Made by a program: the position numbers and the translations under genes
Shown: piece by piece, positions 1 through 64,000 of the stretch
Layout of the letters: every line of letters begins with the position of its first letter
Numbering within the stretch: the first letter of the stretch is position 1
Source of the DNA: a virus
Taxonomy: Duplodnaviria > Caudoviricetes
Reading direction: 5' to 3' (one strand)
DNA: 64,000 nucleotides
IMG/VR virus record: IMGVR_UViG_3300037478_000621
Location: 2,403-66,402 of that record
The notes under the pieces: generated by a model
Databases searched by the model: none
What the model saw: only the letters and a program-made list of their open reading frames with translations
What the model was told of the DNA's origin: nothing

Positions 1-593
1 AGGTCGTAGATGACGTCCCAGACGCTCTTTCCAGGCTGCACGGAGCGCCGGCCGCCTCGTCGAAGTGCAGCGCCAGCGATGGGCGGCGTCTCGTCGGACT
101 CGAACACCACGCGCAAGACCTGTTTGCCGCCGGCGGTGACCCGGTCGTTGACGATCTTCTGCACGGCCTGGTCGAGCGGGATGCCGTAGGGGACCTTGTC
201 CTTCGGATTCCACTCGGGATCGAGCATCAGCGCGGTGTAGTCGCGGCCGTTGCAGTTGAAGGTTTGCCCGTCGCGGAGGTCGAGCTCGGCGTCGTCGGCA
301 AGGCCGACGATCATCTCGTGCTCCGGGGTTGCCCAGCGGCGCTGGTCGTCGAGATTGTCGGCGCCGTACATGTAAATCCGCACGGCCATCGAGCGGATGA
401 TGTCGGGGTCGAACGGCAGGAGGCGCGCGTCGAAACTGAGTGACCACGTGTCCGCCTCGTTGTAGCCATTCAGCTCGACCGAAGCGCTCTTGGGAATCAC
501 GGTGATGGCGAGTGACTTGGAGTCTTCGCCCCCGCGGCCATCGAAGATGACCGACAACAGCGCCCGGCACCTCGGCTGATAGAGCGTCTTCAC
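1..593 (-). CDS. Baseplate hub / late-control-D-like tail protein (runs off the window start)
   Basis: GTG at 593 overlaps the stop of the next gene (GTGA). Manual translation MKTLYQPRCRALLSVIFDGRGG...SASVELNGYNEADTWSLSFD... is open to base 1. Position after the tape-measure and LysM genes is typical of hub proteins. Confidence 0.55.
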   Translation of the reverse strand, partial: MKTLYQPRCRALLSVIFDGRGGEDSKSLAITVIPKSASVELNGYNEADTWSLSFDARLLPFDPDIIRSMAVRIYMYGADNLDDQRRWATPEHEMIVGLADDAELDLRDGQTFNCNGRDYTALMLDPEWNPKDKVPYGIPLDQAVQKIVNDRVTAGGKQVLRVVFESDETPPIAGAALRRGGRRSVQPGKSVWDVIYD

Positions 594-1648
594 GCCGTGA
601 GCTCCGGGATGAGCAGTTCCTCGGTGCCGTCGAAGACCATCTCAGCCAGGCCATTGGCCTCGAAGATGGCGCGCCACTCGCCGGGAGTGCCGTAGTACTG
701 CTGCGAGACCTGGTAGACGTTCTCGCCCTTGGAGGGCCGGTGCAGCGCCACCGGCTTGGCCGCGGCGCGGCGGCGGAGCTCCTGCTCGTCGGCCCAGCTG
801 CTCACCACGGCGGCCCGGGTGATGGAGGCCACGCCGCGACCCCAGTCCTCGAAGGCCAGCGCGTCCACGACGTTGTCGACGATGAGGTTGGTGTCGCTGC
901 GCAGGGCGACCAGCTCGAGCGCCAGGTTGTGCGCGGCGCGGCGGAAGTCCACCAGGATAGCGGCCTGGCGGAGGAGCGCCTGGCTCGCGTTGACGTTGCT
1001 CTTGAGCTGCTCGCCAAAGGCGGTGACCTGGTCGCCCAAGGCGTTGAGCTCGGTCGCCACGCTCGACAGGAGCGATGGGTCGTCTACGTTGAGAGCCGGG
1101 GCGGTTGCCTGCTTGACCGCGGCCGCAGCCAGCTGGGCCCGGAGGTCTTCGAGGACGGCGTCCGAGGACTTCGAGGCCCTCGAGGCCTGCTGGATGAGCC
1201 CAGCTGCGATGCTCTCGTCGCCGACGCGGTAGTGCGGGGAGCACGTGACCTGGTAGCCCAACTTGTCCCGCCGGCGGTAGGTGATCGTGAGGTTGGTGAG
1301 GATGCCGACAATCGAGAGGCTCTCGAAGTCAATGCGGCTCAGGCTGCCGCGCGCCACGAGCTTGTCGAACTCGCGCCAGGTCGCCTCGGCGAAGCCGGAT
1401 CCAGCCCACTTGTCATCCCAGGTGCCGCGAATCTGGAACGGCTTGAGAGTGCTGCTGAGCACCTGCTCGACGGGGACGCGCGTGCCCGGGTGGACTTCGC
1501 GAACGGTCGCCGTCTCGCGCTCGAGCTCGAAGACCTCGGGCATCGAGTGCGTCTTGGCGTTCCACTCGAAGCGTACCGGGCTATCGATGAGCACGCCGGC
1601 GCCGGTCCGGCGTAGCTCCGTGATCGCGAAGGTCCCGCCGCCGGCCAC
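590..1648 (-). CDS. Tail-tube initiator-type protein with C-terminal LysM-like domain
   Basis: 352 aa directly after the tape measure; C-terminus HRPSKGENVYQVSQQYYGTPGEWRAIFEANGL...LLIP has the LysM/tail-X pattern. Confidence 0.65.
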   Translation of the reverse strand: MAGGGTFAITELRRTGAGVLIDSPVRFEWNAKTHSMPEVFELERETATVREVHPGTRVPVEQVLSSTLKPFQIRGTWDDKWAGSGFAEATWREFDKLVARGSLSRIDFESLSIVGILTNLTITYRRRDKLGYQVTCSPHYRVGDESIAAGLIQQASRASKSSDAVLEDLRAQLAAAAVKQATAPALNVDDPSLLSSVATELNALGDQVTAFGEQLKSNVNASQALLRQAAILVDFRRAAHNLALELVALRSDTNLIVDNVVDALAFEDWGRGVASITRAAVVSSWADEQELRRRAAAKPVALHRPSKGENVYQVSQQYYGTPGEWRAIFEANGLAEMVFDGTEELLIPELTA

Positions 1649-3300
1649 TAGAAGCCTCCCCGGAGTGCGGACGCGGCCTGGCTCGGCGACCGATGGAGCC
1701 GCTCCATGGCCTCGGTGAAGTCGTGGGCGAAGCGGTCGGGGTCATTCGAGGCGATCTCGATATGGATGGTCGCCTTGAGGTCGGGCGGCTTGGCGATGTG
1801 GCGGTCGCTCTCCTCCGAGCGCGGGCCGAATGGCCCCATGACTTGCTGGAGCGTCGCCATCCCCATCGCCTGCGCCCAGTTGCCACCAAGGGGGGCGAGC
1901 TTCTGGTACCACTTGAGCGAGAGCTTCTCCATCTCGAGGATGCCGCGGTTATCGTTCCGAGCCTGGAGAGCCAGGTTCGCGGCGACGAACGCCTTCGCCC
2001 CGGCAAAGAGGCTGTGCTCGTTGTGGACCTTCTGGCCGAGGTGAGACCTGGCATCAGGAAAGAACTTATTGATGCTGCCGACCTTATTCAGATTCTTGTC
2101 GGCGAGGCCTTGGTTTCGAAGCTCCGAGAGCATCGTCATCGCCGCGCCGAGTCCACCGCCGAGGACGCCGGTCGAGAGCCGGTCGAGCGATCGCCGGTTG
2201 ACGCCCTTGTTGATCTCCTTGTCCTGGTCGGAGTCGAACTTGGCGGCGACGAACTTGGCGGCGACGTAGGTGACGCCGGCTACGTTGCCCAGGAGGCGCG
2301 CCGGGCCGCCGGCGGTGCCGCCGAATGAACCCATGACACCGCTGATGGCCTTGACGCCCTTGAACGCCAGGAGCGCCTTGGCCATCGTCATCAGCAGGTC
2401 TTTGTGACCACCGATCCAGGACGCCACCCCCTTCACGGCGTTGAAGCCGGTCACCAGGGCGTTGCTGAAGCTCTTGGCCCACCGCTCGATCTTCTGCGGG
2501 TGCTTGTCGATCCAGTCGTTCCATCGCTTCACCTCGGCGGTGAGCTTCTTCATGAGCGGTAGGCCGACCTTGCCCAGCGCCATCTGGATGTTGTCCTCGA
2601 GGGTCGAGGTCACCCCGGCGAAGCTCTGCTCCTGAGCCTTCGCCATGGCCTGGATGGGCTTGGAAGTGAGCGCCTTCATCAAGACCTTGGCGCGCTTGTC
2701 GGCCGAGAGCTTGTTGAACTTGTCTGTGCTGAACCCCATCGGCTCGAGGAGCGCCCGGGCGAAGCGGTCACGCTTGGCCAGGTTGCCCATGAGGGCCGCC
2801 TCGATGTCACGCGCCGCGAACTCCGCCTGCATCCCGAAGGAACGGGCGGCGACCACAGCGCCCACGGTCATGTCTTCGAGCCCCTTCATCCCGACGCCGG
2901 CGGCCGTGACGGGCCGGACGATCAGCGAGGCCATGTCCACCATGTCTTTGGTGGTCCCGACCGAGGCCTTGGCGCGCAGCTGGAGCTTGCCGACCAGGTC
3001 GTTGGCCTCGCGAAGGTTCTCGTTGAACGTTCCGCCGCGGTTCAGCTGCATGAGCCCGGCCATCTGGATCCGGGCCTGTTCCATGCCGCTGTTGAAATCG
3101 ACGAGGTGCTTCTTTCCGGCGCGGAACAAGAGACCGCCGCCGATGAGGGCGCCGACGCGCATCAAGGTGCTGCGCAGGCCCCTGGCCTTGCGGTCGGCTC
3201 GGTCGGCCGCACCACCGATCGCATCGACACCCCGCTTGGCGTTCCCCTTCACGCCATAGCGGATGTCGATGTCGTAGACGGTGGTGAGGTTGGCGGCCAT
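1648..3300 (-). CDS. Tail tape measure protein
   Basis: 550 aa, Ala/Gly/Lys-rich and helical; 'QSFAGVTSTLEDN' tape-measure-like segment; follows tube and chaperone genes. Confidence 0.85.
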   Translation of the reverse strand: MAANLTTVYDIDIRYGVKGNAKRGVDAIGGAADRADRKARGLRSTLMRVGALIGGGLLFRAGKKHLVDFNSGMEQARIQMAGLMQLNRGGTFNENLREANDLVGKLQLRAKASVGTTKDMVDMASLIVRPVTAAGVGMKGLEDMTVGAVVAARSFGMQAEFAARDIEAALMGNLAKRDRFARALLEPMGFSTDKFNKLSADKRAKVLMKALTSKPIQAMAKAQEQSFAGVTSTLEDNIQMALGKVGLPLMKKLTAEVKRWNDWIDKHPQKIERWAKSFSNALVTGFNAVKGVASWIGGHKDLLMTMAKALLAFKGVKAISGVMGSFGGTAGGPARLLGNVAGVTYVAAKFVAAKFDSDQDKEINKGVNRRSLDRLSTGVLGGGLGAAMTMLSELRNQGLADKNLNKVGSINKFFPDARSHLGQKVHNEHSLFAGAKAFVAANLALQARNDNRGILEMEKLSLKWYQKLAPLGGNWAQAMGMATLQQVMGPFGPRSEESDRHIAKPPDLKATIHIEIASNDPDRFAHDFTEAMERLHRSPSQAASALRGGF

Positions 3301-3504
3301 TTACTTCTGGGCGTCGTTGTGGCGCTCGATCATCTCCTCGGTTTTCTCGATGAGCAGCTCACGCTGCCGTCGAGTCAAACCGAACCACTCGCTCAGCGAG
3401 ACCCCTCCTTTGAGGTGCCAGGAGAGCCAGGCGAATTCGCGGTAGAGGCTTCGCTCGAGCTCGGCGCCGGCCCCGCGTCGCCGAACGCCTCCTTGAGAAA
3501 ATCC
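3301..3504 (-). CDS. Tail assembly chaperone frameshift extension (GT-like, -1 frame)
   Basis: The -1 frame relative to 3393..3803 is open from just after an in-frame TGA near 3511 to TAA at 3301 (…ELERSLYREFAWLSWHLKGGVSLSEWFGLTRRQRELLIEKTEEMIERHNDAQK*). It has no own start codon and abuts the tape-measure ATG. Confidence 0.7.
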   Translation of the reverse strand, partial: GFSQGGVRRRGAGAELERSLYREFAWLSWHLKGGVSLSEWFGLTRRQRELLIEKTEEMIERHNDAQK

Positions 3505-3803
3505 GCGAGGTCACCGGCCTTGGCGTTGCAGAGCCGGCGGAAGGCGGCCCGGACGAAGTCCCGGGTGACTGAGTCCCAGCCGCGAAAGCCCTGGTAGGGC
3601 CGCTGGACTGGCTTGTCATCGACCTCCACGATCGCCTCGCAGATCATCTGCTCCTCGAGGACGATGCCGGGCGCGTCCTCGGCCCGCTCGGCCGCGGCGA
3701 GTTCGTCGTCGCCGATGATCCGCCGCAGCTTGAAACTGTCGACGGCGAGGTCCTGACCGTACCTATCGCGGAGGCTGCCCTCCGGCGGAAAACGTTTCTC
3801 CAT
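3393..3803 (-). CDS. Tail assembly chaperone (G-like)
   Basis: 136 aa between tail tube and tape measure, with an overlapping -1 frame ORF. Confidence 0.75.
   Translation of the reverse strand: MEKRFPPEGSLRDRYGQDLAVDSFKLRRIIGDDELAAAERAEDAPGIVLEEQMICEAIVEVDDKPVQRPYQGFRGWDSVTRDFVRAAFRRLCNAKAGDLADFLKEAFGDAGPAPSSSEASTANSPGSPGTSKEGSR
3498..3504 (-). other. Putative -1 ribosomal frameshift heptamer G GAT TTT
   Basis: Minus-strand GGATTTT is correctly phased in the chaperone ORF and lies just inside the open -1 frame. Confidence 0.55.
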
Positions 3804-3827
3804 CCCTGTGTCCTTTCATGGGCCGTC

Positions 3828-4265
3828 TTAGATGCCGTCGGCCCGCTGGCAGAAGCCCGACCACTCGGCCGGGATGTATTCGCCCGCGTCGCTCCAGCTG
3901 CCGCCCTTGTCGAGCTTCAGGATGCAGTCGCCGTGAAGGGTCACGGTTTTCAGCGGCGCGCCGCGGTATCGGTAGGTGACGGCGAGCGAAACCGCGGGCA
4001 GCTCTTCGCCGTTCTCCTCGGCCTGCTCGATCTGCTTCCACAGATCGAACCAGTCGTGGCGCTCGACGTGGGTCTTGAACGAGTACTCGTAGCCGCGCAT
4101 GTCGAGGTCGCCCGACTCGCGCGGCTCGCCAGCAAACTGGGTCCGCACGATCTCGGCCGCCGGCGTGATGTCGAGCTCGGTGACCTTGGTGAAGCTGCCG
4201 CCCAGGCGACGGCCGTTGACCATCACCTGTAGGCGGGCTTCTTTTGCTCGGATTCTGCGGGCCAT
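3828..4265 (-). CDS. Tail tube protein
   Basis: 145 aa, beta-rich, immediately downstream of the sheath gene. Confidence 0.75.
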   Translation of the reverse strand: MARRIRAKEARLQVMVNGRRLGGSFTKVTELDITPAAEIVRTQFAGEPRESGDLDMRGYEYSFKTHVERHDWFDLWKQIEQAEENGEELPAVSLAVTYRYRGAPLKTVTLHGDCILKLDKGGSWSDAGEYIPAEWSGFCQRADGI

Positions 4266-4274
4266 GGGTGCCTC

Positions 4275-5750
4275 CTACTGCTCGGTGACGTTGACGGTGG
4301 TGCCGATTTCACTGACGAGGACCACGAACAGCATCTTGGGGATCGTCTTGATCCGGTAGAGCGTGGCTTCCTTGCCGGCGTCCCGGGTGGCCTGGGTGTT
4401 GAGGGACTCGGTGTCGATCTGGTACTGCGGCACGTTGCTGTCGTTCTTTGCGACGTAGCGTTCCTGGCGGGCCAGGCCGTCGAGGAAGGCACCGACCGAG
4501 GACTTGTTGGCGATGCGCCGGCTCGGGGTGTTGGGCTCCTTGACGCTCGTCTCGAGGAACAGCGCAATCGAGGCGATGAGGAAGTCGTTGACGCGCCGCT
4601 GGTCCACTTCGTAGGCGGGGTCCAGCGTCACGGCGTCAACGAAGCTGAAGCCGCGGTCGCGCTCCAGTCCGCAGATGCGCGCGTCGCGGAGGTCGTCGTA
4701 GTCCTCGGGCGCAAGGCTCTCGAAGGTAAGTTCGGCGATGCCGGTGAGGAACTGCTTGTTGTCGGCGACGCCAGGATGCACGTCGGCGTCGGTCTGGCTG
4801 AGGATGGAGGCCATCCACGACGTGGGCTCGACGGTGATGAGGGTCGCCGTCTGGGGGTCCAGGGTCTTCGGGTGATTGAAGCAGTAGACCAGCCGCTTGT
4901 TCGGCGTCATTCCGGTGGACTCGGTGACCGCGTCGGACTTCGTCTCGGTCTCGTCGTCCGGGCAGATGAGCCACAGCGCCTTGGGGTCGGCCGCCGACTT
5001 GGTCTCGACGGCGCTCTTGACGGCGGTCGTGCTCTGGCCGGCCACGAACTTGATGCCGGCGTCCTTGGTGGCCGCCAGGATGTCGAGCGGCCCGGCGGCC
5101 GCCGTGAAGTCCGTGTCATCGAGAGTCCCGTCCGCACCGGTGGTGAGCGCCACGTCGGCGACGTTCTCCGGGCGCCCGTCGGCCAGCTTGATGAGCGTGA
5201 CGAGCCTGCCATCGTCGTCGCCGACCACTGCCGCGAGGTTGTCGTCGTCCTCCCCGTTGACGTTGAGGTTGCGGTAGCGGTCGGTGCGATTCCGCCACTT
5301 GACGACCAGGTCGAAGTGGTCCTCATCGCCATCGGTCGCGTCCACAACCGAGACGGTCACACCGTCGCCCCAGGTACCGACGCTCGAGGCGTCCACCTGG
5401 ACGATATCGACGGGGTCGCCGTCTTCGAGGTTGACGGTGGATGCCGCAGCGGCCGAGGCCGCGGCGCGCACCGCGTAGAACTTGCCGAAGCGCTTGTTGA
5501 GCAGCGCCTTCCAGAGCTCCGAGGCGATGGGCCCGCCCTCGAGGATGTCCCGGCCGCCGAAGACCTCGACGAACCGGCCCGGCGAGGTGATCTCGACGCG
5601 GCGGTTGACCGGACCGCGGACGGCCGTCCCGGCCATGGCGACGACGTTGTTTTGGACGCCCTCGACGATGGCGGGCGCCGCGCGCTCCTGGATGTAGAGA
5701 CCGGCGGCGCCAATCTGGGCATCGGACGTGATGAATCGCGGCTCGGGCAT
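4275..5750 (-). CDS. Contractile tail sheath protein
   Basis: 491 aa; N-terminal 'GLYIQE...IVEGVQNNVVAMAGTAVRGPVN' and C-terminal 'RRVNDFL' sheath-type motifs. Confidence 0.9.
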   Translation of the reverse strand: MPEPRFITSDAQIGAAGLYIQERAAPAIVEGVQNNVVAMAGTAVRGPVNRRVEITSPGRFVEVFGGRDILEGGPIASELWKALLNKRFGKFYAVRAAASAAAASTVNLEDGDPVDIVQVDASSVGTWGDGVTVSVVDATDGDEDHFDLVVKWRNRTDRYRNLNVNGEDDDNLAAVVGDDDGRLVTLIKLADGRPENVADVALTTGADGTLDDTDFTAAAGPLDILAATKDAGIKFVAGQSTTAVKSAVETKSAADPKALWLICPDDETETKSDAVTESTGMTPNKRLVYCFNHPKTLDPQTATLITVEPTSWMASILSQTDADVHPGVADNKQFLTGIAELTFESLAPEDYDDLRDARICGLERDRGFSFVDAVTLDPAYEVDQRRVNDFLIASIALFLETSVKEPNTPSRRIANKSSVGAFLDGLARQERYVAKNDSNVPQYQIDTESLNTQATRDAGKEATLYRIKTIPKMLFVVLVSEIGTTVNVTEQ

Positions 5751-5751
5751 C

Positions 5752-6447
5752 TCAGACCTCCGTCAAGTCTCCGGTTTCGTCCACCTCGTACTCCTCGAGG
5801 TCGGAGAGCAGCGCGCGGACCTCGTCGGGGTCCGCGGCGCCGCTGATGTCGATGGCAACGTCGTTGGTGATGGCCATCTGCATCGAGGTGATGAGCGGGG
5901 CCTGCGAGCGCCAGACGAGGATCGGCAGCTCGACCTCGACGCTCAGGCTGGCCCAGCGCTTGACGCTGAACACCATCTCCTCGGTCCACTCCTCCTCGAG
6001 GAGGCTGAAGGTGAGGATGACGTCATAGCCGGTGGCAACGCCGGCGATGGTCACGTCGGACACGGTGACCTGAACGGTCCCGGGCGCGTTCTCGTCCTCG
6101 AAGAACAGGGCGAGGATGGCGTCCTCGACGGCCTCGCGGTCCACCGGATAACGGGCACCGATCCAGACCTGCATCTTGCCCGCGAGCTCGCCGACATCGA
6201 CCAGGGCGCTGGTGCCGTTCACGACCGCGTCGCCGGCGCTGTCCTTCACGGCGGCCTGGTTCCACGGGATGAACTTGAAACCACCAGGCAGCACCCCGAC
6301 CTCCGGGTAGTCGGGCTCCTGGTCGGGCATCTGCTGGAGTACGTTGACGCGGCCGTCCAGCGAGGCCTCGCCGCTGCCGAGAAACGCCGTGAGCGCTTCG
6401 ACGCGAGACGCCAAGGCCTTCGCCGCCAGGTACTTGAACCGGCTCAT
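5752..6447 (-). CDS. Tail/sheath terminator-like neck protein
   Basis: Likely start ATG 6447 (MSRFKYLAAKAL…) overlaps the upstream stop; position just before the sheath. Confidence 0.55.
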   Translation of the reverse strand: MSRFKYLAAKALASRVEALTAFLGSGEASLDGRVNVLQQMPDQEPDYPEVGVLPGGFKFIPWNQAAVKDSAGDAVVNGTSALVDVGELAGKMQVWIGARYPVDREAVEDAILALFFEDENAPGTVQVTVSDVTIAGVATGYDVILTFSLLEEEWTEEMVFSVKRWASLSVEVELPILVWRSQAPLITSMQMAITNDVAIDISGAADPDEVRALLSDLEEYEVDETGDLTEV

Positions 6448-6947
6448 CGGCGTCCCCGTGGCGGGCTGTTGGAGAGCTGCCGAAGGAGTCGGATGATCTC
6501 GGCCGCCGCCATTTTGGAGAGCGCCGGGATATTTCGGCGAACGATCCAGGTTGGCTTCTGGCCGTGCCGGCGCAGCTTCCAGGCGATGGCAGCTGCGATG
6601 CCCTCGGCCTCCTCGAGGGTCACGCCGAGCTTGCGCCGGGCCCACGCCGTGAGCGCTGCGATGCCCTCGGCGTTGACCGGGTGCGGTCGCGCGCCGCCCT
6701 CGATGATGCCGGCGTGAGGCGCGCTGTTGCGCAGGACCGTGCTGCCGTCGGGGAGCGTGTTCACACTCCAGCTGTTCTTGAACTGGCCGCGGTCCACCTT
6801 GTCACGGTTGTTGATCTCCGTGACCAGGTGCGGCCACCCACGCATGGCTCCGCGGTGCGCCCCGAGCTTCATGCACGTGTCCACCGCGGCACCGTGCATG
6901 CGCAGAGCGCTGCCCAGCTGGCTGGGATCGATGCGGACCCGGGCCAT
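6444..6947 (-). CDS. Neck/tail-completion protein (HK97 gp10-like)
   Basis: 167 aa with 'VDRGQFKNSW…NSAPHAGIIEGG' pattern typical of gp10-like proteins. Confidence 0.6.
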   Translation of the reverse strand: MARVRIDPSQLGSALRMHGAAVDTCMKLGAHRGAMRGWPHLVTEINNRDKVDRGQFKNSWSVNTLPDGSTVLRNSAPHAGIIEGGARPHPVNAEGIAALTAWARRKLGVTLEEAEGIAAAIAWKLRRHGQKPTWIVRRNIPALSKMAAAEIIRLLRQLSNSPPRGRR

Positions 6948-7447
6948 CAGTCCTCGGCCTCAGGAACCGGCGACACGTTCTCGATGCGGCGCAGGTCCAC
7001 CATCCAACCAAAGCCCTTGGTCCAGTCGGGGACCGGCGGCGCCTTGGCGACGTAGAAGCGCTGGCGGATGCCGGTCTCGTGGGCGTCGCGGATTACGTAG
7101 AAGTGCTCTTCGTTCTCGGCGAGCTTCGGACTCGGGTGATAGAGGGTCGTCTCGGGGATCGAAAAGCTCACCCCCACGAGCGCCACGTCACCCTCCTCCT
7201 CGGCGCCCGCCGGCCGCAACACGCCCCGGACGCGGCCCATCGAGGTGGGCGCATCGGAGCTGCGCTCGACGATGGCAGGCGCCGGGTTGAGCGCGATCTC
7301 GATGTCGGTCGGAGTCCCCTCGCCGACCCGATCTCCGCTCCACGTGCGGCGGATGACCGCCACCGTGTAGGGCCGATGGCCGACAACGTCCACAGCCACG
7401 CTGCGGGCGCTGTCCACCACCGGGATCAGGTCGTCGAGGAGACCCAT
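6947..7447 (-). CDS. Head-closure / stopper-like protein
   Basis: 166 aa, beta-rich, at the head-tail junction position. Confidence 0.45.
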   Translation of the reverse strand: MGLLDDLIPVVDSARSVAVDVVGHRPYTVAVIRRTWSGDRVGEGTPTDIEIALNPAPAIVERSSDAPTSMGRVRGVLRPAGAEEEGDVALVGVSFSIPETTLYHPSPKLAENEEHFYVIRDAHETGIRQRFYVAKAPPVPDWTKGFGWMVDLRRIENVSPVPEAED

Positions 7448-7472
7448 GGGCTACGACGCCGAAGCGCCCCTC

Positions 7473-7784
7473 TCAGGCGATGCCCGGGCCGCTGCCGGCG
7501 GCGCGGCCGTTGACCGAGCCGCCGGTGTGGGCGGTGACGTTCAGCCGCATCTGCTGGGCGCGCATGCCCAGCGGGCCCGACTTCGAGGCGGTGATGCCGT
7601 CGAAGTCCGGATGCGCGACCCAAGTGGTGCCGCCGTCGAAGCTGAGCTCGACGGATGCGGTCGCCGTGTCGGTGATCTCGACGAGAACGCCGACGTCATC
7701 GACGTTGCTGATATCGACGGGATCTCCTTCGAGGACTTCCTCGATGTCGCCGAGATCGAAGGTGACGAGCTTTCTGAGCGCCAT
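7473..7784 (-). CDS. Small beta-sandwich virion-associated protein (hypothetical)
   Basis: 103 aa with good RBS (GAGGAAAG); 'VELSFDGGTTWV…MRLNVTAHTGGSV'. Confidence 0.55.
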   Translation of the reverse strand: MALRKLVTFDLGDIEEVLEGDPVDISNVDDVGVLVEITDTATASVELSFDGGTTWVAHPDFDGITASKSGPLGMRAQQMRLNVTAHTGGSVNGRAAGSGPGIA

Positions 7785-7846
7785 GGGTCTTTCCTCTCGT
7801 TGGGTTCAAATGCCGCCCCAGCACAGGGACCAGGGCGGCAAAGCTT

Positions 7847-8242
7847 CTAGCCCTGGGGCAGGTAGTTGCCCCCGGTCTGGCCGTCGGCCGAGGCGAAGGC
7901 GCTCGCGCCACCGCCGCCCCAGGCATCGCTGCGGATGGGGACGCCGAGCAGGTTGGAGATCTGAGCGCTGTAGGTGCGCCCGAGCTCGCGGAGGGTGGCT
8001 AGGGTGCGCGCGCCATCGAGGCGGACCTCGCCGACGCCCTGGGTCTTGGCGAGGTTCGCGATGTTCGCGGTGATCTGCGCCATGACCTCGTCGCAGTCGC
8101 CGACCAGGCCGACGACGATGGCTTCGTCGGCCGCTTCGCTCTCGAGGGTGTCCATCGCTCCTTCGAGCCGGTCGTCGGTCTGCCGCCAGCGCCCGGACCA
8201 TCCGAGATAGCGGCGGACGCTGGCGCGCTCCGCGTCGGTCAC
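7847..8242 (-). CDS. Head-tail adaptor-like protein
   Basis: 131-aa helical protein ('AERASVRRYLGW') downstream of the capsid gene. Confidence 0.5.
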   Translation of the reverse strand: MTDAERASVRRYLGWSGRWRQTDDRLEGAMDTLESEAADEAIVVGLVGDCDEVMAQITANIANLAKTQGVGEVRLDGARTLATLRELGRTYSAQISNLLGVPIRSDAWGGGGASAFASADGQTGGNYLPQG

Positions 8243-8670
8243 CCCGCGGCCTCGAGGGCTTCGACCAGCTGGCGCTTGGTCATGCCCGCCGGGTCGATAT
8301 CGCGCTCGACAGCGAGGTCAACGAGCTCGGACTTGCGCAGGTTGATCAGGTCGTCGGGCGACGGGATGTCGGTGAGCGGCTCTTCGGGCTCCTCGATTTC
8401 GACCTTCCTGCCGGCCTTCTCGAGGTAGGCCTGCGCCCGCGGATCGGTGATCGGCAGAACGCGACCCTTGGTCTTCCGCTCGATGAAGCTGGGCCGCGTG
8501 TCGCCCTGCGGGTCGCCGATGCGGGTGAGGTACCCGATGCCCAGGGCGACCTTGGCGCCCGGGGGCAACTCGTAGTCGATGGGCTCGGAATCGCCCACGG
8601 TCCCGATCTCCCAGCGGGCGACCTCGCGAGAGACGTTGATCGCGTAGCCCTTGGTTCGTTTCTTCGCCAT
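8239..8670 (-). CDS. Hypothetical protein with C-terminal HeH/Rho-N-like helical motif
   Basis: C-terminus LINLRKSELVDLAVERDIDPAGMTKRQLVEAL; common position right after the major capsid gene. Confidence 0.6.
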   Translation of the reverse strand: MAKKRTKGYAINVSREVARWEIGTVGDSEPIDYELPPGAKVALGIGYLTRIGDPQGDTRPSFIERKTKGRVLPITDPRAQAYLEKAGRKVEIEEPEEPLTDIPSPDDLINLRKSELVDLAVERDIDPAGMTKRQLVEALEAAG

Positions 8671-8701
8671 GCTTTCCCCTGTGAGTGGTTGGCGGCATCC
8701 C

Positions 8702-9745
8702 TTACGGGATGAGGTCGGTGAGGCGGCCGTGCGCGTTGCAGCGATCCGAGGTGAGTTGGGTGTGGACGATCATCTGGAACGGGGTCATGTCGCCGGCGCG
8801 GCCGAGCTCGATGACGCGAGCCATGAGGCCCGGGCGGTCCGGGATGGTTCCGGCCTGCTCCTGCGGCGTCCCGGCGATCGGGATCGAGGCGATGGCCCGT
8901 CCCTTCAGGACCTCGGGATCCGGCAGCTGCTCGAGGACGAGGTGATCGTCATCGACGAACACCATCTCCTTGGCGGTGCAGTCCTTGTCCTTGAAGATCG
9001 GAATGCCGTTGATCTCGAGCGCGCGCCAGCCACCGTCGAGCTTGATGGTCTCGCCGCGGATAGTGACCTCCTGGAGGTAGCGCTTCTCGGGCGCGACCAG
9101 GCGGGCGTAGGCGCTCCAGAGGGTCGGCGTGGTGAGGATGTAGTGCGGCTGGCGGCCGCTGGCCACGTACATGGCCTCGAGGTGATCCTCGATGACGCCG
9201 ACGGTGAGGTTGCGATCAACGGCGCCGTTATCGCTCACCGTCGCGGCCCACTGGACGTGACTCGAGCGATCGATCCCGGCGTAGGACCCCGAGTCGGACA
9301 TCGGGCCGGTCCCGGAGCTCACGCCGTGAAGCTGCTGCGGGCTGGTCCCGCCGGTGCCGCTGTAGAGCGCCTTGTTGAGCTTGCTCGCGGTGCGTCCGCC
9401 GGCGTCGATGAGCTTCTTGATGTAGAGCCGAGCCAGCTCAGTCGGCTCGCCAGCGGCGATCGACTCGGCCAGGCCGGTGATGCGGAAGGCATCGCCGTAG
9501 ATGGCCCAGGCCAGGATCGCCATCAGCTCGGTGTCGTTGTTCCAGGTCGAGACGGCCTCGCCGTCGTCGAAGTTCTGGCCGTCGGCGGTGCCGACGCTGA
9601 CATCGAACGCGCAGTTCTTGCCCGAGCCGAACTGCTTGTTGATCAGGTTGAGGAAGACGGTCGCGCGGTTCGGCTGGCGAACCAGCTTCCGGCGAACTCG
9701 CTGCTCGAGGGCATCAGACAGGGCGGCAACATCGGAATCGGCCAC
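8702..9745 (-). CDS. Major capsid protein (HK97 fold)
   Basis: 347 aa after the scaffold; '[12 protein letters not shown]', '[18 protein letters not shown]' capsid-type motifs; strong RBS AGGAG. Confidence 0.88.
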
Positions 9746-9894
9746 GGCTTGCTCCTGGGCTAGGGGTCCGTGTCCTTCTCGCCGGACTCGCGTGCCGCAC
9801 GGTTTCCCGTGGGTGTGCCCTTGTCGCCGTGGCTCGCGTGCCGAAGCGTTGCCGCTCGGTGTCTCTACCTTGGGTGATCTATTTGGCGTTCGCC

Positions 9895-9911
9895 AGAGAA
9901 CACCAGTTCAC
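9895..9911. promoter_or_regulatory. 17-bp box copy 1 (AGAGAACACCAGTTCAC; GAAC-N4-GTTC core)
   Basis: Matches the copies at 13792 and 58480 (15 of 17 positions invariant); upstream of the capsid gene. Confidence 0.75.
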
Positions 9912-10312
9912 TCAGTGTTCAACTCATCTCGACTCTTGAGCTTCGCCAGTCCGCGGATCTCGATTTGGCGAATCCGCTCGCGGGTTAGGTTCATGATTGC
10001 GCCGACTTCTTCAAGGGTAATGCCGCCGCGGTCCGCGACATCGAGAGCGCAAGTGTCGGCGAGCTCCCACGGCTCGAGGTCGGGGAAGTTGATTTTCAGT
10101 GACCCCGTCGCGGGGTTTACGTCGAGGTAGAGGTGATGCTTGCAGCCGACCCATGGACACGGCCCATCCGGGCACTCGGCCCGGACGGGCGGCCGCGGAG
10201 TGTCCGCGAGCTCCTCGTCATCCTCGAGGACTCGGAGCTCGAGCAGCCTCCCCGAGATGGTCTTCGCCCGCGGCCGCCACCGTCGGCGGCCGGGGCGGTG
10301 TCCGTTGATCAC
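9908..10312 (-). CDS. Sigma70 region-4 HTH protein with Cys/His motif (myxobacterial type)
   Basis: '[24 protein letters not shown]…[39 protein letters not shown]'; the TRERIRQIE helix is a sigma-70 region 4.2 signature. GTG start overlaps the scaffold stop. Confidence 0.8.
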
Positions 10313-11028
10313 CGATTCGCGAGCATGCTGCCGATGTCGGCGTCCGAGTACTCGCCATCCTTGTCGGGCTTCACGGTCTCGGTCTTGCCGCCGGTGTTGC
10401 CGCTGCCGGCGACCTCACGGGCGGGCTTGAAGCGCTTACCCTGCGAGCTCTCGGCCCAGCCCTTGACGCCCTCGGAGAGGCCGACCTCGTCGCCGTCGTC
10501 GTCGAGCCAAACGACTTTGCCGTCCTCGTTGGTTTTCACTCGCTTGGTCTCGGTGTAGAGGTACGCCAGGGCCAGCGGAGCGGCGTCCTTGTCGATGCCC
10601 TCGGCCTGGAGCTGCTCGGCGAGCTTCGAACGCTCGGTCTGGCGACGCGCGTTGTCGGCGGCCTCCTCGCGAGCCGATTTCTCTTTCTCGACCTCTTTGG
10701 CGAGGCGCTCGTTCTCCTTCTGGAGTTTGCGGATAGCCTTGTCCACCTCGGATGGGACACCGTCTGCCTTGCTCTTTCCCTTGCCCTTCGCCTTGGTGTC
10801 GACGTCGTCATCGTCGTCATCATCTTCGTCGTCATCGTCGATGTCGTCGGCCTTGGTCTTCATGGCCGTGGTGACTGCCTCGCCGATGGTGGACGCGATC
10901 ATCTCGCGGAAGGTCTTGCGCTTGAACTGCGCGGTCACCGATTTGTTGACGATCGCGTCGAGCTCGTCTTTGGTGACGTACTCCTTCTCGTCGTCGTCTT
11001 TCTTGTCTTTCTTGTCGTCGTCGGCCAT
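10309..11028 (-). CDS. Capsid scaffolding protein
   Basis: Start ATG 11028 with RBS AGGGAG; highly charged coiled coil with an acidic tract; between minor head and capsid genes. Confidence 0.75.
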
Positions 11029-11044
11029 GTCGTGCTCCCTGTGG

Positions 11045-12088
11045 TTAGGACGCGCCCGGCGCGTGAAGGTCGGGCGTGTGAAGTGTTGGTGGCACTGTGG
11101 GCTGCCGCGGCTCCGTGGGAGCCCCGGAATCAGAGCCTCCACCGAGGCCGCCTTCCCCAAGTACCTCGTCGGTCGGCCACTCGCGGCGGTAAGGCGTGAT
11201 GCAGCAGCGGTCGCGGGGATGAACCGTGGGATGGGAGATGCCGCCGGTGAAATCCTCGTTGAGCGCGCGAATCTCACCATCGAGGGCATCGCAGACCTCG
11301 CAGACCCGATGATCGTTGGCCGCGTCCCAGCGCTTGAGGTACCCCGGATCGACCTCGTCCTCAGCCCGGATGCTCTCGAGCGCGTGGGCGTTATACGAAT
11401 CGATGCACTCGGTTCGTACAACGCGCTCCGCCCAGTGGCGATAACGGCGGAACAAGCCCTCGGCGATGCTCTCAACAACACCGCCACCGAGCGACACCAG
11501 CCCCCGCGGTCCGCCGAGGCGCACGAGGCGATTCGTCATCTGGTCGAAGGTCTCGCCTTGGACCATGCCGAGCGCCAGCTGCCGGCGGATGTCGGATGTC
11601 ACGGCTCGCCCGTATCTCCGCGCCGAGGCCTCGTGGCGGAAGATGACGGCGCGCCCGGCGTGCGCCATGACGGCGGCCTTGCCGAGGTCGGGCCGCGGCA
11701 TCGCGCCGAAGGCGCCGTGAAAGAGCACGAGCTCTCGGGCGACGTGGTGGCCGGCGAGGAAGGCCGCGGCGCCGTCGGCCGACATGAGCACCTCGTGCAT
11801 GCCGCCGGCGAGCCGGCGCTCAATGGCCGCGAGGGACGCCCGCATGTGGAGCATGGCAGCGCGGTAGCGCTGGGCACCGAAGCGCTCGCCTCCATCCTCG
11901 ACGGTCGCCAGCCAGCGCCTGAGGCCCTTCTCGGCCTCGAGTTGCCCCTCGCGCAAGATGGGCAGCAGCCGGCGGGCGTACTCCTCGGGGAGCGCGGCGA
12001 CCTCGGCCGCAATCTCGCGCAGCTCCTCGGCGATGCTCGAGACGTTGCGGGCGAGTGCGGCGGTGCCGAAGGAGCCGGTATCAGCCAC
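11045..12088 (-). CDS. Minor head morphogenesis protein (Mu gpF / SPP1 gp7 family)
   Basis: 'AERVVRTE…KRWDAANDHRVCEVCDALDG…HPTVHPRDRC' gpF-family signature. Confidence 0.85.
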   Translation of the reverse strand: MADTGSFGTAALARNVSSIAEELREIAAEVAALPEEYARRLLPILREGQLEAEKGLRRWLATVEDGGERFGAQRYRAAMLHMRASLAAIERRLAGGMHEVLMSADGAAAFLAGHHVARELVLFHGAFGAMPRPDLGKAAVMAHAGRAVIFRHEASARRYGRAVTSDIRRQLALGMVQGETFDQMTNRLVRLGGPRGLVSLGGGVVESIAEGLFRRYRHWAERVVRTECIDSYNAHALESIRAEDEVDPGYLKRWDAANDHRVCEVCDALDGEIRALNEDFTGGISHPTVHPRDRCCITPYRREWPTDEVLGEGGLGGGSDSGAPTEPRQPTVPPTLHTPDLHAPGAS

Positions 12089-13748
12089 CGGCTACCCCGG
12101 GCGGCTTGCCCTTGGCGCCCGGGGTGGCACCCTCGGCCCCGGCTTCCGACTCCTCGGCAGAGCCCGGCCCCGCCGGGTAGCGCGGAATGTTCTTGCCCGG
12201 AATGATCGGCGCGAGGAACTCCTCGGCCGTGATGAACTTCTCGAGCTCCTTCTCGATGGCCTTGATGTCCTTCTCGGTTGCCGCGTCGCCGAGCACTCGG
12301 CGTGCCAGGTCGGCCTTGTAGAGCCGCTGGAACGTCGGCGACGGAATCGAGATGGTCTCGAGCGTGAGAGCCTGGTCGATCATCTCGCCGATAACGATGG
12401 GGTCGAACTTCTCCAGGCCCTCGACCTCGGGCTCGAACTCGTCACCGCGGACCCGCGCGGCCATATGAAAGCAGCGCCGGGTGTGCTCGGCGCCGCGGGT
12501 CGCCAGCGCCATCAGGAAGACGAACCAGAACGACTTGTCTTGCTGCTTGCTCTCGGCGGAGCGACGAAGAGCGGCCGCCGCACCCTGATCGGCGGCGAGG
12601 GCGAGCGACCCGGCGGAGCGGTGCATCTCGTCGCGCTGATGCTTCTCTTGCTCCTGAGCGAACTTGTAGCCCTCGGTGTCCGGCCCGATGTAGGCGGCCT
12701 TGTCATCGGCACCGCGGACCTGCACGTAGCCCGGACCGCGCGCCTCGCGCTTGGCGCGGTTGCGGTCGGTCTGGTGCTCGTTGATGGGCGTGTTCAACCC
12801 GGGGGACGAGGAGCCGAGGAACTCGTAGAGCTGCTGGTAGAGGCACTTGAGGATCGCCCACTCGAGCCCGCTACCGAGGTTGAAAATCGAGCGCGCCAGC
12901 GATTCGAACTGGTCCATCAGCCAGAGGTCGCTGAGGTCGAGCTTGACGACCGGCACCGCGCCGCACTTGTGCGGTCGCGCCGGCCCGTCGGGGCTGATGA
13001 TCTCTTCGTCCTCGGGCTTCTTCTTGCCGCCCTCGGTTTGCTCCTCGTCGTACTCGACGACGTAGCGCGCCCAGGCATTCGGCGTGTAGACGTAATACGT
13101 CTCGCGGACGATGGAGGGCGCGTCGAAGGTATGGCGCGGATGAGAGATCGCGCAGGTCACCAGCCAGGCGATCTGGCCGTCGTCGGCCTCGCGCCAGTTC
13201 AGAACGTTCTCGGCCGCCAGCGGAACGAAGTAGGGGCGCAAGGCGCCGGCCTCTTCCTGCTCGGCCTCACTCTCGAACTGGCGCTCGCCCATGTCGGGCA
13301 GGTCCACCAGCGTCCACGTGTGGCCCGTGATGAGCGCATCGACGAGCTGCCCGCGCATCATCTTGTTCCAGTCGCACTCGGCAGAGCCTTCCGCCGTGGC
13401 ATCCTCGAGCAACTCGCCGTAGATGCCCTCGGCGTTCCCGATGCGGACCTCGTCCTCGATGAGGCCGGCCACCAGGTTGTCGATGATGACGCCGGGGTAG
13501 CGCTTGTAGTGCGCCCTCTTCTTGCGCTCCTGGTAGACGTTCGCCGCCTCGGCGTTGTGCTGAGGGAACGCCTCGGCCATGACAGCTTCGTCACGCAGGA
13601 GGCGCTTGCCGCCGCAGTAGAGCGCGCGCAGCAAGCGCCAGTACCCAGCGTCGTAGCTGGCGTGGCGACGCTTGAGCGTCTTGTACTTGACGGGCCCCGG
13701 CACCGGGGATGCCGATGCCGGGGCCGCCACCTGTGTTGCTGGAGGCAA
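12081..13748 (-). CDS. Portal protein
   Basis: 555 aa between TerL and gpF; 'AESGxSK'-like 'SAESKQQD' motif; helical; TTG start uncertain. Confidence 0.85.
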   Translation of the reverse strand: MPPATQVAAPASASPVPGPVKYKTLKRRHASYDAGYWRLLRALYCGGKRLLRDEAVMAEAFPQHNAEAANVYQERKKRAHYKRYPGVIIDNLVAGLIEDEVRIGNAEGIYGELLEDATAEGSAECDWNKMMRGQLVDALITGHTWTLVDLPDMGERQFESEAEQEEAGALRPYFVPLAAENVLNWREADDGQIAWLVTCAISHPRHTFDAPSIVRETYYVYTPNAWARYVVEYDEEQTEGGKKKPEDEEIISPDGPARPHKCGAVPVVKLDLSDLWLMDQFESLARSIFNLGSGLEWAILKCLYQQLYEFLGSSSPGLNTPINEHQTDRNRAKREARGPGYVQVRGADDKAAYIGPDTEGYKFAQEQEKHQRDEMHRSAGSLALAADQGAAAALRRSAESKQQDKSFWFVFLMALATRGAEHTRRCFHMAARVRGDEFEPEVEGLEKFDPIVIGEMIDQALTLETISIPSPTFQRLYKADLARRVLGDAATEKDIKAIEKELEKFITAEEFLAPIIPGKNIPRYPAGPGSAEESEAGAEGATPGAKGKPPGVAGG

Positions 13749-13791
13749 GGGCCTGAAGCCCTCATCCTGCCAAGTGGCCGTGATTCTAATA

Positions 13792-13808
13792 AGAGAACAC
13801 TAGTTCAC
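13792..13808. promoter_or_regulatory. 17-bp box copy 2 (AGAGAACACTAGTTCAC)
   Basis: In the intergenic gap between the portal start and the divergent moron. Confidence 0.75.
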
Positions 13809-13841
13809 GAAGATGTCCGACTCGCCCTGTAGGCTTTGGGG

Positions 13842-14429
13842 ATGTTCGATGCCCTGGAAGAAGCCATCACAAAGGCAGAGGTCGAGGTTGAGGCTGCTCG
13901 AGTCACTGCCGAGGAGGCGATGGAGAACCTGCTCGACGTGCTTGGGAAGGGATTGCGGGAATGGCTGCCTGGAGCGGTACGGGAAAAAGTGCAGCGAGAC
14001 CATCGCCACCTCCACGCCCTGTCGGAAAAGTCCCGGACTGAGATGAAGCAAGAACTCTCCGACATGACCGCAGTCCTCGGCAAAGCAGTTCGGGGGTGGC
14101 TTGATCGCGATCGACTGTGGCCGCATCGGCTCGACTACAGCAGGGGAGAGACGGGCTTCTCGTATTACGGCCCAGCATCCCGGACGCCAGATCCGCTGAG
14201 CAAGCACTGGGACGAAGGATTGCAAGATTTGCTCGCCAGGTACTTCAGGAAGTACCACTTCCCTTACGAGCATGACCGTTTCGAGTTCGATTGGACCGGC
14301 GCCCCCAGCGCGGCCTTCTGTGAGTACACGAACGCCGTTAGCAGCCTCTCGAACGCCACCAGGACCCATGGCCAAGCTGTTGAGGCGCTCAGTCGAGCTC
14401 AGGCTAAATCTCTTTGGGACGAGACATAG
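13842..14429 (+). CDS. Moron: hypothetical helical protein inserted between terL and portal
   Basis: Opposite strand to neighbours and less GC-rich; TAGGCT (13830-35) lies 6 nt before ATG 13842. Confidence 0.7.
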   Translation: MFDALEEAITKAEVEVEAARVTAEEAMENLLDVLGKGLREWLPGAVREKVQRDHRHLHALSEKSRTEMKQELSDMTAVLGKAVRGWLDRDRLWPHRLDYSRGETGFSYYGPASRTPDPLSKHWDEGLQDLLARYFRKYHFPYEHDRFEFDWTGAPSAAFCEYTNAVSSLSNATRTHGQAVEALSRAQAKSLWDET

Positions 14430-14435
14430 TCATCC

Positions 14436-15908
14436 CTACCCGAACGGCAACTCGATCCCGAGTCGCTCGCCTCGCTCGGGCTCGACGCCGGCCTGATAGA
14501 GCGCGTTGAAGCCGTGGGCCGTCGAGTCCACCTGATCATCCTCGGCATCGGCCACGCCGGTGAAGGCGCCCATCTCAGAGAGATACTCATCGACCCAGGG
14601 CGCGAGGGTCGGCACGTAGACGCGGCCATCGTTCCAGGCCGCGCTCACCGGCTGAGCCCGGAGGAATTTGTCCTGGCTCGGCGACACCTCGACGATGCGC
14701 AGCGAGGGGTCAACGTCGTGCAGCATCTGCGGCACGCTCTTGAAACCACCGACGGCCTCGACGACGATCACCAGGCCGTAGCGTAGCTGGACGTCGCGGG
14801 CGCGGCGCACGAGCTCGGGGATGGACCACTGTCCGCGTTTCATGTCCACGACCCATGACTCGGTGTCGTCGCCGCGACCTTCCATGGCCATCACGGCAAT
14901 GGCGCTGTGGTCGGCGCGGGTCTTCTTCGTCGCCGCCGGATCGATGGCGATGCAGCCGCGGCGCCCGTGCCAGCTGAACTCGGACAGGTCGAAGCGCGCC
15001 GGCTCGTTGAACAGCTTCATGCCGCGCACTCGTGGCGAGCCCATATAGAGGGCCCACCAGAAGTGCTTGTACTTCATCGCCGCGAGCAGTCGCTCGAGCG
15101 GCCAGTACTCTGGCCACACCGCGCGACCAATCGCGCTGATGTCTGCCTTGCCAGCGCGATGCAGCTCGAGCCCTTCCTCGCTGAAGCCGAGGACGGCCGG
15201 GACGTTGATTTCCTCCCAGCGCCCGCCCTCGCCGACTCGCCCCTCCTCCTTGAGCAAGCGTCCAATCAGATCATCGGGGTGCCAGCGGGTGTGGTTGATG
15301 ACCCTCGAGCCGCCGGGCTCGACGCGGTTGTGAGCAACTCCCTGGTACCAGTCCCAGACGGCCTCTCGCTGGACCGGTGACTCGGCGGCCTCGGGACCGG
15401 AGTACGGGTCGTCAACGATCTGGAGACCCGTCGTGCCCATGCCGACGTACTGGCCGCCGATCGAGGTCGCCAGCAGGCCGCCGCCGGCCGCCGTCGTCCA
15501 CTCGTCCACGGAGCGGCTGGCGAGCTCGACGCCGGCGGACAAGGTGAGCCGCTGCATCGTCCGGCTCTTGGATTGCGCGAGTCGCTGCGCCGAGGTCACG
15601 TAGGCGTGCTGGCTCGCCGGCGCGTTGGCTAGCAGCCAGGCGATCGCGTGCTGAATCGTGATCGTCTTGACGAACCGCGGCGGAAAGCTGATGAGCGCGT
15701 TGACCTCCTCGGTCCGCGAGCGCTCGATAAGCCGCCGCAGCGGCGCGACATGCGACGGCGATGGCCATTTCGGACTGATGCGCCCGATGAAGTCGCCGAG
15801 CGGCTCCACGTCGTACTGGGCCTCCAGCAGGGCGTGGTACTCGGCCTCCTCCTCGGGCGAGAGGGCCATCTCAGCCGTCGCTTTCCCCTTCGTCCTCGTC
15901 CTCGCCAA
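14436..15908 (-). CDS. terL: Terminase large subunit
   Basis: 'ISFPPRFVKT' Walker-A variant, 'QIVDDPY' Walker B, C-terminal RNase-H nuclease 'IAIDPA…DHSA…DDQVDS'. Confidence 0.95.
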   Translation of the reverse strand: MARTRTKGKATAEMALSPEEEAEYHALLEAQYDVEPLGDFIGRISPKWPSPSHVAPLRRLIERSRTEEVNALISFPPRFVKTITIQHAIAWLLANAPASQHAYVTSAQRLAQSKSRTMQRLTLSAGVELASRSVDEWTTAAGGGLLATSIGGQYVGMGTTGLQIVDDPYSGPEAAESPVQREAVWDWYQGVAHNRVEPGGSRVINHTRWHPDDLIGRLLKEEGRVGEGGRWEEINVPAVLGFSEEGLELHRAGKADISAIGRAVWPEYWPLERLLAAMKYKHFWWALYMGSPRVRGMKLFNEPARFDLSEFSWHGRRGCIAIDPAATKKTRADHSAIAVMAMEGRGDDTESWVVDMKRGQWSIPELVRRARDVQLRYGLVIVVEAVGGFKSVPQMLHDVDPSLRIVEVSPSQDKFLRAQPVSAAWNDGRVYVPTLAPWVDEYLSEMGAFTGVADAEDDQVDSTAHGFNALYQAGVEPERGERLGIELPFG

Positions 15909-16119
15909 ACATGTACGCCCCGACGCGGTAATTGAGCAGCGTGGCGATCATCGCCAGACAGCTCGCGGTCATCTCGTCGCCGAACGCGCGCAAATGGATG
16001 GTGCCATCGGCATCGAGCACAGCCACGAAGACGCCGCTCGCCCCCTCGGAGGCCTCGGCGATGTAGCCGACGGCGTCCTCGGGCCGCTTATCGCCACCGA
16101 TCCAGCGGATGTCGGCCAT
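15871..16119 (-). CDS. Hypothetical protein
   Basis: 82 aa, coupled to neighbours. Confidence 0.6.
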   Translation of the reverse strand: MADIRWIGGDKRPEDAVGYIAEASEGASGVFVAVLDADGTIHLRAFGDEMTASCLAMIATLLNYRVGAYMFGEDEDEGESDG

Positions 16120-16295
16120 CAGTTCACCGGCCTACTGATGCCGCGCACCGGCACCCATCGCTCGACTATTCGACCGCCGACGGCTTTCAGCTCAAGGCCC
16201 CACAGAGCGCCGCAAAAGCGACAAGCGACACCCTCCATGGGCACTGCCTCGCCATCGACTCGGCAATCAGGACAGTGGGATGGCGCTTTGGTCAC
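16119..16295 (-). CDS. Small Zn-finger-like hypothetical (58 aa, not in the ORF track)
   Basis: GTG 16295 overlaps the upstream stop; MTKAPSHCPDC…CRFC…. Confidence 0.55.
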   Translation of the reverse strand: MTKAPSHCPDCRVDGEAVPMEGVACRFCGALWGLELKAVGGRIVERWVPVRGISRPVN

Positions 16296-16684
16296 TCCCC
16301 ACCTCGCTCGCTCGCCAACTCCTCAACGCCCACCGTCGGCACGTCGGCCGGTTGAAACTCGAACTCGCACCCCGCGCAGAGATGGACGACGTGCGGCGTG
16401 GAGGCCCAGGCGCCGCGGTCAATATGCTGCTCGCCGCACCCGTTCGTCGGACAGATGAGGATCATCGGGATCGGCCGCGGCTCGAGGTCGAAGTCGAACA
16501 GGCCCTCGTCGAGCGGGGCCCGCTCCATCAACGAGCCTCGAGATGGCATGGGGTCGGGGACACGTTGCTCGAGGTCCATGTCTTTGAACTCGTCGTTAGC
16601 GCGGCGGAGTTGCCGATGAAACGTGCAAACCCGGTCCACGCCGTTGCAGGTCCACGGCGTACAGGGGTTGTCGATGAACACCAT
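16292..16684 (-). CDS. Cys/His-rich phage hypothetical
   Basis: 'CPTNGCGEQHID…PHVVHLCAGC…PADVPTVGV' motif. Confidence 0.65.
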   Translation of the reverse strand: MVFIDNPCTPWTCNGVDRVCTFHRQLRRANDEFKDMDLEQRVPDPMPSRGSLMERAPLDEGLFDFDLEPRPIPMILICPTNGCGEQHIDRGAWASTPHVVHLCAGCEFEFQPADVPTVGVEELASERGGE

Positions 16685-17049
16685 TAGCTCTCAGCCTCCT
16701 CGATTTCAATCCGCGTCCCGGCAACCGGACCGCGCTCCTGGGCGTACTCGATCTCCGCGGCCGCTGCCGTGTCGTCGACAATCAGCCGGGCTGCGACGAG
16801 CTCGTCCACAAGCGGCTTTGCCCCGCCGACGAGGTTGTCGGGGTCAAACATCCTGCCGCCCTTGCCGATGATCCGGGTGATGCGCACCCGGCGCGGCCCG
16901 TCCGCCATGGGCGCCCCCTGATTGATCGCTTCAGCAAGAAGGGCCCAGCCGTAGCTATGTCGCAGCTTGCGATAGGCGTGCGGATGGCGAAAGCGCCGGC
17001 GCAAAACGTTCGCGCTCACGACTTCGACAGGGATGGCGAGTGTGATCAT
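16684..17049 (-). CDS. rusA: RusA-like Holliday junction resolvase
   Basis: 'FDPDNLVGGAKPLVDEL…IVDD' matches the RusA D-x-D-N…K…D…DD catalytic pattern. Confidence 0.75.
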   Translation of the reverse strand: MITLAIPVEVVSANVLRRRFRHPHAYRKLRHSYGWALLAEAINQGAPMADGPRRVRITRIIGKGGRMFDPDNLVGGAKPLVDELVAARLIVDDTAAAAEIEYAQERGPVAGTRIEIEEAES

Positions 17050-17372
17050 CCGAGCTTCTTTCCGCACGAGCTGCAGAACGTCCCGCCGCTGTAGCTGTAC
17101 TTGCTCGGGTGCTGGCAGGTCCGTGGATCGGTGGTCGAGCCGTTACCCTTGCAGGGCTCCTTGGAACCGGCGCTGCCCTTGCCAACTCCACAGGCAGTGC
17201 AGCCCGCGTTGCCCCAGGGCCCGTACATCCACCTGTGCTCGCGCGCCGGCGCGGGCGGCGCAGGCTCGGCGTCAACCGGCGCGCCCTCGCAGCCCTCGAG
17301 ACAGCGCACGTAGTCTCCGATGACGGCCTCGCCGCGGTGACCGCATGGCGCGGTGGCGAGCGCGCCAATCAT
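17046..17372 (-). CDS. Cys-rich hypothetical
   Basis: Several CxxC-type pairs; ATGA coupling. Confidence 0.55.
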   Translation of the reverse strand: MIGALATAPCGHRGEAVIGDYVRCLEGCEGAPVDAEPAPPAPAREHRWMYGPWGNAGCTACGVGKGSAGSKEPCKGNGSTTDPRTCQHPSKYSYSGGTFCSSCGKKLG

Positions 17373-17518
17373 CCAGCCCTCGTCGCAGGCGCCATGAGCT
17401 CGGCGCCGCAGCCCTTGCGGGTACCGTCATCGCGGCAGACCCAGACCAGTTGGCCGCTGCGGAGGAAGGGGCCGCTCATCCTGCGATGGTCGCAGCTGGG
17501 ACAGTAGAGCAGCTTCAT
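17369..17518 (-). CDS. Small Zn-ribbon hypothetical (49 aa, not in the track)
   Basis: MKLLYCPSCDHRR…WVCRDDGTRKGCG…; ATGA overlaps at both ends. Confidence 0.6.
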   Translation of the reverse strand: MKLLYCPSCDHRRMSGPFLRSGQLVWVCRDDGTRKGCGAELMAPATRAG

Positions 17519-17979
17519 GGCTTCTCCGGCCCCAACCGCGCCCACTCAACGGCCTCAGAGCGCGACTCGAAGGCGCCGCGCCAGCCGCCGTTATCCAGCT
17601 CGACGTACCAGCCCGGGCCATCCCACCCGGACGGGAAACGGTCGATGATGCCGCCCTCGAGCGGCCGCCCGTCGCGACGACCAATTGCGGCGTAGGCCGA
17701 CACGAATCCGCGACGGCGGTGGCCGATCGGCGGATCAATCCCCGGCCGATGGTCGCCGAGCTTCGCCTCGGGGCGGACGCGGGGCTCTATCTCGGCAAAG
17801 CGGTCGGCCTGTCGCTCTGCCTCATCCTCGAGGCTGTCGATGGGGTCACACGATCGGCAGTCGAGCTCGTGGCCTTCCTGGTACGCCGCGCCGGTGGTGA
17901 GCTCGTGCTCGCAGGCAAGCGTGTAGACGTAGCCGAGGCCAACGGGAACGTCGCGGCGAGATGCGATGGCTTGCTTCAC
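17515..17979 (-). CDS. Hypothetical protein
   Basis: GTG 17979 with RBS AAGGAG, overlapping the upstream stop. Confidence 0.6.
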   Translation of the reverse strand: MKQAIASRRDVPVGLGYVYTLACEHELTTGAAYQEGHELDCRSCDPIDSLEDEAERQADRFAEIEPRVRPEAKLGDHRPGIDPPIGHRRRGFVSAYAAIGRRDGRPLEGGIIDRFPSGWDGPGWYVELDNGGWRGAFESRSEAVEWARLGPEKP

Positions 17980-18458
17980 GGGGTCTCCTTGGTCTCGACG
18001 CTGTTCAACTCCGGACCCCAGCCCTCGAAGGTCCACTCCCATCCGGGGTTCTTGACCCAGAGCTTCTGGCCGGTGGCGAGGTCGCGGAAGCGCCACGACT
18101 TTTTGCAGCGCGCCTCGACGATGGCCGTCTGTCGGACGCCGCCGATACGCCATCGTGACCAGCGCTGCCCGGGATGAACCTCTCGGCATCCGTGGACGCC
18201 GCATCCCTCGCACGGGCTCTTGAGCTGCGCATCAGCGGCGTGGGACGCCTCGAGCAGCGACATCGCCCACTCATGCGCCGCGGCCGGTGGAAGCGTCCAA
18301 GCGCTCTCGGGCGATGGCGAGACCGTGCCCTCAGCGTCCACGATCTGAACGTAGACGCGGCCCCTGCGAGCAAAGAATCGCGTCTGCGGTTGCTCGCCGG
18401 GATCTGCAGCGGCTTCGCGCTGGGCGCGGCGGATGGACAGGTCGATGATGTCGCTCAC
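17976..18458 (-). CDS. Hypothetical protein
   Basis: 160 aa, coupled to neighbours. Confidence 0.6.
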   Translation of the reverse strand: MSDIIDLSIRRAQREAAADPGEQPQTRFFARRGRVYVQIVDAEGTVSPSPESAWTLPPAAAHEWAMSLLEASHAADAQLKSPCEGCGVHGCREVHPGQRWSRWRIGGVRQTAIVEARCKKSWRFRDLATGQKLWVKNPGWEWTFEGWGPELNSVETKETP

Positions 18459-18853
18459 CCGGACTCCTTAATCTGAGCAGCGAGCCCCGCTCGATAGGCC
18501 CGCTCCAACTCCTCGCGAACCGCGCGACGCGTCGCCGTCACCCGCATCTCGCCGGGATTGGCGGTACTCGGCGAGTCGTCGATGCGACGGGCTGCCCCGA
18601 GGAGGCAGGTGCAGTATTTCTCGCGGCCGTCCTCGGTCGGGAACCAGCCTTTGCCGAGACATTCGGGGCAGTCGAGATAGGGACCCAACTCCGGCTCGGC
18701 GCCAAGCTGAAGCCTGAGCCCGGCCTCACCGCTACACCCGCACTCCCACCAGCTGCCGGGCGGCATGATGACGGCGTCGGAGGTCCCCAGGAGGCGAGCC
18801 CACTCCTCCTGTGTCGCCGGCCGGGCGCAGGTGCGGCAGGTAAGTGGCTTCAT
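18455..18853 (-). CDS. Zn-finger hypothetical
   Basis: CRTC…CGC…CPECLG…CTC; ATGA coupling. Confidence 0.55.
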   Translation of the reverse strand: MKPLTCRTCARPATQEEWARLLGTSDAVIMPPGSWWECGCSGEAGLRLQLGAEPELGPYLDCPECLGKGWFPTEDGREKYCTCLLGAARRIDDSPSTANPGEMRVTATRRAVREELERAYRAGLAAQIKESG

Positions 18854-19065
18854 CGGGGACACCACCACTGCACGAACGCGAGCCACCCGGGCAGGCGCTC
18901 GTAGAGGTAGGCCGACACGGCCACGGCGCGCCAGTGCGGGGTGTCGTAGACGAAGGCGTGGTGCTCGCCGGGCCCGGCGCGGCGCGGGAAAGGAAGCCGG
19001 TCCGTCGCGTAGATCGGGAAGCCACTGAGGGCGACGGCGAAGGGGCTCAGCCGTTCACTCGCCAT
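18850..19065 (-). CDS. Hypothetical protein
   Basis: MASERLSPF…; stop overlaps the next start. Confidence 0.45.
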   Translation of the reverse strand: MASERLSPFAVALSGFPIYATDRLPFPRRAGPGEHHAFVYDTPHWRAVAVSAYLYERLPGWLAFVQWWCPR

Positions 19066-19270
19066 CGCCGGGCTCCTCTCGGCAGTGGCACTCGCAGACG
19101 TAGCCTTCGAGACCGGTGCACTCGTCGTGCGGTTTACCGTCGATCTCGTCCTCCTCGCAGGTCCAGCAGTACCCTTCCTCCTCCATGATGGCGCGCAGGA
19201 CTGCATTTGAGGCGCTCCACTGCCCGCCATGGCTCCCCTCGCGCTCCGCCGCGTTCATGCTATCCGCCAT
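19055..19270 (-). CDS. Small Cys-rich acidic hypothetical
   Basis: CWTC…HDEC…CECHC; start overlaps the upstream ORF end. Confidence 0.5.
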   Translation of the reverse strand: MADSMNAAEREGSHGGQWSASNAVLRAIMEEEGYCWTCEEDEIDGKPHDECTGLEGYVCECHCREEPGDGE

Positions 19271-19580
19271 CGTCGGACTCCTCACGCTCGCCACCAGCCT
19301 CGATGGCGCGAGCGGCGCAGCGGGCGCCGTAGCCGAAGTTGCAAGCAGTCGCTGCCTTCTCAACGCTCGCCGCGTGCGCGGACTCCTCGTAGAAGGTGTC
19401 GGCCATCGCGTCGGCGAGTTTCACCGCCGCGGCTCGCTCATGGTCGATGGTAGCGAGGAGGCGCTCGATCCGATTATCCGGGTACAGCAAGCCGAGCGGG
19501 TGCTCCGCTCGGGATCTCTCCAGATCTGCGCGGACGCTGGTCAACTCCTCGGCGGTGAGCGGCTTGGCGTCAGTCGACAT
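19260..19580 (-). CDS. Hypothetical protein
   Basis: ATG 19580 with RBS GGAGG. Confidence 0.55.
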   Translation of the reverse strand: MSTDAKPLTAEELTSVRADLERSRAEHPLGLLYPDNRIERLLATIDHERAAAVKLADAMADTFYEESAHAASVEKAATACNFGYGARCAARAIEAGGEREESDDGG

Positions 19581-19908
19581 CGTCAACCTCCTCGTCGGCC
19601 ATGAACGCGACCTGGGATCCGTCATCGATTGCCGTCTCGAAGGCGGCGTCGAGCAGTTCGTGGACCGGGGTGGTCCCGTCCTCCTCCTCTTTCTCGAGCG
19701 CCTGGCGCACCTCCTCGGCGAAGACGTTCGGGTCGGTGATCGTTGGGCCGACGAAGTCGTTGTTCGCGTTTACGATCTCGAGGTTCGGCGCGTTCCTGGC
19801 CGCCGTGGCCAGCGTCTCGACGCCGATGCTGATGACGAGCCGGCCCTGGTAGACAGAGACGTCGAGCAGCTGCCGGCGCGCCTCGAGGATGTCGTCGCTC
19901 GCCATCAC
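19570..19908 (-). CDS. Acidic hypothetical; paralog of the C-terminus of 34924..35655
   Basis: Shares 'LVI(S/T)(I/V)G(V/I)ETLATA…F A (E/D)EVR..L.KEEEDGTTP.H..LDA.FETA' with the distant gene. Confidence 0.75.
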   Translation of the reverse strand: MMASDDILEARRQLLDVSVYQGRLVISIGVETLATAARNAPNLEIVNANNDFVGPTITDPNVFAEEVRQALEKEEEDGTTPVHELLDAAFETAIDDGSQVAFMADEEVDDVD

Positions 19909-20519
19909 TTCCTCGCTTTCTTCCCGGCGCCCTTGGTCGCCTTGGATTTCTTCGCGGGCACCTTCTTGGCCGGCCGCTTCACCTTCGCCGCTGGCTTCAC
20001 TGGCTTCGAGGCCGGCTCCGACCCCGACTGCCCCAACGCCGCCCGCCGCTTCGCCTCGAGCTCGGCGATGCGCCGCATCCGCTCGGCGTCCGAGAGCTGC
20101 GTCACCGCCGTGGCCACGACACCGACGGCACCGCCGAACTCGTGCTTCTTGGCTGCCTCGAGGCCCTCGATCTTGGCGATCTCGCGAACCGCCGCGACCG
20201 CCGCGCTGTAGTCGCCCTTGTCGCCGCGCTCGAACGCCTGCTTGGCCAGGGCCTCGAGGAAGCGCACCCGGCGAGCTCGTCGGTTCGGCCGCTCCTCGGC
20301 GGCCTCCTCGGTCCAGATGTCGTAGACCGCGGCGAGGTACTTGGCTGCCTGGCGCTCGGTGACGCCGAACTCGGCGGCCGCTGCTCGGATGGCCTCGGCC
20401 GGCCGGCAGCCGCGGGCCAGCTGCTTCTCGACGAACACGAGGCGGTCCACCATCTGCGGAATGCCTTTGCGCCCGGTCTTTTTGGGCTTGCCTTTTGGCT
20501 TTGACTTTGCTTGTGCCAT
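19905..20519 (-). CDS. Putative terminase small subunit
   Basis: N-terminal HTH (FGVTERQAAKYLAAV), helical middle, 'REIAKIEGLEAAKKHEF' TerS-like C-terminal motif; no other TerS candidate next to terL. Confidence 0.65.
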   Translation of the reverse strand: MAQAKSKPKGKPKKTGRKGIPQMVDRLVFVEKQLARGCRPAEAIRAAAAEFGVTERQAAKYLAAVYDIWTEEAAEERPNRRARRVRFLEALAKQAFERGDKGDYSAAVAAVREIAKIEGLEAAKKHEFGGAVGVVATAVTQLSDAERMRRIAELEAKRRAALGQSGSEPASKPVKPAAKVKRPAKKVPAKKSKATKGAGKKARK

Positions 20520-20538
20520 GAACGCTTCTGAACCTTTC

Positions 20539-20859
20539 TCAGCTCAATCGGAGCGACTCGCCGGTGGCTTCCCAGGTGAGTTCATAGAGCCACCATGGAA
20601 TCTTCCGGGCGAGTCGCTCGCAGTCTTCGATCGGCATCGAGTAGACCGTCGCGGCGATTGCTCCGATCGACGAGTTTCGTACCGACGTCAACTCGTTCCG
20701 CCACTGCTCGAAGCCCTTGGCGCACTCCGGCGGCTCGACTATCTGGCATAGATGCCTTGCCGCGTCGATGAGACGTTCGCGGATGCATCGGATTCCAGCC
20801 AGCGCCTCTAGCGCCTGGACTAGCTTCTCTGCCCAATAGCGTTCGGTTGCTCTCGCCAT
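20539..20859 (-). CDS. Hypothetical protein
   Basis: ATG 20859 overlaps the LexA-like stop. Confidence 0.5.
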   Translation of the reverse strand: MARATERYWAEKLVQALEALAGIRCIRERLIDAARHLCQIVEPPECAKGFEQWRNELTSVRNSSIGAIAATVYSMPIEDCERLARKIPWWLYELTWEATGESLRLS

Positions 20860-21125
20860 CAGTCCAGCACCCGAATCGCCCGCGGCTGCCCCGGCCAACG
20901 GCTGATGTACCCTTTGCCTTCGAGCGCCATCAAATGCTCGCTAACGGCGTTAGTGCTGCTGATGTCCATCAGCTCGCCGATCTCTCTCACCGTCGGCGGG
21001 AACCCGTGCTCGGTGATGAACTCGCGCAGCACGTCCAGCACGTCGCCTTGCCGCGGCGTGAGCTTTGGCCGAGGCTTGGTCTCCATCTCGGCCTCGGCCT
21101 TCGTGGCCGGCTGAATCTCACCCAT
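20859..21125 (-). CDS. LexA-like winged-helix DNA-binding domain only (no S24 peptidase)
   Basis: 'LTPRQGDVLDVLREFITEHGFPPTVREIGELMDISSTNAVSEHLMALEGKGYISR…RAI' is the LexA N-terminal domain; the protein ends at 88 aa. Confidence 0.9.
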   Translation of the reverse strand: MGEIQPATKAEAEMETKPRPKLTPRQGDVLDVLREFITEHGFPPTVREIGELMDISSTNAVSEHLMALEGKGYISRWPGQPRAIRVLD

Positions 21126-21393
21126 TGCCGGCCCCCTTCAGCGCCTCGCACTCGGCCACTCGCCAGTGACCGGGAACCATCACCGGCTCGCCGACAGAGT
21201 CATCGTCGAAGCGCTCACGACAGTGGACCAGTCCGCCTCGGAGGTCGTAGACGACGACCCGGGCCCGGCCGAACTCGAGTCGCACCACATCGCCGGGCTG
21301 GCAGTCGTGAAGCCGCTCGGGGTTGCGGGTCCGCGGCTTGCTCTTGGCCGGCGCCTTCGACTTCGCCCTCGGCTTGGCGGCACGCGCCTTCAT
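21118..21393 (-). CDS. Hypothetical basic protein
   Basis: 91 aa, coupled. Confidence 0.55.
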   Translation of the reverse strand: MKARAAKPRAKSKAPAKSKPRTRNPERLHDCQPGDVVRLEFGRARVVVYDLRGGLVHCRERFDDDSVGEPVMVPGHWRVAECEALKGAGNG

Positions 21394-21887
21394 GCGGCAC
21401 CCCGGCGGACCTCGCGCACGATCATCGAGCGCTTGAACTCCGCGATGGCCTGCTCGGCGCGGTTGAGCTGCCGGCGGAACTCGTCGGCCTCCGCCTTGGC
21501 GTCCCTTACCCGCCGGCGCAGCTTCGCAGCGTCGCGGTCCTCGGACTCGAGGGCGGCCACGCGCTTCTCGAACTCGGCCGCGGTCTGTTTCGCCCGGCTC
21601 AGCTCCTCGCGCACGGTCTCGAGCTCGGCGGTGGCCACGAGCAACTTGTTCTCGAGCGGCCTCTGCTCATTCTCGAACCGCTCGAGCTCGGACCGGAGCA
21701 TCGTCCGCTCGTTGAGCAACTCGAGGGTCGTCTTCCGTTCCTCGGCGAGAGCCGCCTCCTTCTCTCGCTCGGCGTTCAGTCGCCGGGCGTGAGCATCGGC
21801 GAGAGCCGCCTCGAGCCCCGCGACCTTTTTGACCGCGCTCTGCTGCTCTACCTGTCGTCGTTGCTTTCGTTTTACCTTTGCGCTCAT
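21390..21887 (-). CDS. Coiled-coil hypothetical
   Basis: Heptad-rich E/K/R/A sequence; ATG 21887. Confidence 0.65.
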   Translation of the reverse strand: MSAKVKRKQRRQVEQQSAVKKVAGLEAALADAHARRLNAEREKEAALAEERKTTLELLNERTMLRSELERFENEQRPLENKLLVATAELETVREELSRAKQTAAEFEKRVAALESEDRDAAKLRRRVRDAKAEADEFRRQLNRAEQAIAEFKRSMIVREVRRGAA

Positions 21888-21997
21888 TTCCTGCCCTTTC
21901 GTCCAGCACACCGCCACAACCACTCAGCCGCCGTGATCGCCCCGACGACAATCGCCGCAGCACCCAGCACGGCCAGGTCGATTGATGCCCAGCTCAT
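21884..21997 (-). CDS. 37-aa single-TM peptide (not in the track)
   Basis: MSWASIDLAVLGAAAIVVGAITAAEWLWRCAGRKGRK; ATGA overlaps at both ends. Confidence 0.55.
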   Translation of the reverse strand: MSWASIDLAVLGAAAIVVGAITAAEWLWRCAGRKGRK

Positions 21998-22152
21998 TTC
22001 TTGCCTCGATGTCGAAGTTTCATCGGACCGGTCCACCCGCACTTCGGACACCGGCCCATGCGCCCCTTGCTGCCCTCGACGACCCGAAGCGCCGCGCGCC
22101 GGCAGTCCGGTGCCGGGCAGATGCGGGTTACTCCGCCGTTGACCTCGCTCAT
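21994..22152 (-). CDS. 52-aa Zn-ribbon peptide (not in the track)
   Basis: CPAPDC…CPKCGW; ATGA overlaps. Confidence 0.55.
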   Translation of the reverse strand: MSEVNGGVTRICPAPDCRRAALRVVEGSKGRMGRCPKCGWTGPMKLRHRGKK

Positions 22153-22361
22153 CGCGCAGCCGCCTTGGTCGGCTTCCTGAAAATCCAGTAGCCCGGGTGT
22201 CGGCAGTCCACGGTCAGGTCCTCTCGGTACCAGTCCATCTCGCGCACCCGCTCGCGAGCTTCTTCAGCGTCCTCGCTATCACGTCGGCGGACCTGACGCA
22301 CAATCGAGCCGAACCGCTTGGACGCGATGTTCATGCCACGGCCCTGGTGGTTCAGCTTCAC
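22149..22361 (-). CDS. Hypothetical protein
   Basis: 70 aa, GTGA/ATGA coupling. Confidence 0.5.
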   Translation of the reverse strand: MKLNHQGRGMNIASKRFGSIVRQVRRRDSEDAEEARERVREMDWYREDLTVDCRHPGYWIFRKPTKAAAR

Positions 22362-22522
22362 AGGAGACCGCCGACGGCCAGCCCGAGCATGAAGCCGATC
22401 ACCAGCACGCCAACGATGCGCGCCATCGACTCGCTCGGCTCGGGTTTGATGACGAGGCCCGACCCCGCCGCGTTGTAGCGGTCGCGTAATGGAGCCGTGT
22501 CCGTGGAACCGTGCCAGTTCAT
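22358..22522 (-). CDS. 54-aa peptide with C-terminal TM helix (not in the track)
   Basis: …MARIVGVLVIGFMLGLAVGGLL*; overlaps neighbours by 4 nt. Confidence 0.55.
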   Translation of the reverse strand: MNWHGSTDTAPLRDRYNAAGSGLVIKPEPSESMARIVGVLVIGFMLGLAVGGLL

Positions 22523-23073
22523 GCAGCCTCCTTGGCTTCCTCGAACTCGACCAGCGCAGGCACGCCGTCGAGCCGCGCCTCGATCTCGTCGGCGATGTCG
22601 CCGATGACGTGGCCAGCTTCCGCTCGCTGGATGGCGTAGAGCACCGTGGTGTGATGGCGGTTGAAGACGCGGGCGATCTCTTTCAGGCTCGCCGCGGTAC
22701 GTCGCCGCGCCAGAACCATCGCCACCTGCCTGGCCTGGACGGTCGTTCGATGCACTCGAGGTCCGCGGACGTCGGCAGCCGTGACGCCGCAGTGCTTTGC
22801 TGCAATCGCGATCATCTTCTCGACGCCCTTGACCAGCGCTGGCAGTCGCTCGGCCTTGCGGGCGCGGTGAAATTGCTGGTTGCAGAGCGGAGCGCAGAAC
22901 CGACGCTTCGCTCCGCTAATCTCAGCGCCACACCAGCACTTTCTCGCGGCCGTTGCAGCCCGTCGCACGGCTTCGCGGTACTTCGCCTTGGCTCGAGCCA
23001 ACTCGGCCCGCGCTTCCGCGAGCTCGGCATCGAGACGCGTCGCGCGCGCTGCCGCTGTCTCTTCCCTCTTCAC
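22519..23073 (-). CDS. Protein with DnaA C-terminal (domain IV) HTH and Zn finger
   Basis: 'VQARQVAMVLARRRTAASLKEIARVFNRHHTTVLYAIQR' is the Bac_DnaA_C signature; preceded by CWCG…FCAPLC. Confidence 0.8.
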   Translation of the reverse strand: MKREETAAARATRLDAELAEARAELARAKAKYREAVRRAATAARKCWCGAEISGAKRRFCAPLCNQQFHRARKAERLPALVKGVEKMIAIAAKHCGVTAADVRGPRVHRTTVQARQVAMVLARRRTAASLKEIARVFNRHHTTVLYAIQRAEAGHVIGDIADEIEARLDGVPALVEFEEAKEAA

Positions 23074-23264
23074 GCCGCTCCCCTGTGTCGCTTCATCGGC
23101 GTTGTGGTGAGTCCGAACCGGCGCACCAGCTTGCAGGTCCAGCACTTGAACATCTGCGGCCACGTGGATGGCCCGGCGCGGTACTCGCCGTCGGATGAGT
23201 GGCGCCGGGGACCGCGGCACTTCTCGCACCAGAGGATGGCCTCGACGGGCTCGACCATGTTCAT
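23070..23264 (-). CDS. Small Zn-finger hypothetical
   Basis: CEKC…CWTC. Confidence 0.55.
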   Translation of the reverse strand: MNMVEPVEAILWCEKCRGPRRHSSDGEYRAGPSTWPQMFKCWTCKLVRRFGLTTTPMKRHRGAA

Positions 23265-23725
23265 TGAGTGCCTTCCTCGAGCAACTTGGCGAGGCCACGG
23301 AGAACGGAGGCCATGGTTTCAGCCTTGATGGCAGCCGGGAACTCTCGATCCACCGCCAGATCCGCCTCGGCCTTGAGCAGCTTGCAGCGGACCTCGACGA
23401 GCTGGTCTTGTAAGCGGCTTACGTCTTCGGCTCGGCGGTCGGCGACGGCTTTAAACCGGGCGGCGGTGCCCTTGGCTTGTCGAAGGTCCTCCTCGATCTT
23501 CCTTCGCGCGTGGTCGGCCCGTAGATACTCCTCGCGGTTGTGGCAGGCCGGGCAGCCTGTTGCCGGGCGGCGTGGATTGCTCTGGTATCGGAGGTTGCAC
23601 TGGCCGCAGTGCATATCGAGCTCGCCCTGGCAGCTTCGTGCCTGGCGATTCTTTTCCAATTCATCTCGGTCGCGCTCAAGTTGGGCGACTCGCTCGAGCA
23701 CGCTATCCATCTCGTCTGCCATCAA
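23261..23725 (-). CDS. Coiled-coil/Zn-finger hypothetical
   Basis: CGQC…CPAC between helical segments. Confidence 0.6.
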   Translation of the reverse strand: MMADEMDSVLERVAQLERDRDELEKNRQARSCQGELDMHCGQCNLRYQSNPRRPATGCPACHNREEYLRADHARRKIEEDLRQAKGTAARFKAVADRRAEDVSRLQDQLVEVRCKLLKAEADLAVDREFPAAIKAETMASVLRGLAKLLEEGTQ

Positions 23726-24063
23726 TGCACCGTCTTCCCTGTTCGTTTGGCTTCGATTCGCCGCGCGCTGTCGCGGTACAGACCCACGTCGCGCACGCGC
23801 GCAAAGAACTCGTCAACGCTGATGCGGCCGTCGCGCAGGAAGTCCCATGCCTCTTGGTCGTGGACGCAGTCGGCGATGCACTTCGCCGTGACCGCATCGC
23901 GGAAGGCCTGGAGGCACTCCTCGCAGAGCGGCGGCGGCAGCTCGGTGTCGAGCAGCTTGGCAAGCTCCTCGGCATGGGCGTAGTAGCCGCCAGCGGGCCG
24001 CTCGATGACCGGCCGCGTCTTGCAGCGAGGGCACGTGCCATCGGCTCGCGTGGCCCACTTCAC
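23722..24063 (-). CDS. Zn-finger hypothetical
   Basis: CPRC…CEEC. Confidence 0.55.
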   Translation of the reverse strand: MKWATRADGTCPRCKTRPVIERPAGGYYAHAEELAKLLDTELPPPLCEECLQAFRDAVTAKCIADCVHDQEAWDFLRDGRISVDEFFARVRDVGLYRDSARRIEAKRTGKTVH

Positions 24064-24587
24064 TTGCCACCGCCCAACTTGAGCTGCCCGAGTCGCACCT
24101 GGCCGCCAACGCGCTTCGCGGACGGTCCGCCGGCCAACACGCCCAGCTGTGCGCCACGCTTCGCCCGTCGACGGACCGCGGTGTAGGCGTCGATGAAGCG
24201 CGCCCGCGTACTGGTCACGTTGGCCTCGAGGCAGATGTCGCGCCAGCCGATCGCTCGCACTGCCTCCGCGATCTCCTCGTGCTCAAAGCACGGCGCTCGA
24301 TACGCCCCGTCGCGGGCCACGGCGCGTAGCACTTCGGCCCAGGCGAGCTCGGGCTCGGGAAGGTCGGCCACCGCGAGCATGGCGACCTCTTCGCGGATCT
24401 CAGCGACGCTGGGCCACCACTTGCTCACCGCGATGAGGCGACGGAGCGCGTCCTCAACGTCCTCGACGTCCAGGTCGGCGAGACACTCGCAGTAGATCGC
24501 CACGCGGTTGCGCTCGAGCTCCTGGCCGTAGGCGAGAGACGCCACCGAGAGAGCCCTGGCCATCGCCGCCTTGCTGCTAGCGGTCAT
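24060..24587 (-). CDS. Helicase loader/inhibitor (SPP1 G39P-like)
   Basis: 'YCECLADLDVEDVEDALRRLIAVSKWWPSVAEIRE…AWAEV…AVRAIGWRDIC' pattern; directly downstream of the initiator. Confidence 0.7.
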   Translation of the reverse strand: MTASSKAAMARALSVASLAYGQELERNRVAIYCECLADLDVEDVEDALRRLIAVSKWWPSVAEIREEVAMLAVADLPEPELAWAEVLRAVARDGAYRAPCFEHEEIAEAVRAIGWRDICLEANVTSTRARFIDAYTAVRRRAKRGAQLGVLAGGPSAKRVGGQVRLGQLKLGGGK

Positions 24588-25515
24588 GCTGCCTTTCCTT
24601 CTCGGCCTCGGCCTCGAGCTCGCGGATGTAGGCGAGCGTGCCGGGGGTCGGGCCACCGCGCTTGCGACCGGCCATCTTCGCCATGAGCGCGTCGAACTGC
24701 TTGCGCAGCTTGCCGGCGCTCAGGATGTTGCCTTGCCAGAACGAGTCGGTCTGCGACCACTCGAGCACCTCGCGAATGCGATCCCAGGAATGGCCATCGA
24801 GACGATGGAGCTTGTCGAGGTCGGGCGCCCACCGCTTCACGTGGGCCTCGGGCTTCCGGGCCGGACTGGAGTCGGGTAGCCGGTCGGCGATGAGGGTGAC
24901 GAGCAGCCGGGCGAGATCGAGTGCCTCGGTGGGGATCTCAACCTCGCGCGACGCGCGAGGAGAATCCTGCTCCCTGCTACCTGCTACCTGCTTACTGCTA
25001 CCTGCTACCTGGATAGCGCTTGAGTAAGCGATGCCATCGGGGAAGGCATGAGCGAAGGCATCGACGTAGGCATCGCTTAAGGCATAAGCTAAGGCTTTAA
25101 CCTCTCGCCATATCTCACCTTTTAGGGAGCACTCGGGTATGCGTTCCCACCCCTTCGCCCACCCTTTGAAGTGGTTCAGCGAGGTAGGCTTCGTGCTCTT
25201 GCGAGGGGTCCCGTCCGAGTGTCGAAGGGCCCTCGGAAGCCATACGATCCCTGCCTCCGTGTCTGCCTTCGCCAAGCCTTCGTCTATGGCTTCGCCAAGG
25301 CATAGCTCTAGGCTTGGGAGCGGCCATCGGAGGTCGTCGGCGAGCACCGCCGGGCGAGCAACGACGACACCGGGGATCTTGGTCGTGCGGCGCCCGGTCA
25401 AGAGATAGAGCCACAGCGCCTGTCCGCTCGGCTGGAGCGGCGAGAGCCGACGAAAGGCGCTGTCGTCCCAGACCTCGACCTCGACGGTCTTGTAGATGCG
25501 ATGCTCGCGGGTCAT
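24577..25515 (-). CDS. Phage replication initiator protein
   Basis: N-terminal wHTH-like 'VWDDSAFRRLS…QALWLYLLT'; internal iteron-like repeats; C-terminal 'FWQGNILSAGKLRKQFDAL' DnaD/O-like motif. Confidence 0.8.
   Translation of the reverse strand: MTREHRIYKTVEVEVWDDSAFRRLSPLQPSGQALWLYLLTGRRTTKIPGVVVARPAVLADDLRWPLPSLELCLGEAIDEGLAKADTEAGIVWLPRALRHSDGTPRKSTKPTSLNHFKGWAKGWERIPECSLKGEIWREVKALAYALSDAYVDAFAHAFPDGIAYSSAIQVAGSSKQVAGSREQDSPRASREVEIPTEALDLARLLVTLIADRLPDSSPARKPEAHVKRWAPDLDKLHRLDGHSWDRIREVLEWSQTDSFWQGNILSAGKLRKQFDALMAKMAGRKRGGPTPGTLAYIRELEAEAEKERQHDR
24966..25100. repeat. Candidate replication origin: 7 x 7-bp (CCTGCTA) and ~6 x 12-bp (core AGGCAT) tandem repeats
   Basis: CCTGCTC CCTGCTA CCTGCTA CCTGCTT ACTGCTA CCTGCTA CCTGGAT (24966-25014); cgatgccatcgg ggaaggcatgag cgaaggcatcga cgtaggcatcgc ttaaggcataag ctaaggctttaa (25029-25100); locally AT-richer. 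Confidence 0.75.
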
Positions 25516-26069
25516 CGCGCCCGAGCCTCCTGCTGTCGCCGGTGCCACTCGCGACCGATCTCGAGGCAGCGCTCGCACTGCAGTCGCCCTCGAGCTTTCT
25601 TGCCGCCGCACCTACCGCATCGTCCGGCAGCCTTTAGCCCTGCCCTCCGCTTCGCCTGCCACTCTCGATTGATCCGGCGACGACACTCTTTGTAGGCTCT
25701 CTCGCTGTACGGATACGTGTTGTCGCCGCCGAGCCGATGGCCGAGGTGACAGTGTGTTTGCCGTCGTCTCGCACCGATGTCCACAACGGTTCCCTCGACG
25801 GCGTGAGCCGGGTTACAGCAATGCCGCGCGTGCTCGCAGCGAAGGAGCGCCTCGACCTCGTCTTGCGTGATCGGTCGGTCGGCTCCGTTGGCGACACCGG
25901 TCGCCAGACGCGCTGCATCGACGACCTTCCAGTGCCCGTTCAGCTTCCAGCGGAGCTGCGGGTAGCCTTGGGTAGTGATGCACGCTGTCCAGAGCCAGCA
26001 GCCCGTCTCGGAATCAACGGTGACCTTGTCCCAGTAGCGCTGGGGCAGCCGCGGGTCGCCGAAGTTCAA
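25512..26069 (-). CDS. Degenerate HNH (HNH_3-type) endonuclease-like protein with extra Zn fingers
   Basis: 'YWDKV…SETGCWLWTAC…GYPQ…CCNPAH…QTHCHLGH'; TTG 26069 with RBS GGAGG overlaps the upstream stop. Confidence 0.7.
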   Translation of the reverse strand: MNFGDPRLPQRYWDKVTVDSETGCWLWTACITTQGYPQLRWKLNGHWKVVDAARLATGVANGADRPITQDEVEALLRCEHARHCCNPAHAVEGTVVDIGARRRQTHCHLGHRLGGDNTYPYSERAYKECRRRINREWQAKRRAGLKAAGRCGRCGGKKARGRLQCERCLEIGREWHRRQQEARAR

Positions 26070-26461
26070 GAGGCCCTCCGCAACCCGCCAGGCAGCCGCA
26101 CTCGCTCGACCCGGACCTCCTCGATGCCCCACGACTCGACCGGCACCGCGCCCTTACTGGCCTCCTCGATGCGCGCCGCCAGCTCGTGACCCGGCCGGCG
26201 GCGGCCGAGCTCGAGGTAGCAGACCATCGACTGATCGCAACCGAGGAGCCGGGCCGCCGGCTGCTGAGTCAACCCGGCGGCGACGCGCCAGCGGCGAAGG
26301 AGTATTGAGCCGTGGGCGGCGCGGCCGGGCTCGGGCTTGGATTCAGCCTGGCCAGCTTGCCCCGGTGTCCCAGCCGTCCCCGGCGCCACGGTGTGGATTG
26401 CCGCGGGATGGCAATTTGCCACGGCGCCAGGCAAAAAAGAGAGGGTGTCGAGTTCAGCCAT
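26066..26461 (-). CDS. XRE-family HTH regulator
   Basis: 'LRRWRVAAGLTQQPAARLLGCDQSMVCYLELGRRRPG…AARIEEAS.GAVPVESW'; start uncertain. Confidence 0.8.
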   Translation of the reverse strand: MAELDTLSFLPGAVANCHPAAIHTVAPGTAGTPGQAGQAESKPEPGRAAHGSILLRRWRVAAGLTQQPAARLLGCDQSMVCYLELGRRRPGHELAARIEEASKGAVPVESWGIEEVRVERVRLPGGLRRAS

Positions 26462-26873
26462 CTAGACTGTCCTCGGGCGAGGAGGTGTCCCTGGCTATCG
26501 CAAAGACCGCCTTCGCCGCCGGTCCGAGGGTCCTCACCGCGGCTGTGAGCGCAGCGAGCTTCTCTTCGGCGGTCTGTTCCCGTCCTTGCTCGAAGCGGCC
26601 GCCGCGGAGGCGGCAGACGGCATCAACGAACCCCTGATCGATGAAGATGAAGTAGACAGCCAGCTTCATCTTCAGGTCGTGCCGGCCGCGGTCGGCGAGG
26701 AGGTTGTCGAGGACGGCGTTGGAGATCTTCAGGTCGGCCGCGACCTGCTTTCGCCCGCGTCGATCGGCAGCGTGTCGGCAGGCCTCGAGGAGTGTCGGCC
26801 AGTGCCGCCGGATGATCCCCTTCCAGTCAAACCGATCCTCGAGTTCGAGGGAAAGCTGATCTCTCTCTGTCAT
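26454..26873 (-). CDS. CII-like phage regulatory protein (putative)
   Basis: HTH-like 'GRKQVAADLKISNAVLDNLL' in the position after cro. Confidence 0.45.
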   Translation of the reverse strand: MTERDQLSLELEDRFDWKGIIRRHWPTLLEACRHAADRRGRKQVAADLKISNAVLDNLLADRGRHDLKMKLAVYFIFIDQGFVDAVCRLRGGRFEQGREQTAEEKLAALTAAVRTLGPAAKAVFAIARDTSSPEDSLDG

Positions 26874-26988
26874 TTCAGCTGTGTGCCTCTGTGTGTGATT
26901 CAAACGCAGCGCCACACGCGGGCCGCCGGTTAGGGTGAAATCCCGATGCCGCTGGAGACCCACACCGCCCCGCCGATAGGCTCGATCG

Positions 26989-27402
26989 ATGGACGAAATC
27001 AGCATCCCGCCGAAGACGGCGGCCATCCTCGTAATCGGTGCGACCGTGATCATCGGCCTGGTGGTCTGGGGCGTCGCCAGCGACGACAGCAGACCGGCAG
27101 CCGGAAGCGAGCGAGCCGAGCCCAGTGCGGCCGCGGCGCCGAAGCCCCGAGCCCCGGCCGACTTCCACGGCCACATCAAGGCGACCTATCTCGACGCGTG
27201 CAGCTTCAACGTCACCTCGGCATCGGAGAACCGAGTAACGACCGCGGCCAGCATCGTCGCCAACAAGCAGCGCGGCCACGACTTCAACCTCTGGAATCTC
27301 GGCTTGACCTTTCGCCGAGAGGGTGCGGCGTGGACGTGCCAAGGGATGGACGACGAGAACACCGGGGCCTGCGGACTCGCCCTGATCCACTGCGAGCGGT
27401 GA
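26989..27402 (+). CDS. Moron: N-terminally membrane-anchored protein
   Basis: TM helix 'AAILVIGATVIIGLVVWGVA'; opposite strand; TAGGCT-N6-ATG start. Confidence 0.7.
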   Translation: MDEISIPPKTAAILVIGATVIIGLVVWGVASDDSRPAAGSERAEPSAAAAPKPRAPADFHGHIKATYLDACSFNVTSASENRVTTAASIVANKQRGHDFNLWNLGLTFRREGAAWTCQGMDDENTGACGLALIHCER

Positions 27403-27506
27403 CGAGCAAATTGCGGGGCGCGACGGTGTTTCATGAGCCCAATCGCGAAGACCGGACCGGGATCTCCCCGGCCACCATGCCGCCGCGCCCCGCGACATCA
27501 AAGCCA

Positions 27507-27749
27507 CTAGCTCGCCTTCCGGGCCTGGCTCCGCTTTTTGGCCGGCCGCGGCAGTGGGCCGAAGAGAAGAGTTTGGCGCGAGATGCCGAGGGCGCTGGAG
27601 ATCGCCTCTTCGTTCTCGGTCTTAGGCTCGTAGACCCCGGTCTCCCAGCTGGAGACCGCCTGCGCGGTGACTCCAGCCAGATCGCCAAGCTCGCTCTGTG
27701 TGAGGCCGCGATTCTCCCGGAATCGGCGGATGCGGAGACCTAGAGACAT
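27507..27749 (-). CDS. Cro-like XRE HTH protein
   Basis: 'LRIRRFRENRGLTQSELGDLAGVTAQAVSSWETG…P'; 80 aa, divergent from the putative repressor across an operator region. Confidence 0.85.
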   Translation of the reverse strand: MSLGLRIRRFRENRGLTQSELGDLAGVTAQAVSSWETGVYEPKTENEEAISSALGISRQTLLFGPLPRPAKKRSQARKAS

Positions 27750-27781
27750 GGATCCCTCGGTACCAAATCTCACCACTGAGG

Positions 27782-27796
27782 TCAAGTCTAACTTGA
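27782..27796. promoter_or_regulatory. Operator 1: TCAAGT-CTA-ACTTGA
   Basis: Perfect 6-3-6 palindrome overlapping a leftward TTGACC (-35) for cro. Confidence 0.8.
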
Positions 27797-27835
27797 GGAT
27801 TGACCCAGTCGGACATGCCGCGGGGCGCGATACAC

Positions 27836-27850
27836 TCAAGCCTGGCTTGA
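27836..27850. promoter_or_regulatory. Operator 2: TCAAGC-CTG-GCTTGA
   Basis: Perfect palindrome with the same spacing, between TACACT (-10, 27831-36) and the repressor ATG. Confidence 0.75.
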
Positions 27851-28296
27851 TGCGCAGGAAGATAGATATCCGAAAGTTCCCGAAGGACTACAAGTTCCTG
27901 GTGACCGACCGCGCCGTTGAGTTGATCAAGGCGAAAGCGAAGAGAGAACGCTGGGGAGACACAGAGCTCTCACGCAAAGCGAAGGAGGCAGCTCTCCTTT
28001 GGGGCCGCAACCTTGTTGACCTGTCGAAGTTGAGCAGTACAGCTGTAACCAACGTCCTCGACAGGGATAAGCCTGATCCGGTGATGCAGAGCAAGCTGAT
28101 CCCCTACCTCCTCCTGGGCGTGGGGGAGGAGTTGACTTTTGACCTAGTACTCCCCTGTGAACCGGGGGAGACGGCGCTGATTGTTGACGAAGCAGACGCC
28201 TGGGCCTTCGAGGCGTTCTCTGCCTATCCTGAGCTCAGAGGCTTGCTGACTACCTACAAGCAACGCCTCCACGACCGCGGCGAAGAATCTCGCTAG
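27850..28296 (+). CDS. Putative immunity repressor (atypical, no S24 domain recognised)
   Basis: Divergent from cro across the operators; possible HTH 'DTELSRKA…SSTAVTNVL'; assigned mainly by position. Confidence 0.5.
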   Translation: MRRKIDIRKFPKDYKFLVTDRAVELIKAKAKRERWGDTELSRKAKEAALLWGRNLVDLSKLSSTAVTNVLDRDKPDPVMQSKLIPYLLLGVGEELTFDLVLPCEPGETALIVDEADAWAFEAFSAYPELRGLLTTYKQRLHDRGEESR

Positions 28297-28553
28297 CGGC
28301 TCCGGGCGGCTAGGCGCGCGGCCGCCGTCACATCGCCAGTGCCGCGGGCCCTGCCTGAGCGCTGTCCCTCGGCCCGAGTTATCGCGCTCTCGATTTCCTC
28401 GAGGGCGCACTCCATATCCCGCCTCGCCGCGGACAGGTCCGCGACGCGGCCTCGACATGTTCGCCAGAGCTTCTCTGCCTCTGTGATGTAAGCGACCGCA
28501 CTCACAAGCCGCTCGAGAGCTCGCCACTCCGGCCCGTCTTTATCCCTACCCAT
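28293..28553 (-). CDS. Hypothetical helical protein in the immunity region
   Basis: MGRDKDGPEWRALERLVSAVAY…; divergent from the early rightward promoter. Confidence 0.45.
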   Translation of the reverse strand: MGRDKDGPEWRALERLVSAVAYITEAEKLWRTCRGRVADLSAARRDMECALEEIESAITRAEGQRSGRARGTGDVTAAARLAARSR

Positions 28554-28614
28554 TGAACCCAATGTGAGGGAGAGCCACCCGGAGGGCCATCAGGATTTCT
28601 CCCGGACATTTTGC

Positions 28615-28654
28615 TCAAGTTTGACTTGACATGACTCAAGTTGAACTTTAGAGT
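28615..28654 (+). promoter_or_regulatory. Early rightward promoter TTGACA-N17-TAGAGT overlapped by operators 3 (TCAAGT-TTG-ACTTGA, 28615-29) and 4 (TCAAGT-TGA-ACTTTA, 28636-50)
   Basis: Consensus -35 at 28626-31, -10 at 28649-54; ATG at 28661. Confidence 0.85.
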
Positions 28655-28660
28655 GGGTCC

Positions 28661-28918
28661 ATGGTCAACGAGCACACCGGGAAGTCGCCCGAGGGCGCCC
28701 CCCACGTCACCTGCCCGCTCACGGGCCGGAGCGTCCTCCGTAATTCGGAGATCGGCCTCGCCATCCGGCTTGGCCACCACGCCGACCTGCCTGCCCTCTG
28801 GCGTCGTTACGACTACGCCGGAGCTCGGCAGCGGGCCTGCACCGACCGGCAGTACGTCGCGGACGTGCTGGCCGCGCACGCCGCCCGCAATGGGCGCGAG
28901 TACCGGAGGGCGGTCTAG
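28661..28918 (+). CDS. First early gene, hypothetical
   Basis: 85 aa, leaderless start after the promoter. Confidence 0.6.
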   Translation: MVNEHTGKSPEGAPHVTCPLTGRSVLRNSEIGLAIRLGHHADLPALWRRYDYAGARQRACTDRQYVADVLAAHAARNGREYRRAV

Positions 28919-29130
28919 TGGCCGGCCTCCATCCCTTCGTTGTCATCGCTGGCGGCCTGAACGCTCGCGCCCGCGAGCTTGCCAACGAGCGACCGGCTGC
29001 CGAGGCGCCCGAGCCGCGTTGCTCGTCGTGCCGTGACCGCGGTTATCACGTCGCCGACCGGCTCATCGACGGCCGCTGGCAGACCGTCGAGGTCGCGTGC
29101 CTCGCCTGCACCGGACCGGAGGCCGCGTAG
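28918..29130 (+). CDS. Zn-finger hypothetical
   Basis: CSSCRDRG…CLAC. Confidence 0.6.
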   Translation: MAGLHPFVVIAGGLNARARELANERPAAEAPEPRCSSCRDRGYHVADRLIDGRWQTVEVACLACTGPEAA

Positions 29131-29132
29131 TC

Positions 29133-29432
29133 ATGGCCAAGGTCACCGTCGAGATCGACACCAACACGGTCGAGCTGCTCGCCGACTTCGTCTACTGGCT
29201 CCGCCGCCAGGACCACTACACCGGTCGCGATGCGGCGAAGCACAAGCAGGCCAGCGAGGCCGTGCGCACCGCTCGAGCCGACGCTTCAACCGCTGTCGCC
29301 GCCGACCTGGCCGCCAACATTCAGGCCGTTCTCGACGAGCGCGCCGTCGCCGGCAAGGTCAAGGACGATCCCGGCGTCGATGCCGAGGGCTGGCCCGGCG
29401 TCTGGCGCTGTCGCCCGCGGAGGGCTGTCTAG
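29133..29432 (+). CDS. Hypothetical protein
   Basis: ATG 29133 with RBS GGAGG. Confidence 0.6.
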   Translation: MAKVTVEIDTNTVELLADFVYWLRRQDHYTGRDAAKHKQASEAVRTARADASTAVAADLAANIQAVLDERAVAGKVKDDPGVDAEGWPGVWRCRPRRAV

Positions 29433-29636
29433 ATGGCCCAGCACGCCTGCACCGAATGCGGCGCCATCCGCTCGTCCGACCAGCTGGTCTACTGCGTCCA
29501 CTGCGACGGGCACACGTGCCTCGGGCCCGACGAGATCACCTACGTCCCCTACGGTGACGACATCGCCGCCGACCTGGTGCCGACGATCAGCGAGTGCGAG
29601 GGCCGCCACGAAGCTTCGCACGAGGTGGTCTCGTGA
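29433..29636 (+). CDS. Zn-finger hypothetical
   Basis: CTEC…CVHC…C. Confidence 0.6.
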   Translation: MAQHACTECGAIRSSDQLVYCVHCDGHTCLGPDEITYVPYGDDIAADLVPTISECEGRHEASHEVVS

Positions 29637-29845
29637 TCGGCATCGGCTACCGCGACTCGGCGCTTCGCCGCGATGTCGCCAATCGCACCGCCTCGCATAT
29701 CCGCGTCTCCATTTTGCCCGCGGACATCGGCGCCGGCTGGACCGCCACCGCGCTCATCAACGACACCGTCCGCTCGAGGTGGTGCGCCACGAAGGGTGAC
29801 GCTCGCGCGACGGTGACTGCCTGGCTCGCGGAGGTAGCGCGATGA
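29633..29845 (+). CDS. Hypothetical protein
   Basis: GTGA coupling. Confidence 0.5.
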   Translation: MIGIGYRDSALRRDVANRTASHIRVSILPADIGAGWTATALINDTVRSRWCATKGDARATVTAWLAEVAR

Positions 29846-30171
29846 CGCTCCGCGGCGCCATCCGCTCGATCGTGGAATCAGTCCGCGTCTGCGATGTCCG
29901 GCTCCACCTCCGCCTCGGAGTTCCCGAAGATCACAGCCGTGCTGCGTTCGAGATTCTCGTCGAGCTCGGCGCCGAGGTTCGTCGAGCGGTCTACTCCGGC
30001 GCCAACGGCGAGCCCCCATTCGTAATTGAAGTGGCCGAACTCCCCATCGGCCTCGGCCATGTCGCTGAGCAATGGTCGCGCCCGGCTACCGCCGACGAGA
30101 TTGCGCAGCTCGAGGGACCCAAAGTTTTCGAGCTGCCGCACTCCAGCGCTCGTGCTCGGAGGCTGCCGTGA
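29842..30171 (+). CDS. Hypothetical protein
   Basis: 109 aa, ATGA coupling with RBS GGAGG. Confidence 0.55.
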   Translation: MTLRGAIRSIVESVRVCDVRLHLRLGVPEDHSRAAFEILVELGAEVRRAVYSGANGEPPFVIEVAELPIGLGHVAEQWSRPATADEIAQLEGPKVFELPHSSARARRLP

Positions 30172-30177
30172 TGTTCA

Positions 30178-30580
30178 GAGACCCCGCGACCACCCTTGCT
30201 GTCCTGGGAGGCCTCGTCGGCGACGACGGGGCGAGAGACTACTGCCGAGGTCTAGGATTCGGCTCAACGGGCCCAGGTGCTTCGGAGCCTCGAGGACGCT
30301 CGAGGAGTTCCGACGCGGAGGCACCCAGCATCGGTGACGAGCTCGTCTCGGGGTCTCGTTTTGTTGTCGATTCGGAACGCGTCGGCATGGTGGGCGGGGA
30401 GATCCCGTCACGCGCCCTCGATGAGGTCGGTGAAACACCGCCGCGTTCCGATCTTTTTGCCGGCGGCCCGAGCATCTCTCCCCAGGTGTTGCTCGTGACC
30501 AGGGTCGCCGGCATCTCTCTTACCCGACCGGGCACGGCTTCCCCTGGAACCCCCGCGACTCGTCGTGCCCGGTCGGCTTT
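30178..30580 (+). ncRNA. Candidate structured non-coding RNA / attenuator region
   Basis: Long stems 30178-90/30345-57, 30369-85/30438-53 and 30524-36/30564-76 (perfect 13 bp); a GNRA hairpin (30212-31) and a C(UUCG)G loop; U-rich tails after the stems. Confidence 0.5.
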
Positions 30581-30595
30581 CTTCGAGACCAGGCC

Positions 30596-31798
30596 ATGAG
30601 ACGTCTCAGCACCTCACGCGCCCGCGTTTTCCGGCGCTGCCCGCGCGAGCACCAGCTGCGCTACGAGAAGCGCCTCGAGTCGCTCTCCGACCGCGCCGCG
30701 GCTCGCTTTGGGACGCTGTTCCACAACGGTCGCGATGCCTGGTTCGCGGCTCACGCCACCGGCCTGCGCGGCGAGGAGCAGCTCGTCGCGGCGCTCGCCG
30801 AGATCAAGGCCACCGCCACCGATGAAACCGACGAGTACGAGCTCGCGAAGGCGCTCGCGCTGATGGTCGGCTACCACGAGCGCTGGGGCGACGAGCCGAT
30901 GAGGGTCCTCGGCACTGAGATGGAATTCGAGGCGCCCTTGCTCAACCCGGACTCTGGCCGCCCGTCTCGGACCTGGCTCTTTGCCGGCAAGGTCGATGGC
31001 GTCGTCCAAGAGATCGAGGAGTTCGACGGCCTGGCCTGGCTCAACGAGCTGAAGACCTCCACCGAGGACGTCTCGCCGGGCTCGACCTACTGGGAACGTC
31101 TGCTCGTTGACGACCAGGTGAGCAACTACCACATCGGGGCGGCGGCCCTCGGCCTCGAGGTCGCCGGGTGCATCTACGACGTCGCGAAGCGCCCGGCGCT
31201 GAAGCCCAAGCAGGCAACTCCAGAGGAGTCGCGCAATTACACCAAGGGCAAGGCATGCAAACTGTGCAAGCCGCGCCCGGCGCCGGTCAAACACTGCGCG
31301 GTCTGCGCCGGTTCGGGCTTCGAGGAAGCGCCCCGGCTCTACGCGAACCAGCGCGCCGAGGACGAAACGCCAGGCGAGTACTACCAGCGCATCCTCGAAG
31401 ACATCGCCGCGAACCCGGAGGGCTACCTCCGACGCCACAAGGTCGTCCGGCTGGCCGACGAAGTCATCGACGCCCGGCGCGATCTCTGGCGCACCTCGCG
31501 CGAGATCCGCGAGACCGAACTGGCGGGCTACGCCCCGAAGAATCCAAGCGCATGCACGCGCTTCAATTCTCGATGCGAGTACTTCCCGATCTGCTCGGGA
31601 ACGGCGAGCGCAAGCGACCCGACACTGTACCGCATCCGTGAGACCGAGCTCCCAGAGCTCTCCACCCCGACGAAGGAGAAGTCGACAAATGGCACAGACC
31701 AAACCGAAGCCCCATCCCCAGCCCCAAACCCAGGCGAAGCCTTCGCCGACGAGCGCTCCGTCAACGGCGCCGACCGAGACCAAGAAGCCCTCTTCTAG
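30596..31798 (+). CDS. PD-(D/E)XK (Cas4-like) recombination exonuclease
   Basis: 'C' at the N-terminus, 'FGTLFH', 'GKVDG…LNELKT', 'QVSNY', C-terminal 'CTRFNSRCEYFPIC'. Confidence 0.85.
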   Translation: MRRLSTSRARVFRRCPREHQLRYEKRLESLSDRAAARFGTLFHNGRDAWFAAHATGLRGEEQLVAALAEIKATATDETDEYELAKALALMVGYHERWGDEPMRVLGTEMEFEAPLLNPDSGRPSRTWLFAGKVDGVVQEIEEFDGLAWLNELKTSTEDVSPGSTYWERLLVDDQVSNYHIGAAALGLEVAGCIYDVAKRPALKPKQATPEESRNYTKGKACKLCKPRPAPVKHCAVCAGSGFEEAPRLYANQRAEDETPGEYYQRILEDIAANPEGYLRRHKVVRLADEVIDARRDLWRTSREIRETELAGYAPKNPSACTRFNSRCEYFPICSGTASASDPTLYRIRETELPELSTPTKEKSTNGTDQTEAPSPAPNPGEAFADERSVNGADRDQEALF

Positions 31799-32795
31799 GC
31801 TCGGCATGGTCCGGCGCGGTCGGATTCCTTCGCCACTCCGCGCCCTGATCTACGGCGTGGAGGGGGTCGGGAAAAGTACTCTCGCCGCCGCCTCGCCAAA
31901 CCCGATCTTCTTCGACATCGAGGGTGGCTCCGACCACCTCGACGCCGTTCGCTACGTCTGGCGCGAGAACGGCAACGGCCATATCCCCCGGTCGATGGCC
32001 GACGTCTACGACGCCATCCAGGATCTCGGTCGCAGCGATCACGACTACAAGACGCTCGTCATCGACACCATCGATGCCCTCGAGCCGCTCGTCTGGGACT
32101 CGGTCTGCAAGGCGTACTCCGGCAAGAAGGGCGCGCTCAATAAGAACGGCAAGAAGATCGCCACGATCGAAGAGTTCGGCTGGGGCAAGGGTTTCAACGT
32201 GGCTGTCGATGAGTGGCGTCGTTTCTGCTCGATGCTCGACCGGCTTCGCGCTCACCGCGACATGGCCATCATCCTGCTCGGCCACTGCCACGTCCGCACC
32301 TACAAGAACCCGATCGATGACGACTACGATCGCTTCTACCTGCGCCTCCACGACAAGGGCGCCGGGATGGTCAAGGAGTGGGCGGACGTCGTCGGGTTCT
32401 GTAGCTTCGAGGAGGTTGCCGACCGCCTCGACGGCGAGCACCGAGCTCGCGGCGTCTCGACCGGCCGCCGGCTGATCCATCTCACCCGCACCGCGGCATG
32501 GGACGCCAAGAGTCGCATCGCCCTGCCCGACCAGGTCGAGATCGACCTCGAGCACCCATGGCAGCCGTTCGCCGAGGCGCTCGACCTTGCCCGCGCCGCC
32601 AGCCCCGAATACCTGCGCCAGCTCATCGAGGGCGAGTTGGCGCGCCTCGACGACCCCGACACCCGCACCCGCGTCGAAACCGCCGTGGCAGGCGCCGGCG
32701 ACGACGCCGGGACCCTCTCCAAATTCTTGGTGCGCCTCAAGCAGATGGCCACCGCAACCGAGACCGAGACGCAAGAGGAGTCTACCGATGAGTAA
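31689..32795 (+). CDS. Sak4-like (AAA_24) ssDNA annealing ATPase
   Basis: 'LIYGVEGVGKST' Walker A, 'LVIDTIDALE' Walker B, 'AWDAKSR'; ATG 31689 with RBS AAGGAG. Confidence 0.85.
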   Translation: MAQTKPKPHPQPQTQAKPSPTSAPSTAPTETKKPSSRLGMVRRGRIPSPLRALIYGVEGVGKSTLAAASPNPIFFDIEGGSDHLDAVRYVWRENGNGHIPRSMADVYDAIQDLGRSDHDYKTLVIDTIDALEPLVWDSVCKAYSGKKGALNKNGKKIATIEEFGWGKGFNVAVDEWRRFCSMLDRLRAHRDMAIILLGHCHVRTYKNPIDDDYDRFYLRLHDKGAGMVKEWADVVGFCSFEEVADRLDGEHRARGVSTGRRLIHLTRTAAWDAKSRIALPDQVEIDLEHPWQPFAEALDLARAASPEYLRQLIEGELARLDDPDTRTRVETAVAGAGDDAGTLSKFLVRLKQMATATETETQEESTDE

Positions 32796-33339
32796 TTTGA
32801 TCCGAGAAGGCACCGTCCCCGCTGTTGCGCGCGGCTACGCGTTCGGCGAAGCCAAGACTGGCACCGAGCAAATCGGAGTGCAGTTCGAGCTCCTGGGCGG
32901 CCCGGACACCGGCCGGATGATCACCTGGTACGGGTACTTCACCGAGAAAACCTACGAGCGGACGCTCCAGAGCCTCCGCTACATGGGATGGAAGGGCACC
33001 GACGTTACCAACCCGGGCGAGCTCGATCAAAAGGTCATGCTCGTCATCGCGCACGAAGAGGACCAGAACGGCGACATGCGCGCCCGGGTTCAATGGGTCA
33101 ACGGCTACGGCTCCGCGGCCATCCGCCTGAGCAAGCCCATGACGCCAGACAAGCTGCGCACGTTCAGTGCCCGGATGGCGAAGCGCGCCGCGAAGGTGCC
33201 CGAGCTCGAGGGTGAGCGCGCGCCGGATGAGGTGCCGCCGCCGAGCTCGAACGACTCGGACTGGAGCGACGATCAGCCGCCTCCCCCGGGGCCGGACGAC
33301 TTCGGGGGCAGCGACTTCAACGACGACATCCCCTTCTAG
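32788..33339 (+). CDS. Single-stranded DNA-binding protein (DUF669-like)
   Basis: OB-like 'KTGTEQIGVQFELL' and acidic tail ending DDIPF; follows Sak4. Confidence 0.85.
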   Translation: MSNLIREGTVPAVARGYAFGEAKTGTEQIGVQFELLGGPDTGRMITWYGYFTEKTYERTLQSLRYMGWKGTDVTNPGELDQKVMLVIAHEEDQNGDMRARVQWVNGYGSAAIRLSKPMTPDKLRTFSARMAKRAAKVPELEGERAPDEVPPPSSNDSDWSDDQPPPPGPDDFGGSDFNDDIPF

Positions 33340-33343
33340 GTCC

Positions 33344-33589
33344 ATGTCCGTCGTCGTCATCATCCTCCTGTCGGCTGTCGTGCTGGCCCAGTCCACCTCG
33401 GTGGTGCTGGGCCGGCGCGGCCGCCGACTGGAGTTGGCGCCCCTCCAGTGCGCCTGCGGCCACAGTGCTTGCTATCACGGGCCTAAGGACGGCAAGCAGG
33501 CGGTCTGTCACCAGTCGGGGTGCCACTGCCAGACGCTTCTGATGCCGAGCCTCATCCCGGCTGCCCGGGCGCTGGCGGAGAGAACCTAG
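33344..33589 (+). CDS. Small protein with N-terminal TM and Cys/His motif
   Basis: MSVVVIILLSAVVLA…CACGHSACYH…CHQSGCHC. Confidence 0.55.
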   Translation: MSVVVIILLSAVVLAQSTSVVLGRRGRRLELAPLQCACGHSACYHGPKDGKQAVCHQSGCHCQTLLMPSLIPAARALAERT

Positions 33590-33591
33590 CG

Positions 33592-34203
33592 ATGTTTGCG
33601 GCCACCTACGCAAACTACTCGCCCGACTGGTGGACGCCCGGCGCGTGGTGGGACTGGGTCCGCGCCAGCTTCGGCACCGATGACGTGTTCGACCCGTGCC
33701 CGGGGACATGGCAGCCCGGGGACCCGAGTGGACTGGAGATCCACTGGCAATGGCCGGCCTACGTCAACCATCCGGGCTCGCGAGGCTCGGCGCAGAAGTG
33801 GTGGTCCGTCGCCCAGCTGCAGACATGGACCCGCTGTCGGTGCCGCGTCACAGCCGTGCCGCCGAATTACACGAAGCGGTGCAAGGAGTGCGGCGAGCGG
33901 TTGATGGGCCGGCCACTCGAGCAGTCGCCTCTCATCTGGTGCGCCTTTTCCGTCGAGCAGCTGCGCCATATGCGCCCGTCGCCGCTCGAGATTCCCGGCA
34001 CCCTCGTCGCTCCCCGTGAGCGCGTGGCGTTCCTCTGGGGAGGCGACAGCGGGCGCCCAGAAAAGGGAGGAGCGATGCGCATCCACGGCGCGCCAATGAG
34101 GTCGCCCGGCAACTGGACGGTCTTCTGGGCGTCGGCGGGCGTCGAGGTTGCGACGCCGCCGGTGGAGTCGATCGTGGTGCCAACGGGACGGGGTTCTCGA
34201 TGA
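33592..34203 (+). CDS. Divergent phage Dam-like N6-adenine methyltransferase
   Basis: 'DWWTP…VFDPCP…SGLEIHW…YVNHPG' follows the phage Dam family layout, but NPPY is replaced by NHPG. Confidence 0.55.
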   Translation: MFAATYANYSPDWWTPGAWWDWVRASFGTDDVFDPCPGTWQPGDPSGLEIHWQWPAYVNHPGSRGSAQKWWSVAQLQTWTRCRCRVTAVPPNYTKRCKECGERLMGRPLEQSPLIWCAFSVEQLRHMRPSPLEIPGTLVAPRERVAFLWGGDSGRPEKGGAMRIHGAPMRSPGNWTVFWASAGVEVATPPVESIVVPTGRGSR

Positions 34204-34478
34204 GCCGCAAGCCCGAGTTCTGGGGCACCCCGGGTGACAGGCACCTGAGCTGCACCTCGGTAGACGAGGCGGTCGAGATGATCCTCGAGCGCTCCTGGCC
34301 GGACCGCCCCGAGCATGTCGTGGTCGCCGGCTTCGCCCCGATCTCGCGGTACCTGCCGCACGTCTGCGAAGAGGTGTGCCGGCACACCGTCGATGTTTGG
34401 TCTTGGTGCCGCCAGTACCGGCCGGACCTGCTTGGCCCCGAAGAAGACCAAGGCGATGGGCTGGGAGGGCATCCGTGA
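34200..34478 (+). CDS. Hypothetical protein
   Basis: 92 aa, ATGA coupling. Confidence 0.55.
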   Translation: MSRKPEFWGTPGDRHLSCTSVDEAVEMILERSWPDRPEHVVVAGFAPISRYLPHVCEEVCRHTVDVWSWCRQYRPDLLGPEEDQGDGLGGHP

Positions 34479-34927
34479 GCCGTCTGCCGGCGATCACGAT
34501 TTGGCAGCCCTACGCCTGGGCTATCGCTGCCGGACACAAACGCGTTGAGAACCGGACGTGGTTGCCGCGAATCGTCGGCGTTGACATCGCGATCCATGCC
34601 GGCAAGACGCTGGACGAGGACGCTCTGCTCGCGATGCAGGTCGGCTCCTACCTCCCCGATCGCGGTGACGCCCCCGAGGCCGACCAGCTCGCTCGCGGAG
34701 CCGTAGTCGCCGTCGCCCGCTTGTTCGCTGCGACCCGCTATCCCGCCATGGTCCAGTCGCAACTCGGCGCCGGCCAGCTGCGGTGGTTCAACGGGCCGGT
34801 CGGCTGGCTGCTCAGCGACGTGCGGAGACTGCCGGAACCCGTGCCCTGCCGCGGTGCCCAAGGACTCTGGGCGTTGCCCGGCGACGTGGACGCGGCCGTG
34901 CGTCGACAAGTCGAGGTTGCAGCATGA
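34475..34927 (+). CDS. ASCH-domain protein
   Basis: 'AITIWQPYAWAIAAGHKRVENRTW…IAIHAGK…GAVVAVARL…GAQGLW' is a classic ASCH motif. Confidence 0.9.
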   Translation: MSRLPAITIWQPYAWAIAAGHKRVENRTWLPRIVGVDIAIHAGKTLDEDALLAMQVGSYLPDRGDAPEADQLARGAVVAVARLFAATRYPAMVQSQLGAGQLRWFNGPVGWLLSDVRRLPEPVPCRGAQGLWALPGDVDAAVRRQVEVAA

Positions 34928-35655
34928 TCGAAGCCACCTGCCCCAGCTGCCAGGGACCACTCGGCAAAACCTACTGGACCGCCATCCCCGGCGTCAACGG
35001 TCCGCTCTGCGACCCCTGCCACAAGAGCAAGCTGGCCGCCGGCGAGATCGGCGGGGCGATGTCGCGGAGCGATGGCGTCGAACTCACCTCGGCGCCAGCG
35101 AAAGAGCGCGACCTCTCCGGCGAGCCGTGGGCCTCGATGGCGGAGGGCTTCGCGCGGGCGAAGGCGAACCCGCCGCCGTGCCTCGACGACGTCATCGCCG
35201 AGCGTGATCACCTCCGCGCCGCCCTCGCGCGAATCACCAATATCACCGCGGCCTATATCCAGGACCGCGCCGAGCAGTGGGATGCCGAGTCCGGCTACCG
35301 GACTCCCATCGAGGACGTCGCCTTCCAGGTCCGACAAGGCGAGCACCTGGCCGCCTACGAGCACGGCGAGCTCGATGACCTCTTGGAGGGACAAGCGCTC
35401 ACGGTGGAGGTCGCCGGCGGTCAACTCGTAATCACCGTGGGCATCGAAACGCTGGCCACTGCGTGCGCGAGCGCGCCCGGCCTCGACAGCCCGACCATAG
35501 TGGACGCGGCCGCCTTCGCTGATGAGGTGCGCCACGAGCTTACCAAGGAGGAAGAGGACGGAACGACTCCCCTCCACAGCTTCCTCGATGCCATCTTCGA
35601 GACCGCAGTCTACAACGGTGCCAGCGGCGTCATCTGCCCGGGTGACGACGAATGA
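34924..35655 (+). CDS. Mosaic hypothetical (N-terminal Zn finger; C-terminal domain paralogous to 19570..19908)
   Basis: CPSC…CDPC; shared KEEEDGTTP domain. Confidence 0.7.
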   Translation: MIEATCPSCQGPLGKTYWTAIPGVNGPLCDPCHKSKLAAGEIGGAMSRSDGVELTSAPAKERDLSGEPWASMAEGFARAKANPPPCLDDVIAERDHLRAALARITNITAAYIQDRAEQWDAESGYRTPIEDVAFQVRQGEHLAAYEHGELDDLLEGQALTVEVAGGQLVITVGIETLATACASAPGLDSPTIVDAAAFADEVRHELTKEEEDGTTPLHSFLDAIFETAVYNGASGVICPGDDE

Positions 35656-35888
35656 AGCCGCTCACCGACACCGAGAGAGTTGCGCTGGCTGCGGAGGTGG
35701 CCGCCTCGGGCGAGCCCATCCGCCTCGTAGTCGAGAGCGCCGGCAAGGGCGAGATGGCGCTCGCCGGGTCCTACGAGCGCCAGCCAAGCCCTGGACGCCG
35801 GCTGATGGCCGACTGCCACCGGCGCTGCGCGGCCATCTGGCGAGAGGTTTGGGCCGAGCTCGAGGCCGGCAGGAAAGGTGCTCGATGA
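35652..35888 (+). CDS. Hypothetical protein
   Basis: 78 aa, coupled. Confidence 0.55.
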   Translation: MKPLTDTERVALAAEVAASGEPIRLVVESAGKGEMALAGSYERQPSPGRRLMADCHRRCAAIWREVWAELEAGRKGAR

Positions 35889-36136
35889 GAGCGATCGACA
35901 GGATTCGAGCTATCCGCAAGCGAGCCGAGGCCAACCTCGACGTACCGCACCTGGCCGAGGGTGAGCGCGTTGTGGCAGCGCTGGCCCGGTTTGCGGAGAG
36001 CGCTCAACTCCTGATCAACGTCAACAACTGTCCGCTCTGCAAAGTCTGGTGGGAGCCGGGTTCGGGCGGCGGATGGCGGCACCACTTCGATTGCTCGCTG
36101 GCTCGCCTGAATCGCGACCTGGAGACACCCGGATGA
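35885..36136 (+). CDS. Hypothetical with CPLC…HHFDC motif
   Basis: ATGA coupling, RBS AAAGG. Confidence 0.55.
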   Translation: MRAIDRIRAIRKRAEANLDVPHLAEGERVVAALARFAESAQLLINVNNCPLCKVWWEPGSGGGWRHHFDCSLARLNRDLETPG

Positions 36137-36573
36137 AGGTCAAGCTCATCAGCGACAGCAACTACGGCTTCGATTCGATCGGCGTCTACCTCGACGACGG
36201 CAAGGAGGTCGGGCGCGTTGACATCATCGACAGCGCCGAACACGAGCGCGGCCTCGTGGAGGAGATGCTGGCTGCGGTCGCGGGTGAGGCCGTTGCCAAG
36301 GCTGTCGCCAACGAGCGCCGCATCTGGCAGGACGCCGTGTCGTGGCAGACGCCGATCCCGTGCTCGCCCGAAGACATCGGCATCTGCACTGGCTGCCTCG
36401 CGTTCCTCGACACGTCCACGTGCGAGTGCGGAGACGCTATCGACGGTCATGGCGAGTGGTCCGGTCACTCGGCTCAACCGATGGGGTGCCAGTGCCGATT
36501 CCAGACCAGCGAGGCCCGCGAGAAGGTGGGCGCCATCCGCGCCCGCGCCGAGAAAGGCCCGATCGATGGCTGA
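36133..36573 (+). CDS. Cys/His-rich hypothetical
   Basis: CTGC…CECG…H…H…GCQC. Confidence 0.6.
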   Translation: MKVKLISDSNYGFDSIGVYLDDGKEVGRVDIIDSAEHERGLVEEMLAAVAGEAVAKAVANERRIWQDAVSWQTPIPCSPEDIGICTGCLAFLDTSTCECGDAIDGHGEWSGHSAQPMGCQCRFQTSEAREKVGAIRARAEKGPIDG

Positions 36574-36811
36574 GGTCGTCAAGCTGGCGCCCAAGAAGCC
36601 CGAGGGCGCCTTCGCCTCGCGCCTGCGCCTGGCCGCCCGCGGCATCCCCGCCGGCGACCCGATCCGTCTCGCCGTCGAGCTCGCCGCGGTGCTCGTGGAC
36701 ACGCCCGAGGAGCAAGGGTTCTGCGGCGTCTGTGGGCGCGGCCCTGGTGACTGCGAGGAAACGTGCCGGCGCGCGGCGCTTGAGCAGGTGTTGGGAGGCG
36801 ACCGTGGCTAG
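36566..36811 (+). CDS. Hypothetical protein
   Basis: MAEVVKLAPKK…CGVC…C…C. Confidence 0.55.
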   Translation: MAEVVKLAPKKPEGAFASRLRLAARGIPAGDPIRLAVELAAVLVDTPEEQGFCGVCGRGPGDCEETCRRAALEQVLGGDRG

Positions 36812-37019
36812 AGTCGGCGGACCATTTACGGCGAGCCCGCTCGTCGAGGTCGCCGCGGCGAAGCTCAAGGGCTACCGCGTGCGCAACTGCTACACGCTGC
36901 ACGCCTGCGCTCTGTGCGAGGTCGATATCCGACCGGGCGACCAGTACCACGACGGCGGCTACGGCCGCCGGGCACACGTCGCCTGCGTTGAGCGGGCGCT
37001 GGGAGGTGAGCGTGGCTGA
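36804..37019 (+). CDS. Zn-finger hypothetical
   Basis: CALC…HVAC; GTG with RBS GGAGG. Confidence 0.55.
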   Translation: MARVGGPFTASPLVEVAAAKLKGYRVRNCYTLHACALCEVDIRPGDQYHDGGYGRRAHVACVERALGGERG

Positions 37020-38769
37020 GACGATCAAGCTAGCGAAGAACCTCGAGCTCCCCGCCAGAGCGATCACCGAGAGCATCGCAATCATGGGGCGCAAGGGCTC
37101 CGGGAAGACCTACAGCGGCACTCTCCTGTTCGAGCAGTTTTATGCCGCCGGCGCGCAGTGCGTCGCCATCGATCCGATCGGCAAATGGTGGGGGCTCAGG
37201 GTTTCCGCCAGCGGCAAGGGCAAGGGTCTCGACATTCCGGTCTTCGGCGGCGTGAACGGCGACATCCCGGTCACCCCGGAGTCGGGGAGGCTCCTCGCCA
37301 CGGTGGTGGTCGAGCGACGACTCTCCTGCGTGATCGACCTGCTCCTGTTCTCCAAGCGTAAGCGACGGGATTTCGTCACCGCTTTCGCCGAGCAACTGTT
37401 TGAGCTCAAGAAGCGCCAGCAATCCCCCTTGCACCTCTTCGTCGAGGAAGCGCGAAAATTCGTTCCCCAGAAACCCCAGAAGGGGGACGAGCGGATGCTC
37501 GGCGCCTTCGAGGATATCGCGAGGCTCGGACGGAACTTTGGCCTGGGAGTGTCGCTCGTGGACCAGCGCCCGCAGTCCGTCAACAAAGAGGTGCTCAGCC
37601 AGACTGAGATCCTCATCGCTCACCAGCTCGTTCACAACCTCGACAAGAAGGCGATCCGCGAATGGGTGTCCAGCAACGACGCCGACGGGATTGCGTATCT
37701 GAGCCGGGTCAACGAGCTCGAGCCGGGTCATGCCTTCCTCTGGTCACCCGGCCTGCTCAAGAAGTTCGCCGAGATCAAGGTCAATTCGAAGAGGACTCTC
37801 GACACGAGTGCCACGCCCGAGCTCGGCGACGGCGGCGATGGCGGTAAGCTCGCGGCGCCGCGCCCGCTGTCGGCCGACGACCTGGCCGAGCTCCGCGCCG
37901 GGATGGCGGAGGTCGTCGAGGCCGCCGAGGGCGCCGACCCCAGGAAGCTCCAGTCCGAGATTCGCCGCCTCGAGAGGGAGGTGACGCGGCTCCAGGGCGA
38001 GCTCGAGCACCGGCCGGCCGAGACCGTCGAGGTGCCGGCGATCGCCGCCGAGGACGTCCAGGAGGTCGAGCGGCTGTACCGCGCCGCCCGGGACCTGCAC
38101 CAGCCCGCCGCCGCATCGCTGGCCCAGATGGCGGACGCCCTCGATCGGCTCGTCGGCCTGGCCGCGCCTCGTGTCAATGCCGCGCCGATCCCCGCGCCGG
38201 CGCCGGCGAGGGCACCGCGAAGGGATCGACGCCCTGCCCCCGCGGCGGCCGAGTCCGGCTTCGCGCTCCTCGAGACCGTGCTGTCCGGGCCCGAGCAGCG
38301 GATTCTCAATGCCCTCGCGTGGCTCGAGGATGTCGGGGTTGATTCCCCGGAGATCGCCGCCGTCGCCTTCATCGCCGGCTACAAGCCGGGCGGCGGCGCC
38401 TTCAACAACCCGCGCGGGAAGCTCCGCGGCCGGGGCTTGCTCGAGTACCTGCCCGGGAAGCGGATGCGGCTCACCGCGGGCGGCAACGCGCTTGCCCTGC
38501 GGGGGACAGCGCCGGGCACGACCGACGAGCTCCATCGGCGAGTACTCGAGCGCCTCGGCGGCCCCGAGCAGCGGATTCTCCAGCCGCTCCTCGACGTCTA
38601 TCCCGACAGCCTCGGCAACGCCGAGCTCGCCGAGCGCGCCGGGTACGCGGTGGGCGGGGCGTTCAACAACCCGCGCGGCCGGTTGAGGACCCTCGGCTTG
38701 ATCGACTACCCCGAGCGCGGCCGCGTCGTCGCGCGCGACCTGCTCTTCCTGGAGGCCGATCGTGGCTGA
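37012..38769 (+). CDS. HerA/FtsK-superfamily ATPase with coiled coil and two tandem wHTH repeats
   Basis: 'IAIMGRKGSGKTY' Walker A, 'LFVEEARKFVPQ' Walker B, 'RLGRNFGL…VDQRPQSVNKEVLSQ'; C-terminal duplication GPEQRIL…AGY..GGAFNNPRG.LR..GL..Y. Confidence 0.85.
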   Translation: MAETIKLAKNLELPARAITESIAIMGRKGSGKTYSGTLLFEQFYAAGAQCVAIDPIGKWWGLRVSASGKGKGLDIPVFGGVNGDIPVTPESGRLLATVVVERRLSCVIDLLLFSKRKRRDFVTAFAEQLFELKKRQQSPLHLFVEEARKFVPQKPQKGDERMLGAFEDIARLGRNFGLGVSLVDQRPQSVNKEVLSQTEILIAHQLVHNLDKKAIREWVSSNDADGIAYLSRVNELEPGHAFLWSPGLLKKFAEIKVNSKRTLDTSATPELGDGGDGGKLAAPRPLSADDLAELRAGMAEVVEAAEGADPRKLQSEIRRLEREVTRLQGELEHRPAETVEVPAIAAEDVQEVERLYRAARDLHQPAAASLAQMADALDRLVGLAAPRVNAAPIPAPAPARAPRRDRRPAPAAAESGFALLETVLSGPEQRILNALAWLEDVGVDSPEIAAVAFIAGYKPGGGAFNNPRGKLRGRGLLEYLPGKRMRLTAGGNALALRGTAPGTTDELHRRVLERLGGPEQRILQPLLDVYPDSLGNAELAERAGYAVGGAFNNPRGRLRTLGLIDYPERGRVVARDLLFLEADRG

Positions 38770-39049
38770 GACTCGCGTCGTCCACTGCAAGCGCGAGCGC
38801 TACGACGTCTACATCGGGCGGCCGTCGAAGTGGGGGAACCCCTTCTCGGTTAAGCCGTCCAAGTACGCCTGCAGCGTCGCCACTGTCGAGGAGGCGCTCG
38901 CGAAGTACGAGGCGTGGCTCCGCTCGCAGCCCGAGCTGATGGCGGCGCTGCCCGAGCTGCGCGGCAAGGTACTCGGCTGCTGGTGCGCGCCAAAACCCTG
39001 CCACGGCGACGTGCTGGCGCGGCTCGCGGAGGAGGTTCACCGTGGCTGA
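38762..39049 (+). CDS. DUF4326-family protein
   Basis: 'VYIGRPSKWGNPF…LRGKVLGCWCAPKPCHGDVL'. Confidence 0.9.
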   Translation: MAETRVVHCKRERYDVYIGRPSKWGNPFSVKPSKYACSVATVEEALAKYEAWLRSQPELMAALPELRGKVLGCWCAPKPCHGDVLARLAEEVHRG

Positions 39050-39311
39050 GCGCTGCAGTATCAAGCACCGCCACGACCTGGCGTCGACGTGGTGTTACAC
39101 CCACCGCATCGGGTGGGGGTGGAGCGAGATCCCCGAGCTCTGCCCGATCGGCGCTCGAGACCAGCGCATCGCCGAGCTCGAGGCAGGCATCTCGAGTCGG
39201 ATCGCGGCCGTCCGCGCCGCCGCGGAGTGGGTGAAGGAGGCCAGGGACTCGGCGGACTCGGGTCTCGCCAGGCTCCTCGGCGCCGCCGAGCCGGAGGCCG
39301 GCCGTGGCTGA
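39042..39311 (+). CDS. Hypothetical protein
   Basis: 89 aa, GTGGCTGA coupling. Confidence 0.55.
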   Translation: MAERCSIKHRHDLASTWCYTHRIGWGWSEIPELCPIGARDQRIAELEAGISSRIAAVRAAAEWVKEARDSADSGLARLLGAAEPEAGRG

Positions 39312-40212
39312 GAACACCCTCATCGAATGGGCAGACGACACGTTCAACTACGTGGAGGGCTGCGAAAAGGTCAGCCCCGGCTGTAAGAACTGCTACGCCT
39401 CCGAGCGCGACAAGCGGTGGCACGACGGCAAGCACTGGGGCCCTGGCTCGGTTCGTAAGCCGATGTCGGAGGCGTACTGGCGCAAGCCCCGCAAGTGGAA
39501 CCGCGAGGCGGCCGAGGCCGGCGTGCGTCGCCGGGTGTTCTGCTCGTCGCTCGCCGACGTGTTCGAGTTCTTGCCCGAGGACCACCCGTCGGCGCGAATG
39601 CAGTCCGAAGCGCGACTCAGGCTGTGGATGCTCATCGCGGAGACGCCGCACCTCGACTGGCTCCTGCTCACCAAGAGGCCCGAGAACTTCGCCCGCTTGC
39701 TCCCCTGGGTCTCGACCGACAACCCCGACTTAGAGCGCGCCGAGGTCCAGGACAACGACCCGCGCTTGCTCGGCTACCTCGACGAGCGGCCGCCCAACGT
39801 CTGGCTCGGCGTCACCGCGGAGAACCAAGAGGAGGCGGACCGTCGGATCCCGATCCTGCTCAATACCCCGGCGGCCAAGCGGTTCGTTTCCTACGAGCCG
39901 GCGCTCGAGGCGGTGGACTTCCGGCCCTATCTCCATGGCGCCGGCGCCCGACGCATCATCGAGAACAGTCCAGGGTGTGATCCGGCCGCGGTCCCTGCTC
40001 ACCTCCAGCCGCCGCCGGCGATCGACTGGCTCATAGCCGGCGCCGAGGACGGACGCGGGCGGCGCCCGGCCGATGACTCGTGGTTCCGATCGGCCCGCGC
40101 CCAGTGCGAGGCCGCCGGCGTCCCCTACTTCTTCAAGCAACAGATCGAGAACGGCAAGAAGATCTCGCTGCCCGTGCTCGACGGTCGCCGCCACGCCGAG
40201 GTCCCCGCGTGA
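39304..40212 (+). CDS. DUF5131 (phage Gp37/Gp68) radical-SAM-like protein
   Basis: 'IEWADDTFN…GCEKVSPGCKNCYA' CxxxxxxCxxC, 'VFCSSLADVF', 'LLTKRPEN', 'NVWLGVTAENQ', 'RFVSYEPAL', 'FFKQ'. Confidence 0.9.
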   Translation: MAENTLIEWADDTFNYVEGCEKVSPGCKNCYASERDKRWHDGKHWGPGSVRKPMSEAYWRKPRKWNREAAEAGVRRRVFCSSLADVFEFLPEDHPSARMQSEARLRLWMLIAETPHLDWLLLTKRPENFARLLPWVSTDNPDLERAEVQDNDPRLLGYLDERPPNVWLGVTAENQEEADRRIPILLNTPAAKRFVSYEPALEAVDFRPYLHGAGARRIIENSPGCDPAAVPAHLQPPPAIDWLIAGAEDGRGRRPADDSWFRSARAQCEAAGVPYFFKQQIENGKKISLPVLDGRRHAEVPA

Positions 40213-40685
40213 AGCCGCTGAGCCCCGCCATGAAAGAGGCGCTGCTCGCGCTCGGTTCCGGGCGCGCCCTCCTCCAGGGCCGGGCGACGGCGGACGCCCT
40301 GATCCGCCGCGGGCTCGTCGAGCGCAAGCGCCCCATGTACCCGGGCTCCGGCTCCTCGTGGCTGTCGGTCACCTGCGAGGGCTATCAGGCCATCATCGAT
40401 CTCAACGGCCCCGCCGACCCGTCCCTCGATGAGCTCCTCGCCGAGTCCGAGGGCAGCTGTAGCGGGTGGTGCCGGCCGCCGGAGAACCTGTGTGGCTGGT
40501 GCTCGCGGCAGACTCTGGTTGCCGAGCGCGACCGGCTCCGGGCGGCGCTGGGCTTGGCGGTAGAGCAGCTTGAGGAGGTGTGGAAGACCGTGGGCTGGGA
40601 CTGCCTCCGCCGGACCCTCGACGAGATTGCCGCCCTCGCCCCCGCCGACGACCGCGCAGAGACCGAGGAGGAGAGCGATGGGTGA
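40209..40685 (+). CDS. Hypothetical (wHTH-like N-terminus)
   Basis: GTGA coupling; 'LIRRGLVERK'. Confidence 0.5.
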   Translation: MKPLSPAMKEALLALGSGRALLQGRATADALIRRGLVERKRPMYPGSGSSWLSVTCEGYQAIIDLNGPADPSLDELLAESEGSCSGWCRPPENLCGWCSRQTLVAERDRLRAALGLAVEQLEEVWKTVGWDCLRRTLDEIAALAPADDRAETEEESDG

Positions 40686-40857
40686 CTGGCGAGATCGCAT
40701 CGAGGTCCGGCGGGCCCGCGCGAGGCTGAACCACGCACTGGCAGCCATCGATTCCGCTGCGCGCGGCGAGTGCCTCTGGGGCGATGGGTTCCGCTGCCGT
40801 TGCCCGAACTGCGATGGCAGACGACTCAGAGCCGCTGCGAAGGACGCCCTCCGATGA
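40678..40857 (+). CDS. Small Zn-finger hypothetical
   Basis: ATG 40678 with RBS GGAG; CRCPNC. Confidence 0.5.
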   Translation: MGDWRDRIEVRRARARLNHALAAIDSAARGECLWGDGFRCRCPNCDGRRLRAAAKDALR

Positions 40858-41108
40858 ACCGACCAGCAAACGGCAACGTGCCCGTCTTCCCGGCGGAGGG
40901 CTCATTCGAGTGGCATTGGCTCCAGCATCAGATCAACGTCGTACTCCCCGCAAAGGAGCGCGAGTGGGAGCTGGAGCAAGACCTCCAGCACGAGGCCCAG
41001 ATGGCCCGGTCCTACTTCGATTACTGGCAGGACCCTGACGAGGAAGCGTGGCCCTGGTACGCCGAGACCCCCTATGAAGTGCAGGAGCCGGAGGTCTTCG
41101 GACCATGA
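40854..41108 (+). CDS. Small acidic, Trp-rich hypothetical
   Basis: ATGA coupling at both ends. Confidence 0.55.
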   Translation: MNRPANGNVPVFPAEGSFEWHWLQHQINVVLPAKEREWELEQDLQHEAQMARSYFDYWQDPDEEAWPWYAETPYEVQEPEVFGP

Positions 41109-41929
41109 AGAAACCGGCCAAGCGCATCAGCGCCGACGACGTGATTGCACTCCTCCGCGCCCGCCACGAGCCGCCGGCCTGGGCGTTCCTCGAGCAGGTG
41201 CGCTCGACGACCGGCGCCAGCTCGCGCGAGCGCTACGCCGACGCGATCGCCATGTCGCTGTGGCCGAGCCGCGGCATCGAGGTCCACGGCTTCGAGGTCA
41301 AGGTCTCGCGCTCCGACGTGCTCAAGGAGCTGCGCAACCCCGAGAAGGCGGCGCCCATCCAGCGCTACTGCGATCGCTGGTGGCTCGTCCTCGCCGACGC
41401 CAGCCTGATCCAGCCGGGCGAGCTGCCGCCGACCTGGGGTCTCATGGCTGTCCGCGGGACCACGCAACTCCGCTCGATCACCGCGGCGCCGAAGCTCACG
41501 CCCGAGGCGTTCGCCCCGGGATTCGTCGCCTCGGTGCTGCGCAACTTCGAGCAGGGCTACGTGCCGCGCCGGGAGCACGACGCGCTCAAGGCCTCCGTCG
41601 AGGCGAAGGCCGCCGAGTGCGCTGAGCCGCTCGCCGAGGTCAAGCTGAAGCGCCTCGAGCGCGAGCTCGAGATGGTCAAGCGCGACCGCGACCAACTCCA
41701 GAAGCTCCACGCCAAATTCAACGAGCAGGCCGGCGTGGAGCTTGCCTACTACACGCTCGGTGACATCAGCGAGGCCGTAAAGGCGGTTAAGGCCGGCGGC
41801 CTGGACGTCATCCGAGCGCGGCTGAACCAGGTGAAGAACCTCGGCAGCGCGCTTGCGTCCGAGGCGCGCCACGGGCTCGAAAGCCTCGAGCGCCAGGGCG
41901 ATCTCGCCGAGCGGAAGGAGAGCGCGTGA
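41105..41929 (+). CDS. PD-(D/E)XK nuclease (MmcB-like) with coiled-coil tail
   Basis: 'YADAIAMSLWPSRGIEVHGFEVKVSRSD…K…CDRWWLV'. Confidence 0.8.
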   Translation: MKKPAKRISADDVIALLRARHEPPAWAFLEQVRSTTGASSRERYADAIAMSLWPSRGIEVHGFEVKVSRSDVLKELRNPEKAAPIQRYCDRWWLVLADASLIQPGELPPTWGLMAVRGTTQLRSITAAPKLTPEAFAPGFVASVLRNFEQGYVPRREHDALKASVEAKAAECAEPLAEVKLKRLERELEMVKRDRDQLQKLHAKFNEQAGVELAYYTLGDISEAVKAVKAGGLDVIRARLNQVKNLGSALASEARHGLESLERQGDLAERKESA

Positions 41930-42453
41930 GCATCCAGGTCGTAACCGCGTTCTCCGGCGACTACGCCGAATTCAGCGACTGCGGCACGTATCGCTACCTC
42001 CTCACCCGCGGCGCCGGATCGCCAGTCGGCTCGATTCTCGGCGTGATCATGCTCAACCCGAGCACCGCCGACGCCTTCAAGGATGACCCAACGATCCGCC
42101 GCGTCCGCGCGTTCGCCGCCCTTTGGGGTCACGGCTTGGTCCTGATCGGCAACCTCTACGGCTACCGCTCGCCGCACCCTCGAGACCTCGTGACCTCTGA
42201 GGACCCGGTGGGTCCGCGCAACAACGAGTACCTCAAGGACATCATCGTCCGATCGAGCCGCGTACTCGTCGCTTGGGGTACCAACCCGCTGGCCGTCGAT
42301 CGCGCCCGCCTTGTCGTCGAGATGGCGGTCGAGTTCGCCAAGCCGCTCTGGTGCCTCGGCACCACCTCGAACGGCTCGCCGATCCATCCGCTGGCCCGCG
42401 GCAAACACCGCGTGCCGGACACCGCGCAACCAGTGCGCTGGGAGGCCGCGTGA
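41926..42453 (+). CDS. DUF1643-family protein
   Basis: 'AEFSDCGTYRYLL…IMLNPSTADAFKDDPTIRR…NL…AWG…HPL'. Confidence 0.9.
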   Translation: MSIQVVTAFSGDYAEFSDCGTYRYLLTRGAGSPVGSILGVIMLNPSTADAFKDDPTIRRVRAFAALWGHGLVLIGNLYGYRSPHPRDLVTSEDPVGPRNNEYLKDIIVRSSRVLVAWGTNPLAVDRARLVVEMAVEFAKPLWCLGTTSNGSPIHPLARGKHRVPDTAQPVRWEAA

Positions 42454-42833
42454 AACTCACTCGACGCCAGCGGGTTGCTCGCGAGCACACCTGCAAGCTC
42501 GCTGAGGAGACTCGGCACCCGCGGTTCTTCCGCCGCATCGGGTTCTTTTCGACCATCCTCACGCTCAACTCGGGATTCGAATGACTGGAGCGCTTCGAGG
42601 GCGTGCCCGTGTGGCACGCAAGCGTCGCATTCATCGGCCCGCTCGGTCCGGTCCCGTGCGAACAGTGGACGGCCGCCATCGAGCGAGCGCTCGAGAGCCA
42701 GGCCCGGCGACTCCTGCGAGGCGTGGGCGCTGGCCGCGACGAGTGGGAACGCGGCGACATCGCGATCCATCTGCGGCGCCGGGTGAGCCCTGCCGAGTTC
42801 GACTGGCAGGCCACCGACGAGAGGTCCATATGA
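42450..42833 (+). pseudogene. Hypothetical gene split by an in-frame TGA (42582-84)
   Basis: GTG 42450 (coupled to the upstream stop) reads …LNSGFE*LERFEGVPVWHAS… in one frame to TGA 42833, which overlaps the next ATG. Confidence 0.5.
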
Positions 42834-43246
42834 CCGCAAAGGATCGAAAGCACGCCGACCGGCTCAGCGTCCTGATCGCCCTGCGCGCCACCGGCGAGGC
42901 CGGGGCCGCCGCGGTGGCGAACCTGTGCGAGTGGCCCAGGGCGAAGGCCGAGGCCGTCCTCGAGGAGCTCGTCGAGCTCGGCTTGGTCGTCGCCATCCGC
43001 CGTCCCGAGGGCATGCTCTGGAGGCTCGGTGGCTGGGCTGAGAAACCGGAACCCGTGCCGCCGAAGCGAACGCTGCCGGCGCCCGAGCGCCCGCACAGCG
43101 ACCAGGTGAAGCGGGTCACCGGCGGCCGCGTGCCGGGCTGCCCGGTGTGCGGCGCGCCCCGCACGCCGAAGTGGCCGCGGTGGCAGCGCTGGTGCTCGGA
43201 CGAATGCCGGCGCGCGAGTCGGAGCCAGGAGGTCGCCAATGGCTAG
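42830..43246 (+). CDS. wHTH plus Zn-finger hypothetical
   Basis: 'AEAVLEELVELGLV' and 'CPVCG…WCSDECR'. Confidence 0.6.
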   Translation: MTAKDRKHADRLSVLIALRATGEAGAAAVANLCEWPRAKAEAVLEELVELGLVVAIRRPEGMLWRLGGWAEKPEPVPPKRTLPAPERPHSDQVKRVTGGRVPGCPVCGAPRTPKWPRWQRWCSDECRRASRSQEVANG

Positions 43247-44672
43247 ACAGATGCTCATGCGCCTGCACTCGGAGGACCTCATCGTCGACAACTTCGCCGG
43301 CGGCGGCGGCGCGAGCTACGGCATCGAGATGGCCCTCGGCCGCTCGCCGGACATCGCAATCAATCACGACCGCGAAGCTGTCGCGATGCACGCCGAGAAC
43401 CACCCGGCGACGCGGCACCTCTGCGAGTCGGTCTGGGACGTTGACCCAGTCGAGGTGACCGACGGCCGCCCCGTCGGCCTCGCATGGTTCAGCCCGGACT
43501 GCACCCATTTCTCCAAGGCCAAGGGCGGCAAGCCGCGCTCCAAAGAGATCCGCGGCCTGGCGTGGGTCGTCATCCGGTGGGCGAAGACGGTGAAGCCGCG
43601 CGTGATCTGCCTCGAAAACGTCGAGGAGTTTCGCACGTGGGGCCCGCTGCTCGACGATGGCCGCCCCTGCCCGAAGCGCCGCGGCGAGACCTTCGTGGAC
43701 TGGTGGGCGCAGCTCGAGCGCTGCGGCTATGTCGTGGAGGCCCGCGAGCTTCGCGCCTGCGACTACGGCGCGCCGACGACTCGCAAGCGCCTGTTCGTCA
43801 TCGCCCGCTGCGACGGCGAGCCGATTGTCTGGCCGGAGCCGACGCATGGCCCGGGACGGGCGGAACCATACCGGACGGCAGCCGAGTGCATCGAGTGGGC
43901 GGTGCCGTGCCCCTCGATCTTCGAGCGTTCGCGGCCGCTGGCGGAGAAGACGCTCCGCCGGATCGCACGGGGGATCCGGCGGTTCGTCATCGAGGCCGGC
44001 GAGCCGTTCATCGCCCCGGTGACCCACGCCGGCGATCACCGCGTCCACTCGATCCGCGAGCCGGTGCGGACGGTAACCAGCGCCCACCGCGGCGAGCTCT
44101 CGCTGGTGTCGCCGACGCTGATCCAGCAGAGCTGGGGCGAGCGGCCAGGCCAGGCGCCGCGGGCGCTCGACCTGCACAAGCCGCTCGGCACCGTGGTCGC
44201 AGGCGGCATCAAGCACGCCCTGGTGGCCGCCTACTTGGCGAAGCACTACGGCGGCAACGAGGCGACGGGTTCCGATCTCAGGGGGCCCATCCACACGATT
44301 ACGGCCCGCGACCACCACGCTCTCGTCCGAGCCTTCCTGATCAAGTACTACGGCCAGAGCGTCGGCACCGACCTCGGCGAGCCGATGCACACGGTCACCT
44401 CGCGAGATCGATTCGGCCTGGTCACCGTCGCCGGCGAGGACTACGCCATCGCCGACATCGGGATGCGGATGCTCATCGCGCGCGAGCTCTACCGGGCGCA
44501 GGGCTTCCCGGACAGCTACCGGATTGACCTGAACGTCGGCGGCAAACCGCTCACCAAGACGGCGCAGATCCGAATGTGCGGCAACTCCGTGCCGCCGCAG
44601 TTTGCCGAGGCGCTGGTGCGCGCGAATTGCGTTGAGGCGGCCGTTGATATCGAGGAGGCAGCGAGCGCATGA
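43239..44672 (+). CDS. DNA cytosine-C5 methyltransferase
   Basis: Motif I 'DNFAGGGG', IV 'FSPDCTHFS', VI 'ENVEEF', VIII 'RKRLFV', IX 'ELYRAQGFP', X 'GNSVPP'. Confidence 0.95.
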   Translation: MARQMLMRLHSEDLIVDNFAGGGGASYGIEMALGRSPDIAINHDREAVAMHAENHPATRHLCESVWDVDPVEVTDGRPVGLAWFSPDCTHFSKAKGGKPRSKEIRGLAWVVIRWAKTVKPRVICLENVEEFRTWGPLLDDGRPCPKRRGETFVDWWAQLERCGYVVEARELRACDYGAPTTRKRLFVIARCDGEPIVWPEPTHGPGRAEPYRTAAECIEWAVPCPSIFERSRPLAEKTLRRIARGIRRFVIEAGEPFIAPVTHAGDHRVHSIREPVRTVTSAHRGELSLVSPTLIQQSWGERPGQAPRALDLHKPLGTVVAGGIKHALVAAYLAKHYGGNEATGSDLRGPIHTITARDHHALVRAFLIKYYGQSVGTDLGEPMHTVTSRDRFGLVTVAGEDYAIADIGMRMLIARELYRAQGFPDSYRIDLNVGGKPLTKTAQIRMCGNSVPPQFAEALVRANCVEAAVDIEEAASA

Positions 44673-46045
44673 AGTCTTACGAGGAGTTCTTGGCAAGCAA
44701 GCATCTCCAGGTGGAGCCCGCCGGCATCGAGCCAGGCGAGCTGAGCCCGGCGCTCTTCCCGCATCAGCGCGACCTCGTTCGATGGGCGCTGCGCAAAGGA
44801 CGCGCTGCGATCTTCGCAGACACCGGGCTGGGCAAATCGCTCTGCGAGCTCGCCTGGGCACAACGCATCGCCCAGGAGGGCCGCGTGCTGATCCTGGCAC
44901 CACTGGCTGTCGCTCAGCAACTCGTCGGCGAGGGTCGCAAGTTCGGCATCGAGTCCACCTACGCCCGCCAGGACGAAGGCCACCGGATCACGGTGACCAA
45001 CTACGAGATGCTCGGTCACTTCGATCCGGCGCAGTTCGTCGGCGTTGTGCTAGACGAGTCGAGCCTGCTCAAGGCATTCAATGGCAAGACCCGGAACGCG
45101 CTGATCGAAGCCTTCGCCGCGACGCCGTTCCGGCTTGCCGCCACGGCCACACCGGCGCCGAACGACTTCACGGAGCTGGGCAATCACAGCGAGTTTCTCG
45201 GCGTTCGCTCGCGCGTCGAGATGCTCGCCGAGTTCTTCGTCCACGACGGGGGCAGCACGCAGAACTGGCGGCTCAAGGGCCACGCCGTGCGCGCCTTCTG
45301 GGAGTGGGTGGCCAGCTGGGGAGCCATCGTCCGCAGCCCTGCTGATCTCGGCCACGACGCCTCGGCCTTTGAGTTGCCGCCGCTGCGAATGCACGAGCAC
45401 GTGGTCCCGGTCGAGCACCGCGATGCGTGGTCCGAGGGATACCTGTTCGCCCCCCAGGCGCAAGGGCTCGCCGAGGCGCGCGCCATCCGACGGGCGACCA
45501 CAGCGAAGCGCGTCGCGCTCGCCGCGTCCCTGGTCGCGGACGACGCCCCATCGGTGATCTGGTGCGAGCTCAACACCGAGAGCGAAGCGGCGACAAAGGC
45601 TATCCCGGGTGCCGTCGAGGTTCGCGGCTCCAACTCTGTCGAGGAGAAGGTCGAGCGCCTCGAGGGGTTCGCCGCCGGCCGCTATCGCGTGATGGTCACC
45701 AAAGCCTCAGTCGCAGGCTTCGGTTTGAATTGGCAACACTGCGCGCGCCAGGTGTTTCTCGGAGCTTCGTACTCCTACGAGCAGACCTATCAGGCGATCC
45801 GTCGATGCTGGCGCTTCGGGCAAATCCGGCCCGTGGACGTCCACATCATCCGAGCAGAGATCGAGGATCACATCATCGCCAACTACCGCCGCAAGGAAGC
45901 GGCGGCCGAGCGGCTCGCCGCCGAGATGACAGCGCGCGTGCGGGACTCGGTCCAGGCCGAGGTGCTCGGCCAGACCGTTCCGCGATGGATTGACTACCAA
46001 CCGCGCAAGCGCATGGAGGTACCCAAATGGCTGAAGGCAGCGTGA
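44669..46045 (+). CDS. SF2 (SNF2-like) helicase
   Basis: 'FADTGLGKS', 'VVLDESS', 'ATATPAPN', 'GFGLNWQ', 'QAIRRCWRFGQ'. Confidence 0.9.
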   Translation: MKSYEEFLASKHLQVEPAGIEPGELSPALFPHQRDLVRWALRKGRAAIFADTGLGKSLCELAWAQRIAQEGRVLILAPLAVAQQLVGEGRKFGIESTYARQDEGHRITVTNYEMLGHFDPAQFVGVVLDESSLLKAFNGKTRNALIEAFAATPFRLAATATPAPNDFTELGNHSEFLGVRSRVEMLAEFFVHDGGSTQNWRLKGHAVRAFWEWVASWGAIVRSPADLGHDASAFELPPLRMHEHVVPVEHRDAWSEGYLFAPQAQGLAEARAIRRATTAKRVALAASLVADDAPSVIWCELNTESEAATKAIPGAVEVRGSNSVEEKVERLEGFAAGRYRVMVTKASVAGFGLNWQHCARQVFLGASYSYEQTYQAIRRCWRFGQIRPVDVHIIRAEIEDHIIANYRRKEAAAERLAAEMTARVRDSVQAEVLGQTVPRWIDYQPRKRMEVPKWLKAA

Positions 46046-46935
46046 ACATCGTCGACCAGGTGCTCGAAGAAGACTGGGCTCTTTACAACGCGGACTGCAT
46101 CGACGTTCTCCGCGGGCTGCCGGACGCCGGCATCCACTACACGGTCTTTTCGCCGCCGTTTCAGAGCCTGTACACGTACTCGGCGAGTCCGCGCGATCTC
46201 GGGAACTGCACCGACGGCGAGGAGTTCGCGCGGCACTTCCGCTTTCTGATCCCGGAGCTCCTTCGCGTCACTATGCCGGGCCGGCTGCTCTCGTTTCACT
46301 GCATGTTGCTGCCGACCTCGAAGGCCCGCGATGGCTTCATCGGCCTCAGCGATTTCCGCGGCGCCCTGATTCGGCAGTTCGTCGAGTGCGGCTGGATCTA
46401 TCACTCCGAGGTCGTGATCTGGAAGGACCCCGTCACTGCCATGCAGCGGACGAAGGCGCTGGGACTCCTGCACAAGCAGATCAAGAAAGACTCGTGCATG
46501 TCGCGCCAGGGGATCCCGGACTACCTGATCACGATGCGCAAACCCGGCGACAACCCAGAGCGCGTAACGCACACCAACGAAGACTTCCCCGTCGAGCTGT
46601 GGCAGCGGTACGCGTCGCCGGTCTGGGATGACATTAATCCCAGCGACACGCTCCAATTTCGCAGCGCCCGCGAAGACGCCGACGAGCGCCACATCTGCCC
46701 GCTGCAGCTGGAGGTGATTCGCCGGGCTTTGAAGCTCTGGAGCAACCCGGGGGATACCGTACTCTCCCCCTTCGCCGGCATCGGCTCCGAGGGCTACGTG
46801 GCGCTCGAGGAGGGCCGTCGGTTTGTCGGCGCCGAGCTCAAGGAGAGCTACTACAAGCAGGCCGTCCGCAACCTCAAGAGTGCGGCGAAAGGGACGAAAC
46901 CTCAGCTCGGGCTGTTTGAGGGAGCTGGGGCATAG
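46027..46935 (+). CDS. Beta-class amino-methyltransferase (likely N4-cytosine)
   Basis: 'VFSPPF' motif IV precedes 'VLSPFAGIGSEG' motif I; SPPF suggests m4C. Confidence 0.9.
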   Translation: MAEGSVNIVDQVLEEDWALYNADCIDVLRGLPDAGIHYTVFSPPFQSLYTYSASPRDLGNCTDGEEFARHFRFLIPELLRVTMPGRLLSFHCMLLPTSKARDGFIGLSDFRGALIRQFVECGWIYHSEVVIWKDPVTAMQRTKALGLLHKQIKKDSCMSRQGIPDYLITMRKPGDNPERVTHTNEDFPVELWQRYASPVWDDINPSDTLQFRSAREDADERHICPLQLEVIRRALKLWSNPGDTVLSPFAGIGSEGYVALEEGRRFVGAELKESYYKQAVRNLKSAAKGTKPQLGLFEGAGA

Positions 46936-47259
46936 TTGGGCGGCAAGCCACGACAGAACCCGCGCCCGGCGGCTCAGCGGAACAACCTCGCCGACGCCCT
47001 CGATCGCATCGCCGACCTCGAGGACGAGGTCGCCGACCTCGATAACCAGCTCGAGGAAGCCCGAAGCGACCTCGCCGACGCCCTGAAGGCGCCAGAGAGG
47101 CACGAGATCGAGTCGGACGGCATCCGACTCCGTCTCGGCAACTGCGAGCTCGAGGTCTGGCGTGGCAACCGGCTCGTCGGCCAGATCCCGACCTCGCCGA
47201 GCGACCACGCCGGCCCTGTCGGCGAGCTCGTCGCCGCGATCGTGGACTTGCTCCGATGA
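46936..47259 (+). CDS. Coiled-coil hypothetical
   Basis: 107 aa; start uncertain. Confidence 0.5.
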   Translation: MGGKPRQNPRPAAQRNNLADALDRIADLEDEVADLDNQLEEARSDLADALKAPERHEIESDGIRLRLGNCELEVWRGNRLVGQIPTSPSDHAGPVGELVAAIVDLLR

Positions 47260-47531
47260 GACGCTTCCGCCTTCCCCTCCGCGAGCCCTGGCCGCCGGGC
47301 AAGCACGCGTCGCGCCCCTGTCCGGTCTGCGGCATGCGATGGGTCCCGTGGGCGGGCTCTCGCCTCCCCTGCCACGGTCGCTGCCTGCTCTCCAGTGAGG
47401 CTCGCGCCGAGCTGGTTAGGATATTCCGCACCGACCCGACCCGCGGCCTGGCCGCCGTCGCCGAGAGCTTCGGAGTCACGCCCTCGGTGCTCCGGGCGAC
47501 GCTCCACGATGAGGGGGTCGGGGTCCGATGA
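47256..47531 (+). CDS. Zn-finger/HTH hypothetical
   Basis: CPVC…CH..C; 'AVAESFGVTPSVLRA'. Confidence 0.55.
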   Translation: MRRFRLPLREPWPPGKHASRPCPVCGMRWVPWAGSRLPCHGRCLLSSEARAELVRIFRTDPTRGLAAVAESFGVTPSVLRATLHDEGVGVR

Positions 47532-48313
47532 CGACATGCCAGCGATGGCGTCACGGGCGTGCGAGCTACCGGCCCGCCGGCGAGGTGATCGAGCCGCGGC
47601 GCTACGAGGTCGAGCAGCTCCGCGACGACGCCACCCCCAAGGCCTTCGTCGTCACCCACCACTACGCCCGCTCCTACCCGGCGGCCCGGCTCCGCGTCGG
47701 CCTCTTCGAGCGCGGCGAGCTCGTCGGGGTCGCCGTCTACAGCCAGCCCTGGCGCCACCAGTGGGCCGGCTCGCTGTTCCCCGAGGGCCTCGAGGCCGCC
47801 GCGGTCGTCGAGCTCTCGCGCTTCGTCCTCCTCGACCGGGTGCCGGCGAATGGCGAGAGCTGGTTTCTCGGCCAGGCCTTCCGGCTCATCCGCCGCGCCG
47901 GCGTCGAGGGCCTGCTCTCCTACTCGGACGACTTCCCGCGCCGGTCGGCGGGCGGCGAGCTCGTGTTCCCGGGCCACCTCGGAACCATCTACCAGGCAAC
48001 CAACGGCGTCTACGTTGGCCGCGCCCGGCGCCGGACCATTCGCGTGCTGCCCGATGGTCAGGTCCTTTCGGACCGCGTGATCTCGAAGATCCGCAAGCGC
48101 GAGCGCGGCTGGGAGTACGGCGTCGAGCTGCTCCGCCGACACGGCGCCGCGGCGCCGAACGGTGACCTCCGCGCTTGGCTCGACACCTGGCGCCGCCGGC
48201 TCACGCGGCCGCTGCGGCACCCCGGCTGCCATCGCTACGTCTGGGCGATCGACCGGCGCCTCCGGCGGCACCTGCCCGATGGCGCTCCCTACCCGAAGGA
48301 ACTGGCGGCGTGA
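47528..48313 (+). CDS. mom: Mom-family (GNAT-like) adenine-modification protein
   Basis: 'FVVTHHY…ELVGVAVY…VELSRFVL…NGESWFL…LLSYSD…GHLGTIYQATN' Mom-like signature. Confidence 0.8.
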   Translation: MTTCQRWRHGRASYRPAGEVIEPRRYEVEQLRDDATPKAFVVTHHYARSYPAARLRVGLFERGELVGVAVYSQPWRHQWAGSLFPEGLEAAAVVELSRFVLLDRVPANGESWFLGQAFRLIRRAGVEGLLSYSDDFPRRSAGGELVFPGHLGTIYQATNGVYVGRARRRTIRVLPDGQVLSDRVISKIRKRERGWEYGVELLRRHGAAAPNGDLRAWLDTWRRRLTRPLRHPGCHRYVWAIDRRLRRHLPDGAPYPKELAA

Positions 48314-48404
48314 GCGAAGCTCGCGACATTGCATCCGCCGACCTCGATCGAGAGGTAGCTCGTCGGCTCATCGCTGGCCTCACGCCAGCATTTCGGAGAA
48401 TCCT

Positions 48405-49520
48405 ATGGGAATGCCTCAGCGAAGACGGGGGGCCAGAATTCTCGGCCCCTACCCACACCATGACGGATGGCGATGTATCCAGGTTGCGGAAGATGGCAGC
48501 CGAAGACGCCGCTTCTTTGACACGGAGGAGGAAGCCAACCTCTACGTCCAGCTCTTCCAGGAGCAACTCGCGGCCGGCGACCGAACCACGGCGACGGCGC
48601 TCAGCGAGTACGAAAAACACCTGAAGGAGCAAGGCAACCTGGTCGGGTCGATCAGCCGCACGCGCTGGTCAATCAGCGTCTTCTTTCCGAAGCCGATCCC
48701 CCTCTGGGCGCTCAGCGAAAGGCGCTGCAAAGAGCTGTACGCCGACCTCACCGAGCGAAACCGACACGCGGACAAGCCAGACAAAGAGCCCGAGACCTAC
48801 TCGGTCGACTCGCACCGGAACGCTCTGGCCGAGGTGAAGACCTTCCTCGGTTGGTGCGTCGAGCAGCGCTGGATCACTACCAACCCGGCGGCGAAGGTGA
48901 AGGGCACCGGGAGGCGGCGGAAGCGCAAGCCCCAGCTCCGCATCAAGCAGGCGCGGAAGTGGTATGGCAAGGCTCTCGAGCTTGCCGAGGTCGGGGACGA
49001 TGGCGCCGTCGCCGCCCTAGTCGCCCTCCTTCTTGGACTCCGGGCGAGCGAGATCACCAACCTCGTCGTTGGCGACCTCGACGAAACCGACACGCCCTGC
49101 GACACGGTCTGGATCGATGACTCAAAGACCGACGCCGGCCGCCGCGCTCTCGAGGTCCCGGAGGTGCTGCGGCTCCTGCTGGTCGAGCAGGCCAAGGGGA
49201 TGCCGCCGGCGCGGCCGCTGTTCGCCGGCGCGAAGGGCCGCCCCCATTGGCGCGACTGGGTGCGTAAGAACGTGAAGCGGATCGCCGCCGCGGCCGAGCT
49301 CCCCGAGGACGTCGCCAGCGCGCTCACGGCCCACTCGCTCCGCGGGATGCTCGCCGACCTCGCCCTGCGCCGTGGTGCGCCCGGAGAGCTCGTTGCCGGC
49401 GCTCTGGGCCACGAGGACCCGCGGACCACGCGCGAGGCCTACGCGCAAGCAGGGGCCGCTGAGGAGGGCGACCGCCGCAAGGGCCTCAAGGTGCTCGCCG
49501 GGGGACGGGGCCGGGAATGA
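48405..49520 (+). CDS. int: Tyrosine integrase
   Basis: Catalytic R (LGLRASE), K (DSKT), HxxR (AHSLR), H (LGH), Y (REAY); arm-binding-like N-terminus; start at 48405 or 48411. Confidence 0.93.
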   Translation: MGMPQRRRGARILGPYPHHDGWRCIQVAEDGSRRRRFFDTEEEANLYVQLFQEQLAAGDRTTATALSEYEKHLKEQGNLVGSISRTRWSISVFFPKPIPLWALSERRCKELYADLTERNRHADKPDKEPETYSVDSHRNALAEVKTFLGWCVEQRWITTNPAAKVKGTGRRRKRKPQLRIKQARKWYGKALELAEVGDDGAVAALVALLLGLRASEITNLVVGDLDETDTPCDTVWIDDSKTDAGRRALEVPEVLRLLLVEQAKGMPPARPLFAGAKGRPHWRDWVRKNVKRIAAAAELPEDVASALTAHSLRGMLADLALRRGAPGELVAGALGHEDPRTTREAYAQAGAAEEGDRRKGLKVLAGGRGRE

Positions 49521-49614
49521 TTCCCGCCGCCAAGATGGCGGGGTCGCTGGCCGAATATGGTTTCCCGGGAACACCACGGCTCGCAAGTGGTTGTCATCAC
49601 CGCCGACGCGCACT

Positions 49615-49660
49615 AATGGCATTCAAGAGGTCTGGGGTTCGACTCCCCATATCTCCACCA
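49615..49660 (+). mobile_element. attP core: 3' half of tRNA-Ala(GGC) including CCA
   Basis: AATGGCATTCAAGAGGTCTGGGGTTCGACTCCCCATATCTCCACCA covers the anticodon loop (A32-GGC-U38, typical of Ala-GGC), 3' anticodon stem, T-arm (GTTCGA) and acceptor 3' strand; the 5' half is absent. Confidence 0.9.
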
Positions 49661-49692
49661 GAACACTCAGGTAATCGGACGGCGAACCGTTC

Positions 49693-49725
49693 CCGGGAAC
49701 GCTCCGGGAACGGTTCGGGAACGCT
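49693..49725. repeat. Integrase arm-type sites: 3 x 11-bp YCGGGAACGST; related copies at 49511 and 49565
   Basis: CCGGGAACGCT CCGGGAACGGT TCGGGAACGCT; palindrome GTTCCCGGGAAC at 49689-700; TTTCCCGGGAAC at 49561-72. Confidence 0.7.
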
Positions 49726-49738
49726 TCGAGGGCCGCCC

Positions 49739-50173
49739 ATGAGCGAGATCCGGGTGGCCGGCTACGCACGCGTCTCGACGCGCAAGCAGAGCCTATTCAC
49801 GCAACGCCAAATGCTCACGGGCTGGGCCAGGGAGCGAGGCGTGGGCATCGAGATCTTCGAGGATCGGGCGGTCCCGAGAACCATCGCCCCGGCGTATCGG
49901 CCGGGCTGGGCGAAGCTGCTCGAGTACCTCGGCAAGGGCGGGGTCGCAGCCTTTTGCTATGAGGACCGCCTGGGCAGCGAGCCATGGGGGCTGATCGGTG
50001 CAGCCGCCCGACTGGACTACCTCGGGGTCTCCGTCGTCTGCCTGCATCCGAGCCCGCGGGACTCAATCTCCTGGGCTGAGCTGCGCATGCGCTCAGACGC
50101 CGATATCGTGCAGGCGGTCGAGACCGACCTCACGGAGCGGAACGCCGGCCTGTTCGCGGGGGAGACCCGATGA
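49739..50173 (+). CDS. Serine recombinase, catalytic domain only
   Basis: 'GYARVST' with catalytic Ser, 'RPGW..LL', 'DRLG'; no C-terminal HTH; the frame is also open from ATG 49517. Confidence 0.8.
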   Translation: MSEIRVAGYARVSTRKQSLFTQRQMLTGWARERGVGIEIFEDRAVPRTIAPAYRPGWAKLLEYLGKGGVAAFCYEDRLGSEPWGLIGAAARLDYLGVSVVCLHPSPRDSISWAELRMRSDADIVQAVETDLTERNAGLFAGETR

Positions 50174-50772
50174 AGACCATGTTCCACGTCGAGATCGAGA
50201 CCAAAGACACCCACGTCCACGGCCAATCCGTCGTCGAGGTCCGCGCCGTGGCATTCAAGCTCGAGCACCACCCGGACCCCCGGCACGTGCTCATCCTCGA
50301 GGAGATCTGGCACCGCGCGCCCGAAGCCCCCATGGCCTGTGTCGATCGCGACTTCCGCCGGCCGCTTCAGGCCCGCATCGAGAGCGCGGCGGCGCGGTGC
50401 CTCCGGGGAGCGGTGGCCAGGGTCGGCAAGGGCCGGCCGGCCACAGGCTTCGCCGAGACGCTCCACAGTCTCGAGCTCCTCAAGGCGCCATCGGCTCGGG
50501 TCATGCCTGATCCGATGGATCCCATGAACCCGCTCGAGCCTCTCGGCGCAAACATCGTCATCGAGTACTCGGCGGCGCTTCCCCGGCCGCTCCGAGACCA
50601 CCTCTCCGCGTGGATTGGCGCCCGCCACAGGGCGTCCAAGCGCGACCAGCGGACGATGAAGGCGATGGGCGCCGAGCTCACCGGAGAGCTTCGGCGCCTC
50701 TACGACGCTGGCCAGCTCTATCACGACCCGGATAACGGATGGACATGGGAGCTCGGGCTCGAGGGCGGCTGA
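50170..50772 (+). CDS. Hypothetical protein
   Basis: 200 aa, ATGA-coupled to the recombinase with RBS GGAG. Confidence 0.65.
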   Translation: MKTMFHVEIETKDTHVHGQSVVEVRAVAFKLEHHPDPRHVLILEEIWHRAPEAPMACVDRDFRRPLQARIESAAARCLRGAVARVGKGRPATGFAETLHSLELLKAPSARVMPDPMDPMNPLEPLGANIVIEYSAALPRPLRDHLSAWIGARHRASKRDQRTMKAMGAELTGELRRLYDAGQLYHDPDNGWTWELGLEGG

Positions 50773-50806
50773 GAAACTTTCTAGCCCAGCCGTCGATATA
50801 GGGAAC

Positions 50807-50935
50807 ATGACCGCCGCCCAGATCGCCTTCCTCGCCGCCCTCCAGCTCGCCGTCAACGGCCTACCCGGCGCCTGGCCCTGGCTCGCGCTCCTCGAAGCCC
50901 GAATCGACCGAGCGCTGGCGCTCGAGCCGAACTAA
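50807..50935 (+). CDS. 42-aa hydrophobic peptide (not in the track)
   Basis: MTAAQIAFLAALQLAVNGLPGAWPWLALLEARIDRALALEPN; GC3-rich codons. Confidence 0.45.
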   Translation: MTAAQIAFLAALQLAVNGLPGAWPWLALLEARIDRALALEPN

Positions 50936-50938
50936 CGT

Positions 50939-52588
50939 CTAGCCGGACTCGTTCTTTTCGTCGAACAGGAATTCCTGTTGCCGGCGCACGCTGCGCTTCG
51001 GGCCCTTACGCTGGGCCGATGGCGGCGCGGCAATCCGCTTACCGACCAGCAACTCCTCCACCGTGATGATCTGCACGCGTGGGAACTTCTCGTTAGGTGA
51101 GAGGAGCGACCGATAGAACCCGGCGGAGGCCGCCTCTGACCGCATCTGGCGCGTCGGGGCGCGGAGCGCTATCAGAACCGCGATCGCCGCGCCCTCGCGC
51201 TCAAGCACGCCGCGTAGGTCGCGGACCTCTGAGAGTTTATTCTTGCCGGATTTCACAGAGAACAGGATGCGCTGCATTCCCGCGGCCGAAGACTCGAAGA
51301 ACGTCAGCGTCCCATCTATCCCCTTGTCGGGGCCCCGGGCCTTATCGTCGGACCTGGCACCCACTAGGCCCAAGGCCCATCGCTCAAACTGGAAGCGGTC
51401 GTCTTCCGCAAGCTGCCTGGCGCCCTCAAGGTCCTGCGGCTCACCAACAACGGTGCAGGAGGCGTGAACGTCTTCGCCAAAGACCTCCTGGAGTCGGGCA
51501 CGGATCAGACCTATTGCCAGGTGAGTAATGTCGATCCCCATCCATCGACGCCCAGCCTGCTGGGCTGCCTCGATCGTGGTTCCACACCCACAGAATGGAT
51601 CAAGGACCACCTGCCCTTCTTTCGAGAACGTCCTAATGATGCGCTCGAGCAGAGCTAAGGGCTTTTGGGTGGGATACCCGAGGCGCTCGGCGGCTTGCGA
51701 GTTAACAGGTGGTATGTCCGTCCAGACGTCAGTGATGGGCTTACCGCGCTGTTCATCCAGGTAGCGCTTGAACCTCGGAGTCGCGCCTGGTTTCGATTGC
51801 ACAACGAGGCCCTCGTCATGAGCCTTCTGCATCCGGGCCTTGGTCCATCGCCACACGCGTGTGACACCCATGAACTCATAGGTGAGGTTCGGCCGGTTCT
51901 GGTTGGGGTTCAGCAGGCTCGTGAGCTGGTACCGTCGGCCGTCCTTGTCGCGCTTGCTGTACTTCTTGGCCGTCTTCTCATCAAGCTCCTCGAGGTCGTA
52001 GGGTCTAAAGACGGCCGCTTCGTTCCATGTGAATGATGGCCCTTTCGCGTAGGCTAGGAGGATATCGTGGTTGTTGGGGTAGCGACGTTTCATCAAGCTC
52101 TTCGGCACCGTGCGTTGCCAGATGATTTCGTTGATGAAGCGCTCCGGGGAAAAGATCGCGTCGAGCACAACCTTTAGGTAGTGACTCGCAGTCGGATCGC
52201 AGTGCAGAAAAATGCTTCCGGTCGGCTTTAGGACCCGGCGCAGCTCCAACAAGCGGATCGCCATCATTGACATGTATGCCAGCATTCGGCTCTGGTCGAT
52301 GAAGCGCCGAAAGCTCTCAAGCGCCTGCGCGACCGGCAGCCCGGTGCGAATGAGCTCGTCATAGGCGGCCGAGGCAGACTCGTCCCACTCCCACGTGTCC
52401 TCGAAGGCTTTGATCTGGGCGGCAGCCTTCTTTCCCCCTTTTGGCTCCGAATAGAAGACGTTGTAGTCGCGACCGCTCTGGAAAGGTGGATCCAGATAAA
52501 TCAGGTCAACTGATTCGGTCTCGAAGTGCCTTCGGAGCACGTCAAGGTTGTCGCCGTAGAACAGCAGGTTCTGCTTGCTTCCCATCAC
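50939..52588 (-). CDS. Beta-class DNA amino-methyltransferase fused to an Mrr-like nuclease domain
   Basis: 'YLDPPF', 'YPTQKPLALLERII', 'VLDPFCGCGTT'; C-terminal 'DKGIDG…SVKSG…VRDLRGV'; lower GC than its flanks. Confidence 0.88.
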   Translation of the reverse strand: MMGSKQNLLFYGDNLDVLRRHFETESVDLIYLDPPFQSGRDYNVFYSEPKGGKKAAAQIKAFEDTWEWDESASAAYDELIRTGLPVAQALESFRRFIDQSRMLAYMSMMAIRLLELRRVLKPTGSIFLHCDPTASHYLKVVLDAIFSPERFINEIIWQRTVPKSLMKRRYPNNHDILLAYAKGPSFTWNEAAVFRPYDLEELDEKTAKKYSKRDKDGRRYQLTSLLNPNQNRPNLTYEFMGVTRVWRWTKARMQKAHDEGLVVQSKPGATPRFKRYLDEQRGKPITDVWTDIPPVNSQAAERLGYPTQKPLALLERIIRTFSKEGQVVLDPFCGCGTTIEAAQQAGRRWMGIDITHLAIGLIRARLQEVFGEDVHASCTVVGEPQDLEGARQLAEDDRFQFERWALGLVGARSDDKARGPDKGIDGTLTFFESSAAGMQRILFSVKSGKNKLSEVRDLRGVLEREGAAIAVLIALRAPTRQMRSEAASAGFYRSLLSPNEKFPRVQIITVEELLVGKRIAAPPSAQRKGPKRSVRRQQEFLFDEKNESG

Positions 52589-52727
52589 CCCTCCGCCACG
52601 ACTTTGCTGTCAGGCGATCAGGGTGCGCAACAAAACTACAGGTTTTTGGGGACACCGCTGATCGGCTGTCCAGTCGATTGTCGAATAGGCAGATCAATGG
52701 TCGCCGAGGTCGAGCGGCTTTTGACGC

Positions 52728-53144
52728 TCAACGGCGGGCACGGTGCGCCGACTCGGGAAGCACTTCGTTGAGAGGACGCAGCGGCCAACGCACGGAAGCT
52801 CGCAGCGACTTCGTGAAGCGAGGCAACACCTCCGTCGCCAGATGGAGTTCGAATTGAAACTCATCGGCGGTGACGGCGAGCGTCGTCCTGTCAGGAGGAT
52901 GCGACGGAACGACCTCGGCCCGCCACGACCGCGATGTCCCTACCCGACACTGCCCGACGACCCGAGAGAGCGGCTCGAAGCCTTCGAGCATCTCAAGGAG
53001 CCGAGTGGCGGCCGGTGGATTGAAGAGGACAAACACTCTGTCGGCGACGCGAATCGCCGGGCGCCGCCCGATCAGCACGACCGTGAGATGTGCCCTTCGC
53101 GGGCTTGCTCCGACCTCGTTGGCTTCCACGATCAGGGTCCGCAC
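52728..53144 (-). CDS. Hypothetical accessory protein
   Basis: GTG 53144 is preceded by minus-strand TAGCCT-N6, the same leaderless signature as other morons. Confidence 0.55.
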   Translation of the reverse strand: MRTLIVEANEVGASPRRAHLTVVLIGRRPAIRVADRVFVLFNPPAATRLLEMLEGFEPLSRVVGQCRVGTSRSWRAEVVPSHPPDRTTLAVTADEFQFELHLATEVLPRFTKSLRASVRWPLRPLNEVLPESAHRARR

Positions 53145-53186
53145 CCAAGGAGGCTAGGGGGGCGTCTGACGTTCGGCCCCAAGGGG

Positions 53187-53294
53187 TTGACTCCCACACC
53201 CAGAGCGATAGGCTGCCGCAATTGACCGCTCTGGCGGTCTGCCCCCGGCTCCGGCCTCATCCCAAGCCCCCGGACCTCGGGGGCGCTCTATTTT
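53187..53294 (+). ncRNA. Candidate ~74-nt sRNA with promoter (TTGACT-N16-TAGGCT) and terminator
   Basis: -35 at 53187-92, -10 at 53209-14; hairpin GACCGC-TCTG-GCGGTC (53224-39); hairpin GCCCCCG-GACCT-CGGGGGC (53266-84) followed by GCTCTATTTT. Confidence 0.5.
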
Positions 53295-53423
53295 CGGCGA
53301 CCGCGGTAAGCTCGGCGGTGCCGTGGTGGACGACCAGCACCTGGCCTGATCCCCGTCGAGGGCCGGGCGCCCGGGGAGCGCCCGACGGCTGAGCCGTCAT
53401 GCGACGGCCCTCGACACCTTTAC

Positions 53424-53969
53424 TCAGACCGCGGCGAAGCCGATAAGCCTCTCGCCCCGGCCGTCGATTCGGTGGGTCCGGCGCCGCACCTTTGCCGGGT
53501 AGGCCCCGACGTTGCCAGAGATCGCGACGTAGGTGCCGGCGGCCTCGTCCACGCTCTCGATCAGCTCGATATGGCCCTTCCAGTCGCCGTCAAGGCCGCG
53601 CTCGAAGCAGACCACACCGCCGACGATCGGCGTAGTCGAGAAGCGCCCCGCCTTGCCGATGCGCCTGTACAGCGCCTTGGCTCCGTGCGACGTCGCGAAA
53701 GGCAACGTCCACTGGAGGTTGCGCGCGGCCGTGACGTAGCACCAGGAGACGAGCGAGGCGCACCACGCGGCTCGCTTCTTGTCGCCTCGCCAGCGCTTCA
53801 CGTGGGGCCCGGCGTTGTTCGCGCCCTCTTCGCCGAACCCGAGCTCACCCCGCCCCACGATGAGCAGCTCGTCCCGGAGCGGCGACCAGTCTCCATCGAC
53901 ATCGCGGGCGCGGCGCTGGACGGCGCGGGTCCAGGCGGTGGAGATGGATGCGAGGATGTAATTGATCAT
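53424..53969 (-). CDS. Endolysin, CHAP/NlpC-P60 peptidase
   Basis: 'E.GANNAGP.V…AAWCASLVSWC…GHIELI…ISGN' Cys-His dyad pattern. Confidence 0.85.
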   Translation of the reverse strand: MINYILASISTAWTRAVQRRARDVDGDWSPLRDELLIVGRGELGFGEEGANNAGPHVKRWRGDKKRAAWCASLVSWCYVTAARNLQWTLPFATSHGAKALYRRIGKAGRFSTTPIVGGVVCFERGLDGDWKGHIELIESVDEAAGTYVAISGNVGAYPAKVRRRTHRIDGRGERLIGFAAV

Positions 53970-53971
53970 GT

Positions 53972-54283
53972 TCAGTGCTCGGCGCTAGCGGGGTCCAGGT
54001 GGGCGATGCGGCCGTCGAGGTGATCGAGCGCCCGCCGGTCCTCCTCGGTCCCGCCGGCGCGGACGATCGGCAGCAGGTCGCGCCGGCGCTCGCGCAGCTG
54101 CTCGATGATGTCGCTCGCGCGGAAGGCGCAGACGCGGCACCGTCGCTGGGCGTCGATCGCACTCTCGTGGATGCCGGTCTCGGCGAGGCCGCAGAGCGAA
54201 GCGCTGATCGAGGTGCCGCGCCCGGTGGCGTAGTCCTCGAAGAGGTGCTTGACGTTGTCGGGCCCCGTGGTCCATCGGATCAT
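53972..54283 (-). CDS. Hypothetical protein
   Basis: ATG 54283 overlaps the upstream stop; H…CG…CRVC. Confidence 0.5.
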   Translation of the reverse strand: MIRWTTGPDNVKHLFEDYATGRGTSISASLCGLAETGIHESAIDAQRRCRVCAFRASDIIEQLRERRRDLLPIVRAGGTEEDRRALDHLDGRIAHLDPASAEH

Positions 54284-54507
54284 CGGAGCAGCTCCTGAGC
54301 CTGCGGCGTCTTGAGCTGCCGCCGGAGGCAGACGAGGCACTCGTCGCTCGGCCCGACCGACAGGTGGCCGCGCGCCGGCATCCCGCACGCCGGCTTCACG
54401 GGCCGGAGCTCGAGCTCGTAGAGGTGCCAGATCAGAAAGGCGCCCTCGGCGAACGGGTGCCAGTCCGTCCCCGGCGGGGGGTCGAGCTTGACCTGCGCCA
54501 GGCTCAT
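54280..54507 (-). CDS. Zn-finger hypothetical
   Basis: WH…CG…CLVC. Confidence 0.5.
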   Translation of the reverse strand: MSLAQVKLDPPPGTDWHPFAEGAFLIWHLYELELRPVKPACGMPARGHLSVGPSDECLVCLRRQLKTPQAQELLR

Positions 54508-54680
54508 CAGCCCCAGACCTCGCTCCGCTTGAGTTCGCGCGGCCGCTTGAGCCGCTCCTCGTCGGTGAGGTATTCCAGGACCAGGTCCATGACGCCAAGT
54601 CGGTAGAGCGGATCGGGGCGACACGGGGGCAGGACCGGGATCTCGCGGGTCCGCGGCGTGGCGGTGCGCGAGCGGGTCAT
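54507..54680 (-). CDS. 57-aa hypothetical (not in the track)
   Basis: MTRSRTATP…; ATGA-coupled, RBS GGAG. Confidence 0.45.
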   Translation of the reverse strand: MTRSRTATPRTREIPVLPPCRPDPLYRLGVMDLVLEYLTDEERLKRPRELKRSEVWG

Positions 54681-55039
54681 CCTCGCTCCACCCAGAGCAG
54701 GAACGTCTCCAGGATGCCGGGGCCGAACGGACGCTGAACGCTTCGCACCCCGCCCTCGGTGAGGATTGCCGACATGGCCGCGGCGCCGGAGGGGTTAAAG
54801 CTATGGATCCAGACCAGCGGCGCGAGTGGCACGTTGCCGGCGATGTGCCTGGCCACGTCTTGCCCGTCGCCCGCGTTGGGCCCGAGATCGTGGTCGAGAA
54901 AGATCGCGTCGAATCGCTCGCCGCTGAGCCGTTCGATGGCGGTAGGCGCATCGAGGGCGAACGTGAGATCGTGGTCGGCCAGCTTCTCGGCGAACATGTC
55001 GCGCCGGTACTGTTCGTCCTCGAGGATGAGGATCTTCAT
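54677..55039 (-). CDS. Stand-alone receiver-fold protein of the cyclic-phosphate-processing type
   Basis: 'ILEDE…FLDHDLG…DG…WIHSFNP.G..AM'; DHDLG and HSxN are typical of that subfamily. Confidence 0.7.
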   Translation of the reverse strand: MKILILEDEQYRRDMFAEKLADHDLTFALDAPTAIERLSGERFDAIFLDHDLGPNAGDGQDVARHIAGNVPLAPLVWIHSFNPSGAAAMSAILTEGGVRSVQRPFGPGILETFLLWVERG

Positions 55040-55212
55040 GGCTTCGCGTCCCCGTCCCGCCAGCGTACTGACGAGTCCATCCGGTCTGGCGAGATGACCG
55101 TGAGCGAGAGCCCCTCAATGCGGCCAGCGGCATATTCGTCGGTGAGCCAGCGGAGGTGCTTCTCGATGGCCTCGCGGCCGGAGACGACCTGGTGGCCGGG
55201 CTCGCGTGCCAT
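55036..55212 (-). CDS. 58-aa hypothetical (not in the track)
   Basis: MAREPGHQVVSGREAIEKHLRWL…; coupled. Confidence 0.5.
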   Translation of the reverse strand: MAREPGHQVVSGREAIEKHLRWLTDEYAAGRIEGLSLTVISPDRMDSSVRWRDGDAKP

Positions 55213-55508
55213 CAGTCGAGCTCCAACAGCGAACCACGAACCGCGGTCGCGTCGTCGGCGGCCATCCGCGCCAACTCGTATCGGTGCTCAGACTCGGCGG
55301 TCTGCTCGACGTGGACATGCGTCCCGAGGGCCTCGGCGACCGCGACGAGCTTGTTCGCGCACCGGGGGCAGACCTCGACGGGCCCCGATGGCCAGTGGAC
55401 GCGTACGTCGGCGAGGAAGTCGCACGAGCTGGTGCCGCAGATCGTCGGCGAGCCGGCGACCGTGATCAGCTGGTCGGCCACCAGGCAGAGGTAGGCGGGC
55501 TCGCTCAC
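55212..55508 (-). CDS. Zn-finger hypothetical
   Basis: CGTSSC…HWP…CPRC. Confidence 0.55.
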   Translation of the reverse strand: MSEPAYLCLVADQLITVAGSPTICGTSSCDFLADVRVHWPSGPVEVCPRCANKLVAVAEALGTHVHVEQTAESEHRYELARMAADDATAVRGSLLELD

Positions 55509-55705
55509 GGGCGCCTCATCAGGTCGGCGATGCAGGCCCGTCCGCCGATGAAGATATAGGGCGTCCACCACCCGGTGAGCGGCAGCGGCCACCCGAGGAG
55601 CGCGAACGAGATGCGACGGCCCGTCTCGACGTCAACGACCCGAGCCAGTCGAAAGCAGAACCACTGCAGAAGGCAGAAGTTGAGGAGACCGAGCGGGGTC
55701 AGCAC
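55505..55705 (-). CDS. Small hydrophobic hypothetical
   Basis: MLTPLGLLNFCLLQWF…; GTG start. Confidence 0.45.
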   Translation of the reverse strand: MLTPLGLLNFCLLQWFCFRLARVVDVETGRRISFALLGWPLPLTGWWTPYIFIGGRACIADLMRRP

Positions 55706-56025
55706 GCGATCACCTCGCCGCCGCGGACCCAGCCATGCCAGCCGCAGCCGCCGATGCGCTGCAGCGACGGGCTCAGCGTGAGCGCCTCGAAGGTGTCGCC
55801 GGTGCGCTGCCACGTCGGCTCCCCGGGATCGGTGTAGGGCGCGCCCCCGTCGAGGGGGTTCGAGAGAGCGACGTAGACTTTCTCATCGCAGCCGCACGGG
55901 CAGTCGAAGGCGAGGCCGACCCCGCGGCGCTCGGGCGCTGGCATGAGGCTGCCGTCTGGCTGCCGGCGAGAGATGCCAGCGCCGCCGGCGCCGAACCACG
56001 AGGGGTTGAGGTCCGTGAGCTTCAT
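55699..56025 (-). CDS. DUF6527-like Cys/His metal-binding protein
   Basis: 'FDCPCGC…W…LTLSPSL…GCGWHGWVRGG'. Confidence 0.65.
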   Translation of the reverse strand: MKLTDLNPSWFGAGGAGISRRQPDGSLMPAPERRGVGLAFDCPCGCDEKVYVALSNPLDGGAPYTDPGEPTWQRTGDTFEALTLSPSLQRIGGCGWHGWVRGGEVIAC

Positions 56026-56252
56026 CGCCGGCACCCAGCGCAGAGCCCGAAGCGATCTCGCTCGTTGGTCCGGCGGCCGCAGCCCTGGCAGTACAAGTGG
56101 ACGCGGCCGGTGACGAAGCGCGGCGCCTCAGGCGGGCCCGCCGGCGGCGTGACCGTGACCGTGACATCGACCATCCGGCCATTGACCCCGACTGTGGTGT
56201 GCATCGGGTTTGCCCTCACGACGGCAACTCCCTCACGTCGTCCATGAGCCAC
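56022..56252 (-). CDS. Small Zn-finger hypothetical
   Basis: CQGC…CAGC; start uncertain. Confidence 0.45.
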   Translation of the reverse strand: MAHGRREGVAVVRANPMHTTVGVNGRMVDVTVTVTPPAGPPEAPRFVTGRVHLYCQGCGRRTNERDRFGLCAGCRR

Positions 56253-56398
56253 ACCACCACGTCGTCGCCGGGCTCCAGCTCCTCGGAGCCGTCATCGGGA
56301 CGGCGCGCGAGCTCGACGCGAGACCCGGTGGCGGTATCGCGCAGGATCACCGTCTCACCGGTAACCACGAGGCAGACGCCCTCGAGGAAGCGATCCAT
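56216..56398 (-). CDS. 60-aa hypothetical
   Basis: ATG 56398 with RBS GGAGG. Confidence 0.5.
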   Translation of the reverse strand: MDRFLEGVCLVVTGETVILRDTATGSRVELARRPDDGSEELEPGDDVVVWLMDDVRELPS

Positions 56399-56751
56399 CA
56401 GCGGACCTCGGTCTTTTGCTCGTGGAAGGTCGCTTCGCGTACCTTGCGATCGCTGCGGAAGCACTGCGGGGTGACGGCGTGGACGCCACGCCACCAGCCC
56501 CATCGATCCGCCGCGCGCCGAGCCTCCTCGCAGGTCTGCCAGGTGTCGCTGCAGAGCACGACTAGCTCGGCGTTGCCGCGGATGGCCTGAGCGCAGTATC
56601 GCGGCAGGGTCGCGCCCGGGCTCGGCACCATTAGCGCCGGCGCCCGCGGCGCGCAGCTCGTGAGCAGGTGGGCCCAGAGGATCGCGACCAGGGCGAGGAC
56701 CGCGTAGACGACCGGCGCTGGGCCGCGCGGGGCCGGCAACAGCGGGCTCAC
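56398..56751 (-). CDS. Putative lipoprotein
   Basis: Hydrophobic stretch then 'LLTSC' lipobox; further paired Cys. Confidence 0.55.
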   Translation of the reverse strand: MSPLLPAPRGPAPVVYAVLALVAILWAHLLTSCAPRAPALMVPSPGATLPRYCAQAIRGNAELVVLCSDTWQTCEEARRAADRWGWWRGVHAVTPQCFRSDRKVREATFHEQKTEVR

Positions 56752-56909
56752 CGGCGGCGCTCCTTGCACGTCCGCTGCGTGTCCCTGGTCGTATCGCTGG
56801 GCGCCGCCGTCTCCGGGGTGCGCGGGCAGATACTGCTGCCGCCGCAGGCCGAGAGGAGAACGGCGGCCAACCCGACAGCCAGGGCAAGAGCCACGAGCAG
56901 GCGGATCAC
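56748..56909 (-). CDS. 53-aa lipoprotein (not in the track)
   Basis: MIRLLVALALAVGLAAVLLSAC GGSSICPRTPET…; LSAC lipobox; GTGA overlaps at both ends. Confidence 0.6.
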   Translation of the reverse strand: MIRLLVALALAVGLAAVLLSACGGSSICPRTPETAAPSDTTRDTQRTCKERRR

Positions 56910-57235
56910 GGCGTTGCCCCCGTCGCCCGTTCCAACCTTCGCAATGACTTCTCGATGTGCCGGTACCGCTCAGCGTTGACCGCGTCCGACTGCTGGAGCT
57001 CGGTCACGTCCTCCTTGAGCGGCGCGATGGCCTTCACCGCGGTGTCATGGTCCCGGACCTTGACCAGCGCCGTGGCCGTTCCACCGATGGCCGCGACGAC
57101 GCCCAGGACCAGCAGCGTGGACCAGACGCGCGACCAGTCGATCGGCAGATGCAGCCCGGGCCGGGCATCGGCCGCCGCCGCGGCGCGCGCCACGCCGTTG
57201 GCGTGACCCGGCTCGGTCTGGTGGCGGTCGGCCAC
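56906..57235 (-). CDS. Single-TM coiled-coil protein (holin/antiholin-like)
   Basis: 'WSTLLVLGVVAAIGGTATAL' followed by a coiled coil; inside the lysis block. Confidence 0.5.
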   Translation of the reverse strand: MADRHQTEPGHANGVARAAAAADARPGLHLPIDWSRVWSTLLVLGVVAAIGGTATALVKVRDHDTAVKAIAPLKEDVTELQQSDAVNAERYRHIEKSLRRLERATGATP

Positions 57236-57239
57236 CGGA

Positions 57240-57746
57240 TCAGCCTCGTTTGGTGAAGATCTTGGTCAGCTCGCGGACCAGGACGGCGAGCGGTGGCCCA
57301 GCGCCGACGATCAGCGACTCGTAGGCGCTGCCGCCCGCCACGTAGTGGTCGAGGAACCCAGCGGTGACACCGAGTCCGAGCGCAACCCACGGTAGCCAAG
57401 TCTTGCCCCATTCGGTCCACTGCTTGCGGATCCGCAGGACGACGCCGAGGAGGACGAAGGTAGCCGAGAGCAGAAGTCCGGCGACGGCGAGACGAGTGGG
57501 GGCGCCGGCCTTCTGCGCCGCCCGCAGCGCGTCGTAGCTCGCTTTGAGCTCCGCGAGATGCTTGAGGAGCTCCGCGTTGGTGGGTGCCTTATCGACTGTC
57601 GGCTCGCCAACGCCGGCGTCGGCCGCCGGCGCATCGATGCCCGCGTCGAGCTCGGCGCCGGCATCCTGGGCATGGGCATCGGAAGTGAGCATCGGCGCGA
57701 AGCCGGCGGCAGCGCAGACGAGCAGAGCGAGTACGTGGCGCATCAT
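57240..57746 (-). CDS. Holin-like membrane protein with signal peptide
   Basis: Signal peptide ending AHA-Q, DAG repeats, then 2-3 TM helices. Confidence 0.55.
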   Translation of the reverse strand: MMRHVLALLVCAAAGFAPMLTSDAHAQDAGAELDAGIDAPAADAGVGEPTVDKAPTNAELLKHLAELKASYDALRAAQKAGAPTRLAVAGLLLSATFVLLGVVLRIRKQWTEWGKTWLPWVALGLGVTAGFLDHYVAGGSAYESLIVGAGPPLAVLVRELTKIFTKRG

Positions 57747-58081
57747 GGCGAGGTCTCCTCGGTGGAATTGACCGGGGCGCGGCAGTGCGCCTCGGCTCGG
57801 GACACGAAATCGAAGTAGGCGGCCAAGAGCCGAATCAGCTGCTGGGCGCCGGCGTGCGAGTAGCAGCGCCCGGCCGGCCCACCCTCGGGGCACGCGACCT
57901 CCTCGGGCGCAACGAGCCCCGCAATGGGCGCGATGCCGTTGGCGGTCAAGCAGTCGCGCTCGACCACAACGACAGAAGCCCGCGGCGGCTGCGGCGGAGG
58001 CTTCTTGCAGCAGCCGGCAACCAGGGCAACAAGGAAAATCGGTAGCAGGCCCAGGAGTCGAACCTGGCTAGCGAGGCACAT
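57743..58081 (-). CDS. o-spanin-like lipoprotein
   Basis: 'LVAGC' lipobox followed by Pro-rich CKKPPPQPP; follows an i-spanin-like gene. Confidence 0.65.
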   Translation of the reverse strand: MCLASQVRLLGLLPIFLVALVAGCCKKPPPQPPRASVVVVERDCLTANGIAPIAGLVAPEEVACPEGGPAGRCYSHAGAQQLIRLLAAYFDFVSRAEAHCRAPVNSTEETSP

Positions 58082-58113
58082 GAACCCCCGCTGGCGTCCC
58101 CGCCTGCCCTGCG

Positions 58114-58446
58114 TCATGACCCGAACCCCTTCGCCATCGCCGCTTCGAGCTCGCTGGCGATATCGTTGAGGGCCGCCCTGCCCTCGGGCGTGTCGGGCGC
58201 CTCGTCGATCAACCGAATGCGCGCCCGCTCGAGCGCCTTGCGAAGCCCGTCAACCTCGGCCCGGTAGGCCCTCTTGGTTTCCACCAGCTCGGCCTCGGTG
58301 GTCTGGAGGTCGGTCTCCGCCGAGTCGCGGTCCGCAATCGCCAAGATCCGCTCGCGCTCAGCGGTCCGGCGCCCTTCCGCATCGGCGCGGACCCAAAGAA
58401 CCAGGCCGCCGATGATGGCCAGGGCGACGATGAAAGCGGCGACCAC
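58114..58446 (-). CDS. i-spanin-like protein
   Basis: N-terminal TM (AAFIVALAIIGGLVLW) plus a long coiled coil. Confidence 0.65.
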   Translation of the reverse strand: MVAAFIVALAIIGGLVLWVRADAEGRRTAERERILAIADRDSAETDLQTTEAELVETKRAYRAEVDGLRKALERARIRLIDEAPDTPEGRAALNDIASELEAAMAKGFGS

Positions 58447-58479
58447 ACGGCATCGTCCCGTGTGAAATTCCGCGGGGTA

Positions 58480-58496
58480 AGAGAACGCCAGTTCAC
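58480..58496. promoter_or_regulatory. 17-bp box copy 3 (AGAGAACGCCAGTTCAC)
   Basis: Between the divergent lysis block and moron; GTTCAC sits 17 nt before -10 TAGACT (58514-19). Confidence 0.75.
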
Positions 58497-58525
58497 GTGG
58501 CGCGCAAGTGCGCTAGACTAGGTCG

Positions 58526-59041
58526 ATGCGTCTTTGGGTGGCGGGATTGGTGGCAGCTTCTGCAGTGGCGAGCGCGGCCATGGCTGGCGACAAGCCGCCG
58601 ACCCGACCAGGCAATCTCTACTGCGCCTTCATGGAGAGCGGAGAGTGGCCGATTTCGTCGATCTGTTTCGACGAGAAGGACGAATGCGAGCAGGTTCGCA
58701 AGCGCGCTTGGAAGAGCGAGCTAAACAAAGCTGCAAAGTGCGAGCTTCAAACCAAGGTTGAATGGCACTGCTACACGTACAACGAGGGCCAAGGCAAGAG
58801 AGGCTGGTGCCTGCCGTCGAAGGAGTTGTGCGCGCTCGATAAGGCTTCGCGCGACAAGGCCGGGCGGACGCTTCGCCGCTACCAGTCAACCGACTGCAAA
58901 CCGCGAGCGCCGGCCTTTGTTCATTGCTTCAAGCGGCGATACAAGAAGAGCCACGTCTGCTTCACAGAGGCGAAGCAGTGCCAGGATCTCAGTAAAAAGG
59001 GGTGTTACAGCCCAGCGGTGCCCTCGAAGGAATCCCCGTGA
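58526..59041 (+). CDS. Moron: secreted Cys-rich basic protein with three repeated Cys modules
   Basis: Signal peptide (VAGLVAASAVASAAMA); repeating C-F/Y…C(F/L)…CE/Q…C spacing; less GC-rich. Confidence 0.75.
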   Translation: MRLWVAGLVAASAVASAAMAGDKPPTRPGNLYCAFMESGEWPISSICFDEKDECEQVRKRAWKSELNKAAKCELQTKVEWHCYTYNEGQGKRGWCLPSKELCALDKASRDKAGRTLRRYQSTDCKPRAPAFVHCFKRRYKKSHVCFTEAKQCQDLSKKGCYSPAVPSKESP

Positions 59042-59475
59042 GGGCGTGCGCGCTCGCCGCCCTCCTCGCCGGCTGCTGCCCCGCCGCGATCGTCGGGGAG
59101 GATGTCGAGCCGCCGCCGGGTGCCGACGAGGCCCTCGAGATGGTTCACGCCGAGTACACGGCCGCCTTCGACAGCCCGCGGCGCGAGGTGTCGATCAGCT
59201 GGGTCGCCTCCATCGAGACCGGCGAAGGGCCCCGGCTCGGCTGGTCGACTTCCTGCGGCGACATCTGGATCGCCGTCAGCGATGGCGACGCCCCCTCCGA
59301 CACCAGCCTCGCCCACGAGGTCGCCCACTGCTACGCCTCGCACATGCCAGCCGAGGGCTGCGGTGGGTACGACGACAGCCACTCCGAGGTGTGGATCTGG
59401 GGAGAGACTGCGGCGCGTGGCGATGGCGGCCTCGTCGATGACATCCGCTACCTCCTGGCGGACGCCGGGCTCTAG
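59038..59475 (+). CDS. Moron: lipoprotein with HExxH zinc-metallopeptidase motif
   Basis: GTGA-coupled; 'LLAGC' lipobox; 'SLAHEVAHC' and a downstream His (DDSH). Confidence 0.75.
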   Translation: MRACALAALLAGCCPAAIVGEDVEPPPGADEALEMVHAEYTAAFDSPRREVSISWVASIETGEGPRLGWSTSCGDIWIAVSDGDAPSDTSLAHEVAHCYASHMPAEGCGGYDDSHSEVWIWGETAARGDGGLVDDIRYLLADAGL

Positions 59476-59487
59476 CCCCCCGCTGCG

Positions 59488-60504
59488 CTACGGCTGGCGA
59501 TCGAAGCGGGTCTCGAAGTAACTGATCGTCGCCGTTCCGGCGGGGTTGATTCCTCGCGCCCTCAGCCAATACGTCGTGTTGGCGACGATCTCGATCGGTG
59601 ATGCTGGGGTGATAACCAGTTCCCCGACTGCGTTGAGCTGGATCGCATCGAGCAGCGAAAACACGCCCGCATTACGATCCCGGCTCTCGATCGACAGCTC
59701 CACGTTGACGCTGTCAGGGTTGAGGCGGATGTACATCGACGCCCGAGTGAGTCGCTGGCCGGCGAACAGGGGGACAGGGACCAGCCACTCGTCGCCGTCG
59801 TCGAGGAGCAGCTGACCACCGGAGAGCGATGGCGTGCCGGCCTCGGGCGAGCCGAGTGCGGCCGCCATGGGCAGAACCTCCTGCCCGAACCGACTCCGCA
59901 GGTCGGTCACGTCGGCCGCGTTGATCTCCGTCGCCGCGGCCGCCACGGCGATCTCGGCGACGACTACCTCGCCCGCCGGCGGCGCCGGCGCCACCGGTAC
60001 CGCGCCCGGCACACCCGGGGTGTAGGTGACGGTCAACTTCGTCCGGCGGCGCTTGTTGAAGCTCTGGCTCAAGATCTCCCCGGTCGCCGAGTCCTTGTAG
60101 ATCCGAGTCTCCGGGTCGCCGAAGTCACTGTCTTCGACCTTCGCCGACAGCACGTCGATACGCGGATTGGTCGCGTCGGCCGCGTCCACGGTGAACGTGT
60201 CGTCGGCGCCGAGCTGGTGAAGCAAGAACTGCGGATCGGTGCCGCCTGGATCGCTGCCGAGGTCGAAAAGGATCGGAGCGCCACCGGTGACGGTCACGTT
60301 CATCGAGAGGCCGTCGGCAACGACCTTGAGCGCGTCTCCGAAGGTGCGCAGCGTGGCGCCGCCGGCGAGGGTGTGCTCCCAGATCTGGGCCAGGCGACGA
60401 AGGAGCAACAGCTGAGCGTTGTTTTGATCGACGACCGAGCCGATCTCGGTAGCGTTTCTCTGGACGGTTGCGGGTGCAGTGTAGGTTTGGCTGAGTTGGG
60501 CCAT
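59488..60504 (-). CDS. Tail fibre / baseplate-attached protein
   Basis: 'DATNPRIDVL…PAPPAGEVVVAEIAVAAAATEINAADVTDLR' fibre-attachment motif; follows the wedge genes. Confidence 0.7.
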   Translation of the reverse strand: MAQLSQTYTAPATVQRNATEIGSVVDQNNAQLLLLRRLAQIWEHTLAGGATLRTFGDALKVVADGLSMNVTVTGGAPILFDLGSDPGGTDPQFLLHQLGADDTFTVDAADATNPRIDVLSAKVEDSDFGDPETRIYKDSATGEILSQSFNKRRRTKLTVTYTPGVPGAVPVAPAPPAGEVVVAEIAVAAAATEINAADVTDLRSRFGQEVLPMAAALGSPEAGTPSLSGGQLLLDDGDEWLVPVPLFAGQRLTRASMYIRLNPDSVNVELSIESRDRNAGVFSLLDAIQLNAVGELVITPASPIEIVANTTYWLRARGINPAGTATISYFETRFDRQP

Positions 60505-61118
60505 CAGGAAACGACCTCCACGGAGTGAATGATGCCGCCAGCCTTGGCGACTCGAACAGCATCAGAGATAGCAGAAACGGTTGCGCTCGAGGCACCCGCA
60601 GAAAGGATGACAATGAACGCCGAAGAAACGGCCGGGGAGAGATAGCCGTAGTCCTCGGGGTTGCCGTGATCAAAGCCGTACCCCTCAGCCTCTGCGATGG
60701 TCGCCGTCGGCTCAGGATCAAAATAGGCGTCCCTCGGAAGCTCAACGAGCCGCGCGCTGCCCGCGACTCCAGCCGAGGTAAGCAACCGATCAGCGATGGC
60801 CAAAATGGCCACCGGCGTGATGAGATCCTCGGGGCTGCGGATGCGGTCGCGAAACTCGCTCTCGGCCTCACCGGACTGCTGGTAGATCCCGCGGTCGCGT
60901 CCATGCTGGCGAAGCCATGCGCCGTCGGCATGCTGGATATACGTCATCCGCACCCAGTCGAGCCCTTGAGCCATCACAGTCGCGTAGACATCGGCGATGG
61001 CGTGGAGCACCTCTTGGGCACGCGCGCGCGAGAAGAATGACCGCGGCAGGCTGCCGCGGAGATGGGCCAGGATGATCTCCTTGTCGGTCTGGCCGACTGG
61101 AAGGGTAAAGGCAGGCAT
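60504..61118 (-). CDS. Baseplate wedge protein (P2 I / Mu gp48-like)
   Basis: 'YIQHADGAWL…GIYQQSGEAESEFRDRI'; follows baseplate J. Confidence 0.7.
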   Translation of the reverse strand: MPAFTLPVGQTDKEIILAHLRGSLPRSFFSRARAQEVLHAIADVYATVMAQGLDWVRMTYIQHADGAWLRQHGRDRGIYQQSGEAESEFRDRIRSPEDLITPVAILAIADRLLTSAGVAGSARLVELPRDAYFDPEPTATIAEAEGYGFDHGNPEDYGYLSPAVSSAFIVILSAGASSATVSAISDAVRVAKAGGIIHSVEVVS

Positions 61119-62197
61119 CAGCTAACCGTGGTCTGAGACAACTCGGCCCGGATGACCTCGCTGGGGGCGGGCACGATGTCGGCAGCAGGGCTGTTGACGG
61201 TCACGCCGACGATGGCCTCGCGATCGACGTTCCGCACTGCGCCCTCGATGAGCCCGCGATGGAGCGTGTCGCCCGGGCGCAGCCGGCGCACCGCGGCCAC
61301 GATGGCCCGTCGCACCGAGTCGGCGATGGCCGCCACGTCCACGCCGGCCCGCACCGAGAGCGATACATCGATGGGCACGACGACGCGCACGCCGCCGGTC
61401 ACCGTGACCAGGGCGCCGACCGCGCGCCAGCTGAGCAGCTCGAGCTCGACAGCGTCCACCATCTGCGCGTTGCTGTTCCCGTCGGCGTCGCTCGCGAACA
61501 GCGTGCAGAGCCCAACCTCGTCCTCGACGGCAGTCGCCCGGGTCACTGCGGCAACCTTGCGAGCACCGCGCTCGAGGGCCTCGAAAGTCCCCCGCTGTGC
61601 GGTGCGATGGAAGCCGCGATACTCGGCGCGGAAGTCCTCGTCGGACTGCTCGTCGGAGCCGCCGGCGAAGCGCTCAGCATTGGACACCGTGATCGAGGTA
61701 TCGAACACGGCATCGAGAACGCGGTTGACCTCGAGGGCGGACACGTTCCCATCGCGCCCGGCGTCCACCGCGGTCGCAGCGACCGTGACCGAGAGATCGG
61801 AGGCACCGAAGACGGCGTCCACGTCGGAGGTGAACGTCTGGAAGGCGCCCGTCGCATCCGGTGTGGTCCCTACGGTCGCCCCGGCCTCGATGGTCCCGGC
61901 GCCGCCGGCCGCCGTGGGCCGCGTGAAGGTCGCTTGACCAATCGCCTGGGCGGCCTCGTCGCGCTGAATGCTCGAGTGATCCTCGATGAGGGTCGTCAAG
62001 TCGTCGCCCTCGGCGCCATCGACGAACGTCGCCTTGATGCGGCCGGCGATGAACCCGAGCACCAGGTCGGCCGCCGCGGTCCCAGCCGACTCGAGCATCT
62101 CGGAGATGTCGCCCTCCTCTGCCTCCAGATCTGGGCGCAGGGTCAAAAGCTCGGCGCGGAACTGAGCGCGCAGGTCTGCGAGGCTAGGAGCTGCCAC
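61118..62197 (-). CDS. Baseplate J-like protein
   Basis: 'AVDAGRDGNV…FAGGSDEQSDEDFRAEY…RGTFEAL' J-family signature. Confidence 0.9.
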   Translation of the reverse strand: MAAPSLADLRAQFRAELLTLRPDLEAEEGDISEMLESAGTAAADLVLGFIAGRIKATFVDGAEGDDLTTLIEDHSSIQRDEAAQAIGQATFTRPTAAGGAGTIEAGATVGTTPDATGAFQTFTSDVDAVFGASDLSVTVAATAVDAGRDGNVSALEVNRVLDAVFDTSITVSNAERFAGGSDEQSDEDFRAEYRGFHRTAQRGTFEALERGARKVAAVTRATAVEDEVGLCTLFASDADGNSNAQMVDAVELELLSWRAVGALVTVTGGVRVVVPIDVSLSVRAGVDVAAIADSVRRAIVAAVRRLRPGDTLHRGLIEGAVRNVDREAIVGVTVNSPAADIVPAPSEVIRAELSQTTVS

Positions 62198-62639
62198 GGT
62201 TCACCTCTCGAAACTCCAGGGGGATGGGGACGTTCTTGCGGCCCAGGGCGTCCACCCTGAGCGTCACGCGAATCTGCCGCGGATCGGCCTCCTGCTCTAC
62301 GAGAACTTCTCGCACCCGCGTTACCCGGCTGTCGGCGAGGGCCTGCTCGGTGACCCGGCTACGGATCTCGTCGCGGGCCGACGTGGTGAACGGCTTCTTG
62401 ACCGCGTCGCGCAGGCCGGCGCCGTAGCCGGGCCGCAGGGCGTACTCGCCCGGCGACGTCGCCATGCGCCGCCACAGCGAGGCGCGCAGGTTTTCGAACC
62501 CCGAGACCGTCGCGTAGTCGCCCTTTGCGTTGACGACGTAGTCGCCCTCGAAGCGGATGTCGCGGCCGAAGAGGCGCTCGGCCTCGGATAGCGGAGGCGG
62601 CAGGGGCCGGACGGCCAGCGGTAGCGTCCAGCTGGCCAC
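62184..62639 (-). CDS. Baseplate wedge GPW/gp25-like protein
   Basis: 'NLRASLWRRMATSPGEYALRPGYGAGL…ALADSRV' gp25 motif; GTG 62639. Confidence 0.85.
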   Translation of the reverse strand: MASWTLPLAVRPLPPPLSEAERLFGRDIRFEGDYVVNAKGDYATVSGFENLRASLWRRMATSPGEYALRPGYGAGLRDAVKKPFTTSARDEIRSRVTEQALADSRVTRVREVLVEQEADPRQIRVTLRVDALGRKNVPIPLEFREVNRGSS

Positions 62640-63922
62640 TAGCTCGCCTCCTGGAATTCGCCGACCGTAATGGTGAAGTCGTCCCACCATCCCCCAGTCG
62701 GCAGAATCGAGAACGTCATCCGGTCGCCCGAGGTCTCTACGCTCGAGTGCGGCTCGAACAGCGGAGCAAACTCGCTGCCGTCGTAGACGACGTGCCACGT
62801 GTGCGGGCTGGCGCCGACCTTGGCGATAACCACAGCGCTCATGCTCGGGTCGTCGATCTCGACCTCGTAGACCACCGGCGTGAACCGCGCCTGCTGGCGA
62901 CTGCCGGCGAGCGCACCTGGCGCCGGCGAGACGGTGCCCTCGGCGGCCGCGAGGCGCGCGTGAAACAGGCGGTCGCGGCCATCGACGTTTGCGCCGCCGA
63001 CCGCGACCGTGTTAGCCGGCTCCGTCTCGCCGTCCCACTCAAGGGCTAGATCGGAGAACTTCACGTGGCTCTTGTCGCCGGTGACGTTGATCAGGGTCCC
63101 GTCGTCGCCGGTGTTGTCGTCGAGCCAGCGGAGCGAGGTCGCCACGCCCTTCTGGAACCGCGGCGCCGTGGAGCGCGCGACGATAGCCGGCCCGAGCTCG
63201 AGGCCGCCGTCGAAGGCATCGGGGTTGGAGCCGGGGAAGACGACGCCCACGGCGAAGGAGCGCAGGAGAGCAACCTCCTGGGCGTCGCCGGCCGGGTCCA
63301 CGGTCCACAGCGCCGCCGAGAAATCGCCGCCGAGCACGGAGGCCGTCATGGCGGCGGTGACCGAGGCGAACTGCATAACCGCGCCCAAGTCGTCGCCCTC
63401 GCGCGCGCCAGCGACCCGCTCGAACAGGAGAAACGTCGCGGGCGCCGTCTCGTCGGCGTAGCCCACGCACCAGAACGCCCCGCGGATGTCGTCGCCGGCG
63501 AACTGGAGGGTGTAGTCGCCCTCGGAGCCGGCGAGCCACATCGCCTCGAAGGTGGGCGCTGCGTCGGTACCGCCGCCCCGGACGACGATCTCGTCGGTCG
63601 CGCTCGGCACCTCGGCCGCGTCGGGGGTGCCGCCAACGAATCCAGCAGCCGGCGAGTACTTGACCCGGAACTGATGAAGATCGGCGTCGTCATCGACCTG
63701 GAACGCCAGCTCCTCGCCGGTCGCCGCCCACTGCATCCGCTGCCAGGCGAGAGAGTTGCCCCACTCGGTCGCACTGAGATTCTCGCCCCCCTCGTAGTGC
63801 GTGGCGTCGCCGTCGCCCGACTCGACCACCTCCCAGCCGATCGCGATGAGGTGGTCCATCAAGGCCACCGTCATCGCGGCGAAGCTGGAGGGGTCGGCGA
63901 CGTTGAGGGTGAAGACGTTCAT
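62639..63922 (-). CDS. Virion-associated hypothetical (427 aa) in the baseplate module
   Basis: Long GC3-rich ORF, acidic and beta-rich, coupled to gp25. Confidence 0.7.
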   Translation of the reverse strand: MNVFTLNVADPSSFAAMTVALMDHLIAIGWEVVESGDGDATHYEGGENLSATEWGNSLAWQRMQWAATGEELAFQVDDDADLHQFRVKYSPAAGFVGGTPDAAEVPSATDEIVVRGGGTDAAPTFEAMWLAGSEGDYTLQFAGDDIRGAFWCVGYADETAPATFLLFERVAGAREGDDLGAVMQFASVTAAMTASVLGGDFSAALWTVDPAGDAQEVALLRSFAVGVVFPGSNPDAFDGGLELGPAIVARSTAPRFQKGVATSLRWLDDNTGDDGTLINVTGDKSHVKFSDLALEWDGETEPANTVAVGGANVDGRDRLFHARLAAAEGTVSPAPGALAGSRQQARFTPVVYEVEIDDPSMSAVVIAKVGASPHTWHVVYDGSEFAPLFEPHSSVETSGDRMTFSILPTGGWWDDFTITVGEFQEAS

Positions 63923-64000
63923 CCGCGACCCCTCCGCCCACGCTGCGCCGCCTGCTTGGCCTGGCCAGCGATCCGGGCCATCGCCGGGCTCCGGCTCGCG
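63919..64000 (-). CDS. 3' end of an upstream tail gene (partial)
   Basis: …EPGDGPDRWPAKQAAQRGRRGRG* with TGA overlapping ATG 63922. Confidence 0.45.
   Translation of the reverse strand, partial: ASRSPAMARIAGQAKQAAQRGRRGRG

Follow-up and report, generated by a model that had tools for sequence, protein, structure and literature searches.

Organisation of the late region

The window, which is the whole 64,000-nucleotide stretch analysed here within a 66,402-base record, comes from an uncultured, high-GC phage that carries a baseplate J gene and is thus tailed, with a genome of about 66 kb or more. Late genes of this phage lie on the minus strand, and plus-strand units are embedded among them next to two of the three copies of a short repeat. 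The features relevant to the repeat are as follows, in order of position.

8702..9745, minus strand: major head protein (phrog_9953, E 4e-16), minus-strand downstream of copy 1
9895..9911, plus strand: operator-like copy 1, AGAGAACACCAGTTCAC, the 3' end of which overlaps the stop codon of the sigma70_r4 gene
9908..10312, minus strand: 134-aa Cys/His protein with a sigma-70 region 4 HTH, flanked by scaffold-like and head genes; alternative candidate trans factor
9929..9934, plus strand: TCGACT, a degenerate -10-like hexamer 17 nt past copy 1, lacking the A at position 2 and followed by no ORF
12081..13748, minus strand: portal (phrog_145, E 3e-28), starting at GTG 13703 or TTG 13748, minus-strand downstream of copy 2
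13792..13808, plus strand: operator-like copy 2, AGAGAACACTAGTTCAC, with the portal gene (minus strand) on one side and the plus-strand 195-aa ORF on the other
13830..13835, plus strand: TAGGCT, a -10-like hexamer 21 nt past copy 2, followed by N6 and ATG 13842
13842..14429, plus strand: counter-oriented 195-aa ORF in the TerL-portal interval, with a lower GC3 (0.69); candidate regulated gene
14436..15869, minus strand: TerL (gene call)
20859..21125, minus strand: mini-LexA, an 88-aa protein made up of a LexA DNA-binding domain only, encoded in the lytic operon of this strand some 5 kb upstream from TerL; possible trans-acting factor
53424..58446, minus strand: block minus-strand downstream of copy 3, encoding TM/coiled-coil, TM, lipobox-like, receiver-domain, DUF6527 and CHAP-domain proteins
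58480..58496, plus strand: operator-like copy 3, AGAGAACGCCAGTTCAC, flanked by the divergent genes 58114-58446 (minus strand) and 58526-59041 (plus strand)
58514..58519, plus strand: TAGACT, a -10-like hexamer 17 nt past copy 3, followed by N6 and ATG 58526
58526..59475, plus strand: counter-oriented gene pair encoding a Cys-rich protein and an HExxH protein; candidate regulated genes

The preliminary description of this DNA placed the repeats upstream of a capsid gene, a portal gene and a spanin/lysis block. The head and portal assignments are upheld by the PHROG matches. Behind copy 3, a gene for a 110-aa protein with a TM segment and a coiled coil leads the block of membrane proteins and the CHAP-domain protein comes last, so that a role as a spanin/lysis block is plausible; no spanin or holin family was matched in this block. 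On the plus strand, the 195-aa ORF belongs to no family and has no usable match in Pfam, PHROG or Atlas. The Cys-rich protein of the gene pair has a hydrophobic N-terminus that is read as a signal peptide, while its HExxH partner starts with a lipobox-like LAGC sequence.

A repeated dyad confined to intergenic DNA

The pattern AGAGAACRCYAGTTCAC occurs three times exactly in the 64-kb window, always on the plus strand, and not once in 100 shuffles, which confirms the earlier count of three 17-mers in one orientation with 15 of 17 positions invariant. Both variable positions fall inside the central N4. No further site was found in the window when up to three mismatches were allowed, and a motif scan of the entire 66,402-base record, as proposed in the preliminary description, returned the same three copies and no additional one. 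The 17-mer contains a dyad of 16 bp, G[AT]GAAC-N4-GTTC[AT]C, in which one turn of the helix separates the centres of the half-sites. Likeness among the copies ends at the motif edges and the surrounding DNA is unrelated. Since the half-sites are conserved while the centre is variable and the flanks are unrelated, the pattern argues for selection on a dimer site rather than for duplication, and the 17-mer is a candidate for a selected protein-binding site.

Intergenic DNA makes up 11% of the window and holds all three copies. The window contains three GAAC-N4-GTTC cores, and all of them are the copies themselves; a search for the dyad with up to two mismatches likewise gave three matches, all perfect, against 6.35 expected, a shortfall that was given no weight because the underlying shuffles ignore codon structure. 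Only two intergenic dyad families are present in the window, the second being TCAAG-N5-CTTGA with four sites in the immunity region. As the latter dyads belong to the immunity region, the GAAC dyad is left for a second regulator. The copies match no Rfam family, no hairpin is common to them or unusually stable, and the E. coli-type box CTGT-N8-ACAG is absent from the window.

Comparison with described LexA boxes

The sequence GAAC-N4-GTTC is known as the Cheo box and is bound by LexA of Firmicutes and Actinobacteria (PMC2248561, PMC9578287). Core and spacing are the same in all three phage sites, and promoter overlap is found in both cases, in the phage as adjacency of copies 2 and 3 to promoter-like elements, with copy 1 accompanied by the degenerate TCGACT only. 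The flanks differ: every copy has A and A (AGAAC...GTTCA; T...T on the other strand) where the Gram-positive consensus CGAACRNRYGTTYC has C/G, and the phage N4 fits RNRY only in part. The copies agree with this consensus, which may not be that of the host, at no more than 11 of 14 positions (PMC2248561). The proposed likeness to the Gram-positive box therefore holds for the core in all three copies and fails for the flanks.

For the Myxococcus xanthus SOS box, which the preliminary description listed as a related variant, the consensus is CTRHAMRYBYGTTCAGS, and the boxes bound at recA2 and lexA have CTAAAA or CTACAC as their left half (PMC9705874). The phage sites resemble this box in length and share its right half GTTCA, but their left half is GAGAAC. 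With agreement at 12 of 17 positions on the plus strand and 11 of 17 on the minus strand, the relationship was not retained.

Promoter-like elements on the two strands

All three copies have the same orientation relative to plus-strand promoter-like elements. Copies 2 and 3 adjoin plus-strand ORFs inside the late operon, as had been described, and are followed by TAGGCT-N6-ATG and TAGACT-N6-ATG, respectively; copy 3, with its hexamer 17 nt further on, occupies the -35 side of such a promoter in agreement with the preliminary description. Both starts, ATG 13842 and ATG 58526, are predicted to be of the leaderless type. Relative to the presumed plus-strand starts, the dyad centres of copies 1, 2 and 3 lie at -37.5, -41.5 and -37.5. 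The -10 hexamer lies 4 bp further from copy 2 than from the other two, and copy 1 has neither a good -10 element nor a plus-strand ORF. Of 100 metagenome sequences that match the 17-mer by chance, only five have TANNNT at an equal distance.

On the minus strand, the copies lie 149 nt (head), 43-88 nt (portal) and 33 nt (lysis-block gene) upstream of the gene starts. No minus-strand -10-like element at a fixed distance is common to all copies: TANNNT is found on this strand at copy 2 only (TAGAAT, 3 nt past the motif), and a consensus promoter scan returned no late-strand promoter. The repeats had been described as marking the late gene blocks. Their location upstream of late genes stands, but the marking is weak, since any intergenic site in a one-directional operon precedes some late gene and a late-strand -10 is not shared. 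The motif is more strongly associated with plus-strand promoters running counter to the late operon than with late promoters. The earlier reading of a LexA-gated circuit is partly supported.

Candidate trans factors

The mini-LexA matches PF01726 (LexA_DNA_bind) with E 1e-25 and 89.8 bits (cut-off 23.7), as well as the LexA structures 8s7g, 3k2z and 1lea (E 1e-13 to 4e-11), and terminates directly past the wing at residue 88. No Peptidase_S24 (PF00717) was found in six frames of the 66-kb record, so the description of an 88-aa LexA domain without an autopeptidase is well founded. The ORF downstream of its gene has no family. Its recognition helix, SSTNAVSEHL, combines the Firmicute type with that of E. 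coli, and the specificity therefore cannot be read off; what may tie the motif to the mini-LexA is family resemblance alone. The closest homologues are at most 54% identical and reside on short contigs, and none was detected in viral contigs. Among clusters of stand-alone LexA-DBD proteins, most of the nearest come from Actinomycetota, an observation that serves as a lead only.

The second candidate, the 134-aa protein, matches PF04545 over residues 97-126 with 39 bits (cut-off 24.1) and E 6e-10. Lacking regions 2 and 3, it is not a sigma factor. Homologues with 43-63% identity were found on 14 viral contigs in non-head contexts, and in none of these does the dyad follow the gene. Five whole records carrying a homologue show no enrichment of GAAC-N4-GTTC: four have no core, and the fifth has two sites, both inside ORFs. 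This makes the protein the less likely binder.

Phages very often encode stand-alone LexA DNA-binding domains, yet to our knowledge targets have been established for almost none of them, and gp6 of GIL01 is the only such protein that we know to have been studied. The domains of Bacillus phage 11143 and mEp390 share the architecture of the mini-LexA with 44-50% identity but differ in the recognition helix, and we know of no study of their targets. To gp6 itself, the mini-LexA aligns with 42% identity.

A comparable circuit is already known from GIL01, a tectivirus of Bacillus thuringiensis, in which host LexA boxes operate at a phage promoter together with gp6, a truncated homologue of LexA (PMC6182141). 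Binding and activation by gp6 were demonstrated, with the protein centred at -43.5 of promoter P3; its palindrome, GaCACAC-GTGTGaC, is not a LexA box, and the host dinBoxes are separate and adjacent (PMC6182141). The two phages have in common a LexA DNA-binding domain with no cleavage domain attached and palindromic sites at promoters tied to late-gene control, the latter being read from sequence only for the phage described here. The position of a LexA-family protein at the -35 region would be shared as well, with a candidate binder in the present case. Among the differences, the sole repeated dyad of the phage itself carries the LexA-box core, and it occurs at three sites, two of them on counter-oriented accessory promoters, whereas GIL01 has one late promoter. 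In addition, the phage is tailed, about 66 kb or more in size and unrelated to GIL01.

Relatives and public collections

An alignment-based portal scan identified 11 loci with 28-39% identity and the same head-module order, while a single-protein portal scan of viral contigs found nothing. In these 11 loci, the motif is absent upstream of portal and capsid genes, and five whole portal-relative records contain neither a LexA domain above the family cut-off nor an enrichment of the core. The loss of the motif at equivalent positions in related phages had been named as a result that would speak against the regulatory reading; the motif was indeed not found there, but the mini-LexA and the sigma-r4 gene are missing from the structural relatives as well, and these therefore cannot discriminate between the readings. 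The portal relatives are too distant for a test of motif conservation. All three copies adjoin DNA that is missing from these relatives, namely the sigma-r4 gene, the TerL-portal insert and the moron pair. Three relatives have TerL-portal inserts of their own, with same-strand ORFs and no analogous operator. Reference genomes scanned with the portal alignment and the mini-LexA gave no matches and no prophage relatives, and isolated phages yielded nothing above 31% identity. The exact 17-mer was found elsewhere as six single matches in IMG/VR and 100 single matches in metagenome contigs, and the matching contigs encode no relatives of the window proteins; outside the phage record, its occurrence is at chance level. 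The record is a contig from a sediment metagenome; among sequencing runs, this probable source is the only one that contains the DNA, and no RNA data set with it was listed.

Proposed regulation and alternative explanations

We favour, with a probability of roughly 0.4, a reading in which the three dyads are LexA-type dimer operators at or over the -35 of plus-strand promoters that run counter to the late operon, with the mini-LexA as the candidate occluding protein. A winged-helix protein of the LexA type would bind as a dimer to the 17-mers, each of which would lie directly upstream of or over the -35 of a plus-strand promoter that is embedded in the minus-strand late operon and fires against it. 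Two of these promoters would drive leaderless accessory ('moron') genes, the third being degenerate or antisense. The bound protein would occlude the counter-oriented promoters, although the sign of the effect is our inference. Its most likely identity is the phage 88-aa LexA domain, which would be expressed with the lytic operon and be insensitive to RecA; the counter-oriented promoters would then be silent during late-gene transcription. If host LexA binds too or instead, the units would be SOS-inducible. The trans factor is thus most likely the phage mini-LexA and/or host LexA, with the phage protein somewhat favoured, and less likely the sigma-r4 protein. The wiring resembles that of GIL01 and is probably real.

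The same sites might instead be used for activation. Here, the mini-LexA or the sigma-r4 protein would turn on minus-strand head, portal and lysis promoters in the manner of GIL01 gp6, and late transcription would be re-started past inserted DNA. Each copy does lie upstream of a minus-strand gene start and follows DNA missing from structural relatives, and a promoter would naturally be placed in the 149-nt leader of the gene with the highest expression. Additionally, the dyad centre of copy 3, the only copy so placed, is 42.5 nt from the late-strand GTG at 58446, near the -43.5 of gp6 at P3 (PMC6182141). Activation is nevertheless considered unlikely, as the distances to the genes are spread from 33 to 149 nt, the minus strand offers no shared -10-like element or consensus promoter, and any intergenic site in the operon necessarily precedes a late gene. 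Similarly unlikely are pure host SOS boxes, bound by host LexA alone, which would make the plus-strand units DNA-damage-inducible; the 195-aa protein might then be, for example, an antirepressor that induces a prophage with an uncleavable repressor, and the mini-LexA would act elsewhere, e.g. on the host SOS regulon. The record encodes no S24 domain, so RecA-mediated repressor cleavage is unavailable, and the boxes, in the manner of LexA boxes, coincide with the -35 side of promoters; they also match the Cheo-type core (PMC2248561). The Actinomycetota, from which most of the nearest stand-alone LexA-DBD clusters come, use Cheo boxes and have many leaderless mRNAs. Prophage precedents for LexA-controlled antirepressor promoters are coliphage 186 tum and the Gifsy prophages, in which an SOS box likewise lies on an accessory-gene promoter and the prophage repressor is not RecA-cleavable; the present phage differs in having no recognisable antirepressor gene and three boxes rather than one. 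Against host control stand the missing C/G flanks in all copies, the 15/17 identity, which extends to asymmetric outer bases and is more usual for a private regulator of the phage than for sites of a host regulon, the resemblance of the copy-3 unit products to exported envelope proteins rather than antirepressors, and the lack of a recognisable family for the 195-aa protein.

Binding by a dimer of the 134-aa sigma-70 region 4 protein, or of another phage HTH protein such as a CII-like one, that reads the inverted pair appears improbable. Its gene end coincides exactly with copy 1, its region 4 HTH is matched, and region 4 domains of the ECF type read GAAC-like -35 elements, in which 'AAC' is the part recognised by region 4. 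Region 4 is, however, usually a monomeric binder within a sigma factor, and neither the homologues on 14 viral contigs, which lie in non-head contexts and lack the dyad, nor the five full records, which lack core enrichment, support such a pairing. Least credible is a non-regulatory origin, i.e. recombination scars or boundary sequences created when accessory DNA was inserted, or else a repeat that arose by chance. The proximity of all copies to DNA missing from relatives would fit such an origin, as would a motif that is private to this phage record among the collections searched. Yet zero copies are expected by chance, dyad symmetry is not expected of scars, similarity ends sharply at the dyad with variable positions exactly in the central spacer, and the matches from other collections are single and unrelated, in numbers expected by chance.

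Implications for late-gene control

Three sharply defined candidate sites on mappable promoters provide a small, clean test case for binding and for the sign of its effect. Silencing of the counter-oriented moron promoters while late genes are transcribed would put borrowed SOS-repressor specificity to a new use; binding by host LexA would give the phage an SOS input that bypasses its non-cleavable repressor. Either outcome would be an incremental extension of known wiring, not a new principle. In a more specific version, which we hold to be rather doubtful, the mini-LexA would be a lytic-phase 'traffic controller' on three private Cheo-like operators, shutting promoters that point in the lysogeny direction. 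Head-on transcription and antisense RNA would thereby be avoided while head, portal and lysis genes are read through, and moron expression in the lysogen would be kept apart from late expression, independently of CI/Cro and RecA.

The dyad motif

A pattern search with AGAGAACRCYAGTTCAC returned exactly three matches in the window and none in 100 shuffles, in agreement with the three commonly oriented 17-mers of the preliminary description:

9895-9911, plus strand, copy 1, exact pattern match
13792-13808, plus strand, copy 2, exact pattern match
58480-58496, plus strand, copy 3, exact pattern match

Allowing up to three mismatches to the 17-mer pattern adds no site in the window. When the three copies are aligned together with their 100-nt flanks, the likeness ends at the motif borders, and only two positions inside the motif vary, both within the central four bases. 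The resulting dyad, G[AT]GAAC-N4-GTTC[AT]C, has 10 bp between half-site centres. Conservation of the half-sites, together with a free centre and unrelated flanks, is the pattern expected of selection on the site of a dimeric DNA-binding protein and not of recent duplication. All copies fall within the 11% of the window outside gene calls made by codon statistics. Near-matches seem to be avoided: a search for GWGAAC-N4-GTTCWC with up to two mismatches gives the three perfect sites and nothing else, where shuffles predict 6.35; codon structure rather than selection may be the cause.

An RNA-level role of the 17-mers is unlikely, because no Rfam family was matched and no hairpin is common to the three copies. 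Copy 1 has a third half-site, GAACAC (9898) and GTGTTC (9917-9922) forming an overlapping GAACAC-N11-GTGTTC dyad (window 9898-9924), from which this copy alone derives a stable hairpin (-10.5 kcal/mol, z -1.8 to -2.5).

Repeated dyads in the intergenic DNA of the window belong to just two families, GAAC-N4-GTTC and TCAAG-N5-CTTGA. The latter, as TCAAGY-N3-RCTTGA, has four sites in the immunity region, at 27782-28650 (one with a mismatch; 0.28 expected by chance), which flank the Cro-like HTH gene and a TTGACA-N17-TAGAGT early promoter, are unrelated to the GAAC dyad and are presumably immunity operators.

Genomic surroundings of the copies

Codon-statistics gene calling and family searches gave the following gene map:

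27507-27749, minus strand, Cro-like HTH (gene calling and family search)
minus strand, lytic direction, CII-like protein, listed with the Cro-like HTH
minus strand, lytic direction, DnaD-like replication protein
20859-21125, minus strand, LexA domain of 88 aa (PF01726)
14436-15869, minus strand, TerL (family search)
12081-13703, minus strand, portal (family search)
minus strand, lytic direction, minor head protein and scaffold-like protein, listed between the portal and the next protein
9908-10312, minus strand, sigma-70 region 4 protein of 134 aa, the sigma-r4 protein (family search)
8702-9745, minus strand, major head protein (family search)
59488-63922, minus strand, baseplate J gene and probable tail-fibre genes, far end of the window
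58526-59475, plus strand, gene pair: Cys-rich protein with hydrophobic N-terminus, and HExxH protein with lipobox-like N-terminus

Genes after the major head protein are taken for tail genes from position and synteny alone. Copy 1 overlaps the sigma-r4 stop codon, 149 nt ahead of the head gene; copy 2 separates the portal gene from a plus-strand 195-aa ORF (13842-14429) occupying the gap between TerL and portal; and copy 3 lies between the plus-strand gene pair and a minus-strand block, which runs from a 110-aa transmembrane (TM) and coiled-coil protein to a CHAP-domain protein. This block had been described as spanin/lysis genes; none of its proteins matched a family of spanins or holins, so that the label is only plausible. 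At 54677-55039 and 55699-56034, between its membrane proteins and the CHAP-domain protein, the block carries two unusual passengers: a stand-alone receiver domain of cyclic-phosphate-processing type (PF20274, E 8e-12) and a DUF6527 protein.

In this group of phages the TerL-portal junction (window 13704-14435) is a hot spot for insertions: the gap is 130-280 nt in most relatives, 0.6-1.7 kb in three (L014, L017 and L018) and 0.7 kb here, with unrelated insert contents that are same-strand in the relatives. Minus-strand baseplate J and probable tail genes, the latter called from position and synteny, stand at both window ends (1-8000 and 59488-63922). The late operon thus seems to cross the ends of the record, which is therefore probably a permuted or incomplete circle; the CheckV completeness estimate is 70%.

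Strand served by the copies

The three copies had been proposed to mark late gene blocks. Head, portal and TM/CHAP-block genes do lie downstream on the minus strand, at 149, 43-88 and 33 nt from copy to next start codon (copies 1, 2 and 3), but such a link is largely automatic for intergenic sites in a one-directional operon. No -10-like element stands at a fixed distance from the copies on this strand, TANNNT occurring at copy 2 only (3 nt past the motif), and consensus scans find no late-strand promoter. These results speak against activation by the dyads at minus-strand late promoters, as in GIL01, which is a less likely but viable alternative: in GIL01 a truncated LexA homologue can be a class II activator at -43.5 (PMC6182141), and copy 3 is 42.5 nt away from the start codon on the late strand. 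On the plus strand, each copy is followed by a -10-like hexamer:

17 nt after copy 3, plus strand, TAGACT, then six bases and ATG 58526
21 nt after copy 2, plus strand, TAGGCT, then six bases and ATG 13842
17 nt after copy 1, plus strand, TCGACT, key A missing, no ORF after

Because TAGNNT-N6-ATG also begins other plus-strand genes, including that of the early promoter TTGACA-N17-TAGAGT at 28649, it is the putative leaderless promoter form of this phage. The empirical control was the set of 100 matches that the 17-mer has by chance in metagenome contigs: five have TANNNT at that distance, so that two of three by chance has p ~0.007. Measured from the presumed plus-strand starts, the centres of the dyads are at -37.5, -41.5 and -37.5 (copies 1, 2 and 3). 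Hexamers, control and distances together suggest that the specific, testable association is with counter-oriented promoters within the late operon, and the common orientation of the copies fits a plus-strand reading. The earlier placement of copy 3 at the -35 side of such a promoter is borne out as a prediction from sequence.

Candidate binding proteins

The recognisable DNA-binding proteins of the phage are the Cro-like HTH, the CII-like protein, the sigma-r4 protein and the 88-aa LexA domain (mini-LexA). The last matches PF01726 with 89.8 bits and LexA crystal structures at E 1e-13 to 4e-11. As it terminates directly past the wing, the ORF downstream has no family and Peptidase_S24 is missing from all six frames of the whole record (the window and the 2402 bases before it), it is a stand-alone, non-cleavable LexA head, as first described. 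Within this record the phage thus appears to lack any RecA-cleavable repressor. Given the absence of Peptidase_S24 in every frame, the candidate repressor (27847-28296, no family) would not be induced by RecA-stimulated self-cleavage and must have another induction route. Stand-alone LexA heads are common in phages (80 phage records by tblastn), with no close homologue of this one in the collections searched. Aligned with a Firmicute-type LexA, Bacillus-phage and E. coli-phage mini-LexAs, GIL01 gp6 and E. coli-type LexAs, its recognition helix SSTNAVSEHL falls between the Firmicute (SSSTVHGHL) and E. coli (SPNAAEEHL) types and its wing PGQPRAI between KPRAI and GASRGI, which makes it a hybrid whose specificity is not readable from sequence. 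The E. coli-type CTGT-N8-ACAG has no site in the window.

A likeness to Gram-positive and Myxococcus LexA boxes had also been noted. It holds for the core, which is that of the Cheo box recognised by LexA in Firmicutes and Actinobacteria (PMC2248561, PMC9578287), but the flanks are A/T instead of the C/G of this consensus; the Myxococcus box fits at 11-12 of 17 positions (PMC9705874). The contig comes from a sediment metagenome, and neither prophage relatives in reference genomes nor a close isolated phage were found.

The sigma-r4 protein has at least 14 good homologues in viral contigs (43-63% identity). None of the 14 is in a head module or has the GAAC dyad after the gene, and GAAC-N4-GTTC is not enriched in five full homologue records (four lack the core, and the two sites of the fifth are inside ORFs), which argues weakly against this protein as binder. 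Elsewhere (loci L022-L035) the family sits beside DNA-metabolism genes; here, uniquely, the gene is inserted between those for the scaffold-like and major head proteins, a place that is empty in structural relatives.

Scanning the genome and its relatives for the motif, as had been proposed, found no copy beyond the three in the full 66,402-base IMG/VR record (window = bases 2403-66402) and none in the structural relatives (portal 28-39% identical), which keep the head-module order and have no sigma-r4 gene and no LexA domain over cut-off. That motif and genes are absent together would fit an accessory circuit private to this phage and does not single out a protein.

Proposed mechanism

In the favoured reading, the dyads would be operators for a LexA-type winged-helix dimer, which when bound would occlude counter-oriented promoters of the late operon on their -35 side. 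The most likely binder would be the mini-LexA, whose gene is in the lytic operon, upstream of the late genes; host LexA could bind in addition or in its place. The closest known system is GIL01, in which host LexA boxes and gp6, a truncated homologue of LexA, act at a phage promoter, compared with dyads and a mini-LexA here; prophage antirepressor promoters under LexA control and the many unstudied phage mini-LexAs are further comparators. If host LexA binds, the counter-oriented units would be SOS-inducible, and a phage without a cleavable repressor would have a route for DNA-damage input.

Follow-up and report, generated by a model that had tools for sequence, protein, structure and literature searches.

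A predicted three-way-junction RNA motif, found in phages, bacteria and archaea, within a structured spacer of a phage early operon

The window, the 64-kb stretch (64,000 nt) of a Caudoviricetes record in IMG/VR that was analysed as a whole, includes a divergent immunity region with an XRE/Cro-type gene of 80 aa (27507..27749, minus strand; Pfam HTH_3, E 1.3e-13), in the 3' flank of which lies one of two copies of the RNA motif reported here (copy B). On the plus strand, an early promoter-like site, TTGACA-17-TAGAGT (28626..28654), is located 6 nt before the first early ORF (ATG 28661) and is the sole such site within 27300-31000 (1 found compared to 0.2 expected). The rightward early operon leads to a putative 109 aa ORF (29842..30171, plus strand), whose coding strand is ambiguous because an antisense ORF (29878-30141) has a higher codon score; an identical 109 aa ORF is carried by a Logan contig. 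This is the last ORF before an intercistronic spacer (30172..30595, plus strand). The first gene past the spacer encodes a PD-(D/E)XK exonuclease (30596..31798, plus strand; Pfam PDDEXK_1, E 6e-14) and the next a Sak4-like annealing protein (31638-32795), with profile matches at these genes that also included phrog_1218 (E 2e-29) and AAA_24 (E 5.6e-39).

The spacer is an untranslated segment of sense-strand RNA composed of four independently folding modules. GC3 is at least 0.8 in both flanking genes and collapses at ~30120-30540, and all six frames of the gap were negative when scored with the codon usage of this phage. The preliminary description had considered the 142-codon frame that overlaps the segment (ORF 30171-30599) to lack the codon bias of this genome, which was borne out by a score of -0.25 for the 142/175-codon frame, compared to +0.13 to +0.40 in neighbouring genes, and by a GC3 of 0.6-0.75, compared to >0.8 in real genes. 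Amino-acid conservation of this frame had been named beforehand among the findings that would speak against an RNA; a search of 5.8 billion protein clusters returned no homologue, and the public protein calls for this contig do not include the frame. The frame shares bases with its neighbours at either end, its ATG with the preceding stop codon (TGATG) and its TGA with the exonuclease ATG (ATGA), as would be expected of a real, atypical gene that is translationally coupled at both ends. However, codon score, GC3, homologue search and gene calls all argue against such a gene, and long open frames are frequent by chance at 67 % GC. It would also contain an RNA motif whose ~90 relatives are intergenic and keep no frame, and the two copies of this motif in the phage differ by a 1 nt indel. 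A coding function for ORF 30171-30599 is therefore regarded as extremely improbable.

Folding the whole spacer (30172-30598, 427 nt) on the plus strand yielded -207.6 kcal/mol and a z of -2.79, with 0 of 100 dinucleotide shuffles as good, compared to a z of -1.35 for the minus strand. Alongside the negative codon scores, this difference upholds the proposal that the segment is untranslated and structured on the sense strand. All six stems that had been listed were recovered at exactly the positions given, namely 30178-90/30345-57 (12/13 pairs), 30212-19/30224-31 (8/8, with a GCGA loop), 30288-94/30299-305 (7/7), 30372-81/30442-51 (10/10), 30469-74/30490-95 (6/6) and 30524-36/30564-76 (13/13, and 15 bp in the MFE fold). 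Domain 1 (D1; 30178..30357, plus strand) is a multi-branch fold closed by GAGACCCCG.GAC/GUC.CGGGGUCUC, within which the GCGA-loop hairpin (30212-31), a C(UUCG)G loop (30280-85) and the CCUCGAG hairpin (30288-305) are located (MFE -93.3 kcal/mol, z -2.68, 2/200 shuffles as good). The motif follows (copy A, z -2.33), and then Domain 3 (D3; 30458..30513, plus strand), a GC-rich hairpin GCCGGCGGCCCGAGCA.../...UGCUCG...GGGUCGCCGGC with an MFE of -32.5 kcal/mol and a z of -4.03 (0/200 shuffles as good; minus strand z -2.2). Domain 4 (D4; 30524..30585, plus strand) is a perfect 15 bp hairpin (30524-38/30562-76) with a 23 nt loop and a CUUUCUUCG tail, for which the MFE was -34.5 kcal/mol and the z -4.53 (0/200 shuffles as good; minus strand z -2.58). 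The D4 hairpin, which carries a CUUUCUUC tail, is located 19 nt upstream of the exonuclease ATG and was not flagged by a simple terminator scan because its loop exceeds 8 nt; it is a candidate terminator, attenuator or 5' stabiliser. No promoter-like site was detected within the gap on either strand. The 9-mer GCATCTCTC occurs at 30472 and 30511, a repeat that is not significant by itself.

The segment had been described as one 400 nt multi-domain RNA. Four folded domains are indeed present, although only an 80 nt module, the motif, is conserved elsewhere. No relatives of D1, D3 or D4 were detected and these three domains are lineage-specific, which leaves a single integrated RNA unproven. Close relatives of this phage were found neither by blastn against INPHARED nor, through the exonuclease protein, among viral and genome contigs. 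A search with the Sak4-like protein gave a best identity of 34 %, at loci from which the motif is absent, and when positions 26-34 kb were compared by blastn to all collected loci the motif alone matched.

The motif is predicted to form a closed three-way junction of ~80 nt, in the order P1, CAUGGUGG, P2 with its GAGAU loop, a variable P3 and then (C)AUGAAACA. P1, of 6-17 bp, is free in sequence and covaries, P2 has 5 bp and in addition GUG/CAC with a bulged purine and is capped by a GAGAU pentaloop, P3 is a hairpin that varies between members, and the near-invariant core comprises CAUGGUGG / CAC / (C)AUG-AAACA. Copy A (30372..30451, plus strand; covariance model R1, 71.3 bits, E 3e-18) is made up of P1 (30372-85/30438-51), CAUGGUGG (30386-93), P2 (30394-98/30404-08), the GAGAU loop (30399-403), CAC (30409-11), the P3 region (30412-30) and UGAAACA (30431-37), and a U-run read from the sequence, UCUUUUU (30452..30458, plus strand), comes right after P1. 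Copy B (27413..27493, minus strand; R1, 75.9 bits, E 1.5e-19; fold z -3.59) starts 13 nt past the cro-like stop codon and occupies the spacer that extends to the convergent gene 26989-27402. The two copies share 78 % identity and differ in P1 through compensatory changes, and the next best R1 match in the window reached 12.5 bits. In both, P1 and P2 are complementary and the core blocks stand at fixed spacing, and by these features copies A and B are assigned to a widespread structured RNA family without an Rfam counterpart.

The exact 21 nt core was present in 5 other IMG/VR contigs. A relaxed pattern recovered 25 IMG/VR contigs, 24 of which pair correctly, as well as 59 genome contigs, among which 13 were positive with the covariance model (19 matches), and at least 120 metagenome contigs, where testing of 79 loci gave 51 positive matches in 48 loci. 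The resulting ~90 distinct members, from IMG/VR phage contigs, metagenomes, Actinomycetota and one Thaumarchaeota family, were collected with an anchoring pattern and represent the part of the family within its reach, variants of the core blocks lying outside it. Cultured phages yielded no true member by blastn. The motif is scattered sporadically over the domains and has multiplied in a few genomes: the thaumarchaeal family carries 3-15 copies per genome, compared to none in 100 other genomes of the same class, and five other phage contigs carry a single copy each. Bacterial carriers include Streptomyces sp. N35-type strains, and one Streptomyces genome has three copies.

Covariation had been put forward as a check on the segment, and for the central motif it was very strong in both P1 and P2. 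In total, 86 % of cells were paired compared to 59 % in shuffles, and double-change cells numbered 157 compared to 57 (0/500 shuffles reached 157), while slid controls gave 30-49 % paired. An independent metagenome set behaved in the same way (87 % paired compared to 62 %; 320 double-change cells compared to 117). Furthermore, in an alignment-free check with matches chosen on P1 alone, 103 of 121 had a perfect 5/5 P2, drawn from 35 different stems, whereas P2 pairing was random in matches that failed P1. P1a (CAUG/CAUG) is conserved and does not covary, so this part of the drawn structure is unproven. G·U/U·G pairs outnumbered A·C/C·A 29 to 7. The fold, these wobbles and the covariance-model matches are all on the sense strand, which, along with the lack of a promoter-like site in the gap, speaks against the C4/CI-like antisense RNA that had been suggested for the segment. 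Taken together, the motif is very probably a real conserved element at the RNA level.

Searches of Rfam 15 likewise agreed with the expectation of a conserved structured RNA without a counterpart there. Positions 29000-32000 returned nothing on the motif at E ≤1, and for a 106 nt piece at E ≤10 the best match was Vault, whose 13.6 bits fell short of the threshold of 34. Nothing fell on the motif in eight diverse member loci at E ≤0.1, and eleven further loci and the whole window gave nothing at the gathering threshold. The literature, searched with the literal sequence and keywords, gave no name, function or cross-domain distribution for the motif. Several candidate features of the motif were also rejected. 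A pseudoknot between the GAGAU loop and a downstream AUCUC, the complementary word contained in GCATCTCTC, is not a family feature (10/82 members compared to 14/82 for a control word). Short ORFs from the conserved AUG or GUG of (C)AUGAAACA gave short, unconserved products, and a promoter at the 5' end of the motif was not enriched (TANNNT in 13/79 compared to 20/79 for the control).

Across the family, the motif lies on the same strand as its upstream neighbour in 26 cases compared to 6, and as its downstream neighbour in 19 compared to 8. Its typical position is a median of 14 nt past a stop codon and ~15 nt from the next start. This arrangement indicates a motif that acts at the RNA level, on the same strand as the genes around it, typically filling the spacer between two cistrons. 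It is found between terminase and portal genes, after portal, before scaffold, and between Sak4/SSB and methylase genes; it is also located in an ECF-sigma leader (Baekduia) and past a resolvase gene, and at one locus (L185) a cassette of stop, motif, 14 nt and ATG is repeated three times. The flanking genes are unrelated, which points to an autonomous module rather than a gene-specific regulator. Only 8/79 members, copy A among them, have at least 5 U in the 9 nt past P1, so that the U-run of copy A is a local feature, and the family as a whole was rejected as a generic intrinsic terminator. In this phage, the UCUUUUU past P1 and the tailed D4 hairpin ahead of the exonuclease gene may still correspond to the stacked attenuators that had been suggested for the segment. 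One copy (L013) abuts the 3' end of a tRNA-Leu gene and another (L018) lies 70 nt upstream of a permuted tmRNA, neighbours that would suit a processing role; a general tie to tRNA genes was rejected, with tRNA or tmRNA adjacent in only 2/108 loci.

A multi-copy presence in few genomes, and absence from their relatives, could also be produced by a DNA-level or mobile element, that is, a strand-specific ssDNA hairpin or a small non-autonomous element spreading into spacers, with the RNA fold being incidental. At L185 and in the thaumarchaeal family, copies within a genome have P1 and flanks in common, the window has its two copies in inverted orientation, and ssDNA also tolerates G·T wobbles. 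However, the pattern is the reverse of that of a MITE, as it is the interior that is invariant, whereas the arms are free in sequence and covary from one genome to another. Moreover, the copies are oriented like the genes around them, neither a transposase nor a recombinase accompanies them consistently and no target-site duplications were noticed. A DNA-level origin of the signal is considered quite improbable.

The placement of the two copies in this phage, one per divergent transcription unit and each sense-oriented, invites a different comparison, since nutR and putR lie right after cro in lambdoid phages and copy B occupies that position. Copy A lies ~1.7 kb downstream of the early promoter-like site and upstream of a terminator-like hairpin and the 19-kb operon. 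A processive antitermination element analogous to put or nut would, as nascent RNA, cause read-through of D4 and later terminators in both divergent units, and a put-like antiterminator was among the roles suggested in the preliminary description. The motif resembles HK022 putL/putR, and lambda nutL/nutR by position, in being a cis structured RNA of ~70-80 nt on phage early transcripts. However, HK022 put lacks an enclosing helix, being built from two adjacent stem-loops with a minor-groove triplex, and its target is the beta' zinc-binding domain of bacterial RNAP (PMC9378689), whereas the motif is closed by a covarying P1 of 6-17 bp and has a different conserved sequence. Members are usually single-copy, as in the five other phage contigs, often between late genes that leave no room for a terminator, and usually sit ~15 nt from the next start. 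They also occur on bacterial chromosomes and in archaea; since the archaeal RNA polymerase does not offer the bacterial context for put binding, a mechanism that depends on bacterial RNAP is unlikely. Nothing resembling boxA was seen. The put-like suggestion is consequently not supported, and antitermination in general appears improbable.

A regulatory leader, in which the motif would be an aptamer for a small molecule, an ion or a widely conserved protein and would control the downstream gene, is possible but on balance doubtful. A closed ~80 nt three-way junction with a near-invariant core is typical of aptamers, and three-way-junction riboswitches such as the purine class share with it the closing P1, two hairpin arms and a highly conserved junction. 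The copy in Baekduia occupies the leader of an ECF sigma gene, and several archaeal copies have a TATA-like box ~22 nt before P1. Such a box would place the motif at the start of the transcript, where a regulatory leader or a small RNA would be more at home than a 3'-end former. In the window, a U-run and two strong hairpins stand between the motif and the operon, and control in this phage would operate through P1/U-run and the terminator-like D4 hairpin before the exonuclease operon. However, no functional theme unites the downstream genes in phages, bacteria or archaea, and in the archaeon it is the PQQ-type gene upstream, and not the gene downstream, that is consistently found beside the motif. 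Most copies lie between cistrons and not at operon starts, the ~15 nt to the next start in most phage copies holds no expression platform or structure overlapping P1, and U-tracts are rare. With these heterogeneous flanking genes and short distances, the motif was not classed as a riboswitch.

Our preferred reading is that the motif would act as an autonomous 'punctuation' module on polycistronic transcripts, during or after their synthesis, and would set a defined, protected RNA end at a cistron boundary. This could be achieved if the RNA were cleaved, or cleaved itself, at a specific site or if its compact fold halted exonucleases, and in either case the stability and translation of the flanking cistrons would be uncoupled. 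In this phage, copy B would separate cro from what follows on the leftward transcript and copy A would separate six small immediate-early ORFs from the ~19-kb recombination/modification operon, while immediately upstream of the exonuclease gene D3 and D4, of which D4 has a U-rich tail, may contribute attenuation or protection of the 5' end. Such a processing or stability mechanism is our best guess for the function, with a probability of roughly one in three. A plain stabilising hairpin needs no ~24 near-invariant nucleotides, which suggests that the core may bind something specific.

More speculatively, the motif could belong to an unrecognised catalytic or nuclease-blocking class, either a new self-cleaving ribozyme or a prokaryotic xrRNA-like roadblock, that punctuates polycistronic transcripts in phages, Actinomycetota and a thaumarchaeal lineage. 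Self-cleaving ribozymes (hammerhead, twister, twister-sister, pistol, hatchet and HDV-like 'theta') are comparable in their ~75-100 nt multi-helix junctions, ~20 near-invariant nucleotides and freely covarying stems. They are also sporadic across domains and independent of context in operons, and one copy of the motif abuts a tRNA 3' end. However, no Rfam ribozyme model matches even at E ≤10, the conserved blocks of the motif differ, no pseudoknot was detected in it and catalysis is putative. Hammerhead, twister and HDV topologies, compared by eye, were rejected because the order of conserved blocks and the missing crossing helix do not fit. Known ribozymes were not found beside the motif in 11 other loci or the window, with only a sub-threshold twister match at the locus near the permuted tmRNA. 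Circularly permuted forms of the motif were represented by 3 chance matches and no true example, an observation that counts against punctuation. Flavivirus-type xrRNAs, stabilising stem-loops and REP elements offer a second parallel, since the motif is likewise a compact three-way junction on the sense strand, before or between coding regions, that needs no expression platform. However, there is no similarity in sequence or by covariance model, the ring-forming pseudoknots of xrRNAs were not found and resistance is putative here, while REP elements, unlike the motif, are simple palindromes with conserved arms.

To our knowledge, very few small structured RNA classes with a near-invariant core are common to phages, bacteria and archaea, and the known cross-domain classes (hammerhead, twister and a handful of riboswitches) are catalytic or ligand-binding. 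With ~90 distinct members, textbook covariation and no Rfam entry, the family is a concrete and testable target. If punctuation were true, early and late operons of phages would be cut into units of different stability or expression without dedicated proteins; in this phage, the motif marks the border between the immediate-early genes and the 19-kb recombination/modification operon. Even if its function proves to be an ordinary one, such as a stabilising structure, the family merits a curated covariance model for annotation. The catalogue of Fremin et al. 2023, which was likewise derived from IMG/VR and contains covarying intergenic phage RNAs, lists 8,495 unnamed candidate structured RNAs (PMC10690425), and the motif family may sit among them.

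The 64-kb window derives from a 66.4-kb IMG/VR viral contig whose structural genes run leftward (~0.6–24.7 kb) and whose divergent immunity region (27.5–28.7 kb) contains a cro-like gene (HTH_3, 80 aa; 27507–27749, minus strand). A sigma70-like promoter, TTGACA-17-TAGAGT (28626–28654), was the sole such site in 27300–31000. The long rightward operon begins at 28661, and its first, small ORFs belong to no known family. TCAAG-N-CTTGA-type repeats, which look operator-like, overlap both this early promoter (28600–28660) and the cro-side promoter region (27775–27800). After a 427-nt gap (30172–30598) the operon resumes with genes for a PD-(D/E)XK exonuclease (30596–31798) and a Sak4-like annealing protein. 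Searches with nucleotide sequence and with these two proteins as queries found no close relatives of this phage.

The long stems reported for this gap in the preliminary description were all present, in position and in pairing, as were the UUCG loop, the GCGA loop and both copies of GCATCTCTC. Folding of the plus strand gave −207.6 kcal/mol (z −2.79), a value matched by none of 100 dinucleotide shuffles, compared to a z of −1.35 for the minus strand against the same type of control. Folded separately, each of the four modules of the gap beat its own shuffles on the plus strand, namely D1 (30176–30359, z −2.68), module 2 (30372–30451, z −2.33), D3 (30455–30520, z −4.03) and D4 (30519–30590, z −4.53), and the minus-strand folds of D3 and D4 were clearly weaker. 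D4 comprises a 15-bp stem and a CUUUCUUC tail and lies 19 nt short of the exonuclease ATG; no relatives of D3 or D4 were found. The gap is non-coding. Genes on either side have a GC3 of at least 0.8, compared to 0.55–0.75 for every frame across ~30120–30540, and log-odds derived from the codon usage of 19 long genes from the same phage are negative in all six frames of the gap. The overlapping 142-codon frame had been described as lacking the codon bias of the genome, and the 142/175-codon frame indeed scores −0.25 compared to +0.13 to +0.40 for neighbouring small genes; the 175-aa frame is absent from the gene calls on this contig and no protein homologue of its translation was found. In favour of a coding ORF are the ends of the 142-codon frame, where the ATG overlaps the upstream stop codon (TGATG, 30169–30173) and the TGA overlaps the exonuclease start (ATGA, 30596–30599). 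These overlaps were treated as chance because the GC content of the window is 67 %, and we give this explanation very little credence.

A self-search revealed that ~80 nt of the gap is repeated, inverted, 2.9 kb upstream. Copy A of this motif (30372–30451, plus strand) is module 2, and copy B (27413–27493, minus strand) starts 13 nt past the cro-like stop codon and occupies the spacer as far as the convergent gene. The copies have the blocks CATGGTGGSCGGGGAGATCCCG and TGAAACACCG in common and differ by a 1-nt indel, and their likeness is therefore not one of encoded protein; the outer stems, 14 bp long, show compensatory changes (U-A to G-C; AA/UU to GG/CC). The motif covariance model, R1, matched the window at these two copies only (71.3 and 75.9 bits, respectively; next best 12.5 bits).

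Five other IMG/VR contigs contain the 21-nt core unchanged, with outer stems that are entirely different yet complementary. With the paired positions freed, the relaxed pattern CATGGTGG-N5-GAGAT-N20-50-TGAAACA matched 25 IMG/VR contigs, and the five inner pairs covary in 24 of these (CCGGG/CCCGG, UGCAG/CUGCA, UACGC/GCGUA, CGCAC/GUGCG and GCGAG/CUCGU, for example), the remaining one being a chance match. Covariation, to which the preliminary description had looked for support, was evident in a 21-sequence alignment of the module 2 family: 86 % of cells were paired compared to 59 % in shuffles, 157 cells carried double changes compared to 57 (reached by 0 of 500 shuffles), and slid controls gave 30–49 % pairing. 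An independent metagenome set reproduced this signal (87 versus 62 % paired; 320 versus 117 double-change cells). An alignment-free check was free of circularity, because pattern matches were chosen only by complementarity of the outermost helix, P1; P2, the helix bearing the GAGAU loop, was then perfect (5/5) in 103 of 121, with 35 different stems, and P2 pairing was random in matches failing P1. R1 confirmed 13 of 59 pattern matches in GTDB genomes, with 19 matches in all; of 79 metagenome loci tested, 48 gave matches to it, 51 in total, and it is this metagenome set that reproduced the covariation. The pattern fixes CATGGTGG, GAGAT and TGAAACA, and the invariance of those blocks among the ~90 distinct members collected is therefore partly by construction; archaeal covariance-model matches show variants (GGUGA, GGUAG, GAGAG or GAGAC as the loop, and P2 of 6 bp).

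In the consensus, the 5′ strand of P1 (6–17 bp, free in sequence) is followed by CAUG and then by GUG-G, P2 (5 bp) and CAC, which 80 of 90 members have. A variable hairpin, P3 (13–40 nt, nearly missing in some archaeal copies), comes after CAC, and the 3′ end consists of (Y)CAUG, an AAACA bulge and P1′. Pairing between the two CAUG blocks (P1a) is putative, because they are conserved without covariation. The compact junction holds ~24 near-invariant nucleotides. Helix pairs include 29 G·U/U·G compared to 7 A·C/C·A, and neighbouring genes lie mostly on the strand of the motif (26 to 6 upstream, 19 to 8 downstream). The motif is a real RNA element, acting in the sense orientation and conserved across domains; that it is instead a DNA-level or mobile element is quite unlikely.

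Rfam 15 returned no match in searches of the window (E ≤ 1), of a 106-nt piece (E ≤ 10) and of eight diverse member loci (E ≤ 0.1). At the gathering threshold it also gave none for the motif in the window as a whole or in eleven more loci, and known ribozymes near the motif were likewise not general in that search. No description of the motif was found in the literature. A family spanning phages, bacteria and archaea is well supported and apparently uncatalogued, and it might be among the 8,495 unnamed candidates of the 2023 IMG/VR catalogue (PMC10690425).

In phage loci the motif occupies intercistronic sites, with median distances of 14 nt from the preceding stop codon and ~15 nt to the next start, and the flanking genes have no common theme: it occurs at the terminase/portal junction, after the portal gene, before the scaffold gene, between Sak4/SSB and methylase/helicase genes and before the integrase region. 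It is placed at cistron boundaries whatever the gene content. One contig (Ga0206106_100168; L185:700–2150) carries three ~120-nt cassettes (TGA stop, motif, ~14 nt, ATG), nearly identical in P1 and flanks, that separate successive small genes. At locus L013 the motif begins precisely where a tRNA-Leu gene has its 3′ end, and in the phage contig IMGVR_UViG_3300036651_001467 70 nt separate it from a permuted tmRNA downstream (RF04321, 114.7 bits; L018:3293–3768), with a twister-P1-like match ~5 kb off (L018:8651–8713; 51.6 bits, under the gathering score of 67.2). Only 2 of 108 loci show such tRNA/tmRNA adjacency. Neither a U-tract after P1 (8 of 79 members) nor a −10-like hexamer before it (13 of 79, versus 20 of 79 in a shifted control) is general, and the same applies to a downstream AUCUC complementary to the loop and to circular permutation.

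The core is kept from phages of 36 % GC to soil contigs of 73 % GC and archaea, yet is indifferent to its neighbours, and is therefore most simply an autonomous module, whose target would be the transcript itself or some universally conserved machinery. We tentatively favour a role in punctuation, with a probability of roughly one in three, in which the motif would provide a defined, protected RNA end at the boundary, made by self- or enzyme-directed cleavage or by a nuclease-stalling fold. Copy B would then separate cro from what follows on the leftward transcript, and copy A would set the small immediate-early genes apart from the recombination/modification operon, to which D3 and D4 may add attenuation or 5′-end protection.

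The preliminary description had suggested a put-like antiterminator, and the two-copy layout would suit put/nut-like antitermination. However, two copies are a feature of this phage, since five other phage contigs hold one each, and the motif has archaeal members. HK022 put lacks a closing helix, being built of two stem-loops side by side with a triplex, and works via the zinc-binding domain of bacterial beta′ (PMC9378689), whereas the motif has a different architecture. Antitermination is thus improbable, and of the earlier reading the structured non-coding element stands, but its specific analogies are not supported.

Bacterial carriers are Actinomycetota (Streptomyces, Actinoplanes, Baekduia and others) and one deltaproteobacterium. 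Within one thaumarchaeal family, 4 of 15 genomes carry 3–15 copies each, and none was found in 100 other sampled genomes of the same class. One 1.7-Mb thaumarchaeal MAG, G006, holds 14–15 copies (including L037:2239–2335, 4959–5055 and 7722–7818, and L230–L240), and 6 of 10 examined lie 90–300 nt downstream of PQQ-type beta-propeller genes, partly in tandem arrays. A leader responsive to a ligand or protein could account for the TATA-like TTATTTAG ~22 nt upstream of P1 at several archaeal copies, and for the motif in the leader of an ECF sigma-factor gene in a Baekduia sp. MAG (L077:2721–2801). However, downstream genes are incoherent, being mutually unrelated in G006, and there is no expression platform; we consider such a leader possible, though less probable than punctuation. 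The Baekduia chromosomal copy is the closest to copy B (84 %), closer than copy A, which is only 78 % identical to it. This likeness, together with a leaderless-promoter signature, hints at an actinobacterial (Thermoleophilia-like) host.

Immediately upstream of the gap, antisense ORFs at 29842–30171 (plus) and 29878–30141 (minus) are matched codon for codon. Public gene calls place the gene on the plus strand, in a 109-aa or 46-aa form; the minus ORF has the higher codon-usage score (0.37 versus 0.13) and the more gene-like GC1/GC3 pattern. If the minus-strand gene is real, the early operon would be interrupted.
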